A DNA stretch of 64,000 nt from a virus: the IMG/VR virus record IMGVR_UViG_3300010885_040738, positions 29,185 through 93,184 of that record. One strand, given 5' to 3'. Under the pieces are notes generated by a model that saw nothing but the letters and a program-made list of their open reading frames with translations, made no database searches and was not told where the DNA came from. Shown here in pieces: positions 1 to 64,000 of the stretch; position 1 is the stretch's first letter, and each line of letters starts with the position of its first letter. The position numbers and the translations under genes were made by a program.

Positions 1-126
1 CAACGGACGCACCCTGCAATACGCCTCAATAGCCTCACGAATGAAGCCCGACCGCGTTTCGCAGTCCTTCAAACGCTCGTCAATCTTAGCTATGTGACCA
101 TCCGACACAATCAATGCGATTCTCAT
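1..126 (-). CDS. Ribbon-helix-helix (CopG/Arc-like) DNA-binding protein, truncated by the window edge
   Basis: Manual translation MRIALIVSDGHIAKIDERLKDCETRSGFIREAIEAYCRVRP gives a beta-strand followed by the 'RSxFIREAI' RHH pattern. TG-n-TACGAT lies 7 nt upstream of the ATG. Confidence 0.7.
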   Translation of the reverse strand, partial: MRIALIVSDGHIAKIDERLKDCETRSGFIREAIEAYCRVRPL

Positions 127-323
127 ATGCCTGATCGTACCATAGCTAAAAACCGAATGCCAACGAATTGTGCGCCCCTGTCACATGACGCCAGCGCAGC
201 GTATGCCGACACTTAAAATGAGACACCCACGAATAGCGCAAGCCATCAGCGTAGCGTATGCCTTCTCAAAGCCCCACGCACCACCATCTCACCCCTCGGC
301 CAGCGAAAGCCAGCGGCGCCGCA

Positions 324-670
324 CCCTGCTCAGCCCGTTTAGCTTTCACTCATTCTAAAGCACTTACCTTGCACTTACCTCGAACCCTGCTCACCCTGCT
401 CACACCCTTCTCAGCTGTAACCTGTTGATTCTAATACTCAAACTGGGTGAGTGTAGGTATAATTCATATAATGATCTTTATGAAATAAAACACTGTAAAT
501 CACCGACTACACTTGTAGGCACAAAACGCATATTTTCTCTGTTGTGAAGTACAGCCGACAGGTTTTTTCGTGCTCACCCTGCTCAGTGAAATAAAGCCAA
601 TGGAATGAACGGATTACAGGTGAGAATGGGTGGCTGAGTGAGGTTGAGTAGGGGTAGACACCCCTGCTCA
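324..670. repeat. Non-coding region with 5 copies of CCCTGCTCA, an AT-rich core and IHF-like sites; candidate origin or packaging control region
   Basis: CCCTGCTCA at 324, 385, 394, 577 and 662. Perfect WATCAANNNNTTR (AATCAACAGGTTA) on the minus strand at 418-430, and a 1-mismatch copy at 604-616. AT-rich at about 430-550. Confidence 0.55.
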
Positions 671-926
671 GAGGCTCCGAAAAAGGAAATGGGGTCCGAA
701 GCGGCCTAAGCCAAGCCTCGAACCCCACCACCCCCACAGGAACGCCCAAACGGAAAGGAGGGATAAAGTATCCGACACACCAGCAGCATGGGCTAACGGA
801 CCCAGACCACCAACACACCAGACAGAGCCAAAATAGCAGAGCCAGCGCCCGGTCGTCAAGTGGCACCACCACACACCCCGTAGCACCCCCACCACATCCT
901 CCCCGAACCAGGCGATAATAGGACCA

Positions 927-1793
927 ATGCCAGTAGTCGCCGTCGAAATTACCGGCCTCAAGGGTCACCCGATGGAACAGCGAGCCCTTGAAGCAATCAT
1001 GAATGGTGAATCATCCAGATCTGTTGCACGCTGGTTAGACCCCCCTGTTTCAGCCGCAACCGTCTGGAGATACGTCGATAAACACGTCAAACCGACGCTA
1101 AAGAACGCAGCCGTCCTGTCTCACGTTTTGGAAAGCCAACAAAACAAACGATCTCCAATCAAGCGAAACACTGTTTCACCTGTTTCACCCTCTGTTTCAC
1201 CTGTTTCACTCGAAAGTGATGCAAACGGACCACAACAGGTCACAACCAGACCCGGATGGCGCAATATGAACCCCGTTCAGCATTGTGGCGCTGAATCAGA
1301 AGCCGGGAAAATTACCCGACAGGCCCTGGCAGCGGCTCCAATTCTCCGAATCCGAGAGAATCGTATCGCGTTTCAGCAGGAGCTGGCGGACCGTCTCGCA
1401 TCGGTAATTCAGGAGCGCGGGGAGGAAATGGCGGTCTGTGAGGCGTGCGGCAGGGAGAAATCCGAGCACCCGGCAGTAGGCGCGGCGGACGGCCTGAAAG
1501 ACTGCTCGAAGTTCCGGCGCATCCCCGGCGGGTCGTCCGGCCTCATGACTCGTCGGCTCAAAAAGGACGGGGTAGAGTACCACTACGACAACGCCATCGT
1601 TGCGTCGGCGCAGGAGCTCATGAAGCAAACTGCCATCGAGCAAGGCCAATGGCAGGAGAACATGGGTACAGGCGCCCCCACAATCCAAATCATTTGCCCC
1701 CAGGTCCCCGGCGAACTGCCAAGGGTCAGTTTTCACTCAGATGACGCGCTTGAGGCCGATTTCGCGGATATTGGCCTCGATCAGGGCCGCTAG
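927..1793 (+). CDS. Probable terminase small subunit
   Basis: N-terminal HTH (ALEAIMNGESSRSVARWL..VSAATVWRY), a helical middle, and a C-terminal beta-strand/acidic tail (APTIQIICP..). AGGA SD upstream. Not adjacent to TerL. Confidence 0.55.
   Translation: MPVVAVEITGLKGHPMEQRALEAIMNGESSRSVARWLDPPVSAATVWRYVDKHVKPTLKNAAVLSHVLESQQNKRSPIKRNTVSPVSPSVSPVSLESDANGPQQVTTRPGWRNMNPVQHCGAESEAGKITRQALAAAPILRIRENRIAFQQELADRLASVIQERGEEMAVCEACGREKSEHPAVGAADGLKDCSKFRRIPGGSSGLMTRRLKKDGVEYHYDNAIVASAQELMKQTAIEQGQWQENMGTGAPTIQIICPQVPGELPRVSFHSDDALEADFADIGLDQGR
1165..1209. repeat. Four tandem CTGTTTCAC units inside the terS-like gene; candidate pac site
   Basis: gaaaca-ctgtttcac-ctgtttcac-cct-ctgtttcac-ctgtttcac, encoding VSPVSPSVSPVS. 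Confidence 0.5.
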
Positions 1794-1833
1794 GACGCGC
1801 TGACGGAGCTCGTCTGATACCTGAGTGCCCGGC
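1786..1833. repeat. 48-bp direct repeat, left copy (includes the terS stop codon)
   Basis: gccgctaggacgcgctgac-ggagc-tcgtctgatacctgagt-g-cccggc; 44/48 identical to 6705-6752. Confidence 0.9.
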
Positions 1834-1850
1834 TTTTTAGCCTGTCGGCA

Positions 1851-1893
1851 GCAAAAAAGAACGGCCAGGCCCCTTTCGGGTTACCTGGCCGTT
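1851..1893 (-). terminator. Rho-independent terminator for the leftward cassette
   Basis: Stem aacggccagg/cctggccgtt followed by a T-run on the minus strand. Confidence 0.75.
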
Positions 1894-1911
1894 TGCCGTG
1901 CTCGGTGCCTG

Positions 1912-1989
1912 TTACCGCCACCACTTCCCCGCGCCGGATCGTCGGAGGTAGCGAATGTGTCCCCGGTACTTCGTTGTGATTGCCTTCAT
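1912..1989 (-). pseudogene. 25-aa ORF MKAITTKYRG..., probably a truncated remnant of a common small phage early gene
   Basis: Has the same SD/start context (AGAAGGTTAACGACCATG) as the gene starting at 2432, but stops after 25 codons. Confidence 0.4.
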
Positions 1990-1994
1990 GGTCG

Positions 1995-2432
1995 TTAACC
2001 TTCTTCCTCGTCTTCGGTCTTCATTTCAGTCTTGGCCATGTCGGCCAGAATCTCGGCGGCTTCGCTGCATTGCACCGTTACGGCCACGTAGCCATCAATT
2101 TCTTTGTCGTGCGCCAGCTCAATGGCACGAGCCATAGCGTCGTCATCGCACCTTTCGGCGCAGGTGTAGCGGCTCGGTCCGATACCGCCATCTGTCAGCG
2201 TCAGGCTGACCGGCTCGGCCTCGCGTGCCTCTTGGTCGCAGGTAAACAGGATCAGGCACCAGTTGTGCATCCCGCCCCGATCAAAAGCGTATGCCCTGTA
2301 CTCACTCCCTGTACGCACAGCCAGCGCGTTGACCGCCAGAATATAGGCTGTCCTGTAGTGCTCGGCACCTGACGGCACGGCTTCACCGTCGGCGAATCCC
2401 CACTTGGTTTGCATCTCGTCGAAATACTTCAT
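1995..2432 (-). CDS. Hypothetical acidic early protein
   Basis: SD-bearing ORF in the tightly packed leftward operon. Confidence 0.7.
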   Translation of the reverse strand: MKYFDEMQTKWGFADGEAVPSGAEHYRTAYILAVNALAVRTGSEYRAYAFDRGGMHNWCLILFTCDQEAREAEPVSLTLTDGGIGPSRYTCAERCDDDAMARAIELAHDKEIDGYVAVTVQCSEAAEILADMAKTEMKTEDEEEG

Positions 2433-2471
2433 GGTCGTTAACCTTCTTTCTCGGCCTCTCGGCCATCCTTC

Positions 2472-2750
2472 TTATGCGTAGTCGTAGAAAAAGCTCTGTT
2501 CGGGTTCAGGTGCAAAATCAAAACGCCCTGCCATGCTCGGAGGCTTAAGCGTTCGGTGGTACTCTGACGGCCCCTCGCGATGGCCACGGTAGCGGATGGC
2601 ATCGAAGAAGTACCGGGCAGGGTGAATCAGGATCTCATCCAGTACGGGAGTGTCGGCCCTGATGGTAAGGGTGCGTCCGCAGTTCCAGCACTCGGACGGG
2701 ATAGCGTCGTCGCCCTTGTAGTCGGTCTCGGCACACTGGCAGTCAGTCAC
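2472..2750 (-). CDS. Hypothetical protein with CxC/CxxC motifs
   Basis: GTGA overlap with the upstream gene. Confidence 0.6.
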   Translation of the reverse strand: MTDCQCAETDYKGDDAIPSECWNCGRTLTIRADTPVLDEILIHPARYFFDAIRYRGHREGPSEYHRTLKPPSMAGRFDFAPEPEQSFFYDYA

Positions 2751-3100
2751 CGGCGCGGCTCCTGATCGGATACCCGCATCTGGATGTATTCCACTTCCGC
2801 CTTGATCTGGCGAATGCGCCTGATGCGGTCCCAGTGTTCGTCCTGGGCGCGTCCGGTCGCGCTCGGGTCCGGCTGTACGTAGTAGTCTCGGCCATTCGGC
2901 GCATTGGCGGCCATCGCCTTAATCGTGGCGTTGAGCGCATCCAGTACGGCGTCGTTGTATTCGTACAGATCTTTCCATCCGGTGCCATTCATGTGAACCG
3001 TTGGCGCAGCTGGCGGCACCTTGCAGTGTTGCAGGTCGCAACGCTCGGAGTGCTTCGCGAATGGCTCAAAGCAAAACGGACATTCTGTTGTGTCGGTCAT
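2747..3100 (-). CDS. Conserved small phage protein (PTVHMNGT...PNGRDYY motif)
   Basis: TAATG coupling to the recombinase stop codon; motif recognised from phage early genes. Confidence 0.65.
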   Translation of the reverse strand: MTDTTECPFCFEPFAKHSERCDLQHCKVPPAAPTVHMNGTGWKDLYEYNDAVLDALNATIKAMAANAPNGRDYYVQPDPSATGRAQDEHWDRIRRIRQIKAEVEYIQMRVSDQEPRR

Positions 3101-3747
3101 TAGTTTCCCTCTCTCTTCAAAATCGGTGACAACGTGGCGGCAGTCCAAGGTTTCCCGGTCCGGCTCGGCATGGTGTCATTGGCGTTCAGGATCTCGGCGA
3201 TCTCGGCCAGGGTCTTGCCATTTTGGCGCAGGAACTGGATAGAGTTCAGCGTCCGGTCCTCGCCGGGGCGGAACCCGAAAGGCTTGCGGCCCTCACAACG
3301 TCCGGTCTGTTCTTTCTTCCTTTGGCGTGCGCCTCGGAGTTTCAGGACAATGGATTGGCGCTCGTACTGGGCGAATCCGGCGAGAATGACGCGAAACAGC
3401 TGGCGCTCTGGCGATTGGTCGTCGGTGTCGTCGCCGTTCGTGCTGACGATCCGCACGTCCTTCTTCGCGAGATCCGCAAGAATGAGTTCCTGCACGAGCA
3501 CCGCACGCGCTACCCTGTCGAATTTCTCGACAACGATGGTCCTCGTGCTGGACATCCCGGCGAGCATGGAAACCCACCCAGGGCGGTCTTGCCATTCGTC
3601 TTTCCCGGTCTGAGTGTCTTGGTACCAGTTCGTGATGGTCAGGTTGTGGGCGGCGGCGTGGGATTCGATGGCCTTGCGTTGTCGCGCAAAGCCATCTCCT
3701 TCTTCCTGCCCCTTGCCGCTGACGCGCATGTAGGCTACTGCGTTCAT
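3100..3747 (-). CDS. Serine recombinase (resolvase catalytic domain plus short recombinase DNA-binding domain)
   Basis: AYMRVS (catalytic Ser), DRPG, EKFDRVAR, FAQYER, GRKPFGF, LAEIAEILN...GKPWT. Confidence 0.92.
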   Translation of the reverse strand: MNAVAYMRVSGKGQEEGDGFARQRKAIESHAAAHNLTITNWYQDTQTGKDEWQDRPGWVSMLAGMSSTRTIVVEKFDRVARAVLVQELILADLAKKDVRIVSTNGDDTDDQSPERQLFRVILAGFAQYERQSIVLKLRGARQRKKEQTGRCEGRKPFGFRPGEDRTLNSIQFLRQNGKTLAEIAEILNANDTMPSRTGKPWTAATLSPILKREGN

Positions 3748-3920
3748 TGGCCACGCTCCGTAACTTCCCAGAGCGAGACAAAAGCCACGAGCCAGGCACG
3801 CTGATATCCCGTCAGATCGTCGCGGTATAGCATCTCGTCTGCTGATTGGAGTGTGAGCGATTGAGACTCACACCACTTGACGTATGGACCTTGGAGCAGA
3901 TCCCAGGCGTTTGGTTTCAT
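3744..3920 (-). CDS. Small hypothetical phage protein
   Basis: SADEML..LT.YQRAWL..F..LWE; ATGA overlap with the recombinase gene. Confidence 0.6.
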   Translation of the reverse strand: MKPNAWDLLQGPYVKWCESQSLTLQSADEMLYRDDLTGYQRAWLVAFVSLWEVTERGQ

Positions 3921-3999
3921 GCGGCACCCCATCCGGCGAGTGCGTTGGCCTTGTCCTGTGTCTCTTTGGTGACGTTCACTCGAAACTCAACATCTGGTC

Positions 4000-4410
4000 T
4001 TACCATCTCGCACCGCAATCCACGCAAACCGGAGTTCCGGCAGACGTTGTGGTGGTATTCGCGTGACCACGGAGGCAAACCGGCGGCAGGTCCGGCGTCT
4101 GGCAGCATGTGCAGTCATGGTTCCATGTCCACCGCAGCAAAGCTTGCTCCATTGTGTGCTCGGTCGCACCGCAGAACGCGCAGGACGGACGCCAAGCGTT
4201 AGCCATCGACCGCCGGAAGCTTTCCCAGGTGTGCGGGTTTCCCGGCGTCCATATCGCCCAACCACGGATACCTGGAACGTCGTTGAGCATTTCGGCGAAG
4301 CCGCGCATGTTGGGCGAGCGTTCCAACCGCTTGAAAGCTTCCTCAATGGTGTAGCAGTCATGTTGGCTCTGCTCTCGCCTTGTGTCGAAGTATTGTGTGA
4401 CTCGAATCAT
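4000..4410 (-). CDS. Hypothetical Zn-finger protein
   Basis: Several CxxC pairs; AAGGA SD before MIRVTQY. Confidence 0.6.
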   Translation of the reverse strand: MIRVTQYFDTRREQSQHDCYTIEEAFKRLERSPNMRGFAEMLNDVPGIRGWAIWTPGNPHTWESFRRSMANAWRPSCAFCGATEHTMEQALLRWTWNHDCTCCQTPDLPPVCLRGHANTTTTSAGTPVCVDCGARW

Positions 4411-4421
4411 CGTCTTTCCTT

Positions 4422-4497
4422 CTTCTTCCAACCAGATCGGTGGAACCCGTCTCTCCTTAGAGAGACAGGCACCAGCTACCTATTCGGGTATGTTCGC
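4422..4497 (-). promoter_or_regulatory. Structured intergenic repeat, copy 1 (long hairpin directly upstream of an SD)
   Basis: Flanks identical to 4804-4894; only the apical loop of the GTCTCT/AGAGAC stem differs. Confidence 0.75.
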
Positions 4498-4519
4498 ATC
4501 TTTCCTCTCTCCTCGCGGG

Positions 4520-4795
4520 TCACAGAGTAACCGCCCATGCGCCGTTGCGGTCAGCGACGACGCAGAATAGGCCGTCAATTTCCGCTAGGTACATTCGGTC
4601 AGTGTTCCCGCCGCTGCTGCCCTCGTAGACCGTGCGGAGGATAGTGCCGTCCGCACTTTCGATGGCAGCTGCAATGCCGCGCTCGTCGCCCTCGCCGGGT
4701 GCCCATCCGTCGCCGGAATCATTGCCTTTGTTCCACGCGGCGTTGAGTTCCGTGTCGGTCAGGCTCATCGCTTCAGTTTCGGTAATCATCGTCAT
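4520..4795 (-). CDS. Hypothetical acidic protein
   Basis: SD AAGGA; ORF within the leftward operon. Confidence 0.65.
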   Translation of the reverse strand: MTMITETEAMSLTDTELNAAWNKGNDSGDGWAPGEGDERGIAAAIESADGTILRTVYEGSSGGNTDRMYLAEIDGLFCVVADRNGAWAVTL

Positions 4796-4803
4796 TTCTT
4801 TTC

Positions 4804-4894
4804 CTTCTTCCAACCAGATCGGTGGAACCCGTCTCTCTACCTCTGTCAGCAGGTCAGAGAGACAGGCACCAGCTACCTATTCGGGTATGTTCGC
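4804..4894 (-). promoter_or_regulatory. Structured intergenic repeat, copy 2
   Basis: Same as 4422-4497, with a longer apical insert that extends the stem (acct...aggt). Confidence 0.75.
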
Positions 4895-4954
4895 CCACGC
4901 GATCAGCACCGCCAGCACCGTGAGCCACGCGAGAATGTTGGCGATCAGGCGCAT
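4877..4954 (-). CDS. 25-aa single-TM membrane peptide
   Basis: MRLIANILAWLTVLAVLIAWANIPE; GAGG SD; overlaps the stop codon of the upstream gene. Confidence 0.45.
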   Translation of the reverse strand: MRLIANILAWLTVLAVLIAWANIPE

Positions 4955-5676
4955 GGAGTAGCAACCTCTTCCAAGTACCCAACCTCATGGCGATCACCAG
5001 CAAGGCCACCGCAGACGCCACAATCGCGATGCGTGAACCCGGTTTCCTCCCCGACGATCAACCACTGGCCGATTTTTTTGATACCGGCCCTGACGCGCTG
5101 CTCGGTCTCGTCGTCCATACCGGAGTAGTCATCGTATGCGATGGCACTCACGCAGTCCTCGCACGCGCCACCGAGGATGGACACATAGTTGTCCGGCTTC
5201 TGGTCGTCCTCGTCCTCGTCCTCGTCGTCCTCGTCCATCTCGCAAGGCCCGGTGTGGTCAGCACGGAGCGTGCATCGGACGTCATAGCACTCCCGAGTGT
5301 CGGCCTCAATCTCGCAGCATTCCGCACCCTCTTCCACGCCACAACCGCATTCCCGGCACTTGAGGAAGAGAACCCAACCCTGATCGGCAACCCAGGTCTT
5401 CTTCATGTTCGGGCAACCAGTTTCGTGGCAGTTCACGCCGTTGATGGCGATGTAGTTGCATTGGTCGCACTTGGGAACGTCCTGCCATACCGCGACCGCC
5501 TCATATAGAGGTTCTGCGCCACCACCCCAAGCGAAGCGTTCGCCGGGTGCCAGCTTGGAGACCTCGGCAATCAGGTCGATACCGTCCTGCCCTGCGTCGT
5601 TGTCGGCCTCCATCTCGGCAAGGCTCAGTGTCATTGCCAGTTTGCTGTTCTCGTAGAAGTTGAATACAAGGCTCAT
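4945..5676 (-). CDS. Acidic, Cys-rich multi-Zn-finger hypothetical protein
   Basis: CDQC..INGVNCHETGCPN, CRECGC, CEDC and CGVC motifs; poly-D/E tract. Confidence 0.7.
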   Translation of the reverse strand: MSLVFNFYENSKLAMTLSLAEMEADNDAGQDGIDLIAEVSKLAPGERFAWGGGAEPLYEAVAVWQDVPKCDQCNYIAINGVNCHETGCPNMKKTWVADQGWVLFLKCRECGCGVEEGAECCEIEADTRECYDVRCTLRADHTGPCEMDEDDEDEDEDDQKPDNYVSILGGACEDCVSAIAYDDYSGMDDETEQRVRAGIKKIGQWLIVGEETGFTHRDCGVCGGLAGDRHEVGYLEEVATPCA

Positions 5677-5966
5677 TTGGACACCGCCAGGCTGCAATCG
5701 CGAACGTAATCGGCGTGCTCGGCGGCAGGGTTAGCCTTGGCGTAGCCCTCAATGCACGCGATGAAGTGCAGGACATCCTGTGCTGGTGCGGAGAATCGAC
5801 CGCCACCGCAGCGGACTAGTATCTGGGTCAGTCTGGTATTTGGGTCAGCGGCGATGGCCTCAATCTGGTGGAGGCGGAGAAACCAGCCCATCGTCTTGGC
5901 GTCTGCAATAGCGTCAGCGCCAGTGTATTCGGTCTCGTTGATCTCTGCTTGGGTAATCTGTGACAT
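5673..5966 (-). CDS. Hypothetical protein (MSQITQAEINETEY...)
   Basis: GAGGAG SD; ATGA overlap downstream. Confidence 0.6.
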   Translation of the reverse strand: MSQITQAEINETEYTGADAIADAKTMGWFLRLHQIEAIAADPNTRLTQILVRCGGGRFSAPAQDVLHFIACIEGYAKANPAAEHADYVRDCSLAVSK

Positions 5967-6036
5967 ACTCTTCTTTCTCCTCATCAGTGCCGGATTAACC
6001 GGACATACGGACCCGGTAAGGTCCGTTTCGGAGTGT

Positions 6037-6582
6037 TTACTTGTCGCGCAAAGGACCATCCGGTGCAGGCATCGCCCTGAGCGCCGCGTAGTCCTCAGCC
6101 GTCCAGGGATCACCCTCGTTGAAGTTGAAATCAACAATTCCCTCCCCGCGCTCATAGACCACCGTGGCGCGATGCCATAGCGGGATACCCGTCGCTGGAT
6201 GCCCGAGTTCGAGTTCAACGATGTCGCCGTGATTCAGTAGTGCGGGGTCCCCGCCGGGAACCATCTTCAGTCGCCGTCGCCCCGGTCCAAAGTCTTCGAC
6301 TGCTTCAATCACAAACTTGACCATCGTGGCACCGCAGCTTTCGCAGGGGAACGGGTAAGATTTCTCGCCATCGTTGCCGCAGTTTTGGCTCGGGCAGATG
6401 TAGCTGTCATCAGTCAGCGGGTAGAGTACAACGTCCATGCAGCCTGATTCTTTGTCAATGGTGACCTTGCCACCACGGTCATGGAGGATGCCCGTCGAGG
6501 GGTCTCTCAGTTCCAGCGATACCAAGTCGCCGTCGTTCCACTCTGTTGTACTTCCACCTTCAATACGCTTGATGAGTTTCAT
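6037..6582 (-). CDS. Hypothetical protein with a central Zn ribbon and an internal duplication; first gene of the leftward cassette
   Basis: AAGGAG SD; NDGDLVSLELRDPSTGI repeated as NHGDIVELELGHPATGI. Confidence 0.7.
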   Translation of the reverse strand: MKLIKRIEGGSTTEWNDGDLVSLELRDPSTGILHDRGGKVTIDKESGCMDVVLYPLTDDSYICPSQNCGNDGEKSYPFPCESCGATMVKFVIEAVEDFGPGRRRLKMVPGGDPALLNHGDIVELELGHPATGIPLWHRATVVYERGEGIVDFNFNEGDPWTAEDYAALRAMPAPDGPLRDK

Positions 6583-6606
6583 GTTTGGGTAATGCTCCTT
6601 TCTTAT

Positions 6607-6635
6607 AGAGTATTAGATTACCTAGCCACCTGCAA
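6607..6635 (-). promoter_or_regulatory. Sigma70-like promoter driving the leftward cassette
   Basis: TTGCAG-17 nt-TACTCT upstream of the AAGGAG SD of the gene starting at 6582. Confidence 0.6.
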
Positions 6636-6704
6636 GCATATTCTGCGGAAAAGCCTACATTGGTCGATTTTTGGCAGTTTGGGGCAAAAAGTGACCTCGT
6701 AGAA

Positions 6705-6752
6705 GCCGCTAGGACGCGCTGACACAGGTCGTCTGATACCTGAGTACCCGGC
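6705..6752. repeat. 48-bp direct repeat, right copy
   Basis: 44/48 identical to 1786-1833. Confidence 0.9.
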
Positions 6753-7145
6753 AAATCGGACCCGAAAACCAGATTTTTGACGATCCCGGCGACACTATAG
6801 AAGGACGGCGGCACCGCCGGACACCGCACTACTGGCCGGATTTTTTGACGGCGGCACCGCCGGACCCTGCCCTGGTCCTGCCCAAAACCTGCCCGGCGGA
6901 AGCTGGAAAACCCGAACCCTCGTCGGTGGAACCCTCACCTGGGCGAGTAACTTGGTGGAGGATGGACCACCTCAGCCATCCAAGAGGAGGACGGCGGCAC
7001 CGACGAGGGCGCGGTCGCGCCACTACCACCGCGGACCTCGGTGCCTTTTTTCAACGAGGCCACCCCTCCCCCTATGCCCTAAACGTTAGGTACTTTCGGG
7101 TAATCGGAGTAAAGTGATGCCCACGTACGAGAGCGCAATCACGTT

Positions 7146-7175
7146 TTGACGTTTTCGCCCTTTACCCTGTATACT
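7146..7175 (+). promoter_or_regulatory. Sigma70-like promoter; leaderless transcript of the gene at 7183
   Basis: TTGACG-18 nt-TATACT, with the ATG 7 nt downstream. Confidence 0.6.
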
Positions 7176-7182
7176 GCTGTAT

Positions 7183-7863
7183 ATGGTGAACAGGTCTTTG
7201 GTGGTTAAGGGTATAGTTGGCGATTATTGCGAGATGGTGGCTGCGGCTGCGTTTATTGCTGGGGGGGCACAGCTTGCGAAGGCATGGGGCACGTCGCCGG
7301 ACTGGGACTTTCTGGTGAAGGAGGACGGTGAGCAATGGCGAAGTGTTCAGGTGAAGACGGTTGGCCGGCTAAATGGGCATGGTGACTCGCCGTATGTTGA
7401 TTTGACAAGGACCGCTGGCGCCGGCTGTTATCAGGTAGGTGATGTCGACATGGTTGTTGGGGTGTATCCCGAGACTGGGGCAATGTGGAAGGTGATGCCG
7501 GAGGCGTTTGCTGGAGCGCGGCTACTGAGGCTGGATGACGAGTGGCTATGGGTAGGGAACGTGGATAGGCGATCGCTTCCGATGAGCAACGTGCTGGCGC
7601 TAAAGATTGAGCGAAAGAGCCGTGCCGGGTGCATATCTGCAGTGCGTGAGAAGTTACAGGAGGAGAGGCGCGGCTTGTGGCTTGGGGATCTCAGCGAGCG
7701 GCCGGATAGTGTGTCTGCCGGTACGTGGGACGTGTTTGTGATGTGGATGGGTGGGCACGGGTACAAGTCGATAGCGGACAAGCACGGGCTGACTGCCCCG
7801 GGCGTGAGGGATCGGATGGTTCGTTTGTGCCGGCGGCTTGGGATCAAAGGTGGGCCTATTTGA
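7183..7863 (+). CDS. PD-(D/E)XK endonuclease (PDDEXK_5-like) with a C-terminal HTH
   Basis: G..GDYCE, WDFLV, SVQVKT, YQVGDVDMVVGV; C-terminal GYKSIADKHGLT..GVRDR. Confidence 0.75.
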   Translation: MVNRSLVVKGIVGDYCEMVAAAAFIAGGAQLAKAWGTSPDWDFLVKEDGEQWRSVQVKTVGRLNGHGDSPYVDLTRTAGAGCYQVGDVDMVVGVYPETGAMWKVMPEAFAGARLLRLDDEWLWVGNVDRRSLPMSNVLALKIERKSRAGCISAVREKLQEERRGLWLGDLSERPDSVSAGTWDVFVMWMGGHGYKSIADKHGLTAPGVRDRMVRLCRRLGIKGGPI

Positions 7864-8031
7864 AAAACATGCCAAGAGCCTCCTACCCCCTTCAGCGGCT
7901 GAGACTCAGATTCGAGTTCAAAAATTTTATATACATGGTTTTGGAGAGTTGCCAAGGCCCACTTGTGTCGTATGCTGGAGGTGTTCTTTGGGACATGGGT
8001 GCGGGTTGAGAGCCGGCCGTGGAGTTGAGTT

Positions 8032-8556
8032 ATGAGTAAAGCGACAGGTAGAGTGACAGAGAAGATGAGGCAGGAAGGTATGAAGGATGGGCACGAGGCG
8101 CTTGCGGCAATTTACAGTGATGAAGCGCTTAACGAGATGTCAGGAGATGACTTTCGGGCCACGCTTGCCGCGGAGGCGCAGGAGTATTTGGCGGGGCAGG
8201 AGACTGTAGATCAGCAGGAGGTTGCAGCTGGGCAGGTTGGAAAGTATGATCATGATCAGCTTGTATTTGGTGAACTGTTGAAGGTGGTGGAGTGCGGATT
8301 GAATCGGTTGCGGGCAAGGTTATTGAATCTGGCGGAGACGAGCACGCGGGACAAGCAGCAGGCTGAGGCGATGAAAGGTCTGATAAAAGATTTTTGTAAT
8401 CTGGCGCTGGATGAGATTGATCCGCAGGTCTGGGTTGCGCTGGTGCGGTTTGGGGTTCCGCCGCAAATGATGAAGGGTGATTATCCAAGGTCATGCCAGT
8501 TGACAGCGCAGTCGGTGGACGGCGTGACGGTGTTTGACAATAGGCCGGTGAAGTAG
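8032..8556 (+). CDS. Hypothetical protein
   Basis: GGAG SD; followed by a terminator. Confidence 0.65.
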   Translation: MSKATGRVTEKMRQEGMKDGHEALAAIYSDEALNEMSGDDFRATLAAEAQEYLAGQETVDQQEVAAGQVGKYDHDQLVFGELLKVVECGLNRLRARLLNLAETSTRDKQQAEAMKGLIKDFCNLALDEIDPQVWVALVRFGVPPQMMKGDYPRSCQLTAQSVDGVTVFDNRPVK

Positions 8557-8577
8557 GCTGGCGCAGGCAGGTAAGGA

Positions 8578-8609
8578 GCCCCCGCGGGAGACCGTTGGGG
8601 GCCTTTTTT
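8578..8609 (+). terminator. Rho-independent terminator
   Basis: gcccccgcgg-gaga-ccgttgggggc followed by TTTTTT. Confidence 0.75.
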
Positions 8610-8888
8610 GTGGCCGGAGAGGGCAGTGAGATGGAGACATTAAGACAGGTGGTGGGCTACGAGGTGGTAGTGCGGGGGACGAAGAGCCAGAGGGCGTTTT
8701 TGGTGAAGAGGGCTGCGCTGGCGTATTCGGGTGGGGCGCTGTTGTGCGCGTGGAAGTTGCCTTGTAATAGGAGGACTATGGTGGTAGTGGCGCAGCTTAC
8801 CGGCGCTGATAGGCTGGCGCAGGCAGGTTTGCTGTTGGCCTGCAGATAATACTGGACACAATCGGACACAAATGGATATAGTGAGGAC

Positions 8889-9047
8889 ATGCCGATGAAA
8901 TACGTTTTGGTGGAAAGATCTACTCCCGAGCTTTTGTCCGCCGAAATTTTGGGGATGCTTGCTGAGGGTTTTGCTCTGTACGGGAGCCCATTTTACAGTG
9001 GGAATCACGAGGAGGCATTTTACTGTCAGGCGGTCACAAAGGCATGA
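8889..9047 (+). CDS. DUF1737-like small protein (not in the ORF track)
   Basis: MPMKYVLVERSTPELLSAEILGMLAEGFALYGSPFYSG...FYCQAVTKA; the G(W/F)xLxGxP...QA pattern. Confidence 0.7.
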   Translation: MPMKYVLVERSTPELLSAEILGMLAEGFALYGSPFYSGNHEEAFYCQAVTKA

Positions 9048-9325
9048 ATATTAAGCCCGCGTGTGGCCTGCAGGATTCTGAGGTCAGGTTGATGGTGAGG
9101 GCTGGAGTTGGGCCTGTGTCGCCGCCGAGCTTCATGGCTGCAGATGTGGAGATGTGCCGGTGGGCAGTTGGAGAGATTGGGGCGCTGCGCGAGGCTGTTT
9201 ATAGGCAGTATGCTTATTTGGCTTTGAGCTTGCGCCCGGGTGACCCACGGACTGACGGTGAGGTGTTGTGGCGAACAGTGACGCTGACGACGCAGGAAGT
9301 GATGGACGCGCTGGAGGGCAAATGA
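9044..9325 (+). CDS. Hypothetical protein
   Basis: ATGA-coupled operon. Confidence 0.5.
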   Translation: MNIKPACGLQDSEVRLMVRAGVGPVSPPSFMAADVEMCRWAVGEIGALREAVYRQYAYLALSLRPGDPRTDGEVLWRTVTLTTQEVMDALEGK

Positions 9326-9510
9326 ACCGGTATTTTGAAACCCTTTTTTTGTCGGAGTACGGAGGGAACCCGTATGCGCTGGCTACAAACATGCTGTTGG
9401 GCGTGGTCTTGTCTGTGGTGGCATACCGTCGAACTGGCGGGAAAGTTTCGATCATGTTTGTTTGGGCTTTATACATGGCATTTTCCAACGTCACGAGGCT
9501 GCTGAAATGA
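9322..9510 (+). CDS. Small 2-TM membrane protein
   Basis: GGAGG SD; two hydrophobic segments. Confidence 0.55.
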   Translation: MNRYFETLFLSEYGGNPYALATNMLLGVVLSVVAYRRTGGKVSIMFVWALYMAFSNVTRLLK

Positions 9511-10073
9511 CGCCCGAACTCCTCGCCCTGCTGACGCCCGAGCAGGTGGGGGAGATCCGCAACTTCTATGCGATATCTAGTGGGTTGCGGGGTGCGGCTG
9601 ACGTAAACGCCCTGCTCTCAGACCGTGCCGAGATCGCGGCAGAGAACGCAGAACTGAAAAAGCTTGCCGCCGGACTGGAACTCAACCTCGCGGCGGTGAT
9701 TCAGCGGGCCGAGGCGGCAGAGAAGGCGCTGGCGGAAGCAAAATTCAGGTTGCTGGATGCCCAAGCTGCCCGGACGATTTGGATGGAGCGCAGCAAGGCC
9801 AACGCCCGCGAGTTGGACGAGGCCTACGACGCCATGTGCGAAATGGCGAAAACGCTGGACTGCGCAGAGGACTGGGCCGCGATTAAGGGCAAGCTGGCGG
9901 AAGCGGCGGAGGGCACGGCGGATTTAAACTGGCTGCTGGAGAATGCCGCGACGGGATTCTTCGTCATGTCGAATTCCGGCAAGTTCGCAGGGTACGAACG
10001 CAACCGCAGGGTTACCGAATGGGTGGATACACAGCGGGCCGCAATTCGTGCGGCGAGGGAGAAGAAGCAGTGA
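9507..10073 (+). CDS. Coiled-coil hypothetical protein
   Basis: ATGA coupling; Ala/Glu-rich helices. Confidence 0.6.
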   Translation: MTPELLALLTPEQVGEIRNFYAISSGLRGAADVNALLSDRAEIAAENAELKKLAAGLELNLAAVIQRAEAAEKALAEAKFRLLDAQAARTIWMERSKANARELDEAYDAMCEMAKTLDCAEDWAAIKGKLAEAAEGTADLNWLLENAATGFFVMSNSGKFAGYERNRRVTEWVDTQRAAIRAAREKKQ

Positions 10074-10594
10074 AAAGCACTTGCATGAGATGCGGCGACG
10101 GGACATTGCTGGAGCAGTTCAGCATTCAGCTTGCCGAGGTCACCGAGGAGCGGGATCGGCTGCGGGAGGCGCTGAAGGCTGCCTCACACGCGAAGATGAC
10201 CGCAAACTCTACCCTTTCCGCCCACCCCGAGCAGGGGCCTCTCGCTCCAGCCGACCGCGTGCTGCTTGCCTTTCCTGGCCGAGACAAGGCCGATGCAATG
10301 AGCCACGAACCGCTGACCGATGCCGAACTGGCCGAACTGGAGCGCAAGTACGGTGACGCTAAAGGAATTTACGCCATCGACATCATGACCAAGAAATGCC
10401 AGATGCGGATATCAACGATGCACGAAGCTATCCCTCGGCTGCTGGCGACGATCAGGGATGCGCGGATTGCGGCACTGGAAGGTAAAAGTTCTGGGGAGAG
10501 CGAGACGAGCGAGTGCCAGGACCCTAACTGCCTCGGGGCGGAAGCAACGCCGTCCGCATCCCCGGAGGTAGCGGCGCGAGGGGGCCAGCGATGA
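10070..10594 (+). CDS. Hypothetical protein
   Basis: GTGA coupling; LTDAELAELE...IPRLLATIR pattern typical of phage Ead/Ea22-like genes. Confidence 0.5.
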   Translation: MKSTCMRCGDGTLLEQFSIQLAEVTEERDRLREALKAASHAKMTANSTLSAHPEQGPLAPADRVLLAFPGRDKADAMSHEPLTDAELAELERKYGDAKGIYAIDIMTKKCQMRISTMHEAIPRLLATIRDARIAALEGKSSGESETSECQDPNCLGAEATPSASPEVAARGGQR

Positions 10595-10848
10595 TGCGAA
10601 ACGAAACGCGGTTCTATCCGATGGGCGAGCGGAAGCCAGCGCTCAACTTTGGTGGGGCTTGGCCTAAGATGGCGCCGTGTGCTTGCGGGTGCGGCACGGA
10701 GTTCATGAAGAGAAGTTGGAGCGCCAAGCTGCCAGAGTGCGCTGCTCGCGGCAAGGCGGCGTCGGAATCAAAAGCGAAGAAGAAGAACAGGGCTGCGACG
10801 GCGGCACTGGCCGCAGGGAGGCAGTCAGGTATAAATGAAACCAGTTAA
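10591..10848 (+). CDS. Basic protein with a CACGCG motif
   Basis: ATGA coupling. Confidence 0.5.
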   Translation: MMRNETRFYPMGERKPALNFGGAWPKMAPCACGCGTEFMKRSWSAKLPECAARGKAASESKAKKKNRAATAALAAGRQSGINETS

Positions 10849-10999
10849 CTCAGCAGTGATTCACGTCAGGCTGGACAAAGACGTCAAGAAGAAGATCAGC
10901 AAGATGGCGGAGGCGGACGGCCGCACGGTCAGCGCGTTTGTGGCATTGGCGTTACGCCGGCTGGCTGGGATGGATATTGGAGCAGGGGCAGCACCGTGA
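10835..10999 (+). CDS. Arc/RHH DNA-binding protein (not in the ORF track)
   Basis: MKPVNSAVIHVRLDKDVKKKISKMAEADGRTVSAFVALAL. Confidence 0.75.
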   Translation: MKPVNSAVIHVRLDKDVKKKISKMAEADGRTVSAFVALALRRLAGMDIGAGAAP

Positions 11000-11190
11000 C
11001 ATGGGCGAGCATCAAGCGGCTGGCGCGCCGCATTTCCCTGTTCTTCTGCCTGCATGCTCACCTAACGTTTATCCGGAACATCTACGGCGATGAAATCTTT
11101 TTCTGGGGCGGCGATCGGTCGGTATGGAAATGCAGGAGGTGTGGGCAGACCGTGACGCAGCCGCATCTTTCCCAGTACACTAAGGACTGA
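10996..11190 (+). CDS. Small Zn-binding phage protein (DUF1660-like)
   Basis: LFFCLH...RNIYGDEI...RSVWKCRRCG. Confidence 0.6.
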   Translation: MTWASIKRLARRISLFFCLHAHLTFIRNIYGDEIFFWGGDRSVWKCRRCGQTVTQPHLSQYTKD

Positions 11191-11199
11191 GGTATTTAA

Positions 11200-11781
11200 G
11201 TGCCTGTAGATACAAAGCCGTCTGTTGTGGCGCAATCAAGGTGGACGAGGACGCCAATATCTTTCGGAACAGGTCAGGCATATAGCGGAGTCACACTGGA
11301 GAAGCCAAAGGGGAAAGCCGTAATGATTGAGGCTAACCTTGGGCCAGACCAAGTGAAAAACAGCCGCATGCTGCGGCACGAATCAATTCATGCGCTGCTG
11401 GGTGATGCCGGCAGCGCTGCGTCAAAAGATCGTAGCGTAAGGCAGGCAGCGGCACCGATCGTAAACCAACTTTCCCAAAATGGCATGTCTGGCTATCTGG
11501 ACGATGAGATGCCTGCGTATATGGGGTCTTTTTCTGATTCGCCTGATGAATGGACCGAAGGCGTCGGGCGGGATGCCCGGAGCAGATACATTACGGCGTA
11601 CTCAGAAGCGCTTAGAAAACAGAACCCGGCGATAGCTGACAAGTATCAAAGGATGTCTCAGGATTCGTCTCCCGGGACGCTGGCGGGCGCTGTTGATATT
11701 TACCCAGGGGCGAAATACAGGGCAGTGCCGGGCGGAAACTCTGTTAAAGTCGTCCCGCACGGGCCGGGCAGGGGCAGGTAG
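11200..11781 (+). CDS. Putative zincin-like metallopeptidase
   Basis: LRHESIHALL (HExxH), with a downstream DEMPAY. Confidence 0.5.
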   Translation: MPVDTKPSVVAQSRWTRTPISFGTGQAYSGVTLEKPKGKAVMIEANLGPDQVKNSRMLRHESIHALLGDAGSAASKDRSVRQAAAPIVNQLSQNGMSGYLDDEMPAYMGSFSDSPDEWTEGVGRDARSRYITAYSEALRKQNPAIADKYQRMSQDSSPGTLAGAVDIYPGAKYRAVPGGNSVKVVPHGPGRGR

Positions 11782-11784
11782 CTA

Positions 11785-13818
11785 ATGGGCCTCGTTTCCC
11801 CAGAAGAACTTCTAAAGTATCCGCCGCCGAAGCCGCCGGCGTGGATCACCAGCTCGCGGATGATGCGGTACCCGCTGCCGTGCCCGGAGTATCAGGTTCA
11901 GATTCTTGAGGCGCCGACGCGGTCAGGGAAGCCGGGGAATCCGTACTGGACATCCAACCCAGGGCCGCAAACATGGTCACTTTTAGCCCCTTTTGATGAG
12001 ATTGTCTGCGGCGGCAGCCGTGGCGGAGGGAAATCGGCTGTGCTTATATCCTGGTTCGCGATGGGGGACCAGAGACTGGACCCCGACGACCCGGCGCACT
12101 ACTCGTATTTGCTGGAGCCGAGCTACCGCGGGCTGATGCTTAGAAAAGAATACCAGTCCATGGCGGAGTTCGTTGATGAAGCCAGTGACTTCTTTGGACC
12201 GCTCGGGGGGAAAAAGAAAAACGAGCCGACGGAGTTTCACTTCAAAAGCGGCGCTATCATTTACACAAACCACCTCGGGGACGCGAAGGCATTCGAGAAG
12301 TATAGGGGGTGGGGCATCTCGCGGATCGGCATTGAAGAGCTTACGCAGATTGAGGAAGAGCGCTGGTACCTGAAACTGCTCGGATCTCTTCGTGCCAAAA
12401 AGCAGATTCGCATTCATGCCGGCAAAGAGTTTGCAGCGCTGCGGTCGCAGATCATGTCGACCACTAATCCTGACGGACCAGGCCGCTCTTGGGTGCGTAA
12501 GCGTTTCGTCAAAGTTCTTGATTCCAAAGGGAATATCATCCCGACAAACACGCCGATGAAGGACAAGATTACTGGCCTGTCGCGGATCTTCATTCCGATG
12601 TCGCGGATGGATAACCGGTACCTGCGGAACGACAAGCAGTACGAGGGCATGCTTTTATCGCAGGACGAGGTTACCAGAAAGCAGTGGATTGACGGCGACT
12701 GGGATGCCGGTAGCGGGGCCTTCTTCTCCGAGTTTCGACCGCAAGGGCCCCTCGGACCAATCGAGCAGGAGAAGTATCCGTGGGCAAGGCACGTGGTCCC
12801 GCCGGTGGACCTGCAGCCGTGGTGGTACCGGTTTGGAGGCGGCGACTGGGGGTATAGTCACCCGGCGGCATTTCACAAGTTCTGCCGAAGCGAGCGCGAC
12901 GGTCGCATCAACGTCTATGACGAATTGGTTCTCCGCGGGTGCGGTTCGTTTGAGATGGGCGTGCGTCTGGCTCACTGGTGGATGCCGGATCTTGAAGGGC
13001 TGCCGAACAAAAGTGTGACGATTGCATTTTCGCCTGATGCGTTTGCAACAACAGACTCAGGGAAAACAAAAGTTGAGCAGATGGCTGACGGCATTGCCAG
13101 TGTTCTCGGACCATACGGCGCTTTCCTGTTGAAGTACACGGACGATGAGCGCAAGGCGATGGAAAGCAACCCGGCAAATGCGCAGAGAATGATCGAAGGG
13201 CGGATTGCTTCCGCCGCTCAAGGCAAAATGCAGATTGTCCTGAAGCGTGCCAGCACCGACACAGTTGCCAGGTGGAGCTACGTTCGCGAGTTGCTGCGGT
13301 TCCGCCCAATTGTTCAGGAGACCGAGCAGGAATTACGGGAAAGGGTGACAGAGCGTTTCCAGCGCTCCGGGTTGGAGGCGTACGAGCGTGAGCTGCTCAA
13401 GATTCGCCGGCCGCAGGATGAGCATTTGCCGAAGCTTCATATCTGGAAAGATCGGTGCCCGGGGCTCGTGCGGTGTCTTGAAGAAGCAATGGAGGATGAG
13501 ACCAACTCTGAGAAGGTGGCAAAGAAGGATGCCGTGGACGGCGTCGGTGGCGACGATCCGCTTGACAGTGCTTGTCATGGCCTGCACCACTTCAAAGAGA
13601 TCGAGAAGGTTATGCCGAAGTCGTACTTCGTGTCGGAGCGGATGGAACAGATTCAGGCTGGATTTGAGCGCGACTTCGGGGAGCGCCTGACAGATCCAAA
13701 CCGGTTGATCATGATCCAGCAGACTCAGAGCGCTCGGTACGACAACGCGCACCCGTCACAGTCTGGCGGCTTTACTCCGGCGCGGATGTCCAGCAGTCGG
13801 CATCGAAAGCCTAATTAG
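11785..13818 (+). CDS. terL: Terminase large subunit
   Basis: Walker A GGSRGGGKS, Walker B IGIEELTQ, STTNPDGPG coupling motif, and RNase H-like GGDWGYSHP ... DDPLDS. Confidence 0.95.
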   Translation: MGLVSPEELLKYPPPKPPAWITSSRMMRYPLPCPEYQVQILEAPTRSGKPGNPYWTSNPGPQTWSLLAPFDEIVCGGSRGGGKSAVLISWFAMGDQRLDPDDPAHYSYLLEPSYRGLMLRKEYQSMAEFVDEASDFFGPLGGKKKNEPTEFHFKSGAIIYTNHLGDAKAFEKYRGWGISRIGIEELTQIEEERWYLKLLGSLRAKKQIRIHAGKEFAALRSQIMSTTNPDGPGRSWVRKRFVKVLDSKGNIIPTNTPMKDKITGLSRIFIPMSRMDNRYLRNDKQYEGMLLSQDEVTRKQWIDGDWDAGSGAFFSEFRPQGPLGPIEQEKYPWARHVVPPVDLQPWWYRFGGGDWGYSHPAAFHKFCRSERDGRINVYDELVLRGCGSFEMGVRLAHWWMPDLEGLPNKSVTIAFSPDAFATTDSGKTKVEQMADGIASVLGPYGAFLLKYTDDERKAMESNPANAQRMIEGRIASAAQGKMQIVLKRASTDTVARWSYVRELLRFRPIVQETEQELRERVTERFQRSGLEAYERELLKIRRPQDEHLPKLHIWKDRCPGLVRCLEEAMEDETNSEKVAKKDAVDGVGGDDPLDSACHGLHHFKEIEKVMPKSYFVSERMEQIQAGFERDFGERLTDPNRLIMIQQTQSARYDNAHPSQSGGFTPARMSSSRHRKPN

Positions 13819-13854
13819 GGTACACTTGTTGTTGAAATCGCAGGAGCACAAAAT

Positions 13855-14268
13855 ATGGCCGCACCGATGTCGTACAGACCGCAGCAGCGCAAAACTCCGG
13901 GCATGGACCCCAGAAAGATGCGCGCCCCCCACATGATGGCCGATGGCGGCCTGATCCCGGGCCCCGGGCCGATTGGCGGGGGCGGTCCAGCGAAAGGTGC
14001 GATGCCACCGAAGAAGCCGGCCGCGCCGCCGATGCAGGACCCCGACATGGACGGCGACGTTGACACACCAGTCATTCGCCCGGAAGCGGTGAACTACCAC
14101 GACGAACCGCACAGCTGCGGCGCGTGCAAGTACAACACGGACGGCCAGTGCGGAGTGCTGCAGATGCAGATTAGCTTGGAGGGCGGATGTAATGCCTTTG
14201 AGGCTGGCGAGCCGGAGAATCCGGATATGGCGGAAGACATGGGCATGGAGCCGGAAGAGGCATACTAA
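13855..14268 (+). CDS. Pro/Met-rich protein with a HiPIP-like 4-Cys domain
   Basis: AVNYHDEPHSCGACKY...CGVLQMQISLEGGCNAF; contains MMADGG. Confidence 0.55.
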   Translation: MAAPMSYRPQQRKTPGMDPRKMRAPHMMADGGLIPGPGPIGGGGPAKGAMPPKKPAAPPMQDPDMDGDVDTPVIRPEAVNYHDEPHSCGACKYNTDGQCGVLQMQISLEGGCNAFEAGEPENPDMAEDMGMEPEEAY

Positions 14269-14816
14269 TGCAGGCATACAGGCAAAAGGCGACGAGCTTT
14301 GCCGTTCAATACACCGGTGAGCCGATTGAGGGCGTCACGTGCGGCGGCAGTTCGACGGACGAAACGGTCCGTCAGGCAGCGCGGCAACTGAACGGCTGCG
14401 ATCCTTCGAGGGCTCATTTGCCGCACGTTCATACGGCGCAGGTCGGCGGCCTTGGCATTGTGACGCCCGGTTGCTGGATTATGCCGGTTCGCGGCGGTCC
14501 GTTTTGCGTTGTGGAAGATGCTCAGTTTCGGGCGCACTTTGAGGTGCCGCTGCTCGTTGAGCCTGATGCCGCGCCTGCCGCGCTATCTGGACATCCGCCT
14601 GTCGTAGTTGATCCGACTGAAGATCCGGCTCCGCCCGCGCCCGCTGACGAGCCGACCGACACTGTCACCGCTACTGATGAGCCTGTATTGCCGGAGCCCG
14701 CCTCTGAAGTGGAGCCCTCTACTGAAGTCGCTTCCGCTGCCAATGAACTAGCCGCGCCGGCTGAGGAAGCCGCACCGCCCAAGCGCGCACGAGCGACAAA
14801 GAAAGCTCGCCAGTAA
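14268..14816 (+). CDS. Phage protein of the 'YRxK..AVQ..G...PG.WI....G.F' family with an acidic Pro-rich tail
   Basis: YRQKATSFAVQYTG ... TPGCWIMPVRGGPFCVVEDAQFRAHFE. Confidence 0.6.
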   Translation: MQAYRQKATSFAVQYTGEPIEGVTCGGSSTDETVRQAARQLNGCDPSRAHLPHVHTAQVGGLGIVTPGCWIMPVRGGPFCVVEDAQFRAHFEVPLLVEPDAAPAALSGHPPVVVDPTEDPAPPAPADEPTDTVTATDEPVLPEPASEVEPSTEVASAANELAAPAEEAAPPKRARATKKARQ

Positions 14817-15337
14817 TGCTTTGGCTTCTGAGCCTTATTCCTGCGTTCCGGAACCTGCAGAATCTTTGCCAGATGCAGGCCCGGCAGATAGAAGAGCTTC
14901 GGCACGATGCCGCTACGGCTGGCTCCATGCAGGACTCACTGGCTGACTGCAGGATTCGCGAAAGCGTATTGCAGGACGAAGCGATTACACTTCGCGAGCA
15001 AATTGGGCAACTCAGCACCGAGAAGCTTATCCTGCAGGACCGCTTGGACAGTTCTCTTCAGGATCATGATCAAATGTGGTCAATGATAAGGGAGTCTCTC
15101 GACGGGGAGCGTATGGCTCTACGAACGCAGGTCAATCACGCAGTTGCCCGCGCCGGCGGTGGCGTTCCGTATCCGGATGCGCACCAGATGCCGGCGTCGG
15201 CCGTACCGCAAAAGCGCGAGGTCGGTCCTGTAGGTCGCCGAAGCCGATTGCTGTATTCAGAAGCATCAGCGGCGCATGACCGAAGGTTCATTCAGGACAT
15301 GATGACGCCGCCGCAAGTTGAGGAAATGCCGACCTAG
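14816..15337 (+). CDS. Coiled-coil hypothetical protein
   Basis: TAATG coupling; heptad pattern. Confidence 0.6.
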   Translation: MLWLLSLIPAFRNLQNLCQMQARQIEELRHDAATAGSMQDSLADCRIRESVLQDEAITLREQIGQLSTEKLILQDRLDSSLQDHDQMWSMIRESLDGERMALRTQVNHAVARAGGGVPYPDAHQMPASAVPQKREVGPVGRRSRLLYSEASAAHDRRFIQDMMTPPQVEEMPT

Positions 15338-15408
15338 CCTGCACGCAGGCATCAGGTTGGAATAGAATCAATTCATGGGCTTCGTGAAGCAATCCCCGAG
15401 AGACAATA

Positions 15409-17736
15409 ATGGCTGAAATCCTCGGTGAGGCTCCGGAAGCCCTTTCCAATTCCGAAATCATCAAACGGTACGGCAGTCATTTGGACGTGGTTACCAAGGC
15501 GGCGACCGACCCAACGTATGACTTTGAACGAAGCATTCTGATCTCGCAGGCGCGCCAGCAGTGGCTGATGGTCAAGGGAAACCCGAACCCTGTCCTTGGC
15601 TGGGGGCCCAGCGACTACGGCGGGCAGCAGGCGTCCTGGATTCCGTTTGACTACACGTCTTCGCAGGAAGAGACCGGCGCGGACGTCAAACTCTGTCCTC
15701 CGATCAACTTCATTGGCGGCGACTGCTTTAAGTTTATGGCCGTGATGGGGTCATCCTCTCCCAGGGTCAAAGGTGTGGCTGACGATCTCCGCGATCAGGG
15801 CGATATTGCAACAGCTTACTGTGCCGACACCAACATCCGGGACCTGTGGATCAAGAACAAGATTGACCGGCTCTGGAAGATTGCCGCATTCCATATGTAC
15901 ACCACGGGGCCGTGCTTCATGCGCGGCTACTGGAATACCGACAAGGTGAAGTACGGCGAGACGCAGGAACCGAAGATCGAGATTGTCTTTGGCGAGGACG
16001 GCGTTCCGATACCAAAGGTCGTCGGGACGCAGTCTTATGCGAACGGCGATGCCGAAGTAAGCTTTCACAGCGTCCTGGAAGTCACGATTCCGTGGGAAGC
16101 GAAAGAGCTTCGTGGGAACTTCCTCTGCTGCGAGCGCATGCTGTCCAAATGGGCGCTTCTTGCAAAGTACCCGGGAAAAAATGATGAGCCAGGGCCTTTG
16201 GATCAGTATCGCGGTGGCGACGTTCCTGACGACAAGATGAGCGGGGCGACGGTTGCGGCGCAAGAAGCGAAGACGGCGACGTCAAACCCATCAATGACGG
16301 CGCAGAGCAAGCGGCCGGACACGTGGCGGTTTACGGAGTGGTGGGTTCCTCCGTATCTCTACGAGGCGGTAACGTCAGGGGAGGCGCGGGAGGTTCTGAA
16401 GCGCCAGTTTTCCCGCGGGCTGTATATTGCACGAGTAGGATCTGTTGTTGTCGAGATTGAAGAGCGCGAAGTCACCGACGAATGGACGGTTTGTGGCGTC
16501 AACCGCGGTGAGAAGATCATGGAGCGGCCGGTGTGCGCCGACAACGTCCCAATCCAGCGCGCCATCAACGACCTCATGGGGATGGCGATCGAAACCATTC
16601 TTCGGGCGATCACCCAGACCATTATTGATAACCAGCTCATTGACCGCCAGGCGATGAGCACCCGGGAGGCAATCCCGGCGGAAATGATTCTGACGGCGAT
16701 GCCGCCGGAAGGTGATCTTCGAGCCAAGATCTTCCAGATCCCGCCGGCCCACCTGAGCGATCAGGCATTGCCGCTGCTGAATCTGATGCGGTCCATGGGG
16801 CAGGATATTTCTGGCGTGCGTCCGGAACTGTCTGGCGGTGGCCAGCCGACCAGCACGTACCGCGAGGCGAAGCAGCGGAAGGATCAGGCGTTGGCCCAGC
16901 TGGCGCCACAAGCGCAGGCAATGCGGGATGCGGCTGAGGATCTGGGGAAGATTCTTGTGAATCTCCGGGCAAAGTACGGCTCCGGAATTGTCAAGTCTCA
17001 GCGACGTGGCGCGTATGGCGTCGAGACTGACGTCGCGAACATGGAAGACCTGAAGGAAACTGGTTGGCATCCGGAATCGGATGACCAGTTTCCGTTGACG
17101 CTTTCCGACAAGCGCGATTCGGTTTACAGTCTAATCAAAGAGATGCCGCCGGAAGTTCAGGCGTTCCTCGGCGTTCTCGATGTTCTCAACGTTGAGGAGC
17201 TTTGCGAACTGCTGCAGGTCCCCGGTTTCCAAAGCGCGATCGCGGACCAAAAGAAGAAGACGCTGGCCGAGATTGACGAGCTTATGGCACAGGAGCCGGT
17301 TATGCAGGAACCTGGCCCCGACGGTCAGGTTCCGCCGGCAAAGTCATCTATTCCGATTGACCCGTACGATAACCATCAGGTTGCGGCGGCCGTTAAGTCG
17401 CGCTGGCTGATTGCGAACCAGCAGGTGAAGGGTACGCCTGGCTTTGCCAACGTGGAAGCGTCGTGGACCGAGCAAAATGAAATGGCGCAACCGCCGCAGC
17501 CGCCTCCGCCTCCGCCGGTAAAGGGCAGCTTGTCAATGAGCGCCAAGCTTGAGGACTTCCCGAACCTAATGCCGCAGGTGATGGAGGCGGCCGGCATGCA
17601 GCCACCGCCTCCGCCAGCACCAACGCCGCAACAGCCGCTGGCTGGTGGGCCACAAAACCTGACTGGAGCAATGACACCGGATGCAAACCTACAGCCGCTC
17701 CCCGCGGGCCCCCAACCTCCCCAGGGGGCGATGTAA
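15409..17736 (+). CDS. Portal protein
   Basis: 775 aa, between TerL and scaffold/MCP; Gln/Pro-rich C-terminal tail typical of P22-like portals; DISGV...G motif. Confidence 0.8.
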   Translation: MAEILGEAPEALSNSEIIKRYGSHLDVVTKAATDPTYDFERSILISQARQQWLMVKGNPNPVLGWGPSDYGGQQASWIPFDYTSSQEETGADVKLCPPINFIGGDCFKFMAVMGSSSPRVKGVADDLRDQGDIATAYCADTNIRDLWIKNKIDRLWKIAAFHMYTTGPCFMRGYWNTDKVKYGETQEPKIEIVFGEDGVPIPKVVGTQSYANGDAEVSFHSVLEVTIPWEAKELRGNFLCCERMLSKWALLAKYPGKNDEPGPLDQYRGGDVPDDKMSGATVAAQEAKTATSNPSMTAQSKRPDTWRFTEWWVPPYLYEAVTSGEAREVLKRQFSRGLYIARVGSVVVEIEEREVTDEWTVCGVNRGEKIMERPVCADNVPIQRAINDLMGMAIETILRAITQTIIDNQLIDRQAMSTREAIPAEMILTAMPPEGDLRAKIFQIPPAHLSDQALPLLNLMRSMGQDISGVRPELSGGGQPTSTYREAKQRKDQALAQLAPQAQAMRDAAEDLGKILVNLRAKYGSGIVKSQRRGAYGVETDVANMEDLKETGWHPESDDQFPLTLSDKRDSVYSLIKEMPPEVQAFLGVLDVLNVEELCELLQVPGFQSAIADQKKKTLAEIDELMAQEPVMQEPGPDGQVPPAKSSIPIDPYDNHQVAAAVKSRWLIANQQVKGTPGFANVEASWTEQNEMAQPPQPPPPPPVKGSLSMSAKLEDFPNLMPQVMEAAGMQPPPPPAPTPQQPLAGGPQNLTGAMTPDANLQPLPAGPQPPQGAM

Positions 17737-17737
17737 G

Positions 17738-18289
17738 GTGGTCGGGAAGTACGGGCAGAAGAAGCCGAAGACCGAGCACAGCTTTTCTTCGACGCAGGTA
17801 AACCTGACAGGCCCGGCGAAGGATGCTGTGATTGCGATGGCCAAGGCTATCCCGAGCAGGGAGCTGGCGGAAGATGGCCGCGAGGACACTCCCCACACAA
17901 CAGTAAAGTACGGGTTGCATTTTCGCAGCCCCAGCGCAAGACTGCGGCGAGTGATTCAGGAGTTCGGCGTCATTACGGCGACTCTCGGGAAGACGAGCTT
18001 GTTCCAGAACGATGATGCGGACGTGCTGAAAGTAGACGTTGACTCTACAGATCTTCACCGGCTGAATGCGCTGGTGTCGAAGGTGATTCCGACACACACG
18101 ACTCACCCGACCTACATCCCGCACGTGACGATTGCGTACCTCAAGCCCGGGCTGGGCAAGAAATATGCTGGGCGTGACGATCTCGCCGGGCGCAAGTTGC
18201 AGTTCGACAGTGTCCTGTTCTCAGGTAAAGACGGGCACGTGGAAGAAATTAAGCTGGGCAGTAAACGTGCTTATCGAGCGGTCGCGTAA
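17738..18289 (+). CDS. 2H phosphoesterase, Acb1/T4 gp57B-like (putative cyclic-oligonucleotide nuclease)
   Basis: Two HxT motifs: PHTTVKYGL and YIPHVTIAY; DVLKVDVDS.DLH.LN. Confidence 0.8.
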   Translation: MVGKYGQKKPKTEHSFSSTQVNLTGPAKDAVIAMAKAIPSRELAEDGREDTPHTTVKYGLHFRSPSARLRRVIQEFGVITATLGKTSLFQNDDADVLKVDVDSTDLHRLNALVSKVIPTHTTHPTYIPHVTIAYLKPGLGKKYAGRDDLAGRKLQFDSVLFSGKDGHVEEIKLGSKRAYRAVA

Positions 18290-18537
18290 TGCCAGAGATC
18301 AAGAACACGAAAAAGCAAGCCTGCGGCAACTTTCACTGCGATGCCCGTGCATGGGATGCCTACATTCAGTGCTGGCCCTTCGACGCGAAGATGTGTTCTC
18401 ATTGCGGCGACGTCTGGGTTGGTTGGGGCTGGCTAAAGCAGGCGGTATTTAACGTGTTTTTCAGCTGGTGGTGGTCCGGTGCCGTGCTGGTTAATTGCGG
18501 TGAAAATGAGATTGATGTTGACGCCGGGCAGGATTAG
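18289..18537 (+). CDS. Small Cys/Trp-rich protein
   Basis: TAATG coupling; CxxxxC and CxxC motifs. Confidence 0.5.
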   Translation: MPEIKNTKKQACGNFHCDARAWDAYIQCWPFDAKMCSHCGDVWVGWGWLKQAVFNVFFSWWWSGAVLVNCGENEIDVDAGQD

Positions 18538-18594
18538 GACACTACCCCCTTTCTTTTGTGCAAGATTGTAGTAGACTCTCAGTAACGACCATTT

Positions 18595-20115
18595 ATGGAA
18601 TTCAATAGCACATCAGACATGCTTTCGGCGATCCCGGCAGACATCATGGGGGACCTCGCGGCCCCGCCTGTTGCAGATGCCGGCGGTTCCGGCCAGGATG
18701 AAGGGTATCTTGGCAATGAGCCTGATGATGCCGCTGACCCCGTAGATGACGGCGTAATTGACGACTCGCCGGTTGACGATGAGACTGAAGACGAAGCCGA
18801 CGAGCCGACTGACGATGAGCCTGCCGAGGAGCCTGCTAATGAAGAGCCGGTTGCGGATGCGAAAGTTGCGAAAGATGACGCGAAGCCGGCGGAAGATCTC
18901 CCGGAAGGTGTAAGCCGCGGGAAGGACCGCTCGGGCAAACCCGGCCTGTTCGTTAAAGAAGCCCGATGGGAAGTGATCCACGGGAATCATAAGCTGGCGC
19001 AGGATGCTGCGGCCCTGATCGGTGAGCCATTGACGCTGGACGCGCTCAAGACGCGGGAAGCCGCGCTGGTGGCAAACGATCGGCTATGGAATGACTTGGC
19101 GTCCGGAGATGCCACGGTTCAGGGCAATGTCGTAGACGCTTTCCTTGAGCAGATGAAGTCGGCCGTTGAGTCTGGCGAAGTTGCGGGAGACCCATCGGTT
19201 TCATTTGCAACCGTGATGTACGAGAAGCTTCGCGATAGTGCGCCGGATGCGTATGCGTCCCTGCGTCTGCAGGCCGCTAAGGATTTGATGTCGGAGATGT
19301 ACGCTGAGGCTGCTTCTCTGGGCAATGTTGACCTGTCACGGTCGATGAACTATCTCGCCATGCAAATGGCCGGCGTAAAACCAAAAGACGCCAGCATGAC
19401 TCCTGAACAGTACGTTGACTACGCAAGGTCGACGGTGAAGGATGCTGGCCTGCCGTTTTACGGTGACGACGAATTACCCGCTCTGGCCGCAAAGCCAGGG
19501 CCCGCTGCTGACCCGCGGGACCGGCGCATTGCCGAGTTGGAAGCCAAGGTTAATCAGGGTACACAGGGCGATCCTGCTGCACAGCATAAAGCCTGGCGTG
19601 ATACCCACGTGAAAGAAGTAAATACTGCGCTTTTTGACGACGCCATAACACCGGCCTTGGCGACCGTCCAGAAGTCGTGGGAGAAATTCCCGCAAGATTA
19701 TGATCGCCTCGTGGTCAAGCCGCTGCACAGCGAAGTCCGCGACGTGATTCGTAAAGATGCGGCATTCAACCAAAGGGTTGGCGAGTTACAGGCCCGAGCT
19801 CAGCGTGCGGCATCTGCAGAGGTGCGCACCAGAATCGGCGACCAAATCCGTCAGGCTTTTGTAAATCGTGGCAAGCTGGCAGTGGAACAGGTCAAAGGAC
19901 CAATTCTGCAGTTTGCCGTGGACTCGCTGAAGGGCCGAAGCGAAACAACTCACCAGCGCCGTGAAGGCGCTCAACAACGCACCGCCCCGAAGGGCAGTAG
20001 CGCACCGGTTCGCACCTCGGCCGTCCCTGATATTCCGCAGTTCGCGAATAACACGTTCGACCCAAAGGTAGCAGCAAGTCAGGCAGCAAAGTACTTGGCT
20101 TCACTGCGAAACTAA
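18595..20115 (+). CDS. Probable capsid scaffolding protein
   Basis: Very acidic disordered N-terminus and helical body; immediately upstream of the MCP. Confidence 0.7.
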   Translation: MEFNSTSDMLSAIPADIMGDLAAPPVADAGGSGQDEGYLGNEPDDAADPVDDGVIDDSPVDDETEDEADEPTDDEPAEEPANEEPVADAKVAKDDAKPAEDLPEGVSRGKDRSGKPGLFVKEARWEVIHGNHKLAQDAAALIGEPLTLDALKTREAALVANDRLWNDLASGDATVQGNVVDAFLEQMKSAVESGEVAGDPSVSFATVMYEKLRDSAPDAYASLRLQAAKDLMSEMYAEAASLGNVDLSRSMNYLAMQMAGVKPKDASMTPEQYVDYARSTVKDAGLPFYGDDELPALAAKPGPAADPRDRRIAELEAKVNQGTQGDPAAQHKAWRDTHVKEVNTALFDDAITPALATVQKSWEKFPQDYDRLVVKPLHSEVRDVIRKDAAFNQRVGELQARAQRAASAEVRTRIGDQIRQAFVNRGKLAVEQVKGPILQFAVDSLKGRSETTHQRREGAQQRTAPKGSSAPVRTSAVPDIPQFANNTFDPKVAASQAAKYLASLRN

Positions 20116-20155
20116 CCGGCCTACGTCTCACGAGCAGGTGCGTGAGGATACTAAA

Positions 20156-21433
20156 TTGGCTTCAAATACGCTTTGGCAGCAGTCCGAGATCGTTCGGACA
20201 AAGCTTTTTCCTTTCTGGGCAACTGCGGACTTCAAGGTCCTCACCGATTTCATCGCAAAAGGCGAAGTGGAAATCGTCGGAGAACGCGATTACCGCATCC
20301 CGTTTAAGACCACGTTTGGTGGCCGAGTAGGTCACTACGACAATCAGCTTGGCGACATGGGGCGCGGTTCGTCTCCCCAGGGCAACGTCATGCTGCAGTC
20401 GTTCTACAGCCTGCGCATCAACTTCGAGTTTGACATGATGCAGATCAAGGCAACGACCAGCAAGAAGCAGGCTGTTCAGAATCCTTTCGTTCAGTGCATC
20501 TCGGAAGGCTTCCGCGAATTCGAGCTGATCTGGGACAAGATCATTCACGGCAACGGCACCGCCGTCCTCGGGACTTCCAATGCCTACTCAACCGGCACCG
20601 GCGTTTCGGTCTACACCCTGACCAACACGTTTGGCGTCCAGTTGCTCCGTCGCGGCCAGTTCTACACGATCTACGATTCGACCCTCACCACGGTCAAGTC
20701 CAACGGCGTGCTTTACGCGGCTCAGATCAACACTCAGGCGCGCACGCTGACCATGAGCGGCATCGTTCCCGGCGGCGCGTCCGGCGATCTGATCTGCTTT
20801 GAAGGTGTCACCGGTGCGACTCCGGCCGGCCCCCGCGGCTTGGCTTACTGGGTCTCTGCGGCCGCTTCCGGAACCACGGCCGGCATCAACCGGGCGACGG
20901 AAAACCAGATCATCTCGAAGTCGGTCTCCGGCACCAACGGGCTGACGGTCGACGTGGTCATGGCGCTTCACGATCGCATCCAGATGGATCGCGGCGAAGT
21001 TCCCAACTTGATGGGTGTCGTCGGCAACGCGCAGCGCGCCTACGCCTACACCCAGATGGAAGCCATCCAGATGTCGCTGATCGAAAACGGCGACAAGCAG
21101 GCCGGTCTGTTCGACCGCTTGCCCAAGCTGAAGGGCAAGAAGTTCTTCATGTGGGGTGACGTTCCGCACTACGTTGACATCCATGCGGATGCGACCACTG
21201 CGTACTACGTCTGCCCCGAAGACTTTGGCCGCGCCCAGCTCGCTCCCACCGGGTTCTTCGAGACTCCCGGCAAGAGCGGTCAGGATGCTCGCTTCATCCA
21301 GCTTTACGGCTCGTCCGGTGGCCCGGCAGCGGGTGTCTGGTTCGGCATGACCAAGGACCAGGACATTTACTGCACAAATTCCGGCCAGCAGGGTTTAGTC
21401 ACATCCCTTCCGCTCGGGTCGCTTTACGCCTAA
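20156..21433 (+). CDS. Major capsid protein (probable TTG start)
   Basis: About 425 aa, strong C-ending codon bias, after the scaffold and followed by a terminator; GAGG SD before TTG at 20156. Confidence 0.8.
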   Translation: MASNTLWQQSEIVRTKLFPFWATADFKVLTDFIAKGEVEIVGERDYRIPFKTTFGGRVGHYDNQLGDMGRGSSPQGNVMLQSFYSLRINFEFDMMQIKATTSKKQAVQNPFVQCISEGFREFELIWDKIIHGNGTAVLGTSNAYSTGTGVSVYTLTNTFGVQLLRRGQFYTIYDSTLTTVKSNGVLYAAQINTQARTLTMSGIVPGGASGDLICFEGVTGATPAGPRGLAYWVSAAASGTTAGINRATENQIISKSVSGTNGLTVDVVMALHDRIQMDRGEVPNLMGVVGNAQRAYAYTQMEAIQMSLIENGDKQAGLFDRLPKLKGKKFFMWGDVPHYVDIHADATTAYYVCPEDFGRAQLAPTGFFETPGKSGQDARFIQLYGSSGGPAAGVWFGMTKDQDIYCTNSGQQGLVTSLPLGSLYA

Positions 21434-21445
21434 GCGGTTTCTCTC

Positions 21446-21479
21446 GGGAGGGGGTCGCAAGGCCCCCTCTCTTTCTTTT
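21446..21479 (+). terminator. Rho-independent terminator after the MCP
   Basis: gggagggggtc-GCAA-ggccccctctc followed by TTTCTTTT. Confidence 0.85.
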
Positions 21480-21495
21480 GATTTGGAAAGGCACC

Positions 21496-21630
21496 ATGCA
21501 GTCAGAAACGCCACTCTCGGAACAAGTAACGGAAGCGATGCAGGTCGCTGATGCGGCCATGGCGGCCGACATGCAGAGCGTAATCACTCGCGCAAACGCT
21601 GAGGACGGGGAGCAACCGGATAATGCGTAA
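21496..21630 (+). CDS. 44-aa acidic peptide
   Basis: MQSETPLSEQVTEAMQVAD...; AAGG SD; overlaps the next start codon. Confidence 0.45.
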   Translation: MQSETPLSEQVTEAMQVADAAMAADMQSVITRANAEDGEQPDNA

Positions 21631-22234
21631 CGCAATAGTAGACCACCTGAACCGTCGCCTTGGCGAATCGCTGGGGTACGTCAACTGCGGCACGCTTCCG
21701 CGCTTTGCCTGGAAGTGGGCCCCTGACGAATCTCATTTTGTTTACGACAGCGACAATCGTACTGTAGTCAGGAAGACGTGGGCGGACCGACTGGCGGCCG
21801 ACGGGAAGCCGATTGGACGGGCGTGGGTCTTGGCGCAGTGGAAGCCGACAAAGATTGCGGACCATTGCGGATTCGGTGAAGGCATTCGCCTGGCTGTCAC
21901 GGCGAGCGCAAAGTATCAGCCTCAGTTTGAAACGGTTCTGCCCATAGGCGTGACGCCGACGGAAGAACTGAACCAGAATTATATCTGGGCTCTGGACTTT
22001 CAACTACAGAACTCGGCTGAGCACAACCCTTACGCCATGGCGAATGCACTGGCGGAGGAGAAGTACGAGGACGATGTGAACGAAGCTCAGAACGCGAAAG
22101 AGTTCCGCGAATCGTCGCTTGCGCAGTACGACAACTACGTCGGCGCGTTTGGAAACTGTTCACCTGGTACCGCCGGCGGCTTCATGTCATTTGGCGGATT
22201 CGACAACAAAAACCCGGCTGCTGCGGCGGCCTAG
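21623..22234 (+). CDS. Hypothetical virion-module protein
   Basis: Position within the late operon. Confidence 0.65.
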   Translation: MRNAIVDHLNRRLGESLGYVNCGTLPRFAWKWAPDESHFVYDSDNRTVVRKTWADRLAADGKPIGRAWVLAQWKPTKIADHCGFGEGIRLAVTASAKYQPQFETVLPIGVTPTEELNQNYIWALDFQLQNSAEHNPYAMANALAEEKYEDDVNEAQNAKEFRESSLAQYDNYVGAFGNCSPGTAGGFMSFGGFDNKNPAAAAA

Positions 22235-22254
22235 AGAAAGAGTAAACGTCTAAT

Positions 22255-23025
22255 ATGACCTGCAAAATCGCATCAGTACACTTCGTACCAGTTCTTGCTG
22301 TCCGGAACTACAGGGGAGACCCGTTCATGCTGGGTGCTATTGACAAGCCTGGCGCAAACCCGGTCATTCTGGAGCTTGATGACATGGCCCAGCGGGATTC
22401 TCAGCCGTACAATGGCCAGCCGTATCGCATGCCAATCACGTATCCGGTCATGGGTGAGGAGATTGCACGCGATCTGGTTCAGGAATGGACGGAGCGCGGC
22501 CTGATGATGAGCCAGGGTTGCCACCCGGGAATCTGGGTCGTGCGCCAGCATATCCCTATCATGAATGAGGACCCGCAAAGCGGCGCCGCGATTGCCGCAT
22601 TGGATGTTTTTGGCAAGCAGAAGTTTCGTCCGGCGACGCTCGAAGAGATTCAGCAGATGTGGGACGAGGATCTGGCTGCGGCACGCGCTGCAGATCTTGC
22701 CTACGCGAACGAGTGCTTCATTGCCGGGCAGAAAATTGCATCTGACGTCCGCACGGCTCACCTTGTTCCGAAGACGTACAAAACAGCGGCGATTTTCTAC
22801 GGCATGGAAGCTAACTGGTCTCGGCTTGGCGCGACGGCGCTGAACACCAGTTGCCCACATTGCGGCAAGCCGACGTCGAAACTGAACTTCATTTGCGCAA
22901 GCTGCAGCCAGCCGACGGATCTGGAACGGTGGGCTGAGTTTACGGCAAGGAAGCAGGCAGCGCTGGACGCTGTGGCTTCCCGCTTTATGAGCGCTCCGGC
23001 AGCGCAGCCAGCGATGGCCCAGTAA
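22255..23025 (+). CDS. Hypothetical protein with a C-terminal Zn ribbon
   Basis: CPHCG...CASC. Confidence 0.65.
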   Translation: MTCKIASVHFVPVLAVRNYRGDPFMLGAIDKPGANPVILELDDMAQRDSQPYNGQPYRMPITYPVMGEEIARDLVQEWTERGLMMSQGCHPGIWVVRQHIPIMNEDPQSGAAIAALDVFGKQKFRPATLEEIQQMWDEDLAAARAADLAYANECFIAGQKIASDVRTAHLVPKTYKTAAIFYGMEANWSRLGATALNTSCPHCGKPTSKLNFICASCSQPTDLERWAEFTARKQAALDAVASRFMSAPAAQPAMAQ

Positions 23026-23026
23026 A

Positions 23027-24037
23027 ATGGCATTTCCAACCAGGCTACAGGTTAAGCAGAGATTTTGGTCTTTGCTGGACGACCCTGCCGGCGTTGTCTA
23101 CACGGACGCGCCGGGGCCTGGTGGGAGCCCCAGCCTATTTCAGAATGCGTTCAGCGAGGCGTACGACGTTCTGTACAGCACTATGCTGGGGCAGCAGGTC
23201 ACTCGGGTTGAACAGGTAGTTGACGGCATCATTGTCCCCGTTGGGACGACTTCTATGTCGCCAGCGGAAATGGGGATTACGGATTTCGCGGATTTTGACT
23301 GGATCTCAGAACGCTCGGCTGGCAGCACTGAGAAGTTTATTGACCTCGTGGGTGAGGACCGCCTGACGCAGCGTGCGCAGACAGATCGTCTGATCGAGAC
23401 AGTGTTTCAGGATGGCGCGTTCAAGTTTGTTGGCGCCACGACCGTTCGCGAGCTCCAAATGAAGTACATTGCGTCAGGTTCGGCCCCGACCCTTGATGCG
23501 ACCGAGATCCGGATTGATTCGTCGCTCAACTTCTTGGCGAACTATGCAGCTGGCACTGTCGGCAGCAATAAAGGGTACGAGCAAATGGCGGCCAAGTGCA
23601 TGCTCAATGCTGTCGGGCCACGGTTTGCAAATGGCGGGGGCCCGGGCGGGATGTTGTTCTATTTGATCCAGCCCTTGGTCCGGAGCCGTCAGAACGTACC
23701 CGTGGCTCACAAGCCCTACACGACAGCGCGCCGGATCGGTGTCGGGCGCAGGACTGTCCCCTACGTGGCCGCGCAAGCCGGCACCACCGGTGGAGGCGCG
23801 CAGAACGTGCCGGTGCAGTATTCCAGCGTTGGTGGCGGCATCAGTGGTGACATTGACGGCGTGAACGCGACGTTCTGGTTGCCGGTCCCCGTGCTGAGTT
23901 TCAATCTCTACCTGAATGGTGATTTCCAGCCGCTGAACGTGGCGTACACAGCTCTCAACAACCAGTTCACTTTCGTCGGCTCCGTTCCGCAAGTCGGAGA
24001 TACAATTACCGCCGAAGTTTGGGTTGCTTACCAGTAA
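23027..24037 (+). CDS. Putative head-tail adaptor with a C-terminal beta-repeat domain
   Basis: Adaptor-like N-terminus; the C-terminal GDIDGVNATF..LYLNG..PQVGDTIT module is shared with the ORFs at 25861 and 26577. Confidence 0.55.
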   Translation: MAFPTRLQVKQRFWSLLDDPAGVVYTDAPGPGGSPSLFQNAFSEAYDVLYSTMLGQQVTRVEQVVDGIIVPVGTTSMSPAEMGITDFADFDWISERSAGSTEKFIDLVGEDRLTQRAQTDRLIETVFQDGAFKFVGATTVRELQMKYIASGSAPTLDATEIRIDSSLNFLANYAAGTVGSNKGYEQMAAKCMLNAVGPRFANGGGPGGMLFYLIQPLVRSRQNVPVAHKPYTTARRIGVGRRTVPYVAAQAGTTGGGAQNVPVQYSSVGGGISGDIDGVNATFWLPVPVLSFNLYLNGDFQPLNVAYTALNNQFTFVGSVPQVGDTITAEVWVAYQ

Positions 24038-24084
24038 GGCGTAGTCCCGTGGCGTCTGCCTGTTTTCGCTGGTAGAATAGGCCC

Positions 24085-25569
24085 ATGATCAAACGCACGA
24101 TTTTGGCGCTGACTGCCATGGCCGTCAGCCTGTTCGCACAGACATCAACCTTCCCGACGGCCGTCGCCACTGACGCTGACCTCAAGGTTCAGGTAAACGG
24201 CACTCAAACCACTCTGACCGCGGCACTTAGCGCCGTAGCCACTAGCACGACAGTCTCCAGTTGCACTCGCATCGGGCCGAATATGCTGGCGACCATCAAC
24301 ACCGAGATCATCGCAATTGCCAACTGTCTCGGGACCACGCTCACTTTCGCGACTACCTCGCCTGGCTGCACGAATGGCAGGGCCTGCGACAATTCGACGG
24401 CCGCCGCACATGCCTCTGGAGCCAACGTCAGCCTGTTTGCCGATGCGTGGCACCACAACGCCTTGCGCGTGCAGGTGGAGGCTATCCAAACCGCTTTGTA
24501 CAGAGGTGCCAGCCCGACGTGGGCCAATATCACGTCGAACGCGAATGTCAACGCAAAGGCTTTCAACTTTTACGACAACACAGGGGAGGTGATCGATTTT
24601 GGCCACTTCGGCATGGACGCGAAGGTTAACGCTATTGACAAAGAACTATATATCAGAGACACTGCCGGAGCGGTAATGTTGACGTTGAGGTCTAGCGGCA
24701 GCGCTTACATTGGTTCAGTGCTAAACTTCGTTGTCGGCAGCAACCTCAGTGAGAAAAACCTGCAGGTTTACGGCACGGTCACGGCGACAGGTACGGTTTC
24801 TTCATCACGCAGTACGGCCGGTAGCGCTATATCCGGGACAACGACCTATGCGGACCCGGCGGCGTACGGCGTGTATGGGTCATCGACAAACGGCGCCGGT
24901 ATTTACGGCGTTTCACTTTATGGAACTGGCGTCAAGGGTTCTGGCTCGACTTATGGCGTGTATGGGTCGTCCACATCAGGCAATGGCGTTTTTGGTATAG
25001 ACACTGCAGGCGGAGCAGGCGTAACTGGAAGCAGCGATGCTGGCTATGGCCTTCGCGGCCTGTCTGATTCCGGGGTAGCGATCATTGCCTCAAGCGTTTC
25101 AGGTGTGGCCCTTTCTGTCACCAGAAACAATAGCGGCCCAGCCGTAACGATTACGACAACTGCAAGCGGCAGCGGCATTTTAGTAAACGCTGCAAATAGC
25201 ACGGTAATTACCGGCACTACAGGTTCATCGACATCCGCAGTTCTGATTGATAGCGGCGGCACTTGCACGATCCGTGCGTCGGCAGGTATTGCCTGCGTTT
25301 CCGACGGGCGGAACAAAAAAGATGTGCGACCAGTCCCATCTTCCCTCGCCAAGGTTCTCCGCTTAAAACCGGTTGAGTACAACATGATAAGCGATGGCCA
25401 GCATGCCGTCGGGCTTATTGCGCAGGAAGTGCAGAAACAGTTTCCCCAAGCTGTGCAGGAGACAGAAGACGGGAAACTGACTCTTTCCTACCAGCAATTG
25501 TTTCCGTACCTGTTGAAGGCAGTGCAGGAGCAGCAGGTTGAGATCAACAGGCTGAAGGCTCGCAAATGA
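24085..25569 (+). CDS. Tail fibre with a C-terminal S74 intramolecular chaperone and an N-terminal Sec-type signal peptide
   Basis: MIKRTILALTAMAVSLFA|Q; GVYG repeats; SDGRNKKDV..LKPVEY..GLIAQEV..FP..V..LSY..L..AVQEQ. Confidence 0.85.
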   Translation: MIKRTILALTAMAVSLFAQTSTFPTAVATDADLKVQVNGTQTTLTAALSAVATSTTVSSCTRIGPNMLATINTEIIAIANCLGTTLTFATTSPGCTNGRACDNSTAAAHASGANVSLFADAWHHNALRVQVEAIQTALYRGASPTWANITSNANVNAKAFNFYDNTGEVIDFGHFGMDAKVNAIDKELYIRDTAGAVMLTLRSSGSAYIGSVLNFVVGSNLSEKNLQVYGTVTATGTVSSSRSTAGSAISGTTTYADPAAYGVYGSSTNGAGIYGVSLYGTGVKGSGSTYGVYGSSTSGNGVFGIDTAGGAGVTGSSDAGYGLRGLSDSGVAIIASSVSGVALSVTRNNSGPAVTITTTASGSGILVNAANSTVITGTTGSSTSAVLIDSGGTCTIRASAGIACVSDGRNKKDVRPVPSSLAKVLRLKPVEYNMISDGQHAVGLIAQEVQKQFPQAVQETEDGKLTLSYQQLFPYLLKAVQEQQVEINRLKARK

Positions 25570-25859
25570 AGGTAGTGGCCCTTGCTTTGCTGGCTATGGT
25601 CTTATATGCGCAGACACCAGCGCCTGCCCCCAAAAACGTCCCGACGGATCTTTCAAACGATTACTTTGCCGCCTACGCTGAGACGTTGAGCATCCGCGAA
25701 ATGCTGTCGAGGTCGGATGCGGAAATGCGCGCCGCCTACGCAGCCATGCAGGCGTACTGCAAAGGCGACGTAATCATGAATCCGGAGAACAAGCGGCGGT
25801 TCGTGTGTAAGCCCGAGCCAGCAGCCGCACCCCCCCCGCCGGAGCCAGCCAGGAAATAA
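25566..25859 (+). CDS. Small signal-peptide protein (possible fibre assembly chaperone)
   Basis: MKVVALALLAMVLYA|Q; coiled coil; two Cys. Confidence 0.65.
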   Translation: MKVVALALLAMVLYAQTPAPAPKNVPTDLSNDYFAAYAETLSIREMLSRSDAEMRAAYAAMQAYCKGDVIMNPENKRRFVCKPEPAAAPPPPEPARK

Positions 25860-25860
25860 A

Positions 25861-26577
25861 ATGCCAGCTTACTTGCCAGGGACAGGGCTACCGGGGCAGA
25901 TCGTCCCCGGGTTTGACCCGTACGACACGCCGGTTATCCCGGGCGAGTACGTGCCTGCAGCGCAGGTTGCGACGATATCAACGCCGCTGGCCTCGCCGCC
26001 GCAGCAGTTCACGAACGTTGAAACGCTGATCAACGGTGGCTACCTCAGTCCACGGGTTCTGCTCTTCATCAACAACAGGCCCATCACGGCGACGGCCGTA
26101 TTGCCTGGACAGTCGCTGCCCGGGACATCGCTCCCAGGGTACGCACCAGTGCCGTACGGACGCCTTCTGACCGAAGGTCTTGACTACACAATTACCGGTG
26201 GAGTTGTGACGATGGCATTTCCGCCGACAGGGGCTGATATGCTGACAGCCGTTGTATTTTCGCCGGGCAAAGCGCTTGGCGGCCCACTGCCGACGCGGTT
26301 TATTGCTCCATGGCAGTTGCCACTACCGCTTTCCGGGCTCTATGACGGAGTCTCGACGCTTTACCGCGTAGTCTTTAGCCGCACTATCTTCGGCGTTCTG
26401 GATGGCGTGAACAAAGTGTTTACGTGGGGCGTGCAGGTCCGCAAGGCTTCAATCTTTGTGAATGGGAAAATGCAGACAATGACACGCAGCGTGTCCATGG
26501 GGCCGACGGCGATGGTCTTCGCAGCCACGAACATCCCGCAGCCAGGCGACATCATTTCCATGCTGGGGTACCTGTGA
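25861..26577 (+). CDS. Virion structural protein with beta-repeat modules
   Basis: LLTEGLDYTITG.. and GVLDGVNKVF..IFVNG..PQPGD modules. Confidence 0.65.
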   Translation: MPAYLPGTGLPGQIVPGFDPYDTPVIPGEYVPAAQVATISTPLASPPQQFTNVETLINGGYLSPRVLLFINNRPITATAVLPGQSLPGTSLPGYAPVPYGRLLTEGLDYTITGGVVTMAFPPTGADMLTAVVFSPGKALGGPLPTRFIAPWQLPLPLSGLYDGVSTLYRVVFSRTIFGVLDGVNKVFTWGVQVRKASIFVNGKMQTMTRSVSMGPTAMVFAATNIPQPGDIISMLGYL

Positions 26578-28472
26578 TGACGCCGCTTCCGATCCAGTAC
26601 ACAACTTCTGACGCCTCCCTGATCGGCGACGTTGACGGTGCAAACCGTAGCTATTACTTTGTCCCTGTACCGAATCTTTTGCTTTGCAGCGCGACCGGCA
26701 TTCGGTCATTTCTGATGTTCTGGAACGGACTACTGGTTGACCAGCCCGGCGACTACGTGGCGCACAACGGGTACTTCGTCTTTAACTCCTCGGTCCAGTT
26801 CGACACTGCGACGGCGCTGGCGTACACCGACACCGCGCCGTCAATTCTTCGCCTCTCTGACACGTCGATCACTGCCTTTGGAAGCAACTCCCTCCGGATC
26901 TCATTCGGCAACGCCGCATTCGTTGCGCAGCGGCAGTTCGTCCTGTTCCGCAACGGGCTTCGCCTCACCGACGGGCTGGACTACACGTCGTCGGGTCCGT
27001 GGATCAACCTTGTTGCCGGGCAGGAGATTTTGGACGGCGACCAGTATTCGGTTCTCATCGGTCCAGTCGGAACGGCCTGCAGTACCGCCAACGGAACGAT
27101 CACTGGCTTGATAGATGGGCTCAATCTCAACTTTGAAGTTCCTAACACCGGGCCGCTCTGGCTGTTCAAGAATGGCATTTTTTTGACTGAAGGGCTGGAC
27201 TTCAGCAGGTACGAGACGACAGTGAGCCTGCGCGGGCAAGCACCATTGCCGGGGGATACACTGACCGGGCAACTTTTGCCTGCCGGTTATTCATTCACCG
27301 AGCTTTCAACCTTCAGTGATGCTTTCATTTCGAGTCCGGTTGCCACGCAAAGTAACACAGTCGATGGGTCGATAACAGGATCAATAGACGGCTACAACGC
27401 TGCCTTTACAATCCCGGAAGGGTCTCAGAATTTTTGGCTGTTCCGTGATGGGCAGCTTTTGACTAACGACCTCGATTATTCAAGACTTGGTCAGATTGTT
27501 ACTCTGGCAGGAGATCAGGTCCCGATCCCGGGCGATCTCCTGACCGGCCAATCATTCGCCTCCGGGAACATGCTGCAGGCGTCAACGTATGCAGGTTCCA
27601 TCACCGGAACCATTGATGGCGTCAACCCTGACTTCGTCGTCCCTTCGGGGGCCTCAAGCTTATGGCTCTTCAGAAACGGGCAACTGCTTACCCGGGGGCT
27701 GGACTACACACTGGCTGTGGATACCGTTACTCTTTTAGGCACGGCGATCCCCTCTGGCGATGATGTTTTGACGGCCAAATACACCAGCGCCACCTTCTCT
27801 GCGCAAATTTCAACCTTCGACAACTCAATCACTGGGACCATCAATGGCGTCAATGATACATTCACCGTCCCGGATGGATCTGCCGGGATATGGATTTCCC
27901 GTAATGGGCAATTCCTTACCGAATTGGTGGACTACATAAGGGCGGGAGCGGTCATTATCATGTCCCCTTGGCAGATCCCGATAGTTGGCGATGTGCTCAC
28001 AGGGCAGGCATATCAATATGGCCCGTCTGCGGTGTTTTCGGTTTATGGCGGAGGGCTGACATTTTCCGTAGCTGCCGCGTCATGGGTATTCGCCGATGGG
28101 CTGATCCTGCCGCAGCTCGGATCAGCGCAGGCAGACGGGAATAGCATCACGCTAACGGATGCGGCAATCTCAGGCAGCACCATCACTGCAGAGTCATGGG
28201 TGCAAATTGCATCCGAGCCTGAACAGCCGGCGCTCAATTTTGGTACGCAGTACAGTTCAGACGATGGCGGGATCTCCGGCGACATGAATAGCTCAAATGC
28301 GGTGTTCACCATCAACGACAGCGGACTGATCACGCAGGTCATGCTTTTCGTGAATCGCAGGTTTCTGGTTCAGAATCGCGACTACGCTTGGACAGGAAAC
28401 ACAATTACCATGCTGGCAGGCAGTATCCCTGACGCCGGCGACGTCTTTACCTCGATCGTATTCAGCGATTGA
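26577..28472 (+). CDS. Tail/virion protein built from about 7 tandem ~75-aa beta-repeat modules
   Basis: Repeated GSITGxIDGxNxxF...WLFRNGQLLTxGLDY...PxxGDxLT; TGATG coupling places the start at 26577. Confidence 0.75.
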   Translation: MTPLPIQYTTSDASLIGDVDGANRSYYFVPVPNLLLCSATGIRSFLMFWNGLLVDQPGDYVAHNGYFVFNSSVQFDTATALAYTDTAPSILRLSDTSITAFGSNSLRISFGNAAFVAQRQFVLFRNGLRLTDGLDYTSSGPWINLVAGQEILDGDQYSVLIGPVGTACSTANGTITGLIDGLNLNFEVPNTGPLWLFKNGIFLTEGLDFSRYETTVSLRGQAPLPGDTLTGQLLPAGYSFTELSTFSDAFISSPVATQSNTVDGSITGSIDGYNAAFTIPEGSQNFWLFRDGQLLTNDLDYSRLGQIVTLAGDQVPIPGDLLTGQSFASGNMLQASTYAGSITGTIDGVNPDFVVPSGASSLWLFRNGQLLTRGLDYTLAVDTVTLLGTAIPSGDDVLTAKYTSATFSAQISTFDNSITGTINGVNDTFTVPDGSAGIWISRNGQFLTELVDYIRAGAVIIMSPWQIPIVGDVLTGQAYQYGPSAVFSVYGGGLTFSVAAASWVFADGLILPQLGSAQADGNSITLTDAAISGSTITAESWVQIASEPEQPALNFGTQYSSDDGGISGDMNSSNAVFTINDSGLITQVMLFVNRRFLVQNRDYAWTGNTITMLAGSIPDAGDVFTSIVFSD

Positions 28473-28605
28473 CTTGACTAGGTATGACCCAGTTTCCCTT
28501 CGGCCCGCCGGGCTGATACGCTCCGGGAATTCCGCCGCGTTTGAGCCATCGGTAAACCGTCTTTAATGCCACCCCGGCTCGCGCCGCATATTCTTTCGCA
28601 GTCAT
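28462..28605 (-). CDS. Excisionase/MerR-like HTH protein, antisense to the late operon (not in the ORF track)
   Basis: MTAKEYAARAGVALKTVYRWLKRGGIPGAYQPGGPKGNWVIP; TACAAT -10 box 8 nt upstream. Confidence 0.75.
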   Translation of the reverse strand: MTAKEYAARAGVALKTVYRWLKRGGIPGAYQPGGPKGNWVIPSQVNR

Positions 28606-28731
28606 CAAACGTCATTGTATCCCAAATTGAGACATAAGCGGACAGCGGCATGCGCGGCTCGCCGAAATGGTTCTATGCTGAATTCGAGGGTACAACTTTC
28701 TGTGCCCAAGTTCAGATAAGGAGTTTTCCTC

Positions 28732-29214
28732 ATGGCCGCAGCTACACTCACCACCAACGCGCCTGGTCGGCAATCCTCGCCAATCAATGTTGCCACCTTC
28801 ATCCCTGTCACGGTCACCCTGACTGCAACCGTTTACGCGGCGGCCAGCGGCGGCGCTCCGATCGACCTCACAACCGTCCTCCAGCAGGCAGCGCCTTCTG
28901 GCTGGGATGCGCCCAACTATGTTCAGGCGATCAACCCGGCTGACGTCGTTGGCATTTTCGCCCCAAACCTTTCGACAAACGGATTCCTGCCGATGTCGCT
29001 CGTGATCGGGACCCCGACGTACACGGCGGTTCCCGGGCAGTCCGCCAACGGCGTGTCTGCCACTCCCGGCATTCTTGCCACCTGCCCTGCAACGTTCCGC
29101 CTCTTCGGGACTGGCGCAGGTAACGCCCTCGCTCTCGCTCAGGTGGCTGACGGTGCCGTCACCGACGCCGTCACCTTCTGGCTTGTCGTCATGCGCAACG
29201 GCGCGAACAACTAA
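28732..29214 (+). CDS. Probable abundant structural protein (decoration or tail)
   Basis: TAAGGAG SD; MCP-like codon bias; Ala/Thr-rich. Confidence 0.65.
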   Translation: MAAATLTTNAPGRQSSPINVATFIPVTVTLTATVYAAASGGAPIDLTTVLQQAAPSGWDAPNYVQAINPADVVGIFAPNLSTNGFLPMSLVIGTPTYTAVPGQSANGVSATPGILATCPATFRLFGTGAGNALALAQVADGAVTDAVTFWLVVMRNGANN

Positions 29215-29243
29215 GCGGCAACTGAGGCTCAAGGACAACTACC

Positions 29244-29984
29244 ATGGCCATAATTGCAAGCACCGGCAAGCGCCGGAATTTCAGAGAATCGCTCTGGGCG
29301 ATCGTCAATCAGTGCTGGTTCGGCGTTGATTCAACTGGCATTGACCTGCCTCCCCTCGCACTTAACGCTGCATTCATCACGGGCGTCAATGCGGCAGGTA
29401 CGGGGGTCGTCAATCTGATCGGCCCGAACGCAGCCGACGGGGCAACTATCCCTGTCGCGCTCACCGTCACTGGTGCATTTACCCCTACCGGTGGGGCTGT
29501 TCAAACCTCCGCCACCACATGGAAGCATCAGTATGCCGGTGGCATCACGCCAATTGCGACGACCAGCGGGACAGACACGGCCGGCATTAACGGCACGGTT
29601 TTTATCTCCGAAATATTCGTCCCGGCGAATATGACACTGACCGGCCTCAGCTTCCTCATTGGCACAGTTGGCGGCACCGACAAGGCCATCGCCATGTTGT
29701 TCAGTTCAGCTGGCGCTCTTCTGGCGAACTCCGCGCTGGCCGGCGTAACTGTCAGCACTGCGGCGACCTTCCAGCGGCTTCCGTTCACCGCGACTTATGC
29801 TGCGATTGGGCCCGGCAAGTATTACGTCGGCGTTCAATACAACGGCGCAACGGCGAAGATCCGGACCCAGCCAGCCGGGGACCACGACGCGGTCTCCATC
29901 TCGCAGACATTCGGGACGCCGGTGGCAATTACCGCGCCATCGACGTTCACTGCGTCTACCGGGCCGATTTCAATGCTGTACTAA
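29244..29984 (+). CDS. Structural/fibre-like protein
   Basis: AAGGA SD; Gly/Thr/Ala-rich beta protein. Confidence 0.65.
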   Translation: MAIIASTGKRRNFRESLWAIVNQCWFGVDSTGIDLPPLALNAAFITGVNAAGTGVVNLIGPNAADGATIPVALTVTGAFTPTGGAVQTSATTWKHQYAGGITPIATTSGTDTAGINGTVFISEIFVPANMTLTGLSFLIGTVGGTDKAIAMLFSSAGALLANSALAGVTVSTAATFQRLPFTATYAAIGPGKYYVGVQYNGATAKIRTQPAGDHDAVSISQTFGTPVAITAPSTFTASTGPISMLY

Positions 29985-29992
29985 GGGAGCCA

Positions 29993-30322
29993 ATGGAACT
30001 GACAGTCGCAGAGCGCCTGCTTCTGTTTCGCGTGATACCGCCCGCCGAAGGAGACTTTCTCTTTCTGCGGGCGGTGCGTGCGTTACGTGAAAGCCTTGCT
30101 CTTTCCCCGGAAGAGATCGCCGAACTTTCCTTTGAGCAGCGTCAAGTTGGCGATGGCGTTCGTTACAGCTGGAACCCGGAAAAAGCCGTCGGCCATGTTC
30201 GCGAGATTGAGATCCCGGCCGTAGTGGCTCCGTACATCTCTCGCAGCATCCTTGCGGCAAAGGGGCTGCAGGAAGAGCACTTGGACTTTTATGGCCGATT
30301 CGTTTTAGAGGAGCAAAAGTGA
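29993..30322 (+). CDS. Hypothetical protein (possible tail chaperone)
   Basis: GGAG SD; acidic, no signal peptide. Confidence 0.6.
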   Translation: MELTVAERLLLFRVIPPAEGDFLFLRAVRALRESLALSPEEIAELSFEQRQVGDGVRYSWNPEKAVGHVREIEIPAVVAPYISRSILAAKGLQEEHLDFYGRFVLEEQK

Positions 30323-32583
30323 GAGTCCTGGTATTGTTAACATTGGCTATTTCGGCGTTCGGCCAAACCGTTACGCAGGTTGACTACAACACGCAGGTCA
30401 AGAACAGGCCGATTGTTTCCGATGCGGGCGCCGCAACTTTTGCAGTTGCTTGTGCTCGGGGCTCTGGTGGCGCAACTGTTTCAGTCACAGTAGCGTGGCT
30501 CAACGTACCAACACAGTCATGCTCGGCCAATCTGGCGTTTAACGGCGGGAGTATCCAGCCTGCCGCTGGCGCGACTGTGACGCTTACTGGGTCTATTACC
30601 GCGCCACCAAACAAGATTCTGGACTACTCAGCAGGCGGAACTGTTAATTTGAGCGGCTCGAAGCTGTCACTTGGGGTACTGCCGCAGTGGCTGGGAGTGA
30701 CCGGAAGCGGAGCCAACGAGACCGTCAACCTGCAAAACGCGCTTGATATCTCTGTTGCATCTGGAAAACCTTTGTATGTTCCCACAGGGACCTATGCGAT
30801 GTGCAACATTTCCACCACTACAACGGGGGCTGTGACTATTACTGGTGCGGGAATGAATCAGTCGAAGTTTATTCGCCACAGTTCCTGTCTGCACAGCACC
30901 GATACCATGCTAACCGCAACCTTTACTGGTTCCAGCGGAACGGCTGAATTGCGAAACTTTAGCATAAGTAATGTATCGAGCAATGGTTCGCTAAATTCTG
31001 ATGACATTGACATCTTTGGAGCTTCGCGGGTTCTGGTAGATGGCTTGTACATTGCCAAAGCGGAAACTGCCGGACTGGGTATTCAGTCTTCCTCAAACGT
31101 AACCATCACAAATTCCACCATATTTGAGAACTACTGGTTCGGCATATCCGTCGCAAACGGTAATGACTGCTGTGGCGGAACAGCCACGCCAGCGTACCTC
31201 TACAACTACAACTTCAGCGGCAATACCTACGTCAATCAGCCTATCGGTTTGGGGCTGAACTTCTTCATGCAGATTATCAATATCTCTGGAGAGACGTTCG
31301 ACCGTAGCAATCTTTCTCTGGTACAGATGCCGCACGCGAAGGCGACGATCTCCAACATCACCATCAAAGGAGTTCCGACACAGGGATGTACCGCCGCATG
31401 TGGTTTACCTGCTACGCAAAACGGCCTATTCCTCGAAGGTGTTGCGGATCTCGATTTATCCGCATTTCACATTAGCGATCTGAGCGGCATCGAGGGTGGT
31501 ATTTTTTGCGTTGCTTCCACACTTACTATCCCAAATCCGGGAACAATGATTCAACTCCCCTGCTCAAATATCCACATAACGGGCGGAACCATAACCGATG
31601 TCACCGCAGGTTACTCAATTTCTATCGCTGGGCAAAGCCCTGGCCCAGGACCCGTAATTGGCCAGAACAACACCATTAAAGGCACCGTGTTGAAGGGCGT
31701 AAACCAGTGCCCTATAATTTCAAGCACGGATGGTTTTGAAATCTCGGATGTTTCCTGCGAGAATGCTGCAAATGGCGGTTTTAGCTTAGGATCTGTGCTT
31801 AACGGCGTTTTCCAAAACAATCGCTGCCGTAATTGCAATACAGCAGGTGGAGGTGGGAACTACCCAGGATTAACTCTCAGCGGGGCCACCTTGCGGCGGG
31901 TGAAAGTCTTCAATAACACATTCGAGAACAACGGAAGTTCCCTCAACTACGGGATTAGGGACACAACCGGAGTAGCAAATAACGGGGCCGAGATTCAATA
32001 CTCTGGTAACATCTGCGCCACTGGATGCCCCACATTGTACAATCCAGCACCAGCCGCTCCATTAGCGGGTACTTGGGCTGTCGGTAGTGTGGTTGAAAAC
32101 AATTATTCCTCCGGTGGTATAACGGGTTGGCGCAATACAGTCGCGGGAACTCCCGGAACATGGCAGACAATGGGCTACCTTGACCCAGATTCCCGCTACA
32201 CCACCATAGCCAGTAATCCTGTTCTGCTAAAAGGGACAATAAGCAATGTTTCCCAAACCGCCGCTTTCGGCCCAGCCCCTATCAATAGCGGCACTCTGTC
32301 TACGGGACTGTACAGAGTTTCGTATCGGGCACGTAGCACAGCGGCATGTGCGACACCGGGGCCAGGTTCACTTCAGGTTAATCTGGCATGGATAGATGAA
32401 TTATTCGGCGTTTCGACTACTGTAATTACAATGGCTTTGGGGTCAGTAGTTACTAACCCAGTGCAAGGAGTGTACATTCTATACGTAGGCAACACCTACG
32501 TTAATTATCAGGCATACTACACTGCCTGTACAACAGGAACCGGGACGTATAGCCTGCAACTTACTTTAGAGAAGTTGCAATGA
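30319..32583 (+). CDS. Tailspike 1 (right-handed beta-helix, pectin-lyase-like) with a signal peptide; Cys-rich
   Basis: MRVLVLLTLAISAFG|Q; LQNALD..LYVPTGTY beta-helix entry; Asn ladders; lower GC. Confidence 0.8.
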   Translation: MRVLVLLTLAISAFGQTVTQVDYNTQVKNRPIVSDAGAATFAVACARGSGGATVSVTVAWLNVPTQSCSANLAFNGGSIQPAAGATVTLTGSITAPPNKILDYSAGGTVNLSGSKLSLGVLPQWLGVTGSGANETVNLQNALDISVASGKPLYVPTGTYAMCNISTTTTGAVTITGAGMNQSKFIRHSSCLHSTDTMLTATFTGSSGTAELRNFSISNVSSNGSLNSDDIDIFGASRVLVDGLYIAKAETAGLGIQSSSNVTITNSTIFENYWFGISVANGNDCCGGTATPAYLYNYNFSGNTYVNQPIGLGLNFFMQIINISGETFDRSNLSLVQMPHAKATISNITIKGVPTQGCTAACGLPATQNGLFLEGVADLDLSAFHISDLSGIEGGIFCVASTLTIPNPGTMIQLPCSNIHITGGTITDVTAGYSISIAGQSPGPGPVIGQNNTIKGTVLKGVNQCPIISSTDGFEISDVSCENAANGGFSLGSVLNGVFQNNRCRNCNTAGGGGNYPGLTLSGATLRRVKVFNNTFENNGSSLNYGIRDTTGVANNGAEIQYSGNICATGCPTLYNPAPAAPLAGTWAVGSVVENNYSSGGITGWRNTVAGTPGTWQTMGYLDPDSRYTTIASNPVLLKGTISNVSQTAAFGPAPINSGTLSTGLYRVSYRARSTAACATPGPGSLQVNLAWIDELFGVSTTVITMALGSVVTNPVQGVYILYVGNTYVNYQAYYTACTTGTGTYSLQLTLEKLQ

Positions 32584-34802
32584 GCATAAGCGGATTCGCC
32601 CCCGGGAAAGAGATTACCGTACCGCGTGGGGCGTGGCCCGTCATCGCGCAGCGCCGCAAAGGTACGCCTTCTCGCGCCAGCGCCATGCAGAACGCCCGAA
32701 TACAGTTCGGCACCGCCAGGAGCCGTGCGGGGACATCGGCGGTCTTCGCCGCGACCGGGAAGGTGAAGGCGATCAGCAATTGGATCACCCCGGGCGACGT
32801 GAACCTTGTGCTCTATCAGGATGGCGACATCCTAAAGTCGTACCGGCAGGATACGGTGACGTCAGCCACCATCCTCACTGGCCTGACGACAACCCGGTCG
32901 CCGGTCTTTGCGCCGCTCAACGTCTGGAATTACATTTGTGGGTACGACACGTCTGGCAACGGCACTATTCAAACCCGCGTGTTCGACGGAACAAACGCGG
33001 ACAAAGCATTTCGCGGGGCCCCGGTCGTGACTACTTGGGACGCGGTGGACTCCGGTGCCGGGCAATGCACCGCAGGGCAGCACTTCATTGGCTTCGTGTA
33101 CCAGAACAGAACAGGGTACTCTGGCATTCCGGTCACCGGCTCATCGTTTACGATCTCGGCCGCCACCAACGCGGCACCGTGCGTCCTGACTGCTGTTGGC
33201 AATAATCTTATTGACGGCCAAACCGTGACGATCGCCAGCGGCACAGGCAACACCGCAATCAACGGCACCCGGATTGTCACCAACCGCGTTGGCTCGAACT
33301 TCGAGCTTACCGACACCGACGGCAACGTCATCAATGGCAATGGAATCTATACCGGTGGCGGGACTGTCACAAACCCGATGCAGGTGACACTGACAGCCGG
33401 CCTTCGCAGCATTTCAGTGACGATCGACTTTCCGGCGCAAACTGACGGCGGTGCTGGTGCTGGCGGCGTTCAATCCACTTTGTTCCTGATCATGACCCGG
33501 GCCGACAACCCAAACATTCAGTACTTCATCCCAACCGACACGCAGAGTGGCAGCGTCGGCACGCAGCCGGTGCCATACAATACGCCAGCCACACTGACCT
33601 TCGTCGCCAGTATTTCGGACGAGGACATGGCGAACTCGCTGGCTGGTGACACTGCGCAGGCAAACTTTAACCTTCTCGCGCAGGACGCCGCCGGTAACGG
33701 CCCCTTCAATCCAAACTTTGTCGTCGCCTACGGGAACCGCATGTGTTACGGCGTCGGGACCACGATGTACGCCAGCGACATCAACAATCCTCAGCAGATC
33801 GCCGCCGACCTCAACGCGGTCCGGATGCAGAACCAGCGCAAGATGGGCGCTGCGTTCCAGTTGCCAGGGAACACGAACTTCTACATCACCGGTGACCAGT
33901 GGACCGGCTACGTCACGGACACCGGCGATTACCCGTCGACGTGGGCTCCTCCCGTCGGCGTGTCAGACAGCCTTGGCGCGCCATTCCAGAACTGCGTTTG
34001 CGCTCAAACCGGCGGCAACTGGGTGTGGATCGTGACGTCTGCCGGACCTTACCTCTACGACGGCGCCTATGGTGAGCAGCCGATCACTTACCTTTACTCC
34101 GGCTACGCTCCCGACGAGTCTCCGATCGGATGGAAGCGTGTCAACTGGAACGCTGCCTACGCCATCCAGATCAAGGACAATGTCAAGGAAAGCAAGCTCT
34201 ACATTGCAGTGCCCCTCGACGGCGCAACCGAGCCAAACTTCATGTTCTGCATTGACTACCTGCAGGGCAAGACTTTTGACACCTGCGACATCAGCTTGGA
34301 CGTCTACAACCCAGCGCAGTTCTCCAGCATCGGCATCGTGAAAGAGATTGCAACCGGAACCGCGAATCTTTGGATCGGCCCGGCTGCAGCTGGCAACGTT
34401 CGCCGCGTGGACGTGGCGACTCACAACGATGAAGGCTTGGCGATTGATTCGTACTGGGAGTCCGGGCTGTGCCGCGGCGCTGAGTTCCGGACATCAATGA
34501 TTCGCGTCGGCGCGGTTGACATCTGGGCCCGCGGGAATGCGCCTTTAGATGTCAACGGGAACCCGACGTTTACCGTGACACTGTATAGTCCAGATCATCA
34601 GGTGAGCGTCCCGTTCACCTTGCTCAGCACCCAGGGCGTGCCGGCTGCTTTAGTGCCTCAACCGGGGATTGGATACCAGAGCAAATCTGACATCTCAAAA
34701 ATCGAGAACTACTCTATAAGAGTTGGAACGAACGTTATCAACGGATGGTGGGAGCTCAGCATGCTTCGGCCGTACGCTAAGGCTGACCTTTACAACAGGT
34801 AA
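32580..34802 (+). CDS. Tail tubular/stabilisation (nozzle-like) protein with an E1-FCCH-like insert
   Basis: Beta-propeller-like sequence; ISAATNAAPCVLT..GQTVTI..INGTRIVT; C-terminal IDSYWESG..WELS. Confidence 0.65.
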   Translation: MSISGFAPGKEITVPRGAWPVIAQRRKGTPSRASAMQNARIQFGTARSRAGTSAVFAATGKVKAISNWITPGDVNLVLYQDGDILKSYRQDTVTSATILTGLTTTRSPVFAPLNVWNYICGYDTSGNGTIQTRVFDGTNADKAFRGAPVVTTWDAVDSGAGQCTAGQHFIGFVYQNRTGYSGIPVTGSSFTISAATNAAPCVLTAVGNNLIDGQTVTIASGTGNTAINGTRIVTNRVGSNFELTDTDGNVINGNGIYTGGGTVTNPMQVTLTAGLRSISVTIDFPAQTDGGAGAGGVQSTLFLIMTRADNPNIQYFIPTDTQSGSVGTQPVPYNTPATLTFVASISDEDMANSLAGDTAQANFNLLAQDAAGNGPFNPNFVVAYGNRMCYGVGTTMYASDINNPQQIAADLNAVRMQNQRKMGAAFQLPGNTNFYITGDQWTGYVTDTGDYPSTWAPPVGVSDSLGAPFQNCVCAQTGGNWVWIVTSAGPYLYDGAYGEQPITYLYSGYAPDESPIGWKRVNWNAAYAIQIKDNVKESKLYIAVPLDGATEPNFMFCIDYLQGKTFDTCDISLDVYNPAQFSSIGIVKEIATGTANLWIGPAAAGNVRRVDVATHNDEGLAIDSYWESGLCRGAEFRTSMIRVGAVDIWARGNAPLDVNGNPTFTVTLYSPDHQVSVPFTLLSTQGVPAALVPQPGIGYQSKSDISKIENYSIRVGTNVINGWWELSMLRPYAKADLYNR

Positions 34803-34806
34803 CATT

Positions 34807-36771
34807 ATGACAAAATATCTCGCTCTCGCATTTTTGGCAGTAGCAGCTTTTGGGCAACAGTCGAAGTTTGACTACCCGACGCAGATCAAGAATGGACCTC
34901 TCGTTTCCGATGCGGGCGCCGCGACTTTTGCGGCCGCTTGTGCTCGGGGTGCTTCCGGTGCGACTGTCTCAATTACTCAGGCATGGCTCAACGTTCCGAC
35001 ACAGTCCTGCGCGACCAATCTGGCGTTCAATGGCGGTAGTATCCAGCCTGCTAGTGGCGCAACGGTTACTTTAACTGGTACCATTACCGCTGCCGCGAGT
35101 AAGATATTCGACTATTCCGCTAGTGGAACGGTAAGTTTGGCGGGGGCTAAAATCGTTTCGGTTTTGCCTCAGTGGTGGGGAGCAAAGGGTGATTACAACT
35201 TTACCTCCGGTTCTGGTACAGATAATTGCACCGCTCTGAATGCCGCCTCTACGGCTGGTGGCCTTGTGCGAGTCACGAGCGGTTACTATTACAGTTCGTG
35301 CAAATGGACCATTTTAGCTAACACTCCGGTCACGATACAGGGGACTGGCGGCATAAATGATCCGAACAGCCCCCCAGTGTCGACAGCAGGCAAGTCGGTA
35401 ATCATATTTGCGGCTGGGGTTGCCGGGGTAGATTTTGTACAGGGCAATCGGTACTCCGCAATCGACGGAATGTACCTTTACTCAAAATCTACGGTTTTGG
35501 GTGCTACACAAAGCGGAATCACGGCACAGGATTCGTCAATCCGCATCACGAATAATGTAGTCTACGGGTTTGGCGAGGACGGCATTCACCTTGCCGACAC
35601 GTTTGAGACAGACCAGATGTTTGTGGTCAATAACTACGTGTGGAAAAACTTCAAACACGGGATAAGCTGTGCAAACAACATCTGCAATATCACCGCCGTC
35701 CAGAATAACCATGCGGTAATCAACGGCCAGTATGGATTCTACCTGACCGGAGGCTCGGGCAACGTGTACTCAGGGAATTACGCTTCCAATAATACAGTCG
35801 GTGATTACTACATCGGCAGTATCGGTAACACGCTCATCAATAACGTTTGTGAGGGTGGGCCGCCCGGTGGGTCCATGATTTTGGCTGGAGTTTATTTGAC
35901 GGTTTTTATGCAAGCTGTCGGAGATTGTCTAATTGAAAATGTGCCCTCAACAAACGGGTTGGTGAATAAAATCTACTATTCTGGGTACCAAGAGACTAAG
36001 GTATCCATCATACCCGCACCTACCGATGTAAACGTACAGTGCAACTCAACTGGTGGCCCGATCACATACGCCTGTACCGCGTACCCTGCGGTCGCAAGCT
36101 ACACAACCGGAATGGAGCTAAGATGGATCGCTAATGTATCAGCCACACCCGGCGCGGTTACCCTTAACGTCAGTGGTCTGGGCGCAAAGTCTGTTAAATT
36201 GGCGAACGGCACAACAGATCCGATTGCAGGAAGTATTGTCATCGGGCAAAGACGACGTTTAGTGTATGACGGCACAGTATTTCGGATATTGCAGCCTGAA
36301 TACTCTCTTGGCGTAGGGTCCAATGATACAGTAGTGACCTTCAGGGATGAAACAAATAACGTTGCAATCTGGGATTACAGCGCCCTGACCGGAAAATTTA
36401 CGTTGAAAACTGGCTTGATCTTTGATGTGCCTCTTAAGATTTCGCAAATTGGGTCTAATCCAGCCTTAGAGCTTTTTAAAAACGACAACACTGGGGCAAG
36501 TGCCATAAGTTCAATTTTGAATTTTAGCGCCCTCACAGGGGCTGGCCCCACTGAGGGTATTTATGCGTCCATCCGATCTGCAATTTTTGACAACACTCCC
36601 GGAGCACAACGCGGCCTCCTGCATTTATACACGGCACAGGGAAGTGGTACGCCGACGATAGGAGTAACGATCACCGGGTATGGGGCTGTGATTATCCCTG
36701 CACTTGCCGGGGGCGGTGCAACCGGAGCATGTATTGCGAATAACGGAGAAATTTACAGGGCGCCATGTTAA
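34807..36771 (+). CDS. Tailspike 2 (beta-helix) with a signal peptide; N-terminal ~100 aa paralogous to tailspike 1
   Basis: MTKYLALAFLAVAAFG|Q; PQWWGAKGD..TDNCTALNAA; TLNVSGLGAK domain; lower GC. Confidence 0.8.
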   Translation: MTKYLALAFLAVAAFGQQSKFDYPTQIKNGPLVSDAGAATFAAACARGASGATVSITQAWLNVPTQSCATNLAFNGGSIQPASGATVTLTGTITAAASKIFDYSASGTVSLAGAKIVSVLPQWWGAKGDYNFTSGSGTDNCTALNAASTAGGLVRVTSGYYYSSCKWTILANTPVTIQGTGGINDPNSPPVSTAGKSVIIFAAGVAGVDFVQGNRYSAIDGMYLYSKSTVLGATQSGITAQDSSIRITNNVVYGFGEDGIHLADTFETDQMFVVNNYVWKNFKHGISCANNICNITAVQNNHAVINGQYGFYLTGGSGNVYSGNYASNNTVGDYYIGSIGNTLINNVCEGGPPGGSMILAGVYLTVFMQAVGDCLIENVPSTNGLVNKIYYSGYQETKVSIIPAPTDVNVQCNSTGGPITYACTAYPAVASYTTGMELRWIANVSATPGAVTLNVSGLGAKSVKLANGTTDPIAGSIVIGQRRRLVYDGTVFRILQPEYSLGVGSNDTVVTFRDETNNVAIWDYSALTGKFTLKTGLIFDVPLKISQIGSNPALELFKNDNTGASAISSILNFSALTGAGPTEGIYASIRSAIFDNTPGAQRGLLHLYTAQGSGTPTIGVTITGYGAVIIPALAGGGATGACIANNGEIYRAPC

Positions 36772-36833
36772 CCACAGGAGATAATCCATGAGCCGTTTTA
36801 CAGACACCCAACTAACTACGCTTCAGGAGCGGC

Positions 36834-37039
36834 TGCAATGAGCATAAGCGGATTTGCCCCCGGGAAAGAGATAAGGCCGCGCAGGCAGAAAATAGCGGGG
36901 GATCAATGAGCATCCCGTGACACTGTATAGTCCAGATCATCAGGTGAGCGTCCCGTTTACTCTTTTGAACGTTGTCGACGGATGGTGGGAGCTGAGCATG
37001 CTGAGGCCGTACGCTCGGGCAGACCTTTACAACCGGTAG
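36834..37039 (+). pseudogene. Collapsed remnant of a second copy of the 32580-34802 tail gene
   Basis: 36834-36872 matches 32576-32614 (38/39); 36915-36957 matches 34573-34615 (43/43); 36967-37039 resembles 34730-34802 with mostly synonymous changes. Confidence 0.85.
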
Positions 37040-37755
37040 GCGGCCGCTGGGCACCCGGGCCAATGCCAAGAATCCGATGCGACGGCCATATCTGTGATCC
37101 AGTGCTTGCCGGTGACATCCTGACAGATATCAACCGACCACGCCCCACCACCAGATGCAGCCGCTGCCTTCATGGCGAGAATAGACAGTTCCGCCTGTGC
37201 CGGCTCATCATGTATTGATCGCAGAAGATCCCGCCAGCCGGTCCTCGATGGGCATCCATCGCCCACAGCGCCCTCCGGCCAGTACGGATGCTGGCAGATC
37301 ACGCGCTCAGGCGTTGCGAAGAACCGGCGTTCATTGGATATTGCCAGCCCGTCGAACGCAGTAAACTTGGCCTTCAGGGTAAGCCATTCGCGTACCAGGA
37401 TAGCGGTCGGGCCCTCGCGCTCCAGCCAGAACTTCAGTTCCTGATCTTCCAGTAGACGGCTGAGAACCCAGCCGACAGACCGATCTGACTCGGCGATTGA
37501 GCCGTCTGCGATCTGAACGCCTTTGAGCCCAGAGTGCTTGGCGCTGCCGAGGTCGGTCCGGATAAACGCAGGAATGCCAATCTCACCAGCCGCAAAGGCA
37601 ACTTCATTCACGAGCCGGTCAAACTCCGCCGATGGTTCGCCGTCGAAGATTGGCATGCAGGCTTGATGTTTGTACGGGATGACGATGGTCCGTGGCGTGG
37701 GTAGTCCGGCGGCTTCGATGCCCGAAAGCCAAATGTGGGAACTATTGCGGTTCAC
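37027..37755 (-). CDS. ATP-grasp enzyme, R2K/Cdc123-like clade
   Basis: FIRTDLGSAKH, ILVREWL, NERRFF, WSVDICQDVTGKHWITDM. Confidence 0.7.
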   Translation of the reverse strand: MNRNSSHIWLSGIEAAGLPTPRTIVIPYKHQACMPIFDGEPSAEFDRLVNEVAFAAGEIGIPAFIRTDLGSAKHSGLKGVQIADGSIAESDRSVGWVLSRLLEDQELKFWLEREGPTAILVREWLTLKAKFTAFDGLAISNERRFFATPERVICQHPYWPEGAVGDGCPSRTGWRDLLRSIHDEPAQAELSILAMKAAAASGGGAWSVDICQDVTGKHWITDMAVASDSWHWPGCPAAAYRL

Positions 37756-37940
37756 TTAGCGATACCAGATCCTTTACAGACCGTCCAATGTCCGCCGACC
37801 TCTACCAGATGATCTACCGATATCGCAGGGGCACCTTTGTACTTCCCGCTGGTCCGCCTCATGAATGACGGCCGGTAGTGCCGCACCTGCTGCCCGCACT
37901 TCCAACAGGGGCGATTGTTCCTTGTCGCGTGATTCCCCAT
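37752..37940 (-). CDS. Small basic Zn-binding protein
   Basis: CWKCG...H...CKGSG. Confidence 0.5.
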   Translation of the reverse strand: MGNHATRNNRPCWKCGQQVRHYRPSFMRRTSGKYKGAPAISVDHLVEVGGHWTVCKGSGIAK

Positions 37941-37941
37941 C

Positions 37942-38430
37942 CTACAGCCACCGGATCGCAGCAGCATTTATGCACAAGTGCATGAGGTTGTCGCATGCCA
38001 CCATTAACCACATTGCCAACCAAGCCGGTCGGTCCGAAGGATACCCGAACGAGTTCGCGCACTCAGGCCACGGAGGGTTGATCAGCATCTGCGTCACGTG
38101 ATCGCCATTAGCTGGATTCCGACATTTCCCCCGTATCCATTCGCCACTAGGTGCCGCAGTGTACTTATGCCAGACCTCCGGCGCTCCCAGCCAGTTCTTC
38201 GCCCAACAAACGTAACGAGCCAGCCGGTATCGGTCGATCAGGAAGTGAGTCCCGAAGATCGTCAGCCAGGCGACCGGCGACTGCGTGAGCAGCAGGAATG
38301 GCAAGGAGTAGGTCAGCGCGTGGCAGAACGCGGGAAAGTGCGCTTTGGTCTTATTGTTGGCTTGCCAATCGGACTGTAGGCAATAATCCCCAATCCCATG
38401 CAGCATAAGTTGGTCCGCGGTTACTATCAT
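37942..38430 (-). CDS. DUF3307-family membrane protein
   Basis: HGIGDYCLQS..ANNK, HALTY, THFLIDRY, DNLMH; AAGGA SD before the ATG at 38430. Confidence 0.8.
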   Translation of the reverse strand: MIVTADQLMLHGIGDYCLQSDWQANNKTKAHFPAFCHALTYSLPFLLLTQSPVAWLTIFGTHFLIDRYRLARYVCWAKNWLGAPEVWHKYTAAPSGEWIRGKCRNPANGDHVTQMLINPPWPECANSFGYPSDRPAWLAMWLMVACDNLMHLCINAAAIRWL

Positions 38431-38476
38431 GACTACATCCTTGTGACTACATATTGAATTATGATAACAATTAGAA

Positions 38477-39031
38477 ATGACATACACACCTGCTGACCTA
38501 AAAGCGTTTTGGTCTAAAGTTGACGTCCAAGGTGCCAGCCAGTGCTGGCTATGGAAAGGCACCAAAATGGCTGGCGGATATGGGCTTTTTGACCGAAGAA
38601 GGGGCGGGGTTAGGGTTGCTAGGAGATGCCACCGAATTGCCTATACCTTGGTAAAAGGAGAGATCCCGGATGGCCTTATGCTTCGCCACATGTGCGACAA
38701 CCCTCCGTGCTGCAATCCTGACCACCTGATACCAGGAACTGCAGCAGATAATTCCAAAGATATGGTTGAGAGGAACAGGCACTGGACACATCAAAGGCCA
38801 GATCTCATTCCGCGTGGGCCGCGTCATTGGATTGCGAGGCTTGGATCGTCGTCTTTGCCTCGCGGCGAGGATCATCACGAGGCAAAGCTGACTCGCGACA
38901 AAGTTAGGCAGATTCGAGCGCAATACGCTAATGGAAAAATTACGCAGCGCGGCTTGGCGAAAGCCTTCAACGTATCGCAAGGTCTTATTTGGCAGATCCT
39001 CAATAACCCTCACAGGTACTGGAGCGAATGA
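38477..39031 (+). mobile_element. Free-standing HNH homing endonuclease with a C-terminal HTH
   Basis: FWSKVD..CWLWKG..GYG..HRIAY..G.IPDGL.LRHMCDNPPCCNPDHL..GT..DN..DM; lower GC; antisense within the operon. Confidence 0.92.
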
Positions 39032-39088
39032 CTGTAGGACGTAATCCCCGATGGCGTGCAGGATAAACTGGTCGCCGGTGACTAGCAT
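39029..39088 (-). pseudogene. Orphaned original 5' end (20 codons) of the DUF3307 gene
   Basis: MLVTGDQFILHAIGDYVLQS versus MIVTADQLMLHGIGDYCLQS at 38430. Confidence 0.85.
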
Positions 39089-39351
39089 GGCCGCACCAAA
39101 GCAGGATTCATAACCGGCTGAACCAGTTTCTCTTCTTGCGGCGCGGAGACAGCGTCACTGATCTCCTGCTGGACAAAGGCCCACTGCGCAATTGCATCCT
39201 CTTGTGACAACTCAGAGGCTGCAGCCAAAATCGTGAACGTCGCCTTTGCGCCGGCGAGGTAGCAGGCCTGAGCGAAAAGCGCCTGCTCTCGTGGCATGTT
39301 GCGGGGCAGCTTCTCCCGGAACTTATTGAAGTGATCAGCCAGCTTTAGCAT
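39082..39351 (-). CDS. Hypothetical protein
   Basis: AAGGA SD; overlaps the RHH stop codon and the DUF3307 remnant start. Confidence 0.65.
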   Translation of the reverse strand: MLKLADHFNKFREKLPRNMPREQALFAQACYLAGAKATFTILAAASELSQEDAIAQWAFVQQEISDAVSAPQEEKLVQPVMNPALVRPC

Positions 39352-39485
39352 TTCTTCCTTTCGACATACTCTTTCAGGATCTTGGCGACAAGCGAGCTCA
39401 TGCTGCGCGTCTCCAGTGTGGCGATTCGAGCCAGGCGCTCAACGACATCGCCATCAACCCGCGCTTTCAGTGTTATTTTTTGCAC
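39345..39485 (-). CDS. RHH DNA-binding protein leading the leftward moron (not in the ORF track)
   Basis: MQKITLKARVDGDVVERLARIATLETRSMSSLVAKILKEYV. Confidence 0.7.
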   Translation of the reverse strand: MQKITLKARVDGDVVERLARIATLETRSMSSLVAKILKEYVERKKC

Positions 39486-39550
39486 TGCCTACAAAATGAC
39501 ACAACACGGCCCATGAAATCAAGGTGCTGGGTAGTCACTATAATCAGACC

Positions 39551-42001
39551 ATGGGCATCAGAGCGACTGTCTCGCCAATTTTGCCGGCCAAGGCCGTTGC
39601 TCCGTCGAGAATGAACGCGCCGCCGTCCATCCGGTCACCGCAGGGGATGAAACTATTCGGCAACCAGCTGGCGAACTCTCTGGCAGGTGACCTCGAAAGC
39701 ATCAATAACGTCCTGAACTCACTGGCTACGGCGCTAAAGACGCCCCCGTCAATCAGCCAGTTATTGCTGACGAATCAAGCCGGGGAAGTGACCGCGGCCT
39801 TTGGACCCGTAACATTCAACGGTGTCCAGTACAACAACTTCCTGAGCGAGATCCACGTTGGCGACCCGTTGCATACCGGCGACCCGTCCAAAGCGCTATT
39901 CAATGCCAATCTGGACGGCTCTGTCTCGATTGGTCAGAGTGGCTGGCTGGATGTTCACGACCCTTGGGATGGCAACGCAGCGTGGCTCGGGACCCAGTTT
40001 GAGACGACGACAATTACCGGCGCGGCGAATAATGGCGCAGGGCTGATCCGACTGACCATCCCCGCGCACACGCTGGCTACCGGGAACGTGGCGCAGGTTC
40101 GGAACATGAACCTCGTGAACGTGCCGAATGCGGACGGCACCTGGACGGTTACGGTCATCAGCGCCACGGAGGTCGACCTGCAGGGAAGCATCTGGAGCGG
40201 CCCGTACATTGCGATAGTGGACCCTCCGTCTGGCTTGACGACTTACCAGCCGACTATTGACCGCGTGCTGCAGATTTCCGATGCGACATCGGCGGCCGGG
40301 CTCATTCGGATCAAAACGTCAACGGCTCACCAGTACGTGTCCGGTTCTTCTGTCAGTATTCCGTCACCAGGGCCCGGCGGCGTCCCTAATGCGGTCGGGC
40401 GATGGGTGATCAGCGTCCCGCAAACTCTTGCGGTGACCGGAGCCGTAAATAACGGTGCAGGGCTGATCCGGCTGACAATCCCCGGGCACAACTACCAGAC
40501 TGGTGACAGGCCGAAAATACTCAGCGTCGGCGGTGTCCCGAACGCCAACGGGTATTTCTACGTGACGGTCATCAACGCCACGCAGGTCGACCTGCAGTCG
40601 TCACTGTTCGCCGGCGCGTATACAACGGGCGGGACGGCGACGTTCTTGCGCGCCAACGTCTTCGACCTGACAGGCTCCACGTTCGCGGGCGCGTACACTT
40701 CCGGCGGGACCGTCCTTCAGTACTTCGCCGGCATGCTGGCCCAGACCGTCGCAATCGGGTCATCTTTCCAGAACTACAAGCTTCGAGCCTTCCCGTCTGG
40801 CGACCTGCGTATCAGTAACGCGACGATTGAGCTATCCGCAGCTGGCGGGACAATCCTGCTGGACCCAACTACGGGCCAAATCAAGCTGAGCAATACGTTA
40901 AATCTTTCAGGTATCCTGCTGGATGCGACGACGCCATCGCTGACGCTTTTGGATCAGTCTGGAAACTCAACGGTTGCAATGCAGATCCTGACCGAGGCTG
41001 GACTTTTGGTGACTGCAGCCACCAACGCAGCGCCGACAGTGCTGACTGTTCCGGGTAATACATACGTTAACGGCGACACTGTTTTTATTCAATTTGAGAC
41101 GGGCAACACGATCATCAACGGCTACCGCATCGTGCAGGACGTTGGCATCGCGGGCGTCGGAACGTTCCGGGTCACGCCGCTTTCCGGGCCTCCTTTGCTG
41201 AACGGAAACGGCGCATTTGTCGGTCCGGCACTTTGCCAGCGATACTACGCCGGATTGCTGGCGGAAACTTTAGCGCTCGGGGAGTCGTTCGCAAACTACA
41301 AGCTTCGGTTCTTCGCCGACGGCACTCTGAAGATCAACAACGCGGCGATTGACCAGAGCGTCATTACGAATTCTTCGGTGACGGTTAGCAGCCTAACCAG
41401 CACTGCCGGCACGCCAGGGAACCTTCTGACGCTGACGATTGCCAATGGCGTGATGACGGTCTCCGGAACCGGCACGCAGGCGGGGAACGGCAACGTCACG
41501 ATTGACGGGATCATGGAGTCGGGTGAACTATCGCTGGTTGGCAAAGCTGCGGCACCTACGGCACCAGCTGCAGGAAAGGCATTCCTTTACTACGACACGG
41601 CTTTGGCCGGACTCAGGTACAACCTTGGCGGTGCCGGGTGGGTGACGATTGGAAATACATTGCCGGCTGGCGCAAATACCGAACTGCAGTTCAATAACGC
41701 TGGCGTGTTCGGGGCGAGCGCCTCACTGACATGGAACGGAGCCATTCTGACAGCCAACGCGCTGGTAGCGTCAAACGGAATCACAGTTGCCGCGAGCGGA
41801 ATCTCTGTAACCTCTGGCGCTCTCGTGCTTTCGTCCGGGTCTATCAGTGCCAGCGGAAACCTCCAGCTGGGTGGCGTAACCAGACTGAACAGTAGCGGTG
41901 GTGCTTTTTTCACGGCTCTGACTATGAATGGCGTGATAGGGTACACGGGGACCGTGGCCAGCGCGGCTGGTAGAAACATTGACAACGGAGTCATTGTATA
42001 A
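39551..42001 (+). CDS. Tail fibre/structural protein with 3-4 E1-FCCH-like repeats
   Basis: Repeated ITGAANNGAGLIRLT..H....G..V...VPNA.G...VTVI.AT.VDLQ.S; TATAAT 6 nt upstream of the ATG at 39551. Confidence 0.75.
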   Translation: MGIRATVSPILPAKAVAPSRMNAPPSIRSPQGMKLFGNQLANSLAGDLESINNVLNSLATALKTPPSISQLLLTNQAGEVTAAFGPVTFNGVQYNNFLSEIHVGDPLHTGDPSKALFNANLDGSVSIGQSGWLDVHDPWDGNAAWLGTQFETTTITGAANNGAGLIRLTIPAHTLATGNVAQVRNMNLVNVPNADGTWTVTVISATEVDLQGSIWSGPYIAIVDPPSGLTTYQPTIDRVLQISDATSAAGLIRIKTSTAHQYVSGSSVSIPSPGPGGVPNAVGRWVISVPQTLAVTGAVNNGAGLIRLTIPGHNYQTGDRPKILSVGGVPNANGYFYVTVINATQVDLQSSLFAGAYTTGGTATFLRANVFDLTGSTFAGAYTSGGTVLQYFAGMLAQTVAIGSSFQNYKLRAFPSGDLRISNATIELSAAGGTILLDPTTGQIKLSNTLNLSGILLDATTPSLTLLDQSGNSTVAMQILTEAGLLVTAATNAAPTVLTVPGNTYVNGDTVFIQFETGNTIINGYRIVQDVGIAGVGTFRVTPLSGPPLLNGNGAFVGPALCQRYYAGLLAETLALGESFANYKLRFFADGTLKINNAAIDQSVITNSSVTVSSLTSTAGTPGNLLTLTIANGVMTVSGTGTQAGNGNVTIDGIMESGELSLVGKAAAPTAPAAGKAFLYYDTALAGLRYNLGGAGWVTIGNTLPAGANTELQFNNAGVFGASASLTWNGAILTANALVASNGITVAASGISVTSGALVLSSGSISASGNLQLGGVTRLNSSGGAFFTALTMNGVIGYTGTVASAAGRNIDNGVIV

Positions 42002-42049
42002 GGGGCGCTAGATGTCCTGACGGAAAGCTGTACAATATGAGGGAAAGCT

Positions 42050-44470
42050 ATGGCCACTTCAATGTACGCCCCGAGAGCAAGCGCATACCGTCCGCTCGTA
42101 AACCCGACGGGCACGAATCCGATTGGGTTCAATAACTCTACTGATGCGCGGAAAGTCACGGCCAACCAGCGCCAACTAATTCAGGGGCAAGGAGATATTC
42201 TCCAGCAGCAGGCCGGGGACTTGGCGAATCAGTACCGTGACCAGGCTGGTGGCGTTGAAGATTACCTTCACGAGGCGTACGACCCCATGGCGGCCGGGCA
42301 GGGCGGGTACAATCCCGAAGAAGCGGCGGCCATCAACCTTTCACCGCAGGAAAAGCAGAACATGGTCACCGGTGCTGGGATCTCATCCGGCGTTGGCACT
42401 GCGGCATCGGTGGCCGCGGCTGAGCGCGCTGCTGCGGCGGCTGGTGGCAATCCGATGGCGCTGGCAACCTACCGCGCTCGTGCGGCTCAGTCTCAGGCGG
42501 CGAATGCTGGTGACTCGATGACAAAGGCACGGGTAACCGCAAAGCAATTGGAGTCGCAGGGAGCCCAGACAACCGGCGCAGCCAGGCTCGGGCAGCAGGA
42601 TAAGGCGCTCGGGTACTACGGCCAGCTTCAGGGGCAGAAAAACCAGAACGCAGGGAACCAGCAGGCGCTGCAGCAGGGAGCGTTTAGCACAACTGTTGGT
42701 GGCACCAATGAAGCGACGGGCGGAGTGCTCAAGGCTTCGCAGACGCCCAGCAAAACAGACAAGATCATCGGCGGAGTCGCCGGTGCGGCAAAGGGGCTTC
42801 TGAGCTTCCTCGAAGACGGCAGCGACGGGTATCTGGATGGAACCGACGCGGTTGTCGGCGAGGATGGGCCCGAAGCGATTATTGAGGCGAGTCCCATGAT
42901 GGCCGATGGCGGTGAGATGTCGGAGGATGGCGTGCCGATGTACTCGTTCGACACCGGGACGCCGTCGCCGGAATACTCCAACCAGGGTAGCGGCGAGAGT
43001 GGGCAGCGCATGCCGTTCCGCGAGAGAGCTCAGGGCATTCTCCAGAACTATCTCGCAAAAAACCAGCAGCAGCCGATGGGCGCACCGCAAAAACCTGCAG
43101 AGCAATGGAACCCGACGACTCCGTACCAGCAGTTGGGTGACGCGATCGGGTCGATTGCGGGGAAGGGCATTAGCTCGGCGATGACAGACAAGGGCGGCGA
43201 CACCATGGCGGCCGATGGCTTGTCACTACAGGGTGACGGGCCGGAAGACAACGGCTACAACGACAACAAGTCGGTGAGCGGCTATTTGTGGGATTCCGAG
43301 GGCGATGGGTACCTGCAGGATTCGCCGGATGGCGTCATGGCCATGGCGGACGGGAAGGCTCCGGGTGTGGGCATAGCGGAGACGGAGGCCAAAATGCTGC
43401 AGTCCGCCAAGCTTCAAAGAAATGCTGCGATGCGGATGAAACAAGGGCCCGGGAAGTCAGGCGAAATGCCAGACCATGACACGGAGCAAAGCGTAATGTC
43501 CGCAGAGGGCAACAACATGCAGCGATTCGCGGAGGAAGCTATGGCGATGCGGCGGCAAGGCCCATTGAGTCGCTACAAGGCCGACGGCCAAGCGCCTATG
43601 GTGGCATCGCTGAGGCGCTATGACGATACGCCAGTGTCGAAACAGTACGGTAAGCCCGGCGCGGGCGAGACACTGAGGGATTACATAAAGCGCAAGGAAT
43701 CAGACATGGCGACGAATTCGATTTCGGCTCAAATTCGCCAACCAAACAGGCAAATTTTCTGGGATTCGGACAAGGAGGCCGGGCCGATAACAAGCGGGCC
43801 TACTCATGGATTCACCGACCCGAGCGCTCCTGCTGGCATTCCTCAACATCAGGTTCAAAAACAAGCTGAAGAGGCTATGGCAGCTCGTCGCAATTTACCG
43901 GCCGGGGAGCCCGGCGCGATGGGCCCTATGTATCGAATCGGAACATCGTACGGTAAAGGGGGTCGCTACAAGGCCGACGGCCAAGCGCCTATGCCGTCCA
44001 AACAGTACGGGCGTCCTGATGTCTCCGGGCCACCGCGCCCCGGCATGCAGGAAGAGAAGTTCCGCAGCACTCCGCAACAGCAGTACGAGCGCAGCCTGCG
44101 CGGGCCGCAGGAACCGATGCGGCTGATGCGGCGATTTGAAGATAGCCCAAAGCAGCCGCAGGAACCGATGCGGCTGATGCGGCGATTTGAAGATAGCCCA
44201 AAGCAGCCGCAGGAACCGATGATGACTCGCACCACTATGGTCCAGCGATATAAGCCCGATGGCTCTACTGATGGCGCGCCCTACGAAAAGCCGCAGCCGC
44301 CAATGGGCAACCGCTACAAGGCCGACGGCCAGGCACCCATGCCGCCGAAGATCGTCACGAACCCCACGCGGGTCCGCCTCGCGCCCGGTGACGCGGTTGT
44401 CCCGCTGACGTACCGGCCGCACGCCAAGGTTCGCCCCAGTGCATTTGTAAACGCCTACCGAGGAGCCTAA
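42050..44470 (+). CDS. Internal virion (ejection) protein with repeated ADG motifs
   Basis: Q/A/G-rich N-terminal half; VVGEDGPE; RYKADGQAPM x3. Confidence 0.65.
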   Translation: MATSMYAPRASAYRPLVNPTGTNPIGFNNSTDARKVTANQRQLIQGQGDILQQQAGDLANQYRDQAGGVEDYLHEAYDPMAAGQGGYNPEEAAAINLSPQEKQNMVTGAGISSGVGTAASVAAAERAAAAAGGNPMALATYRARAAQSQAANAGDSMTKARVTAKQLESQGAQTTGAARLGQQDKALGYYGQLQGQKNQNAGNQQALQQGAFSTTVGGTNEATGGVLKASQTPSKTDKIIGGVAGAAKGLLSFLEDGSDGYLDGTDAVVGEDGPEAIIEASPMMADGGEMSEDGVPMYSFDTGTPSPEYSNQGSGESGQRMPFRERAQGILQNYLAKNQQQPMGAPQKPAEQWNPTTPYQQLGDAIGSIAGKGISSAMTDKGGDTMAADGLSLQGDGPEDNGYNDNKSVSGYLWDSEGDGYLQDSPDGVMAMADGKAPGVGIAETEAKMLQSAKLQRNAAMRMKQGPGKSGEMPDHDTEQSVMSAEGNNMQRFAEEAMAMRRQGPLSRYKADGQAPMVASLRRYDDTPVSKQYGKPGAGETLRDYIKRKESDMATNSISAQIRQPNRQIFWDSDKEAGPITSGPTHGFTDPSAPAGIPQHQVQKQAEEAMAARRNLPAGEPGAMGPMYRIGTSYGKGGRYKADGQAPMPSKQYGRPDVSGPPRPGMQEEKFRSTPQQQYERSLRGPQEPMRLMRRFEDSPKQPQEPMRLMRRFEDSPKQPQEPMMTRTTMVQRYKPDGSTDGAPYEKPQPPMGNRYKADGQAPMPPKIVTNPTRVRLAPGDAVVPLTYRPHAKVRPSAFVNAYRGA
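44104..44221 (+). repeat. Perfect 51-bp in-frame tandem repeat x2.3 (PQEPMRLMRRFEDSPKQ)
   Basis: Units start at 44104, 44155 and 44206. Confidence 0.9.
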
Positions 44471-44472
44471 TC

Positions 44473-45927
44473 ATGGCCGTTCCATACCTTCAGGACGAAG
44501 AACTGTTTCCGCCGCTGGATACCGATCCGCGACTGGGGCCGAGGCCGCTGCCACTGTTTAAGACGCAGCAGCCATTTCGCCTTCGAGCGAATGGACCGCA
44601 ACTGGTTCCGCAACAGGAGCCTGCGCAGTTCGTGGACTACGGCGATCAGACTCCCGATCAGTTTGAGGGTTACCTTGGGCCGGAAAGTGATCCAGACTAC
44701 AGCACGGGGATGATCCCTGGCATGGTTGGAGTTAAGTCGCTAGAGCCGCCGGATGATTACGGGTCTGACCAGTTCCAGGGCTACGTTGCCCCGGAAAGTG
44801 GGACGCCACCGGGAGCAGGCAGCGTTATCACTGCCCCATCAGCCCCCGGCTCAACTGTCTATCAGAACAAGCTCCTCAACGCAATCGGCGACCGCCCGGA
44901 GCGCACAAAGCCGAAGTGGTGGCAGAGTTTGGGCGCGGCCGCTCTCGGTGGTGCGGCTGGCTGGTCGAATGCTGCTGGTCGAACACGGAAGCCGATTGAA
45001 GTTGATGAGTCGGTCGATGAGATCCTGAATCCCGGCTACGCCCGAAAGTTGACGGATTGGACTTCTCGGGTGAAGCAACTGCAGGGTCAGGCTGACATCG
45101 AAGGCAAGCAGAATCTTGCGGCACGTCAGGGGCGTCAGGATACGGCTGCGGCTGACCTGCGCGGCGCTCAGGCTACTGCTGCCCGGGCTCATGCTGATTA
45201 CTGGCTGAAGCGTGCGAATGCAGAGGCCAATCGGTTCAAGATCGTGGGCGGAAAGGTCTATGACACTACGACCGGCGAACTGAAGTCTGGCCCTCCCACT
45301 TCAAAGGAAAAGTACGACGAGGCGGTTGCACTTGGCGTGGCTCCAGATCAGGCACGTCACTACGCCCTGACTGGTAAGATGCCGGAGCCTGCAGCAAAAA
45401 ACAAGTCCCAGATGCAGGTCTATTTGGAGGCCAACAACAACGATCCGGTTGCGGCGTTGGCTGCCATGAAGCGGGACAAGATTGAAACCGCCAAGGGATC
45501 TCGCAAGCCGGAGTCTGCCGAAGCCGCAGAAGCCCGCGAGGCTGCGCGTGAGTTGCGAACGAACAGGGATATTGACGGGGTTTCGCAGCGTAAACTGGCG
45601 CAAGAGAATTCGATCAATCAGCAGTACATGCAGGCTATCAAGGCAATTGAGTCCAGCCAGAGCCTGAACGATACGCAGAAGGCTAACCTGAAGCGCCAAG
45701 AGGCTGGTAAAACCGTGTCGGCGCTGCAGGGCGTTGAGGATGAGTTTGTTCGTTCGGCAGCACGTCGCGGTATCACGAGCCCTGATAAGTGGCAGGTCTA
45801 CACCGACGACCAGGGCAACGTGCAGTATAAAAAGGCTGGTAGCGGCGTAGATGCCAGCAAATTCGACCGCCGAGGCGGAACAGCAAAGAAACCAGATCCG
45901 GCACAATTCGACAAGCGTGGCAGGTAA
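44473..45927 (+). CDS. Internal virion (ejection) protein
   Basis: Pro-rich N-terminus, helical Ala/Lys/Gln body, amphipathic LGAAALGGAAGW segment; located just before the giant gene. Confidence 0.6.
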   Translation: MAVPYLQDEELFPPLDTDPRLGPRPLPLFKTQQPFRLRANGPQLVPQQEPAQFVDYGDQTPDQFEGYLGPESDPDYSTGMIPGMVGVKSLEPPDDYGSDQFQGYVAPESGTPPGAGSVITAPSAPGSTVYQNKLLNAIGDRPERTKPKWWQSLGAAALGGAAGWSNAAGRTRKPIEVDESVDEILNPGYARKLTDWTSRVKQLQGQADIEGKQNLAARQGRQDTAAADLRGAQATAARAHADYWLKRANAEANRFKIVGGKVYDTTTGELKSGPPTSKEKYDEAVALGVAPDQARHYALTGKMPEPAAKNKSQMQVYLEANNNDPVAALAAMKRDKIETAKGSRKPESAEAAEAREAARELRTNRDIDGVSQRKLAQENSINQQYMQAIKAIESSQSLNDTQKANLKRQEAGKTVSALQGVEDEFVRSAARRGITSPDKWQVYTDDQGNVQYKKAGSGVDASKFDRRGGTAKKPDPAQFDKRGR

Positions 45928-45935
45928 TATAAATC

Positions 45936-48900
45936 ATGGCCGATCAGCAGGGATACGACGTAGCAGGGGCGCGCAAAGCTGGTCTGTCTGACGATGACAT
46001 TCTTGGGTACCTGAATCAAGATAAGTCGTACGACGTTGACGGAGCCAGAAAGTCTGGCCTTTCCAATGACGACATGATCGGGTACTTGGCCAGTCGGCCA
46101 GCACCTGCAGCGAAGGTTGCCATGGCTGGTGCCTCGCCCGCTACGCCTGCTACCAAGCCAGTGCCCATCACAGGGCCAGTCCCGCCGGGGCTGATCGGTC
46201 CGGTAGCTACACCCGAGCAGGCTTTTGAGGCTCAAAAGAATTACGTGCCGGGCATCCCGAAGATGTCGGCATTGCCCAACGATCTGGATGAGTTGCCGCG
46301 AAGCTTAGCGACAATTCGCGCTCGCGCAGAAGGCCCCGTAGATCGACGTGTGCCGCCGGGGCCAACGGGCCCGCCGACTACACCAGAGCAGGTCGTTGCG
46401 ACCCAAAAGCAACTGTCGCCGTCAATTCCTAAAATGTCGGCATTGCCGACGTCCACGATGGATGACGTTGATGAATTTCAGCGGAGGATGAACGAGCCGA
46501 CCGGCAACCGCGTACTTGACGCAATTAGGACCGGCGACTACCGCAAGCTTGTCCCGCCAGCACCGCCGGCAAAACCAGCGACGATTACTCCTGAGTCAAC
46601 CGATCAGGATATCGAAAACGCGGCATCGGAATCGTTTTTTCATCACTCCGATCAAATAGGGCGCGGTGCCGCACGTGCCCTTGGTGCATTTGTAAGCCCT
46701 GAGAGTCTGGATTCGATGGCGATGATCGCCATGACTGGTCGCGGGCTTGCTGCGTTGGCGAATACACCAAAACTGGCGAGGGCGCTTCGGAATGCGCCGG
46801 AAGTCCTGAAAGCCCTTGACGTAGCGGCAGGAGCCGCAGTCCCTGCCGCTGTTGCCGGGTACGGCGGCGCGCAGTTGCTCACGCAGCCTGCACCATCGAA
46901 CCTTGAAGAAGCAACGGAAACAGCGATAAATGCTTTGATCCTCGGCGCAGGCACCATAGGCGCGATCGAAGCTGGCAAGAGTGTCCTGTCCAGGTACGCA
47001 GCGGAAACCAGCGGCAATGTAAGGATGCCCGGCGGTGCGGAGGTCCCGGCTAAGTCTGTCGGCGGTATCCCGGAAGTTGACCCACGCCAAGCGGCCGCGA
47101 ATGCTGCGGCACTCGAATCGCAGGGGCAGAACCTTGCGGCGATGTACTGGAATGGGCGCAACCTCAACGCACCAACTGAATTCTCGACTACCGCTGGAAG
47201 GATGTTCCTTCAGCCCGCACAGATTATAAAAAAGGCCGGCGGCAAGGTTTATCGCTATGAATCGGTACTTGATGCGGACGGGAATCTGGTCGTCGGTGGA
47301 ACGCCTGAGACGGTAAGGCAGTGGCTGGAGCACCGGAAAGCCAAAGTCAATACCTATGCTGCTGTCCCGGGGGCTGGCGGAGCGCCGCTCATCGCTGATG
47401 TCGGGACTGTCCAAACTGGAGCGTCGAACCTCAAGGCTGCGCCTGGAACCTTTCAAACGGCTGACACTGCGCTTGAATCTGACGCACCTACGCCCCCCGT
47501 AACGCAGCAGCCCCTTACCCCCGTTCAGCAAGCCGCCGGCAACCTGATGCAGGATACTTTGGGGTTCAATCCCATGGCCCCGGGCACCGAGTCTGCCGCG
47601 CCGCAGCTCATTCCTGACATCAAGGCATTTCAGAAAGCCCGTGCCGCGTGGTTGAAGCAGACGAGCGCTGCACGAGATGAATGGGAACTGGAGTCGGACA
47701 AAAGGGCAGTTGCTTTCATGGAGGCCAACCCGGGCGTTACGTGGGAAGACGCCAAGGCCGCGACCGCAGACCATGCTCCAGCGCCACAGCCCGGGCAGGA
47801 GCCGCGCCCCGAGGATTTCAAGACTCTCGCGCCTCCGCCGAAAGTAGAGCCGGTCAAAGAAGTAAAGCCGGACAAGACGAAGATCGTCACGGGCCGGACG
47901 AATAATCCGCCGACAGCAGCCACCGCAACGACGCCAGAAAGCCCGGAGACAATCGCTGCCCAGGTTACGCAGCTTGGCGAAGGCACCCGCCGCGTGGTCA
48001 TGTTCCCAAGGGGGCAAGGCCAGCCAGCGCAGTTTCCCGATAACGTCGGCATCACGAGCGATGGCCTCGGCAATACCTACGCTTACAACAAAGACCTCAT
48101 CACCCCGGCAGCCGTCCAGACGGCCGCACGCAACAACACGCTCCCGGAAATCCTTGGCCACGCGCAGATGGGCATGGGTGCGCCGGACAAGTCCATGCTG
48201 CAAGGCGATGTCGTTGTCGTTGTGGTTCGTGACGCGAACGGCGTGGAGGTCCAGTCCACCGCCACGGATGAAGCGCATTTGGAGCAGACCACGGCTGCGT
48301 CTCAGGCACTTATGCCGGAGGGTGGATCGGTTGGTATTGAGACTCCGGAGCAGGCGGTTGGGGGGCGGACTGAGGCGCCCGCTGCGCTTCAGGCTCCCGG
48401 TCGGGTTGGCGGCGGGGCTGAGGCAGGAGGCGCGCCAGTCCAGCCGCCGGAGCAAGAAGTAGCCAGCGAATATGACGGCGTGCCACTTAGTGTGCTGAGC
48501 GCATTTCCTGGTATGATCAGCCCCGGTCTGGACCTCATCCCGCTAAGTAACTTTAGCCAGACCGAACAGGCTGCACTTCGTAGTGCTGGATTAGTAGAAA
48601 CCGGAACATCCAAGAGCGGAGAATATGAGGGCGTAGACTCGGGAAAACTATGGCCGTTGCGTAGCGCCGCATCCGATGCCGGTGCAGGCAAGACCAGCAC
48701 CCACATGCCAGCCCCACCAACGCAGTTCCTGCCGCCGCGTCAGGTAGGAGGGGAAACGCCCACCGGTGACGATGCCCTGATTGGGGGGCGGACTGATATC
48801 CAGGCTCCTGCGCCATTTAAGTTCCCGCTACTGGCCCCATTTAGCCAAACATTCAAAAATCCGATCGTGTCCGTCGGCAGTATCCGTGATATTTACCCAG

Positions 48901-51900
48901 AGAGCACATTTAGTCAGTCTGACTATGTAGCATCGGCAACGCCAACTCTGGATGATGACGACTTGGAAACCGGGTGGCTTTCAATCCCAGCCATTAACGG
49001 AGGCGTTCTCATTGATCCGCAAAGTGGCAAAGCACTTTCGTTCATCGGAGATGGGACCCCGGAAGCGACAGGGCGAGCCAAGTCGGAGGCGCAGACATGG
49101 GCGATAGAAAATCGCATCAAGCAGCCGATTAAATCGGCAACTGCCAGCATTCAGGCCCCCGGCAAGGTTGGGGGTGTGCCGGATGCGGTAGTTGCCAGAG
49201 ATGCGAAGCGGCTGGCAGATGCAACGCAGGCGATTGAGCAGGCAGCGGCCAGCGGTCAAAAGATTACCGGCCAGCAGATCCAGCGCCAATTCCAGTTGGG
49301 CTATGGCGCTGCGGAATCATTGCTCAAAAGCTTTGGGCTGGACTACCTTGGGAACCCGATAGCTGAGCAGCAGCCCCCCGCGCAAGAACTGACTCCCGCA
49401 GGTGCAAAGATTCTCGACACAATCCAGTCGCCCGAACCTGACGGGCTGACGGCGCGTATTGCGGAGTGGACATCGCGAGACGGCAGCAAGAAAGGTTTCT
49501 CGGTTGCGTTTCAGGACCCCGAGAGCGGCGAGTTTCTGCCCGATATTCGCACAGCAGAGACGCTGGAACAGGCTCGGCAGATTGCGCGTAAGGCGCTTGG
49601 CATACCGGAGCCCGATATCCCTGAGCACATGGAGAACTCGTGGCAGGCACTGCAAGACGCCATGCGCTCCGTTGTAGTCGGCGGCGAACGGCAGAATCAT
49701 CCAGACCCAGTTGCGATTGATGTCTTGCGCGCACTTTCAAAAACGCCCGGAGGACTCCGCGCATTCGATAGCCTTGTCGCCAGCCGAACAGAACAGCAGC
49801 CGACCTTTCTTGGCGCTGGCGTTGGCCATGCAGTTCTGGATCTCGGGAACGGCGAAGTCCTTAAACTAGGGAAACTACAGAAACAGGAGCGTTCGCGGTA
49901 TGCCTTGCAGCCGGAAGTCTCCGGTGAGATTGGCTCCGTCGCGTATGCCATCTATCCGAAACTTGATACATCTGGAATCAGTGACGCCGATGTGGACCTT
50001 GTTGATGCGCAATTGCGCTCCGAGGGCTTGGAATGGAGTGATGCAGGGAAAGACAATCTCGGGAGGGACGCCAATGGGGATCTGAAGATTCTCGATGGCG
50101 ATGTCACTCGCAAGCCAAGCGTTCCCGCGCCGCGCCCGGTTGGCGGAGAAGCCTCAATTACTGCCGCTGGTGAATTTGCAAAGAAAGAGATGGCCGAGCA
50201 GGAGCGCTTGGAATCGCTAAACACTGGCAAGTGGGCGGGAATGAGCGGTGCGCAGATAGCAGATGCCGCGAAAGAACTCGGGATTAGCACGGATGCCTTT
50301 GCTGAGGCGACCACCAGAAGGCAGCAAATAGCTGAACGCGGTCGGCTGATCGAAGCCATTCAGGCAAAAGAAGCGGCCAAGTCCCAAACCATTCTTCCCG
50401 CACCGCGCCCGGTGGGAGGGGAAGCACCAGCACCAGAAGAAAAAGCACCGACCATCTCCAAAGATCGCGCTCAAGCAATCATAGCGCGAGTCAGCGCAGT
50501 AATGGATGAGGCCGTTAAGGCGGGAGTAATCGGCCAAGAAAACGTTTCCGATGCGATCGCAATGGTTTTGCGCGATATCCCGGATGACGCCACGGATGCG
50601 GAGATGGATCAGGTCATCGCGCTTCTTCGTAGCGAAGCGCTGGCGCCCATTGACCGCGTCGAGATGAAGCACCCGCTGACGTACTTCACGGGCTCCAGCG
50701 GCCCGGGAGTAGAGAAGCGCGCCAACGAGCGCGGCGACATCGGGCTGCTGATTACTCCGCTGATTGACTACCTTGGCAAGGTCCAGCACTACCCGGTCAT
50801 CGCGGTTGATAACGGCGCATTCTCCAAGGCAACGCCGTTTAGCGCTGATAAGTTCCTTGCCCTATTGGACAAAGTCGCGGCAGATCCTGAAGTGGCGCGG
50901 AAAGTTCAGTTCGTCGTAGCCCCAGACACGCCGATGGACGCGAAAGCGACATTGGAGAAGTTCCCGATGTGGGCTGCAGAGATTCAGAAGCGCGGCCTGC
51001 CGGTCGCTCTTGCTGGCCAGAATGGGCTGGAAGACATGATCGACCAGATTCCATGGGACGATTTCGATACCCTGTTCATGGGTGGCGATGACGAATGGAA
51101 GCTTGGGGATTTCAAGGACGAGGCTCAAAAGAAAAAGTGGCTTGACCTTTTGTGGGAAGCCGGGCAGCGCGGCAAGAAGATCCATGTCGGCCGCGTCAAC
51201 AGTTTCAAGCGCTCAGATTTCTCCAATTACCAGATGGAGGCAATCTCTGTTGACGGAACCTATTTAGCGCACGGCCCGGACAAGAACCTGCCAAAGCTGG
51301 AATCCTGGCTGAATCGCATAAATGAGCGGCCATACTCGATGGGCCCAAGGTTTCCAAACCCGCGCCCCGACGAAGCAGAGGATTCGGACTGGAGCGGCGA
51401 TCCGTTGGAGTTCGCGCCGTATCGCGGTAGCGATGCAATGTGGGAAAGCCGGAACGGAAAGTTCCTGATTTTTGATCAGGGCGATAACAGTCCGCTTGGC
51501 AAGTTCAGTCTGGTTGATACCGAAACCGACGGCACTACTTACCACAAGAGCTACGCTGCAGCTGTCAAAGCCGCACGAGAGGAGGCGCCGCCGATCGCGC
51601 CCGGGCAGGCACCGGCACCGGAGCCAGCTAACGGCGAAGTAGTCTCCTGGGACGAGGCTGAAACCCTACTGGCTACGGCTGATGCTTTTGGTGGCACGAT
51701 TACGCGCATCAGCGACACGCTTATTCACGCCGAAGCAAATGGGCGCAGGTTGGCATTTGAAAAACTTCCGGATGGGAAAGTCAGGGTAGGTCCTATCAGA
51801 GCAGAAGCACCCGCGGCCGCTCCCGCGCCAACGGCCCCAACCCCCGCACAGCCCAACTACGCACCTGAAGGCATCACGAAAGCAGAGAAATATGTAGGCC

Positions 51901-54900
51901 GGCTCGCATATCAGGCAAAGAAAGATTACGCCCGCGCCTATCTGGACCACCTGACGCTGGACGAAGCAGCGCCCGCTCGCGGCAAACTTTCAGAGGCATT
52001 AGAGAAGGAAGTAAAAAACGAGATCAACAAGCATCTGGGCAAGCGACTGGCAAAGGCTCCGGCCGCCAAGGCTCCTGCAGCCCCAGCCGTTCGCGAACTT
52101 GCCGACTTCCTCAAGCCCGGGGCCCCGCCGATTGACTGGTGGAAGACCGACGGCATCAAAGCCGACTGGGAGACGGTTCGTAAGGCTTACGCTGCACGTG
52201 CGCAGCGACCGGAAGGTGCCGGGCAGACATTCCTGGACTACACCCGGGATTGGGAAGACAATCGCGCCGAGGCTGGGTTTGACCGCCGCACTGCGGAAGC
52301 CGCAACTCAGGTTGAAGCGCCCACAACTCAGGTTGCAGCACTCACCGATCTCGACAGGTCTCTGCTGGAGTATCTGGGCAAAACCAAAACGTCGGAAGAT
52401 CTGCTGTATTTTGAGGGAGCAGGCGAAGGCGAGCAGGGGCTGAAGGACATGAACAAGGCCCTCGCTTCACTTGCAAATCGTGGACTTGTTGCCCGCGAGT
52501 ACAGCCAGACCGGCGGTGATACCAAGTTCTGGCGCACGCCTGAAGGCACCAAGGCGCTGCGCGAGAAGAAGCCAGTCACCCCGCAGATCCAGACCGGCGT
52601 GGCCGGGGCGACTCCGCTGGGGGTGAAGCCAGAGCAGATGGAAGCCACGCAGGCAGATATCCTGCTCCGAACGGCGACAAGGAAAATTGACGAGCTGATC
52701 GAGCAGGCTGAAACAGCCCTGCGTAACCAAGGCGAGAACAATGCGCGAGCGGTTCTCGACCAACTATCTGCATTCCTGCCTGCAGCACGCGAGCGCGTAG
52801 CGAAGCTTGCCTCATCTGCAGATGGCGGCTATGTGGACCGGCTGGAGTCGGCTATTGCTCGGGCTGAGGCTGTCATCGGGCGGTACGCCAAGAAACCCGC
52901 CGCTCGCGCCGCGCAGCCTTCAGCGGAACGGTTTGACGAACTCTCGAAGGAACTTGCCGAAATTGAGAGGTCGCCTCAGTACCGGCAGGACACAGAGGCT
53001 GGCAGAAACGCCCGGGAGTCAGCAAATTCTCTCAGTGTAGACGTGGCATTCCATCGCCCGGCGGCCATCGCCAGGGCGCAGGCTGAGATCGACGCGGAGA
53101 AGGCGGCTAAGAGCAGCAAGGCATGGAAGTACGAACTGAAAGCGGAGGGCAAGTGGAGCCAGCCGCTCGGGAGCCCGTTGGCGACGGAAGCGGAGGCGAA
53201 AGCCGCTGGCCAGAGCCACCTTGACCGGTGGATGATGGCTGAGGATGTCCGGACCGCGGAAGTTAACGAAAAGCCGACGCACACCTGGAACGAGGCGGAG
53301 CGCAGGCAGGAACCGATCCAGAAAGAGGCAGCAAATGCAGAAGGAAACACCACAAGCGGGGCCGCGACTAAGTCCGATGCAGGTAGCAAGACAGGCCCCA
53401 GAAGGCCTGGGGAAGCGGATACTGCGTCATTGGCAGAAGTATCGGCCGAAGACAGTTCAGAGGCTCAAGGCGAAGGGGCTCCTGAACGAGACGGTGAACG
53501 AGGCGGCAGAGGAGCACGCCCAGACGGTCAGCCAAATGCTGGGGGCGGGGTTCGGAGCGGATCAGGCGGACGAAGTGGCTCGGGAACCGTGGATCAGTCC
53601 GGAGACACGGACGGCGGACGACGAGGACCTGGAGACTTAGAGCGCCAAACCGAGGGCGGAGACTTCCGTATTTCCGACGCGGATCATATCGGAGAGGGTT
53701 CTCCGCGGCAGAAACTGAACGGCAACCTTGACGCGATCCGGATCGTAAAAGCCATTGAGAAAGACCCTCGTCCTGCAACTCCAGAGGAACAGGAGAAGTT
53801 GGCGAAGTATGTCGGGTGGGGTTCGCTGGCAAACGTTTTCGACTGGCGGAAGTCTGAGTTTGAGGGTGCTCGCGAAGAACTGAAGAAATTGCTGACGCCA
53901 GACGAGTACCGGGCTGCCGAGAAGTCGACATATAACGCTCATTACACGTCCCCGCTTGTGATTAGCTCTATGTGGGACGCCATGAAGCGACTGGGCGTAA
54001 AACCGGGGTTCAGCGTGATTGAGCCATCCATGGGCGTTGGCAACTTCTTCGGCTTGCAGCCCGACGGCCTCATGCCATCGCGACGGACCGGCGTGGAGCT
54101 CGACAAGATCACCGGCGCGATCGCGAAATTGCTGTACCCTGACTCAAATGTCCAGGTGACCGGATTCGAGCGCATTCAGTTGCCGCACAACTTCTTTGAC
54201 GTAGCCATCGGGAATGTCCCATTCGGCAACGTCGGAGTGGTGGACCCTTCTTACAGAAAGACTCCGGCCGCTACCAGCGCTATTCACAACTACTTCTTTG
54301 TTAAGTCCCTTGACTTGACGCGGCCCGGCGGCATCGTTGCCTTCATCACGTCTCGTTACACCATGGACAGTCTTGGCAAGGAAGTCAGGGACATGATCGC
54401 AGACAGGGCCAACCTGATCGGCATGTTCCGGCTGCCGAACACTGCGTTCAAGGGGAACGCCGGCACGTCGGTAGTCACGGATGTCATCTTCCTTCAGAAG
54501 CGAGCGCCCGGCGAAGCGCGGACTGGTCCGTCCTTTATTGAGACGAAAAAGGTTGCCACTGCTGACGGCACTGAGACTGATCTCAACGAGTACTACGCCG
54601 CACGCCCGGAAATGATGCTTGGGGAACTGTCAACGCAGGGCACTCAGTACGCGGCAGATAGCCAAACGCTTATCGGGAAACTGACTCCTGAGCTTCTCCA
54701 AAACGCAGTCAACCAGCTGCCGGAAAACATTTTCTCCGAATGGCATGCCGATACACCTTCGTTTGACGGCGAGTTTTACCAGCTTGGGGATGAGGTCAAG
54801 GACGGCGGGTATGCCATCAAGGATGGCGTCATCGTCCAGCGCGAGGGGAATATCTATCGCCCGACGGTAGTGGGCAAGACGCAGGGCGAGCGCATTCGCG

Positions 54901-57900
54901 GGATGATCCCCGTTCGTGCTGCTCTGCGTAAAGTTTTTGCTACACAACTAGAGGCTGAGAGCTCAGAGAAAGCTATTCTCGACGCACGCAAGGAGCTCAA
55001 TAAGGCTTACGACAAGTTTGTAAAGGAGCACGGCTATCTCAGCAGCGTTGCGAATTCACGCGCCCTCGGTGACGATCCAGACTACTCTCCGCTGGCCGGT
55101 GCGTTAGAGGACTGGGACCGCGACACCAAAACGGCAGCTAAAACCGACATTTTCACAAAGCGGACCATCGAACGTCCTTCTTTTCCTGATAAGGCCGACA
55201 CAGCTGCCGAGGCCATGGCAATGGTCCTGAATGAAAAAGGGCGACTCGACTGGAACCGCATGCAGGAACTCACCGGCAAGTCACTGGATGAGTTACGTGC
55301 AGAGTTAACAGGCCAGGTGTTCAAGAATCCTGACGGGCAAATCTGGGAGACCGAGGATGAGTACCTTTCAGGCAACGTCCGAAAGAAACTGCGTATAGCT
55401 GAGGCCGCGGCAGGTATTGACCCCTTCTACCAACGCAACGTTGACGCCCTGCTGGCTATCCAGCCCGCCGACCTTCTCCCAGAACAAATCAAAATCGTCC
55501 CTGGCGCTCACTGGATTCCGGCTACGACCATCCAGGAATTCCTTCGCGAAGTTCTGGGCCTTGATAGCGCGAAGGTCCACCACGCGGCGGCCGTGGCAAC
55601 GTGGTCTATCAATGTCCCCAACAGCTACGAACTTGATCGTACGCAAAACAAGAGTTTTGGGACTGAGAATTTCACAGGCGTCAAGCTGTTCGATATGTCG
55701 CTGAACGGCAAGGCCCCGCGTGTTTATCGGCCAGGCCCGGGCGATACCAGAATCTTTGACCCCAAAGCGACGGCGGTCGCCTTGGCGGCTCAGGATGCGC
55801 TCAACGATCGCTTTAGAGAGTGGATATGGCATAATCCATCACGCGCCCGAGAACTCGCGGAGATTTATAACCGGGAAATCAACAACATCCGGAACGTGGA
55901 GCATAACGGCGCGCATTTGACCCTCCCGGGCAGTAACCCGGCGATTGTGCTGCGGCCGCACCAGAAGAACGCTATCTGGCGAGCGCTGAAGACTGGCAAC
56001 ACGCTGCTCGCGCATGAAGTCGGAGCCGGAAAGGCCCAACCTCTCGATGCTAAAATCCTAACTCCGTCCGGATGGAAGTTGATGGGCGATATGACCGTCG
56101 GAGATCACGTGATTGCCGGCGACGGGTCGGTTACATCGGTTGAGGCCGTTTTTCCCCAAGGCGAGAAAGACATCTTTCGGGTTGAATTCAGCGATGGGAG
56201 TGCTACCGAGTGCTGTGACGAACACCTTTGGCTTACACAGACATATCAGGAGCGGAATCAGGCGCAACGGGCCGAGAAGGCAGAAAAAGACTGGAATTGC
56301 GGGAAGGCGGAGGTCCGGTCTCTAGCGGAAATCCGTAATACGCTGATCGCGCCACATCTGAATGCGAAGAATCACAGTATCCCTATTGTCGGTGCCGTTC
56401 ATTTCAATGCTCAGCCGGTCCCTCTGCATCCTTACCTACTCGGTACTTTGATTGGTGATGGGTGTTTCCGTGGGCACGGATCTGTAAGCATTTCGTCCGC
56501 CGATAAAGAACTTTTGGACGCGATTAGCCTTCTACTGCCAGCAGAATGCGAACTTCGACATCAGTCAGCCTACGACTACGTAATTGCTTGGAATGGACAG
56601 GCGCGGTACGCAGTCGGTGACGGAATGGTTCCGTCGCACCCGGTCGTAAACGCAGTTAAAAGCCTTGGCCTTTGGGGGAAGTACTCGTACGAAAAGCATA
56701 TCCCGGAATGCTACCTATTTAATTCGCAAGAAGTCAGGGCCAGCCTGCTGCAGGGGTTGATGGATACCGACGGGACTGTCACGCGGCGCGGCACTTCGGT
56801 TGAGTATTGCACGACTTCCCCCAAACTCGCGGCGCAGGTCACTGATCTTGTCAGATCTCTCGGCGGCATTGTCGCTCTTCGCTCTAAGCAGCCAGGTTAT
56901 ACGCACCAAGGTGTCAGGAAGATAGGACGTGTCGCATTTACGCTGACATTGAGCCTGCCTCCGTCAGTGCTTCCCTTCCGTCTTTCCAGAAAAGCAATAC
57001 TGGTCACGCCGAAGACAAAATACCACCCGGCCCGCTATATCACGAACGTGGCCCCTGTTGGCAGGAAGCAGGCGCAGTGCATTCGCGTGGCGCATCGTTC
57101 TCACCTGTATGTAACGGACGATTACATCGTCACCCACAACACATGGGAAATGGTTGGTATCGCCATGGAATCCCGTCGGCTTGGCCTGTCTAAAAAACCG
57201 ATGCTGGTTGTGCCAAACCACATGGCAGAGCAGTTCACGAATGAGTTCCTGCAGCTATACCCGGCAGCGCGCATCCTCACGATCGGGAAAGAGGACTTCG
57301 CCGCAGATAAGCGCAAGCGTGCCACTGCGCGCATCTCCGGCGGGAACTGGGATGCAGTCATCATCAGGCATAGCAGTTTTGAAAAGATCCCGGTCTCGGA
57401 TGCAACATTCAAGGCGTTCATTGACCGTCAGGTTGAAGAATTAAAGGCTGCGCTGGAAGCGCAGGAAGCTGAGACGGCCTCGGCACAAACAACCGGGAGA
57501 CGCGGACGCGGAGGGAAGAAGAAGGTCGATAAGTCCGTCAAAGAAATCCAGAAGGCGATTGAGCGGCTGGCTGTAAAACTGGAAAAGCGACTCAATCGCG
57601 ACAAGAAAGATGACGCAGTCACGTTTGAAGAGTTGGGGGTTGACCTTCTGCTAGTGGATGAAGCCCACGCCTTCAAGGCGCTCCCAATCGTCACCAGGCG
57701 CACGCGAGTTGCTGGTATCCCGAACCGCGAAAGCAACCGGGCGACCGATATGTTCATGAAGACCCAGTACGTGGGCGACCTGAATGGCGGGCGTCGTGGC
57801 GTTGTATTCGCCACCGGCACTCCGGTGACCAACACCATGGCAGAACTTTACAACATGCAGAGGTACCTGCAGTTGAAAACTCTGCGCGAGGCAGGGATCG

Positions 57901-60900
57901 AGCACTTTGATGCTTGGGCGAACGCATTCGGGATGATCCGCACTGGCGTCGAGCTTGACGTATCCGGCAAGGGATTTAGGGAGAATACGCGGTTCGCGAG
58001 ATTTGTCAACATCCCCGAATTGATGGCGATATACAAGCGCGTTGCCGACATTAAGACGGCGGCTATGCTGAACCTGCCCACGCCGGAACTTTTCACCGGC
58101 AACGTTGAGCCCATTAGCGTAAAGGAGACCCCTGAGCTAACCGCCTACGTGGACTACTTGATTGACCGGACTGACGTTATCCGTGGCGGCGGAGTGGACC
58201 CGAAAGACGACAACATGCTGAAGGTCGTCAGCGAGGGCAAAAAAGCGGCTCTTGATATGCGCCTTGTAGACCCGGAGGCGCAGGACCGGCCCGAGAGCAA
58301 GGTCAACACCGCTGTCGGGAATATTTACAAGATATGGGAGGAGACGAGCGACGATAAACTAACCCAGTTGGTTTTTTGCGACCTGTCGGTACCGTTGTCA
58401 GCCAAGTCACGCAAGGCCAAGAAGCAAAAGCCGACAGACGAAGAACAGCAGGCAGAAGATGAGCTCGACGCAGTTCCGGAAGCGGCCGGTGAGGCTGCTG
58501 GGTTCAGCGTCTATGACGACATGAAGGCGAAGCTTGTCGCAAGGGGCATTCCGGCAAAAGAAATCGCCTTTATCCACGACTACGATAGCGACGACGCCAA
58601 GCAGGACCTGTTTGATAGCGTCAAAGCGGGCCGCGTACGTGTGCTTTTCGGATCAACCGAAAAAATGGGTGTTGGTACCAACGTTCAGCGCCGCATGATT
58701 GCGCTCCACCACATGGATTCGCCGTGGCGTCCGGCTGACATTACTCAAAGGGAAGGGCGGATCAAGCGGCAGGGGAACAAGAATCCAAAAATACACATCT
58801 TCCAATACCTCACGGAGGGCTCCTTCGACGCCTTCATGTGGCAGACGCTGGAGACCAAGGCGATGTTTATCGCCCCGATTCTATCGGGCGATTCCAGCAT
58901 CCGTGAGATGGAAGACATCGGGATGGTGCTTCCCAGCGCCGCCGAGTTCAAGGCCATGGCGTCAGGTAACCCGATTATTAAAGAAAAGATCGGCACCGAT
59001 TCGGAGTTGGCACGGCTCGACGCGCAGCGGAATGCTTTCCGCCGGCAACAGGCTGGCGTGCGGGAGCAGATCGAAAAGCTTCCTCGCGATATTGCTTGGA
59101 AGCAAAGAGATATTGCGCGAAGGCAAAGCCAGTACGATTTTGTGGAGGCACATCAAGCCGAGGGATATACGATCGAAGGGGTTGCGTTCACTGGCGCTGA
59201 TGCGCGGAAGAACGCGGCAGCCGCGCTACACGCCGAATTGAGCGGCACCCTCCGTTTAGGTGGTTCGCCATCTAAAGTGGGGACATACAAGGGACTTGAT
59301 ATCGTTGCGTGGCCTGGGAGCGGCAGTTACCCGCGCCTCACCGTCAACATGCCCGGCAGTGCTTATGATTCGCAGTTCGGCGAAATAGGGATTTCTTTCC
59401 CTGTGTCTACCAACGAAGATAATCCGCTCGGCACACTTCAGAGCATTGAGGCTGGGGTTAGGATTTACATTACCTCACCGGAAAAGCAAAGTCTGGAGCT
59501 TGAGGAACTACTTCGTAAGCAGAAAGACCTTGAAGACCAAGGCGAAAAGCCGTGGCCGTACGAGAATCGCTACAACACGCTGGTAAAGAGAAAAATCGAG
59601 ATCGATGCCGAGCTTGACCAAAGTGAAGCAGAGAGAGTCGGCGGGGCCGAAGACGGCGAGGATACGGTCAAGCGCGTGGAGCGGCGCGGTGTCTCATATC
59701 AGGAGCGCAAAAAGCTTCTACTTGCACGTGAACGTGGCGAGAATGTTGAGTACCCGCCGCTACAGGCCCGGCACGAAGTTGGGAGTGCGCCGATGCCATC
59801 TGCGCCCGCGATCAGAACGACGAAGAACTCTGGGCCCATGTCGGCATATACACCCGGAGATGGCGAACTGGCTCCTCGCCTAAATGCTGACAGAACCCCC
59901 GTGCTTCCTACTTGGTACAGGCAGGAAATTGACGGGAAGAATTTTTACTCTGATGGCGTTTTCGTAATCCAAGGAGATACGCCAGAAGGCAAGATCGTCA
60001 ATAATGATGGGCTGAAATCATACGTGAAGCCGCAAGATGGGCAGGTAGAGATGGGCCCGCTCGCGTACTCGATTGACAAGCCAAGAGATGACGGGTCAGT
60101 CCTGCGACGTGTCTGGTTGAGCCCGCGGTTGGCGGTTGACTCCATCCCGTTCGACTACGTCAAAAAACGTTTCCCCGACGCAACTTTCTGGGCCACCGAT
60201 AATCCGACCAAGCCGGTGACGGTAAGGTCTGGCGATGATGTGGTTGCCGTCATCATGCCGCTGCGCGAAACTGCTCCGCCAGCAAATATCGAGCCCGCAC
60301 TGTCAGCCAAGCCCCGCACATCCTCCGTAACCCTCGGCATGGGGCCCGGGCAGGAGATGTACGAGGCGACGGCGAAGTACATCAAAGAAGAGACGCTGCC
60401 ATGGGTAAAGCGCATTCTGAGCGAAAAGGCGACCATGGGCCGCGCTCTGGTGGAGATCCTTGACCCGAGGTACAACACGCCGCGCCCGATCATGGACACG
60501 GTTTCCAAGATGGCTGGCGGCCGGTCCATGGCCGAATACCTGGTTGCGAAGAAACTGGACAACTGGAGCCAGAAGTTCAGCAAGATGAGCCGTCAAGACT
60601 CAATTAACTTTGTGGACCGCGTGAAGGCTGGCTTACCGCAGCCCGACGACGACCTGCAGGACGCCGCGGACTTCATGCGCCGGATGGACGATCAGGTCTG
60701 GAGCTCCATCCCCGAGGACCGGCGGCCGGCGTATCTCGAAAACCACTTCCGCGTCATGTGGAAGGTGATTCCGGATTCCAATAAGGCGATTGCTGCACGT
60801 GAGGCCCGGGCGCAAGAGCTTGTGGACGGCATGACCGATCCGACGCGCCAAGCATACGCGCAGGACTACCTCGCCTACATTACAGAGCAGACTCCTGATG

Positions 60901-63314
60901 AGCCGGAGATCCCGGAAGGCGTTCAGCCGGCCGTGGCCAGAAAGATCCGCCTCCGGATTGACAAGATCCTTCAGAGCAAAGCTGGGGGCACCGGCTACGT
61001 CGGGGCTTCGCGCAAAAACCTTCGAGGCACCCGAAGCTTTCTCAACCAGCACACTCTGGAGTCAATGTCCGAGGGCATGGAGCACGGAGGTGAACCGGTC
61101 TCCTACAACCCGCTGCTGATGTTTGCGGCCCACTACAACGACGCCATGAAGTACGTGACGGCGTTGCGGATGATCGAAAAGTTTAAGGCAGACGGCACAG
61201 CACGTTTCCTGAAATCCGGGAAGCCGATGTTTGATGGTTACGCCAAACTGGATGACAATGCGGCTCGGGTGGCGCTGAAGACGCCGCAAGGGTTTGTTGC
61301 GACCGGCGAATGGGTATTCCAGCGCAACGCGGCAAACCTTCTGAACAACATGCTTGGGCGCGATTACCTGCGTGAGGTCTACGAGGACGCCCCGATGTCG
61401 CGGTTTACCGGCCGGGCCGGACGTTCACTGCTCAACATCAAAAACGCCTACACTGCGATCGAGCTCGGGTGGTCACCGTATCACGCGGTATTTGAGGGAA
61501 TCGAAGCGGTCGGCTCAATGATGGGCATCGGACTGCGGGAAAGCTACAACACCGGCATCGTCCCGCTGGTGTCGTTCGCGCTGGGGATTCCGACTGATGT
61601 TGGGGTGACGAGCGCAAAGACAGCTTTCAAGAACATCGCGAAGGGCGTCGGAACATTAGCAACGTCCCCTTGGGCGTTCGTGTCCGCTGCGCAGGAAGGG
61701 GCGCAGGCTCGCCGCGGCTGGACCGAAGAGGTGATTGGCGCCGTCGACAATGTAAAGCCGAAGCTGTTTGACAAGCTTCTTCCGGAAGTCGCCGTTGATT
61801 ATCTGATGGCCCGGCGCGCTGAGCGTGCGATGAAGAAGACCGTCGCCGGGCGTCAGTTCGTCAAAAACAACCCAGCTGCAGCGCAGGCAATTCCGTACTA
61901 CTTCATCGGCGGCGGGAAACTTGGCCTGCCGGAGGAATTCGAGACACACGGGGCAGAAGAGCTTCAGCGGCACTGGAACGACATGCTGGACAAGCAGCGG
62001 ACCGGCAATCAGCGGGTGAGTTCGGGTCTCCGTGCCGGGCTCAAGGCGCTGCCGGCGTCCAGCCAGTACATGCTGAAGCCTTTGTTCCAGAACTACATTC
62101 CAAATCTGAAACTGGCGTTTTTCCTCCGCGAGTTTGGGCTTGCTCAGGTAGAGCGCGCCGGCGAGCTGGAGCGCGGCGAGATTACTTTGGATCAGATTGC
62201 CCGGCTGGTCGTCGGGTCAGTGGAAAACAGATTTGGCGAAATGAACTTTGATCGCCTGTTCTGGGATCGCACCATGAAGACCTTCCTGCAGATCCTGTTC
62301 CGCTCTGTTACCTGGAAGATCGGCGAGCTGTCGGAACTGGGGCGGGCGGTTTACGGTCAAGGGAAAGGTTTGCAACGTGATATTGGCAAGGGCCGCATCC
62401 CGCGGCTTGACCCAAGCATGGGCTGGCTTGTTGGCGTTGCCCTTGCGGCCGCGCTGGTCGGCACCGTGTTGACCATGGCGACGACAGGGCACCCGCCGAA
62501 AGATATGCAGGGGTTGCTTTACCCTGTCATTGATGACAGCACGGGCCTGACCGTCGCACTTGCGTCTTATATCAGGAACTACTTCCACATGAAGCATGAC
62601 CCGGTTGGCTATGTGAAGTCTTCGTTTCAGGGCGAGGTCGGCAAGGTCATGGACGTCATCAATAATCAGGATTTCCGGCATCAGAAGATCTGGCAGGACG
62701 ATGACCCGATGTACCAGCAGGCTATGGACGCAATGCTGCACCTGCTTCCGGAGCCAATCACTTCTGGCGGGATCAAGAAGATCCGGCAGGGCGACACCAA
62801 AGAGGGCATAGCCAGCATGCTCGCGTTCTCAAAGGCACCCGCCTACATCGACAAGACCCCGGCTGAACTGCTGGCGCAGGACATTGCCGGACAGCATCGC
62901 AGTGTTGGCGGGCGGTCCAAGGCCGCAGCAGACAAGGCGGAAGCCGCCAGCCGCATTCGCCGCGCATACAAAGCGGGCAACACAAAGGGCGCAGAGGACC
63001 TGATCGCCAAACAGGTCGCCGCCGGTGTTATTTCCAAGTCCGACGGCAACACCTACCGCAATCAGGCAGGGAGAAGCCCTCTCGACGCCATGGTGAAGCA
63101 GTTCTCCGTATCCGAAGCTCTTCGCGTCTACGACAAGGCCGAGGCTGACGAAAAGAAAACGCTGGGGCCAATTGTCAAAGCAAAGGTCTGGCGCGCCAAG
63201 AACTATCACCCAGCAGAATTCGGCGATCCCGGGAGCAACACATGGAACCTTGCGACGAAACACTTTGGGGTCAAACCGCCACCGGCCGCACGTCAGGGGC
63301 AGGTGACTCAGTAA
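45936..63314 (+). CDS. Giant 5792-aa polyvalent virion protein, DarB-like (N6-adenine MTase plus SNF2 helicase), with extra kinase-like, TGT/DpdA-like and wHTH domains and an intein
   Basis: N-terminal GYDVxGARKxGLSxDD x2; MTase NAHYTS, EPSMGVGNF, GVELD, IGNVPF; helicase HEVGAGK/T, DEAH, ATGTP, QREGRIKRQGN; large helical C-terminus. Confidence 0.9.
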   Translation: MADQQGYDVAGARKAGLSDDDILGYLNQDKSYDVDGARKSGLSNDDMIGYLASRPAPAAKVAMAGASPATPATKPVPITGPVPPGLIGPVATPEQAFEAQKNYVPGIPKMSALPNDLDELPRSLATIRARAEGPVDRRVPPGPTGPPTTPEQVVATQKQLSPSIPKMSALPTSTMDDVDEFQRRMNEPTGNRVLDAIRTGDYRKLVPPAPPAKPATITPESTDQDIENAASESFFHHSDQIGRGAARALGAFVSPESLDSMAMIAMTGRGLAALANTPKLARALRNAPEVLKALDVAAGAAVPAAVAGYGGAQLLTQPAPSNLEEATETAINALILGAGTIGAIEAGKSVLSRYAAETSGNVRMPGGAEVPAKSVGGIPEVDPRQAAANAAALESQGQNLAAMYWNGRNLNAPTEFSTTAGRMFLQPAQIIKKAGGKVYRYESVLDADGNLVVGGTPETVRQWLEHRKAKVNTYAAVPGAGGAPLIADVGTVQTGASNLKAAPGTFQTADTALESDAPTPPVTQQPLTPVQQAAGNLMQDTLGFNPMAPGTESAAPQLIPDIKAFQKARAAWLKQTSAARDEWELESDKRAVAFMEANPGVTWEDAKAATADHAPAPQPGQEPRPEDFKTLAPPPKVEPVKEVKPDKTKIVTGRTNNPPTAATATTPESPETIAAQVTQLGEGTRRVVMFPRGQGQPAQFPDNVGITSDGLGNTYAYNKDLITPAAVQTAARNNTLPEILGHAQMGMGAPDKSMLQGDVVVVVVRDANGVEVQSTATDEAHLEQTTAASQALMPEGGSVGIETPEQAVGGRTEAPAALQAPGRVGGGAEAGGAPVQPPEQEVASEYDGVPLSVLSAFPGMISPGLDLIPLSNFSQTEQAALRSAGLVETGTSKSGEYEGVDSGKLWPLRSAASDAGAGKTSTHMPAPPTQFLPPRQVGGETPTGDDALIGGRTDIQAPAPFKFPLLAPFSQTFKNPIVSVGSIRDIYPESTFSQSDYVASATPTLDDDDLETGWLSIPAINGGVLIDPQSGKALSFIGDGTPEATGRAKSEAQTWAIENRIKQPIKSATASIQAPGKVGGVPDAVVARDAKRLADATQAIEQAAASGQKITGQQIQRQFQLGYGAAESLLKSFGLDYLGNPIAEQQPPAQELTPAGAKILDTIQSPEPDGLTARIAEWTSRDGSKKGFSVAFQDPESGEFLPDIRTAETLEQARQIARKALGIPEPDIPEHMENSWQALQDAMRSVVVGGERQNHPDPVAIDVLRALSKTPGGLRAFDSLVASRTEQQPTFLGAGVGHAVLDLGNGEVLKLGKLQKQERSRYALQPEVSGEIGSVAYAIYPKLDTSGISDADVDLVDAQLRSEGLEWSDAGKDNLGRDANGDLKILDGDVTRKPSVPAPRPVGGEASITAAGEFAKKEMAEQERLESLNTGKWAGMSGAQIADAAKELGISTDAFAEATTRRQQIAERGRLIEAIQAKEAAKSQTILPAPRPVGGEAPAPEEKAPTISKDRAQAIIARVSAVMDEAVKAGVIGQENVSDAIAMVLRDIPDDATDAEMDQVIALLRSEALAPIDRVEMKHPLTYFTGSSGPGVEKRANERGDIGLLITPLIDYLGKVQHYPVIAVDNGAFSKATPFSADKFLALLDKVAADPEVARKVQFVVAPDTPMDAKATLEKFPMWAAEIQKRGLPVALAGQNGLEDMIDQIPWDDFDTLFMGGDDEWKLGDFKDEAQKKKWLDLLWEAGQRGKKIHVGRVNSFKRSDFSNYQMEAISVDGTYLAHGPDKNLPKLESWLNRINERPYSMGPRFPNPRPDEAEDSDWSGDPLEFAPYRGSDAMWESRNGKFLIFDQGDNSPLGKFSLVDTETDGTTYHKSYAAAVKAAREEAPPIAPGQAPAPEPANGEVVSWDEAETLLATADAFGGTITRISDTLIHAEANGRRLAFEKLPDGKVRVGPIRAEAPAAAPAPTAPTPAQPNYAPEGITKAEKYVGRLAYQAKKDYARAYLDHLTLDEAAPARGKLSEALEKEVKNEINKHLGKRLAKAPAAKAPAAPAVRELADFLKPGAPPIDWWKTDGIKADWETVRKAYAARAQRPEGAGQTFLDYTRDWEDNRAEAGFDRRTAEAATQVEAPTTQVAALTDLDRSLLEYLGKTKTSEDLLYFEGAGEGEQGLKDMNKALASLANRGLVAREYSQTGGDTKFWRTPEGTKALREKKPVTPQIQTGVAGATPLGVKPEQMEATQADILLRTATRKIDELIEQAETALRNQGENNARAVLDQLSAFLPAARERVAKLASSADGGYVDRLESAIARAEAVIGRYAKKPAARAAQPSAERFDELSKELAEIERSPQYRQDTEAGRNARESANSLSVDVAFHRPAAIARAQAEIDAEKAAKSSKAWKYELKAEGKWSQPLGSPLATEAEAKAAGQSHLDRWMMAEDVRTAEVNEKPTHTWNEAERRQEPIQKEAANAEGNTTSGAATKSDAGSKTGPRRPGEADTASLAEVSAEDSSEAQGEGAPERDGERGGRGARPDGQPNAGGGVRSGSGGRSGSGTVDQSGDTDGGRRGPGDLERQTEGGDFRISDADHIGEGSPRQKLNGNLDAIRIVKAIEKDPRPATPEEQEKLAKYVGWGSLANVFDWRKSEFEGAREELKKLLTPDEYRAAEKSTYNAHYTSPLVISSMWDAMKRLGVKPGFSVIEPSMGVGNFFGLQPDGLMPSRRTGVELDKITGAIAKLLYPDSNVQVTGFERIQLPHNFFDVAIGNVPFGNVGVVDPSYRKTPAATSAIHNYFFVKSLDLTRPGGIVAFITSRYTMDSLGKEVRDMIADRANLIGMFRLPNTAFKGNAGTSVVTDVIFLQKRAPGEARTGPSFIETKKVATADGTETDLNEYYAARPEMMLGELSTQGTQYAADSQTLIGKLTPELLQNAVNQLPENIFSEWHADTPSFDGEFYQLGDEVKDGGYAIKDGVIVQREGNIYRPTVVGKTQGERIRGMIPVRAALRKVFATQLEAESSEKAILDARKELNKAYDKFVKEHGYLSSVANSRALGDDPDYSPLAGALEDWDRDTKTAAKTDIFTKRTIERPSFPDKADTAAEAMAMVLNEKGRLDWNRMQELTGKSLDELRAELTGQVFKNPDGQIWETEDEYLSGNVRKKLRIAEAAAGIDPFYQRNVDALLAIQPADLLPEQIKIVPGAHWIPATTIQEFLREVLGLDSAKVHHAAAVATWSINVPNSYELDRTQNKSFGTENFTGVKLFDMSLNGKAPRVYRPGPGDTRIFDPKATAVALAAQDALNDRFREWIWHNPSRARELAEIYNREINNIRNVEHNGAHLTLPGSNPAIVLRPHQKNAIWRALKTGNTLLAHEVGAGKAQPLDAKILTPSGWKLMGDMTVGDHVIAGDGSVTSVEAVFPQGEKDIFRVEFSDGSATECCDEHLWLTQTYQERNQAQRAEKAEKDWNCGKAEVRSLAEIRNTLIAPHLNAKNHSIPIVGAVHFNAQPVPLHPYLLGTLIGDGCFRGHGSVSISSADKELLDAISLLLPAECELRHQSAYDYVIAWNGQARYAVGDGMVPSHPVVNAVKSLGLWGKYSYEKHIPECYLFNSQEVRASLLQGLMDTDGTVTRRGTSVEYCTTSPKLAAQVTDLVRSLGGIVALRSKQPGYTHQGVRKIGRVAFTLTLSLPPSVLPFRLSRKAILVTPKTKYHPARYITNVAPVGRKQAQCIRVAHRSHLYVTDDYIVTHNTWEMVGIAMESRRLGLSKKPMLVVPNHMAEQFTNEFLQLYPAARILTIGKEDFAADKRKRATARISGGNWDAVIIRHSSFEKIPVSDATFKAFIDRQVEELKAALEAQEAETASAQTTGRRGRGGKKKVDKSVKEIQKAIERLAVKLEKRLNRDKKDDAVTFEELGVDLLLVDEAHAFKALPIVTRRTRVAGIPNRESNRATDMFMKTQYVGDLNGGRRGVVFATGTPVTNTMAELYNMQRYLQLKTLREAGIEHFDAWANAFGMIRTGVELDVSGKGFRENTRFARFVNIPELMAIYKRVADIKTAAMLNLPTPELFTGNVEPISVKETPELTAYVDYLIDRTDVIRGGGVDPKDDNMLKVVSEGKKAALDMRLVDPEAQDRPESKVNTAVGNIYKIWEETSDDKLTQLVFCDLSVPLSAKSRKAKKQKPTDEEQQAEDELDAVPEAAGEAAGFSVYDDMKAKLVARGIPAKEIAFIHDYDSDDAKQDLFDSVKAGRVRVLFGSTEKMGVGTNVQRRMIALHHMDSPWRPADITQREGRIKRQGNKNPKIHIFQYLTEGSFDAFMWQTLETKAMFIAPILSGDSSIREMEDIGMVLPSAAEFKAMASGNPIIKEKIGTDSELARLDAQRNAFRRQQAGVREQIEKLPRDIAWKQRDIARRQSQYDFVEAHQAEGYTIEGVAFTGADARKNAAAALHAELSGTLRLGGSPSKVGTYKGLDIVAWPGSGSYPRLTVNMPGSAYDSQFGEIGISFPVSTNEDNPLGTLQSIEAGVRIYITSPEKQSLELEELLRKQKDLEDQGEKPWPYENRYNTLVKRKIEIDAELDQSEAERVGGAEDGEDTVKRVERRGVSYQERKKLLLARERGENVEYPPLQARHEVGSAPMPSAPAIRTTKNSGPMSAYTPGDGELAPRLNADRTPVLPTWYRQEIDGKNFYSDGVFVIQGDTPEGKIVNNDGLKSYVKPQDGQVEMGPLAYSIDKPRDDGSVLRRVWLSPRLAVDSIPFDYVKKRFPDATFWATDNPTKPVTVRSGDDVVAVIMPLRETAPPANIEPALSAKPRTSSVTLGMGPGQEMYEATAKYIKEETLPWVKRILSEKATMGRALVEILDPRYNTPRPIMDTVSKMAGGRSMAEYLVAKKLDNWSQKFSKMSRQDSINFVDRVKAGLPQPDDDLQDAADFMRRMDDQVWSSIPEDRRPAYLENHFRVMWKVIPDSNKAIAAREARAQELVDGMTDPTRQAYAQDYLAYITEQTPDEPEIPEGVQPAVARKIRLRIDKILQSKAGGTGYVGASRKNLRGTRSFLNQHTLESMSEGMEHGGEPVSYNPLLMFAAHYNDAMKYVTALRMIEKFKADGTARFLKSGKPMFDGYAKLDDNAARVALKTPQGFVATGEWVFQRNAANLLNNMLGRDYLREVYEDAPMSRFTGRAGRSLLNIKNAYTAIELGWSPYHAVFEGIEAVGSMMGIGLRESYNTGIVPLVSFALGIPTDVGVTSAKTAFKNIAKGVGTLATSPWAFVSAAQEGAQARRGWTEEVIGAVDNVKPKLFDKLLPEVAVDYLMARRAERAMKKTVAGRQFVKNNPAAAQAIPYYFIGGGKLGLPEEFETHGAEELQRHWNDMLDKQRTGNQRVSSGLRAGLKALPASSQYMLKPLFQNYIPNLKLAFFLREFGLAQVERAGELERGEITLDQIARLVVGSVENRFGEMNFDRLFWDRTMKTFLQILFRSVTWKIGELSELGRAVYGQGKGLQRDIGKGRIPRLDPSMGWLVGVALAAALVGTVLTMATTGHPPKDMQGLLYPVIDDSTGLTVALASYIRNYFHMKHDPVGYVKSSFQGEVGKVMDVINNQDFRHQKIWQDDDPMYQQAMDAMLHLLPEPITSGGIKKIRQGDTKEGIASMLAFSKAPAYIDKTPAELLAQDIAGQHRSVGGRSKAAADKAEAASRIRRAYKAGNTKGAEDLIAKQVAAGVISKSDGNTYRNQAGRSPLDAMVKQFSVSEALRVYDKAEADEKKTLGPIVKAKVWRAKNYHPAEFGDPGSNTWNLATKHFGVKPPPAARQGQVTQ
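53335..53640 (+). CDS. Nested +1-frame gene (TnpV-like small protein usually found next to DarB-like MTase-helicases)
   Basis: AGAGG SD before the ATG at 53335; GKRILRHWQKYRPKTVQRLKAKGLL..AAEE...GFGADQADEVAREPWI; the host frame here is a low-complexity G/R/S linker. Confidence 0.7.
   Translation: MQKETPQAGPRLSPMQVARQAPEGLGKRILRHWQKYRPKTVQRLKAKGLLNETVNEAAEEHAQTVSQMLGAGFGADQADEVAREPWISPETRTADDEDLET
56034..57140 (+). mobile_element. 369-aa class-3 intein with a LAGLIDADG endonuclease, inserted in the helicase Walker A motif (GAGK^T)
   Basis: Starts with Ala (AQPLDAKILTP) and ends THN/T; WCT signature (DEHLW, AQCIRV, YVTDD); LLGTLIGDG and LLQGLMDTDG. Confidence 0.92.
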
Positions 63315-63334
63315 ACGGTTATAATGGAGCGAAC

Positions 63335-63736
63335 ATGAAACGAGCATTCATCGTCTTACTCGCAATGGCTACCGCCCTCGCGGCCCAGTCGCCGACGATT
63401 GTAAACATGGGAGGGCGTCCGGTCCTGCCGACGGGCACATCGCCGTTTGGTGGCCCATTCGAGTTCAGGTGGCAGGCACTGCCGACCAGCCTGACCGATG
63501 TTGCGACATCAACGGCACACATCACGGGGTATTGCTTTTACAACAGCAATGCCGCCGCTCGTACGCTGACCATTCAGACCAAGGACGGATCGCCGTTACC
63601 GTTGCCGTTGTCGGGAAGTTTGGCGACCGCTACGACTGTGTGTTTCACGTTTGACCAAGGGCTGCTGGTTAATGGCGGTTTCTCGGTTCAGGCATCTGGC
63701 GCGGGGGTCTACTACTATGCGAAATTCACTAATTAA
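63335..63736 (+). CDS. Signal-peptide-bearing beta-sandwich protein (virion or secreted)
   Basis: [17 protein letters not shown]|Q; TATAAT and GGAG upstream; two Cys. Confidence 0.7.
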
Positions 63737-64000
63737 GCTGGCCCTCGGGCTGACTCTGTGTGGCGTTGTATTCGGGCAGGGCGGAGTGTCTCAATATCCA
63801 TTGGGCGCTTCCGGCCCCGCTGGCGGAGACCTCAGCGGAACATACCCGAACCCGACTGTAGGGAAAGTGAATGGGATTGCAGTCACCGGAACCCCGGCAA
63901 CCGGGTACGTCCCGACAGCGACAAGCGCGTCGGCTGCGACATGGCAGGCCACGGCCAGTTCACTCCCTCCGTCCGGGCCTGCCGGGGGTGATCTCAGCGG
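63717..64000 (+). CDS. Signal-peptide-bearing fibre-like protein with GPAGGDLSG(TYPNP) repeats; partial
   Basis: Manual translation [20 protein letters not shown]|[28 protein letters not shown]...SGPAGGDLS. Confidence 0.7.

Follow-up and report, generated by a model that had tools for sequence, protein, structure and literature searches.

Six late genes of an uncultured, short-tailed soil phage encode proteins that begin with Sec-type leaders ending in Ala or Gly followed by Gln. Their sequences make it likely that these proteins are exported, cleaved and disulfide-bonded, and for the fibre and spike proteins among them the host periplasm, not the cytoplasm, is very probably the site of folding. 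By the standard account, tailed-phage particles are assembled in the cytoplasm. As an overall reading, we tentatively propose that the exported proteins dock onto particles at lysis.

Six leader-bearing genes in the late region

The window analysed here comprises 64,000 nt, positions 29,185 to 93,184 of a 93-kb contig (93,184 bp; IMG/VR record IMGVR_UViG_3300010885_040738). No tRNA was found in the contig, and a terminal repeat is absent; gene 63717 stays incomplete when the two contig ends are joined. The features of interest, in window coordinates, are as follows.

23027..24037, + strand: leaderless adaptor-like tail gene, adjoining the fibre gene upstream; named from position and synteny
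24085..25569, + strand: leader-bearing tail fibre; ATG start, 494 aa; Peptidase_S74 at residues 406–457 (Pfam, E 7.6e-13)
25566..25859, + strand: small leader-bearing protein; ATG start, 97 aa; start overlaps the fibre stop (ATGA)
25861..28472, + strand: two overlapping leaderless ORFs (25861–26577; 26424/26574–28472) with Ig-like repeats; 0 and 2 Cys
30319..32583, + strand: leader-bearing tailspike-like β-helix protein 1; GTG start, 754 aa; Beta_helix (Pfam, E 1e-10)
32580..34802, + strand: leaderless 740-aa tail gene ('nozzle') between the two spikes; named from position and synteny
34807..36771, + strand: leader-bearing tailspike-like β-helix protein 2; ATG start, 654 aa; Beta_helix/NosD (Pfam)
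63335..63736, + strand: small leader-bearing protein; 133 aa; GGAG 6 nt upstream
63717..64000, + strand: leader-bearing fibre-like protein, partial; cut by the contig end

All six leaders share one build: a Lys or Arg within the first 2–4 residues, 10–15 uncharged hydrophobic residues, the tripeptide [LAV]-[FYA]-[AG], and Gln. We scanned ORFs of at least 60 aa in six frames of the whole 93,184-bp contig with a home-made heuristic (not SignalP); among 2457 start codons the pattern is restricted to the six genes that the original prediction had named, each at the start given there. Consistent with cleavage by signal peptidase I, the heuristic check places Ala or Gly at −1 and Gln at +1 in 6/6 leaders; position −3 is Ala or Val in three and Leu in the other three, so that half of the leaders follow the small-residue rule there. 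Lipoprotein and Tat readings of the six genes were rejected, as Gln takes the place of a lipobox Cys at +1 and an RR motif is absent.

Inspection of gene starts detected no leader on the terminase, portal, scaffold, major capsid protein, three ejection-type proteins or a 5792-aa protein, in agreement with the earlier claim that portal, capsid and ejection proteins lack one. The labels 'adaptor' and 'nozzle' given to the leaderless genes at 23027 and 32580 come from position and from synteny with the related contigs L001 and L003 (50% and 50–55% identity to the respective counterparts); Pfam and PHROG did not support them.

Miscalled starts or chance hydrophobic N-termini could mimic such a pattern, and the leader calls do come from our heuristic only. 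This reading is close to refuted and, in our judgement, most improbable: the count is six out of six against none elsewhere, leaders recur in homologues (see below), and the next in-frame starts beyond the leaders fall at residues 67, 87 and 111, within conserved domains. True starts downstream of the leaders, which had been raised as an objection to the prediction, can be dismissed because they would truncate these domains. The starts of the leader-bearing genes are coupled to upstream stops or lie behind a ribosome-binding site.

Leader conservation and paired cysteines

Leaders were present in 124/153 representatives of the spike N-domain family and were followed by Gln in 91 (91/124, ~73%); several of the remaining representatives are visibly truncated calls. 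They are retained across more than 120 homologue clusters despite sequence divergence, as anticipated for homologous receptor-binding proteins (RBPs), and appear to be under selection. In 185,579 bacterial genomes, scanned with the spike N-domain only, no relative was found, and alignments of the N-domains gave no confirmed relative in one metagenome scan or one viral scan. Neither the capsid protein nor spike 1 nor family member P0013 has a relative among GenBank phages; atlas neighbours are viral. We take the leader-bearing proteins, from their sequences and this distribution, to be phage proteins of receptor-binding type and not bacterial imports. A search of the literature turned up no paper that describes tail fibres or tailspikes with signal peptides.

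The leader-bearing proteins are also rich in Cys, which accounts for 1.95% of residues in the five complete mature proteins vs 0.41% in 17 leaderless late proteins. The paired motifs singled out in the original prediction correspond to the fibre pair 95/101 and the spike 1 pairs 284/285, 357/361, 503/506 and 566/570. Cys counts are even in all five complete mature proteins (6, 2, 18, 12 and 2), and the residues lie in short-range pairs. Even counts outnumber odd ones by 82 to 14 among leader-bearing representatives (n = 96; binomial 7e-13), and leaderless fibre homologues divide into 16 even and 15 odd (n = 31).

The same relation holds within families. All 15 leader-bearing members of the fibre N-domain family carry two or four Cys at paired columns, where two distinct patterns occur, with inserted loops, and all 30 leaderless members have none or one; this association represents one to three independent changes on the tree, and the Fisher value overstates it. 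Six conserved Cys pairs are common to the four leader-bearing members of the spike 1 family; P0004, a leaderless homologue with 35% identity and 92% coverage, retains one of these 12 positions. Leader conservation, Gln at +1, even Cys counts and the confinement of Cys pairs to leader-bearing homologues strongly support the export and periplasmic disulfide bonding that had been predicted.

If the leader were weak or blocked late, the proteins would stay mostly cytoplasmic and uncut and assemble there, with their Cys oxidising only after release; the hydrophobic helix, whose model is of moderate confidence (pLDDT about 70), could then be used in docking or membrane contact at infection. Such a scheme preserves textbook cytoplasmic assembly, and disulfides can form post-lysis in an oxidising medium. 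However, mere post-release oxidation would not be expected to link Cys pairs so strictly to the leader. The Gln right after a small residue, retained in most relatives, has no known reason unless the chain is cut there, leader sequences diverge completely yet keep their signal shape, and leaderless relatives manage without such a helix. We consider an uncut leader unlikely.

Architecture of the fibre and the spikes

The leader of fibre 24085 spans 18 residues and ends in ..LFA before Gln. It is followed by a ~115-aa N-terminal β-barrel domain with a helix, a shaft and a C-terminal S74 intramolecular chaperone (PF13884, 49 bits vs a cut-off of 22), in which SDGRNK at residues 406–411 provides the SDxxxK motif. 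The mature part contains six Cys, paired as 60/81, 95/101 and 394/404. The model of the N-domain (pLDDT >88 over residues 41–120 and 81–85 over 21–40 and 121–130) matches chain 1 of 8jov, the podophage GP4 portal-tail complex, with Z 10.9, an rmsd of 2.6 Å, 104/116 residues aligned and 19% identity; the match is to a chain of the complex, and which GP4 protein this is was not confirmed. Its Z exceeds those of the next rows (9.0–8.0), and Foldseek gave a probability of 1.00 and E 0.014. When the PDB was searched with a profile of the fibre domain, only weak matches to tail-tip proteins came up, and the fibre matches GenBank phages solely via S74. In leaderless relatives the fibre domain begins at residue 5–35, where the mature protein would begin in the window fibre.

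In the protein encoded at 25566, a leader ending in ..LYA before Gln is followed by a Pro/Ala linker, helices and a Pro-rich tail, and there is one Cys pair (65/81); L001 encodes a similarly built protein (597–884). The 63335 protein, with a leader ending in ..LAA before Gln and two Cys (67/103), has no family match in Pfam or PHROG. An internal LTLC is present in the 63717 leader, yet the hydrophobic core continues to ..VFG before Gln; a motif common to the leader-bearing fibre of contig L006 (2927–4084) follows.

Both spikes have a right-handed parallel β-helix body (Pfam Beta_helix above cut-off) and a leader ending in ..AFG before Gln. Spike 1 starts with GTG behind GAGGAG, overlapping the upstream stop, and contains 18 Cys in nine short-range pairs; spike 2 starts with ATG 4 nt past the upstream stop and contains 12 Cys in six pairs. 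The conserved ~115-aa N-terminal stretch of spike 1 was modelled as β-solenoid coils (residues 30–130). Its best fold match, at Z 5.5, is to β-helix bodies, with no anchor fold among the matches listed, and Foldseek found nothing significant for the spike N-terminus in the PDB. No particle-binding domain is recognisable in either spike; β-helix coils come directly after the leader. Spike homologues combine a conserved N-terminus with swapped distal parts, and one, P0005, is a leader plus a β-helix only.

The closest relatives, L001 and L003, are without any of these leader-bearing genes, including spike 1 at its position, and the genes thus seem to behave like insertable cassettes. Spike 2 occupies the slot where L001 carries a leaderless fibre. 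Its DNA is 97–100% identical, between about nt 241 and 50 nt beyond the stop, to that of a spike of the unrelated contig L006, which carries such genes directly after its capsid gene; the leader regions of the two spikes are just 40% identical, and both are signal-shaped.

Right-handed β-helix bodies, a C-terminal S74 chaperone with SDxxxK, and a conserved N-terminus with exchangeable distal parts are shared with canonical podovirus tailspikes and S74 fibres (P22 gp9, CBA120 TSP1-4, K1F endosialidase, T5 pb1). As far as we know, the canonical proteins are assembled in the cytoplasm, lack a signal peptide and contain few structural disulfides, if any. In contrast, those in the window have cleavable-type leaders, Gln at +1 and 6–18 paired Cys, and the spikes are without a recognisable particle-binding domain.

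Possible docking onto particles and its alternatives

These features suggest a model in which the fibre, the two β-helix spikes and the three smaller proteins, all phage-encoded and of receptor-binding type, would be made late and routed through the host Sec translocon. Signal peptidase I would cleave each leader directly before Gln, which could then cyclise to pyroglutamate. Folding and trimerisation would take place in the periplasm, with the formation of many structural disulfides, and the S74 chaperone of the fibre would release itself by cutting at Ser406. The leaderless, Cys-poor heads and tail cores would be assembled in the cytoplasm as usual. The likeliest last step, though a tentative one, is docking at lysis: once the holin opens the inner membrane, particles would meet the periplasmic pool, and the fibre would dock via its N-terminal barrel domain. 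On this tentative proposal, virions of some tailed phages that infect diderm bacteria of soil and sea may be completed outside the cytoplasm, with exported RBPs docking at the holin stage on particles that are otherwise finished but non-infectious.

Sec is used before release by filamentous-phage coat proteins, signal-peptide and SAR endolysins, and spanins. To our knowledge, none of these serves a tailed phage in receptor binding; assembly at the membrane is a feature of filamentous phages and is not known for tailed phages.

Two cultured phages bear on this model. Tunturiibacter phage Tunturi_2 (PP885685), an Acidobacteriota podovirus, has six consecutive late genes, gp12–gp17, after the 'tail protein' gp11. 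At least gp12, gp13, gp16 and gp17 carry clear leaders with Lys/Arg and a hydrophobic stretch ending in AQ; gp14 lacks the Gln and has a leader extended at its N-terminus, and gp15 is without a Lys/Arg n-region. A 'tail fiber' and a 'pectin lyase' belong to this Cys-rich set, which contains 20, 10, 21, 2, 2 and 34 Cys and has no BLAST similarity to the window proteins at 1e-3. The published description of Tunturi_2 makes no mention of signal peptides, and Tunturi_3, from the same host strain, has no such leaders. An Acidobacteriota-type host is plausible for the source phage because Tunturi_2 has the same style of leaders. In Cellulophaga phage phi18:3 (NC_021794, Pachyviridae), three consecutive fibre-size podovirus proteins, gp085–gp087, have leaders ending in SQ, AQ and AQ and are annotated in the record as virion or tail proteins from particle MS/MS. 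The likeness is one of leader type; unlike in the window, Cys are few (0, 1 and 3), and the host belongs to Bacteroidota.

Docking gains indirect support from the fibre N-domain, whose fold matches a portal-tail complex chain, from the MS/MS detection of leader-bearing virion proteins in phi18:3 and from the position of spike 2 in the leaderless-fibre slot of L001. Several observations argue against it. The N-terminal stretch of the spikes, as modelled, looks like further β-helix coils and not like a known particle-binding domain, which keeps a secreted or displayed alternative live. The ORFs at 25861–28472 are candidate conventional fibres or whiskers assembled in the cytoplasm, and the particle may not need to depend on exported proteins. 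The cassette-like genes are missing from L001 and L003, and in L006 they come after the capsid gene. Detection in phi18:3 could reflect co-purification, and MS/MS does not demonstrate cleavage.

The exported proteins might instead never join the particle and work unattached, as enzymes and binders in the periplasm or after release. From inside the infected cell they would degrade its own capsule, EPS or O-antigen, which would keep progeny from sticking to debris, block superinfection and loosen the matrix; the virion would adsorb via the leaderless Ig-repeat proteins. Spikes that run from the leader straight into β-helix coils, the reduced build of P0005 and cassette-like insertion, with genes that L001 and L003 lack and that have another position in L006, fit such a role, as do the leaderless fibre candidates. 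Signal peptides occur on about 5% of prophage carbohydrate-active enzymes (PMC13507307), and Porphyromonas gingivalis phages encode Q-rule secreted proteins whose signal peptides likewise expose Gln at +1; unlike the window genes, these are of unknown function and not tail parts (Matrishin et al. 2023, PMC10367356). Yet the fibre N-domain is kept, is reinforced by disulfides, stands at the very N-terminus in leaderless relatives and shares its fold with a portal-tail chain; a conserved N-terminus with swapped distal parts is a hallmark of particle-bound RBPs. The location of spike 2 and the phi18:3 virion proteins point the same way, and we regard wholly particle-free proteins as somewhat unlikely.

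Alternatively, the proteins could be exported and then displayed as fibres on the infected cell, serving in receptor masking, aggregation with uninfected hosts or lysogenic conversion. The precedent is the MAT adhesins of Bdellovibrio bacteriovorus, which, like fibre 24085, combine a signal peptide, a conserved ~130-aa β-rich domain and a variable trimeric fibre, often with an S74 end, and are located on the predator's surface (Caulton et al. 2024, PMC10769870); the likeness lies in domain order. MAT genes are chromosomal in a predatory bacterium, whereas the window genes lie within a phage late structural operon, and no sign of lysogeny was found in the window. An outer-membrane carrier was not found, Pfam, the one profile library in the scan able to report them, gave no type IX C-terminal sorting domain or anchor, the lipobox is absent, and the spike N-domain scan did not find the family in bacterial genomes. 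Surface display is, in our view, decidedly unlikely.

Gln at +1 has been reported in about 71% of Bacteroidetes leaders and described as exclusive to Bacteroidetes (PMC5837995, PMC10653852), compared with ~73% in the spike N-domain family. The Tunturi_2 leaders place this pattern in a phage of Acidobacteriota, outside Bacteroidetes, and suggest that phages of Acidobacteriota use it. Such RBPs and depolymerases would be lost from virome annotation wherever proteins with signal peptides are filtered out as 'host' or 'auxiliary', and expression of these proteins would need an oxidising compartment. Tunturi_2 and phi18:3, as cultured systems, make the question directly testable. If the export signals and disulfides work in this large uncultured family of fibres and spikes, then either RBPs dock after export or the 'tailspike' function is routinely split off as a particle-free exported enzyme, with consequences for the evolution of host range. 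Should docking prove true, it would constitute an assembly step that is missing from the current picture of tailed-phage morphogenesis.

Late operon and its six leader-bearing genes

The window forms the final 64 kb of one 93,184-bp contig, and neither a terminal repeat nor a tRNA was found in that contig. The longest contig in the protein-cluster tables for window proteins measures 96,738 bp, so a longer assembly may exist. The late operon contains the following genes.

11785, plus strand: terminase
15409, plus strand: portal
18595, plus strand: scaffold-like gene
20138, plus strand: capsid protein
Plus strand: several tail genes
39524, 42050 and 44473, plus strand: three large ejection-type proteins
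45936-63314, plus strand: 5792-aa protein

The capsid protein is common to five IMG/VR contigs at 63-77% identity; neither it nor spike 1 has a detectable relative among GenBank phages.

Six genes had been predicted to begin with Sec-type leaders: a fibre (24085), a small gene (25566), spikes 1 and 2 (30319 and 34807), a second small gene (63335) and a fibre-like gene cut by the contig end (63717). All six leaders are present, each with an early K/R, an uncharged hydrophobic run and [LAV]-[FYA]-[AG] followed by Gln. When every ATG, GTG or TTG start with at least 60 codons was scanned in six frames over the entire contig (n = 2457), the hydrophobic core and [AG]Q were combined in six starts, exactly those of the reported genes. 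The 25566 and 30319 starts overlap the stop of the preceding gene and the 34807 start lies 4 nt beyond it; GAGGAG precedes the 30319 start and GGAG the 63335 start. The next in-frame starts past the leaders (residues 67, 87 and 111) fall within domains kept in relatives. Because of this coupling and ribosome-binding context, and because alternative starts would cut conserved domains, true starts downstream of the leaders can be rejected. The six-leader observation holds up and clearly exceeds chance, and an artefact is very improbable.

Pfam confirmed the fibre and spike labels of the original prediction, assigning an S74 chaperone to the fibre (motif SDGRNK, residues 406-411) and Beta_helix to both spikes. 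The claimed Cys richness also holds: the share of Cys is 1.95% across the five complete mature proteins and 0.41% across 17 leaderless late ones. The five mature proteins contain 6, 2, 18, 12 and 2 Cys, all even numbers, in short-range pairs.

Several other genes of the window merit description. Between portal and scaffold, the product of 17681-18289 hits the 2'-5' RNA ligase/2H phosphoesterase superfamily at E 1.2e-7, with a weaker hit to Acb1, an anti-CBASS protein, at E 2.8e-4; possibly, this is a counter-defence gene for cyclic-nucleotide degradation within a structural operon. Between terminase and portal, 14816-15337 (and L001:4458-4850 in a syntenic relative) encodes a conserved protein of 130-173 aa whose hydrophobic N-terminus and long charged helical region resemble an inner-membrane spanin. 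Among the window's genes, neither an endolysin nor a holin was identified. Long ORFs at 25861-26577 and 26424-28472 lie in different frames and overlap by ~150 nt; they could be two genes (the second with a later start at 26574) or a programmed frameshift that fuses an N-terminal part to an Ig-repeat body. The Ig-repeat proteins of 25861-28472, leaderless and nearly Cys-free, could be conventional fibres. The 5792-aa ORF has only 9 Cys and follows the three ejection-type proteins; a related contig of the L007/L008 type likewise has a large ORF at its end, behind similar genes. The contig ends inside a repeated GPAGGDLSG motif of the 63717 gene, and this repeat may have stopped the assembly.

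Leaders and paired cysteines in relatives

When the first 134 residues of spike 1 were used as a phmmer query on 1.84 billion representatives, 219 clusters matched, of which 153 were examined. By a heuristic rule 124 of these carry a leader, with Gln directly after it in 91; several leader-negative representatives are evidently truncated gene calls. The leader is kept whether the conserved spike stretch begins at about residue 20 or behind an extra domain of 120-200 aa. Of the 96 leader-bearing representatives no shorter than 400 aa, 82 have an even mature Cys count (binomial 7e-13), versus 16 even and 15 odd counts in leaderless fibre relatives (Fisher 3e-4). Six Cys pairs are conserved across four leader-bearing members of the spike 1 family; P0004, a leaderless homologue with 35% identity over 92%, keeps one of the 12 paired-Cys positions.

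The N-terminal domain of the fibre (FP..VATD.DL ... RGFDGT ... DAWHHN) is common in IMG/VR. In leaderless members it begins 5-35 residues from the N-terminus, the position at which the mature protein would start here. Across 45 non-identical members, the domain holds 2 or 4 Cys in all 15 that bear a leader and 0 or 1 in all 30 that do not. In the leader-bearing members these Cys occupy paired columns in two distinct patterns, both of which include a small inserted loop. On a tree built with Cys masked, leader and Cys pairs switch together three times on the best topology and once on well-supported branches; with so few joint changes, the Fisher value of 3e-12 overstates independence. From these sequence comparisons it is very probable, taken jointly, that the proteins are exported, cut before Gln and oxidatively folded; a cytoplasmic pool of protein with its leader uncut is unlikely.

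Three leaderless-looking fibre homologues (L013:9896-10000, L019:9932-10000 and L059:6802-6870) have a conserved in-frame extension, M..PTRR.LL.APALALGS, 5' of the start MTPTFGK. The extension resembles a twin-arginine (Tat) signal; were it translated, some relatives would be exported in an already folded state.

Cassette behaviour and structure models

L001 and L003, the closest relatives, are syntenic with the window but lack the fibre block (24085-25859), spike 1 (30319-32583) and spike 2, and in L001 the position of spike 2 is occupied by a leaderless fibre. In L006, an unrelated contig with a different capsid gene, a leader-bearing fibre and spike lie immediately 3' of the capsid gene; in L007 and L008 a leader-bearing spike lies behind adaptor-like genes, and L047 has two in tandem. 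This variable presence and placement argue that leader genes move as cassettes in late operons, a behaviour that fits both receptor-binding modules and late accessory genes.

DNA identity between spike 2 and the L006 spike is 40% in the leader and ~74% in the next 180 nt, then 97-100% up to a point 50 nt beyond the stop codon. By this pattern the distal part was recently swapped, and each phage retained an unrelated, signal-shaped leader. The match beyond the stop (window 36771-36830, L006:7409-7470) includes a common stretch that opens with ATGAGCCGTTTTACAGACACCC and may mark a recombination boundary or the beginning of a small gene transferred along with the spike.

The fibre N-domain was modelled as a barrel plus helix (pLDDT >88 at residues 41-120, 81-85 at 21-40 and 121-130). 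[quoted passage not shown] The conserved N-terminal 115 residues of the spikes were modelled as beta-solenoid coils (pLDDT 90), with tailspike and lyase beta-helices as best fold matches (Z ≤5.5), and no particle-binding domain was recognised in them from the predicted model and fold comparison. The spike N-domain had no relative in two scans covering 185,579 species genomes, and among Atlas clusters with an assigned taxon the nearest are viral; borrowed bacterial enzymes were therefore rejected as an origin.

Possible fates of the probably exported proteins and parallels in cultured phages

Cultured phages offer parallels. In Tunturi_2 (PP885685), a podovirus of the acidobacterium Tunturiibacter, gp12-gp17 adjoin the tail protein gp11 and have 20, 10, 21, 2, 2 and 34 Cys. 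At least four (gp12, gp13, gp16 and gp17) have clear leaders ending AQ; the gp14 leader is N-terminally extended and has no Q, and a K/R n-region is missing from gp15. In Tunturi_3, which infects the same strain, leaders are absent, and the paper describing both phages never mentions signal peptides. In Cellulophaga phage phi18:3, the leaders of gp085-087 end SQ, AQ and AQ, and the record annotates these products as virion or tail proteins 'based on experimental MS/MS proteomics'.

The original prediction held that receptor-binding proteins are exported, disulfide-bonded in the periplasm and attached to particles at or after lysis. Half of this interpretation is supported: for export and oxidative folding the inference is strong, and attachment stands only as the favoured reading. 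Docking onto particles at lysis is tentatively preferred because the tail-type N-domain of the fibre is kept and reinforced, spike 2 sits in a fibre slot and the phi18:3 proteins were found in virions by MS/MS. Second to docking, the proteins could possibly act as exported, particle-free enzymes or binders. Display on the cell surface, where the Bdellovibrio MAT fibres with the same domain order as the window fibre are located (PMC10769870), is improbable.

The probable host is a soil diderm that secretes proteins with Gln at +1, and the 58% G+C together with the resemblance to Tunturi_2 makes Acidobacteriota a candidate. The Q-rule has been stated to be exclusive to Bacteroidetes (PMC5837995, PMC10653852); the AQ leaders of Tunturi_2 (9802-22744) suggest, to the contrary, that Gln at +1 also occurs outside that group. 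Q-rule secreted proteins of Porphyromonas phages have been reported with function unknown (PMC10367356), and a study that left out tail fibres found signal peptides in 5% of the carbohydrate-active enzymes of prophages (PMC13507307). We found no description of this export route for phage fibre or spike proteins in the literature. The kind of protein is already known, and its export route is a new variant.

Follow-up and report, generated by a model that had tools for sequence, protein, structure and literature searches.

Amino acids 1577-1795 of a giant phage protein constitute a member of an uncatalogued compact DpdA subfamily, which is about 205 aa long, has neither a zinc site nor a C-terminal extension, and equals phrog_15826. 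With a probability of roughly 0.55, this segment is read here as a catalytically intact module of that subfamily, carried within a DarB-like polyvalent protein and acting in the exchange of a host-supplied base on DNA. The domain, a minimal TIM barrel, is encoded on the plus strand at positions 50664..51320 of the window, that is, the whole 64,000-nucleotide stretch analyzed in this study, and its assignment is supported by phrog_15826, an AF2 model, hhalign and fold matches. Translation of the segment gave 219 in-frame residues free of stop codons. A sequence-only reading had proposed a base-exchange motif series at this site, and every motif that it quoted was found in frame, including YFTG, IAVDNGAFS, FVVAPD, DAKATL, VALAGQNG, LFMGG-DEWKL, IHVGRVNS and SVDGTYLAHGPDKNL, the last of which contains D1773. 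Judged from the amino acid sequence, this motif series and the homolog matches in amino acids 1577-1795 are together far beyond chance.

The encoding ORF (45936..63314, plus strand), which translates into 5,792 aa according to the ORF list, is the final large gene in the virion module, with terminase, portal and tail-fibre genes located upstream. It lies in a 93,184-base virus record that was estimated by CheckV to be 96% complete, and the cultured relatives of its terminase are only 25% identical. The same reading had described the ORF as a DarB-like methyltransferase-helicase, and an N6-adenine methylase and a superfamily-2 helicase were indeed found in this single polypeptide. The N6-adenine DNA methyltransferase core of the Eco57I type (aa 2751-2831; 54186..54428, plus strand) matched Pfam PF07669 with an E value of 9.5e-07, exceeding the Pfam cut-off, and the helicase C-terminal domain of an SNF2/DEAH-type motor (aa 4209-4280; 58560..58775, plus strand) matched Pfam Helicase_C with an E value of 0.0011, under the cut-off. 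Homologs of the helicase carry the annotation 'Snf2 family helicase / DarB-like', and the methylase-helicase part exhibited 39-40% identity over 792 aa to 'DarB-like antirestriction / PLxRFG' proteins of the phages VvAW1, SopranoGao, PEp14, Gervaise and Atu_ph08. The Walker A motif of the helicase is interrupted by a 369-aa LAGLIDADG intein (56034..57140, plus strand; GAGK / intein ...THN / T). The Pfam LAGLIDADG_3 and Hom_end matches fall within this intein, and homologous giant proteins align contiguously from aa 3366 to 3736. A giant multi-domain architecture with an N6-adenine methylase and helicase core, encoded by a gene that ends the morphogenesis module, is likewise known from P1 DarB, Bcep22 gp75, JC1 gp69, PEp14 and VvAW1, all of them polyvalent proteins as Iyer et al. 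2017 use the term. However, none of these cultured-phage proteins matched the DpdA-like domain by tblastn. TGT, queuine and TIM barrels are not mentioned in the polyvalent-protein domain catalogue of Iyer et al. 2017.

The membership of the domain in the DpdA family, as had been supposed from its motifs, was supported by profile comparison. The domain matched phrog_15826 with an E value of 3.4e-42 and covered 199 of the 212 profile positions; searches of Pfam (E ≤ 10), NCBIfam and PDB sequences yielded only noise, whether a single sequence or a profile served as the query. Comparison of the family with DpdA of the CAjan/Sonali type by hhalign yielded a probability of 96.9% (E 1.9e-10, 148 columns), and 97.4% (E 1.2e-11) when a 124-sequence profile was used, indicating significant homology to established DpdA. 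The DpdA reference alignment was anchored on Sonali gp87, which adjoins QueC/D/E/FolE and matches CAjan DpdA by tblastn (E 4e-9); knockout of dpdA in CAjan abolished dPreQ0 (PMC6884629). The same motif register was recovered against the single sequences of Sonali gp87 and CAjan DpdA. Comparisons with E. coli Tgt (0.15%) and with a 34-sequence proteobacterial TGT profile (0.4%) were non-significant. These failures were not counted against homology because a control showed the comparison to be weak: bona fide DpdA1 reached only 9.7% against the same TGT profile, and the DpdA1 profile matched no PDB TGT. The domain falls outside the Pfam TGT family PF01702, with no match to the model and, in the complete lack of Cys, no zinc-binding subdomain.

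The domain and the DpdA1-like enzymes of the CAjan/Sonali gp87 type share the TIM barrel, profile homology of 96.9-97.4% over about 130-150 columns, and the DxGAF, (L/P)D..GD, GG, HxG and late Asp motifs in identical order; their queC/E/D operon setting is found in some members of the present family too. In contrast, the domain is about 90 residues shorter, lacks the C-terminal extension and is only about 15% identical to them, and the family has a Gln in place of the DpdA His as well as its own invariant EWK and GRVNS..R signature. It also differs from them in matching no Pfam or NCBIfam model and in being located within a giant protein, in a genome without que genes. Sonali encodes both types side by side, indicating that they are paralogous subfamilies.

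The alignment with DpdA allowed the active site to be predicted by reference to the Salmonella enzyme, in which Asp95 is the general acid/base, Phe99 the stacking residue, Asp130 the base-recognition residue and Asp256 the nucleophile (PMC10164549). Three aspartates of the domain, D1625, D1664 and D1773, fell opposite D38, D74 and D175, which are invariant in the DpdA alignment, and were 97-100% conserved in the family. The expectation that DNGAF and SVDG supply two catalytic aspartates agreed with their alignment to the invariant DSGAF and SxDSS motifs. Within the DNGAF motif (50808..50822, plus strand), which starts at aa 1625, D1625 is predicted to act as the general acid/base and F1629 to stack on the base, and the D, N and G were 100% conserved in 37/37 fused copies. 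The VAPD motif (50916..50927, plus strand) aligned to the L-D that is invariant within ALDVIGD of DpdA; its D1664, the predicted base-recognition Asp and counterpart of Salmonella DpdA Asp130, was present in 100% of the copies in each of the three groups (fused, stand-alone and que-linked). The predicted second base-recognition residue is Q1695 of the AGQNG motif (51012..51026, plus strand), whose Q and G are invariant in the family; by hhalign it aligned with a conserved His of the DpdA alignment, and it was also placed opposite the Q of G(I/V)VQGG in the TGT profile, although that local alignment was non-significant. In the loop after strand 6, the FMGGD motif (51075..51089, plus strand) contains the invariant G1716-G1717, which aligned with the GG of both DpdA and bacterial TGT, and the family-wide invariant HVGRVNS motif after strand 7 (51183..51203, plus strand; H1750, R1753 and N1755) aligned with the DpdA HGLGITS motif. 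Finally, D1773 of the SVDGT motif (51246..51260, plus strand), aligned to the SxDSS Asp, is the predicted nucleophile and counterpart of Salmonella DpdA Asp256, and was retained in 100% of the fused and que-linked copies and in 97% of the stand-alone ones. Residue conservation was compared across 37 fused, 80 stand-alone and 7 que-linked copies, and the same residues were retained in all three groups. As numbered within the domain, D49, N50, D88, Q119, G121, G141, K146, H174, R177, N179, R183 and D197 were 94-100% conserved.

The domain has 349 word-indexed homologs. At E ≤ 1e-3 it matched 1,738 cluster representatives, of which 1,010 also passed E ≤ 1e-10, and the family comprises no fewer than 1,738 clusters at 50% identity. 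A survey for the same fusion in giant proteins was productive: among the best 150 of the 1,738 cluster representatives, 38 are 619-6,014 aa long. The position of the fused domain varies, and its neighbours include SNF2 or Strawberry-notch helicases, ParB and pyrophosphatase domains. Relatives had been expected to be normally stand-alone genes, and genes of about 200 aa accounted for 69 of the 80 viral loci. No cultured phage carrying the fusion was found among 27 tblastn matches, of which the three inspected were stand-alone genes. One of these three, gene 101 of Erythrobacter phage ZS04, encodes a 213-aa protein whose 'DarB-like' label is a transferred annotation. In bacterial genomes, a single-sequence search found nothing and an alignment-based search gave matches. 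Stand-alone members occur in cluster P mycobacteriophages. Six phages that carry the gene, ReqiPine5, Fishburne, Sonali, GreaseLightnin, Weirdo19 and Ksquared, are not mentioned in the searched supplements of Hutinet 2019. The fusion had been thought undescribed, and our literature search found no paper on a DpdA-like/DarB-like fusion; yet it is not unique but widespread in metagenomes, and its stand-alone relatives have already been labelled 'DpdA-like tRNA-guanine transglycosylase' by SEA-PHAGES annotators.

The supply of the base was addressed through genetic context. The window had been noted to lack queC/D/E and folE, and this held for the entire 93,184-base record as well, in neither of which were QueC, QueD/PTPS, FolE, radical-SAM or Pfam-TGT genes detected. 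No preQ0 pathway (FolE, QueD, QueE, QueC) was found in this record or in ten related fused-clade records, and QueC was absent from this phage and from all ten viral records of the fused clade, of which four are 99-100% complete. Linkage to the preQ0 pathway, a feature of DpdA, was limited to 8 of the 80 viral loci of the wider family, which had que genes within 10 kb; none were found within 10 kb of fused copies. DpdA-only phages are nevertheless accepted as members in published work (PMC6884629). At seven of these eight loci, the family gene directly adjoins queC, queE or queD, and four of these seven phages contained neither a DpdA1-type nor a Pfam-TGT match. A phylogenetic tree placed all fused copies on one side and all que-linked copies on the other side of a branch with an SH-aLRT of 94, and the operon evidence is thus borrowed from a sister clade. 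The three bacterial bins with fused copies, the Parvibaculum, Myxococcaceae and Fuerstiella MAGs, each encode full-length QueC and TGT, which would allow the host to supply the base. QueC was not found in GreaseLightnin, a cluster P mycobacteriophage with a stand-alone member, and its host M. smegmatis is without the preQ0 pathway (PMC6884629), so part of the family must use another base or act otherwise. The actinomycete Longispora contains a family gene and no TGT.

These observations bear on the strongest alternative, which we regard as unlikely but deserving of weight, namely that the same fold and chemistry lead to another outcome. The domain could be a DNA glycosylase that does not replace the base, or could swap guanine for something other than a 7-deazaguanine, with host DNA or its marks (dPreQ0, dADG) as possible targets in place of the phage genome. 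About 90% of the family loci are without nearby que genes, the fused clade is set apart from the que-linked clade, members occur in phages of the preQ0 non-producer M. smegmatis and in TGT-less Longispora, and the DpdA His is changed to Gln at the base-reading position, all of which would fit such an outcome. On the other hand, the pocket residues are all identical between fused copies and those in queC-queE-queD operons, meaning that a different base specificity would have arisen without a sequence signature, and the bins with fused copies possess QueC and TGT. Moreover, transglycosylases of the TGT/DpdA superfamily retain the covalent intermediate, and to our knowledge none acts as a simple hydrolase.

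The predicted structure is relevant to a further alternative, in which the target is not DNA. The AF2 model of aa 1577-1795 (pLDDT 96.7, pTM 0.92) consists of eight strand-helix (beta/alpha) units and ends 22 residues past the predicted nucleophile, in keeping with the TGT-type TIM barrel that had been foreseen. Alignment with the PDB by VIA-align gave Z scores of 14.5 for Cap10, 13.7 for ArcTGT, 13.2 for TGT and 12.5 for DpdA (7ui4), and TGT-family chains took ranks 1, 4, 5, 17 and 36 (Z 11.6-14.5), tied with aldolases and epimerases. With Foldseek, TGT was intermixed with triosephosphate isomerase and PdxJ at TM 0.5-0.6. Because of this tie with other barrels, the fold alone cannot assign the family. 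Much of the BFVD top 30 consisted of named phage DpdAs or queuine tRNA-ribosyltransferases, with generic TIM barrels placed lower. DpdA of the Salmonella Montevideo Dpd system (PDB 7ui4) superposed with an rmsd of 3.4 Å over 200 aligned residues, and its three active-site aspartates and stacking Phe have counterparts in the domain, although no significant sequence match was obtained in PDB sequence searches. Its ATPase partner parallels the in-cis helicase here and the ParB/Strawberry-notch modules in sister proteins; it differs in being a 413-aa stand-alone host defence protein whose ATPase is a separate ParB-like protein. Bacterial TGT, ArcTGT (PF01702) and Cap10 matched the fold over 200-204 residues with the same local register of the Q..G and GG motifs (Z 13.2-14.5), whereas the domain lacks their zinc-binding subdomain, insertions and C-terminal RNA-binding domains and the profiles are not significantly connected.

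It is considered improbable that the domain acts on host tRNA (queuosine/preQ1 at position 34) or on a 7-deazaguanine attached to a protein, as it would, for instance, in undoing the Cap10-type deazaguanylation by which type IV CBASS is armed. Cap10, a TGT-family enzyme that attaches deazaguanine to protein (10.1101/2025.04.06.647259), was the best PDB fold match, and anti-defence effectors are common in polyvalent proteins (PMC5512222). However, the lead of Cap10 over ArcTGT and TGT is no more than about 1 Z unit and amounts to a tie, and profile homology favours the DNA-acting DpdA. Neither the zinc subdomain nor the C-terminal RNA-binding parts of the tRNA enzymes are present in the domain, and the partners to which it is fused act on DNA (methylase, SNF2 or Strawberry-notch helicases, ParB). 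A catalytically dead relic with only a DNA-binding or spacer role, which the absence of substrate genes from the phage might suggest, was rejected as highly improbable, since the predicted catalytic and pocket residues show 100% conservation among 37 fused copies whose overall identity is only 36-68%, pointing to selection on catalysis.

Under the preferred reading of a DpdA-subfamily module acting on DNA, the domain probably exchanges guanine using a host-made base. It would flip guanine out of DNA, D1625 would serve as the general acid/base, and a free base, most likely a 7-deazaguanine such as preQ0, would take the place of guanine; as the phage is without the preQ0 pathway, this base would be supplied by the host. 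Bacterial DpdA requires the ATPase DpdB (PMC10164549), and by analogy the DNA may be opened or bent by the SNF2-type motor that the giant protein itself carries. We infer that the protein is delivered with the phage genome in the virion, because its gene follows the terminase, portal and tail-fibre genes and because 51 unique peptides of the homologous JC1 gp69 were detected in purified virions (PMC9144972). Like P1 DarB and this virion-borne DarB-like protein of JC1, it would by analogy enter the cell with the genome, and adenine methylation and guanine exchange could then mark the genome ahead of restriction systems. More tentatively, and less likely than not, virion-delivered and motor-coupled base exchange might rewrite incoming or host DNA in the first minutes of infection by drawing on the host preQ0 pool, with SNF2 in the role of DpdB and with adenines methylated as well.

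DpdA has so far been treated as a stand-alone signature gene of phages with 7-deazaguanine DNA, usually beside the preQ0 pathway. The present results point to a distinct, minimal DpdA subfamily that escapes Pfam and NCBIfam; some of its members belong to queC-queE-queD operons, and others have been shuffled as modules into giant polyvalent proteins. Provided that the fused copies are active, a new DNA-modifying chemistry would be added to the effector domains delivered with phage DNA, together with a host-metabolite-dependent route to hypermodified DNA and a natural in-cis version in which the dependence of DpdA on the DpdB ATPase could be studied. At 205 aa, the barrel would be smaller than any other scaffold known for this enzyme class and could serve DNA-labelling tools, and the orphan copies in preQ0-less hosts raise the question of what else the active site inserts or removes. 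Should virion-delivered, motor-coupled exchange prove true, 7-deazaguanine marking would become a pre-replicative, protein-borne counter-defence for phages without deazaguanine biosynthesis genes.

The giant DarB-like polyvalent protein is encoded by one uninterrupted ORF of 5,792 aa (45936-63314, + strand); the window is the final 64 kb of a 93,184-base IMG/VR virus record with a CheckV completeness of 96%. Positions 50664-51320 are in frame with this ORF and encode 219 residues (aa 1577-1795). A sequence-only reading had assigned this segment to the TGT/DpdA-like proteins, and all the motifs it quoted were present in the translation, including DNGAF at aa 1625, VAPD at 1661, AGQNG at 1693, FMGGD at 1714, HVGRVNS at 1750 and SVDGT at 1771 (full-length numbering). 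A P-x(2-3)-VGG linker motif occurred seven times across the N-terminal third of the protein (47046-50438, aa 371-1501), and its last occurrence, PAPRPVGGE, lay ~80 aa upstream of the domain. From a reading of the sequence, these linkers may be protease sites.

The segment represents a real, independent domain family. It had no match in Pfam (E ≤ 10), NCBIfam or PDB sequences, and it aligned to nearly all of the 212-position profile of PHROG 15826, a group of unknown function (E 3.4e-42). A word-indexed search retrieved 349 homologs of 120-384 aa, none of which contained a Pfam domain, and HMMER, run exhaustively against 1.84 billion cluster representatives, yielded 1,738 matches at E ≤ 1e-3, of which 1,010 reached E ≤ 1e-10. 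Residues D49, N50, P87, D88, D92, Q119, G121, W131, F138, G141, K146, H174, G176-R-V-N-S180, R183, D197-G-T199 and W215 (domain numbering) were invariant in a 45-sequence alignment. The AlphaFold2 model built with this alignment (pLDDT 96.7, pTM 0.92) was a compact TIM barrel of eight strand-helix units, with all conserved motifs at or just past the C-terminal ends of the strands. Foldseek against the PDB returned a mixture of TGT, triosephosphate isomerase, PdxJ and Cap10 (TM 0.5-0.6). A full PDB scan with VIA-align ranked Cap10 (Z 14.5), ArcTGT (13.7), bacterial TGT (13.2), DpdA 7ui4 (12.5) and QTRT2 (11.6); because aldolases, epimerases and pyruvate kinase were interleaved with TGT-family chains at Z 13-14, PDB structures indicate only a TIM barrel with the TGT family among the best matches. 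Predicted viral structures gave a sharper picture than the PDB. One clear family member came first (TM 0.77), and much of the top 30 consisted of named phage DpdAs or queuine tRNA-ribosyltransferases. The top matches included proteins of Arthrobacter phages Mufasa8 and Sonali, Mycobacterium phage Bella96, Microbacterium phage Megan, a Sulfolobales virus, Cellulophaga phiST and Vibrio nt-1, with glycoside hydrolases and phosphodiesterases ranking only lower.

Stand-alone relatives were found by tblastn of 50,697 phage genomes in cluster P mycobacteriophages and in Arthrobacter, Rhodococcus, Synechococcus, Roseobacter and Erythrobacter phages, several already labelled 'DpdA-like tRNA-guanine transglycosylase' by SEA-PHAGES annotators. 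Arthrobacter phage Sonali (L002) encodes both a small DpdA-like protein, gp81 (7956-8573), and gp87 (10943-11833), a 296-aa 'queuine tRNA-ribosyltransferase' directly upstream of QueC, QueD, QueE and FolE. gp81 and this canonical DpdA are 2.4 kb apart, and a ParB-like gene adjoins gp87; as the phage encodes two paralogous transglycosylases, they may differ in target site or base. gp87 was related by BLAST (E 4e-9) to DpdA of Escherichia phage CAjan, whose DNA loses dPreQ0 on dpdA deletion (PMC6884629). When a 30-sequence alignment of gp87 relatives served as the DpdA reference profile, hhalign matched the domain family over 148 columns with 96.9% probability (E 1.9e-10), and a broader 124-sequence family profile reached 97.4% (E 1.2e-11). 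The 148-column alignment paired DNGAF with the invariant DSGAF of DpdA, APD..D with ALDVIGD, Q119 with a conserved His, GG with GG, HxGRVNS with HGLGITS and SVDG with SxDSS, and the register was unchanged against Sonali gp87 or CAjan DpdA as single sequences. Of the corresponding residues in Salmonella DpdA, Asp95 is the general acid/base, Phe99 stacks, Asp256 is the nucleophile, and Asp130 and His181 lie at the Watson-Crick edge; D95A and D256A each abolish guanine exchange (PMC10164549). Since DNGAF and SVDG align to the catalytic Asp motifs of DpdA, their proposed role as the catalytic pair is supported. Compared with DpdA1-type proteins, the domain is ~90 residues shorter, has an EWK and GRVNS..R signature peculiar to its family, and lacks cysteine and thus a zinc site; it also carries Gln at the His position of DpdA, as in TGT.

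Genetic context was analyzed in 80 viral loci of the family. Que genes occurred within 10 kb of the family gene in eight, and abutted it directly in seven: QueC was adjacent in L017, L018 and L024 (followed by QueD in L024), the order queC-queE-queD-family gene was found in L035, L061 and L066, and QueD abutted the gene in L037. The phages of L017, L018, L024 and L066 (95-100% complete) had no DpdA1-type or Pfam-TGT match, so the small protein is their only candidate transglycosylase. Functionally, this is the best evidence for working DpdAs within the subfamily. In the complete 40.6-kb phage of L017, the queC and DpdA-like gene pair (8253-12265) has N6/N4 DNA methylase genes on both sides, a small DNA-modification island pairing the same chemistries as the giant protein.

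Fusion of the domain was recurrent. Proteins of 619-6,014 aa made up 38 of the 150 best cluster representatives (of 1,738), with the domain located anywhere from residue ~50 to ~4,550. Only five of these large proteins had the methylase-helicase core in common with the giant ORF, and the rest shared the domain only. Further partners were Strawberry-notch helicases, a ddrB-ParB domain, the pyrophosphatase InPase and DUF7178, a typical polyvalent-protein repertoire. In the 80 viral loci, eight of the closest relatives were ORFs of >1,000 aa, and 69 loci had small family genes; in bacterial assemblies, the three closest matches were ORFs of 1,432-3,870 aa in Fuerstiella, Myxococcaceae and Parvibaculum MAGs. 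When 99 domains were placed in a maximum-likelihood tree, a branch with SH-aLRT 94 separated all 37 fused copies and nine short proteins from all seven que-linked copies. Predicted catalytic and pocket residues were identical in the fused, stand-alone and que-linked groups (94-100% conserved), the main difference of the fused clade being an 8-12-residue insertion after EWKLG. A 213-aa stand-alone homolog in Erythrobacter phage ZS04 (L165, 11935-12576) is annotated 'DarB-like antirestriction protein', which looks like a misleading annotation transfer from domain-containing giant proteins. A conserved 229-251-aa gene on many Solirubrobacterales MAG chromosomes (L142-L164), matching domain residues 47-199 only, may represent family members that are chromosomal rather than phage-borne.

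Pfam matches in the giant ORF were to an Eco57I-type N6-adenine methylase (aa 2751-2831), to Helicase_C and to a LAGLIDADG homing endonuclease. The endonuclease belongs to a 369-aa intein (56034-57140, aa 3367-3735) that interrupts the helicase Walker A motif (GAGK/A...THN/T); homologous giant proteins align straight across this gap and thus lack the insertion. Over 792 aa, the methylase region was 39-40% identical to proteins annotated as 'DarB-like antirestriction', 'PLxRFG protein' or 'Snf2 family helicase', all of them from Vibrio, Klebsiella, Erwinia, Ralstonia and Agrobacterium phages. The ORF follows terminase, portal and tail-fibre genes, as does the giant gene of Bcep22-like phages, one of which, JC1, has a 4,515-aa homolog (gp69) detected in purified virions (PMC9144972). 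From this position and the virion detection, delivery of the giant protein with the virion may reasonably be inferred.

No QueC, QueD, FolE, radical-SAM or TGT gene was found in the phage of the window, nor QueC in ten fused-clade viral records. Full-length QueC and canonical TGT were present in each of the three bins with fused copies. The assignment of phage contigs to MAGs by binning is unreliable. Near-identical ~39-kb contigs with a 291-aa family member (L091-L094) were binned to Dehalococcoidia, Gammaproteobacteria and Stappiaceae MAGs, three phyla in all; they are probably one phage or plasmid repeatedly mis-binned, which calls for caution in host inference. The terminase of the window phage gives no host, its cultured relatives being only 25% identical. 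The main rival explanation is that the domain acts as a glycosylase or has an activity involving another base. In its favour, no QueC was found in phage GreaseLightnin, which carries a stand-alone family gene, its host M. smegmatis has no preQ0 pathway (PMC6884629), and Longispora has the family gene and no TGT, all of which argues against a universal deazaguanine role.

TGT, queuine, deazaguanine and TIM barrels all go unmentioned in the 2017 survey of polyvalent proteins, and our literature search found no paper that links DpdA to polyvalent proteins of this kind; the term 'DpdA-like' was confined to genome announcements and earlier work on DpdA. In recent papers, which define bDpdA and DpdA1-4, we found no DpdA fused to another enzyme module. 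The motifs quoted in the sequence-only reading were confirmed and its TGT/DpdA-like assignment is supported, and we put the probability that the segment belongs to the DpdA family at about 0.9. The segment is predicted to be catalytically intact and belongs to a compact DpdA subfamily that had not been catalogued. Its most likely function would be to exchange a base in DNA for a 7-deazaguanine supplied by the host, and the full mechanism proposed for the domain in the giant protein stands at slightly better than even odds. Polyvalent proteins carry the DpdA-like domain as a mobile module.
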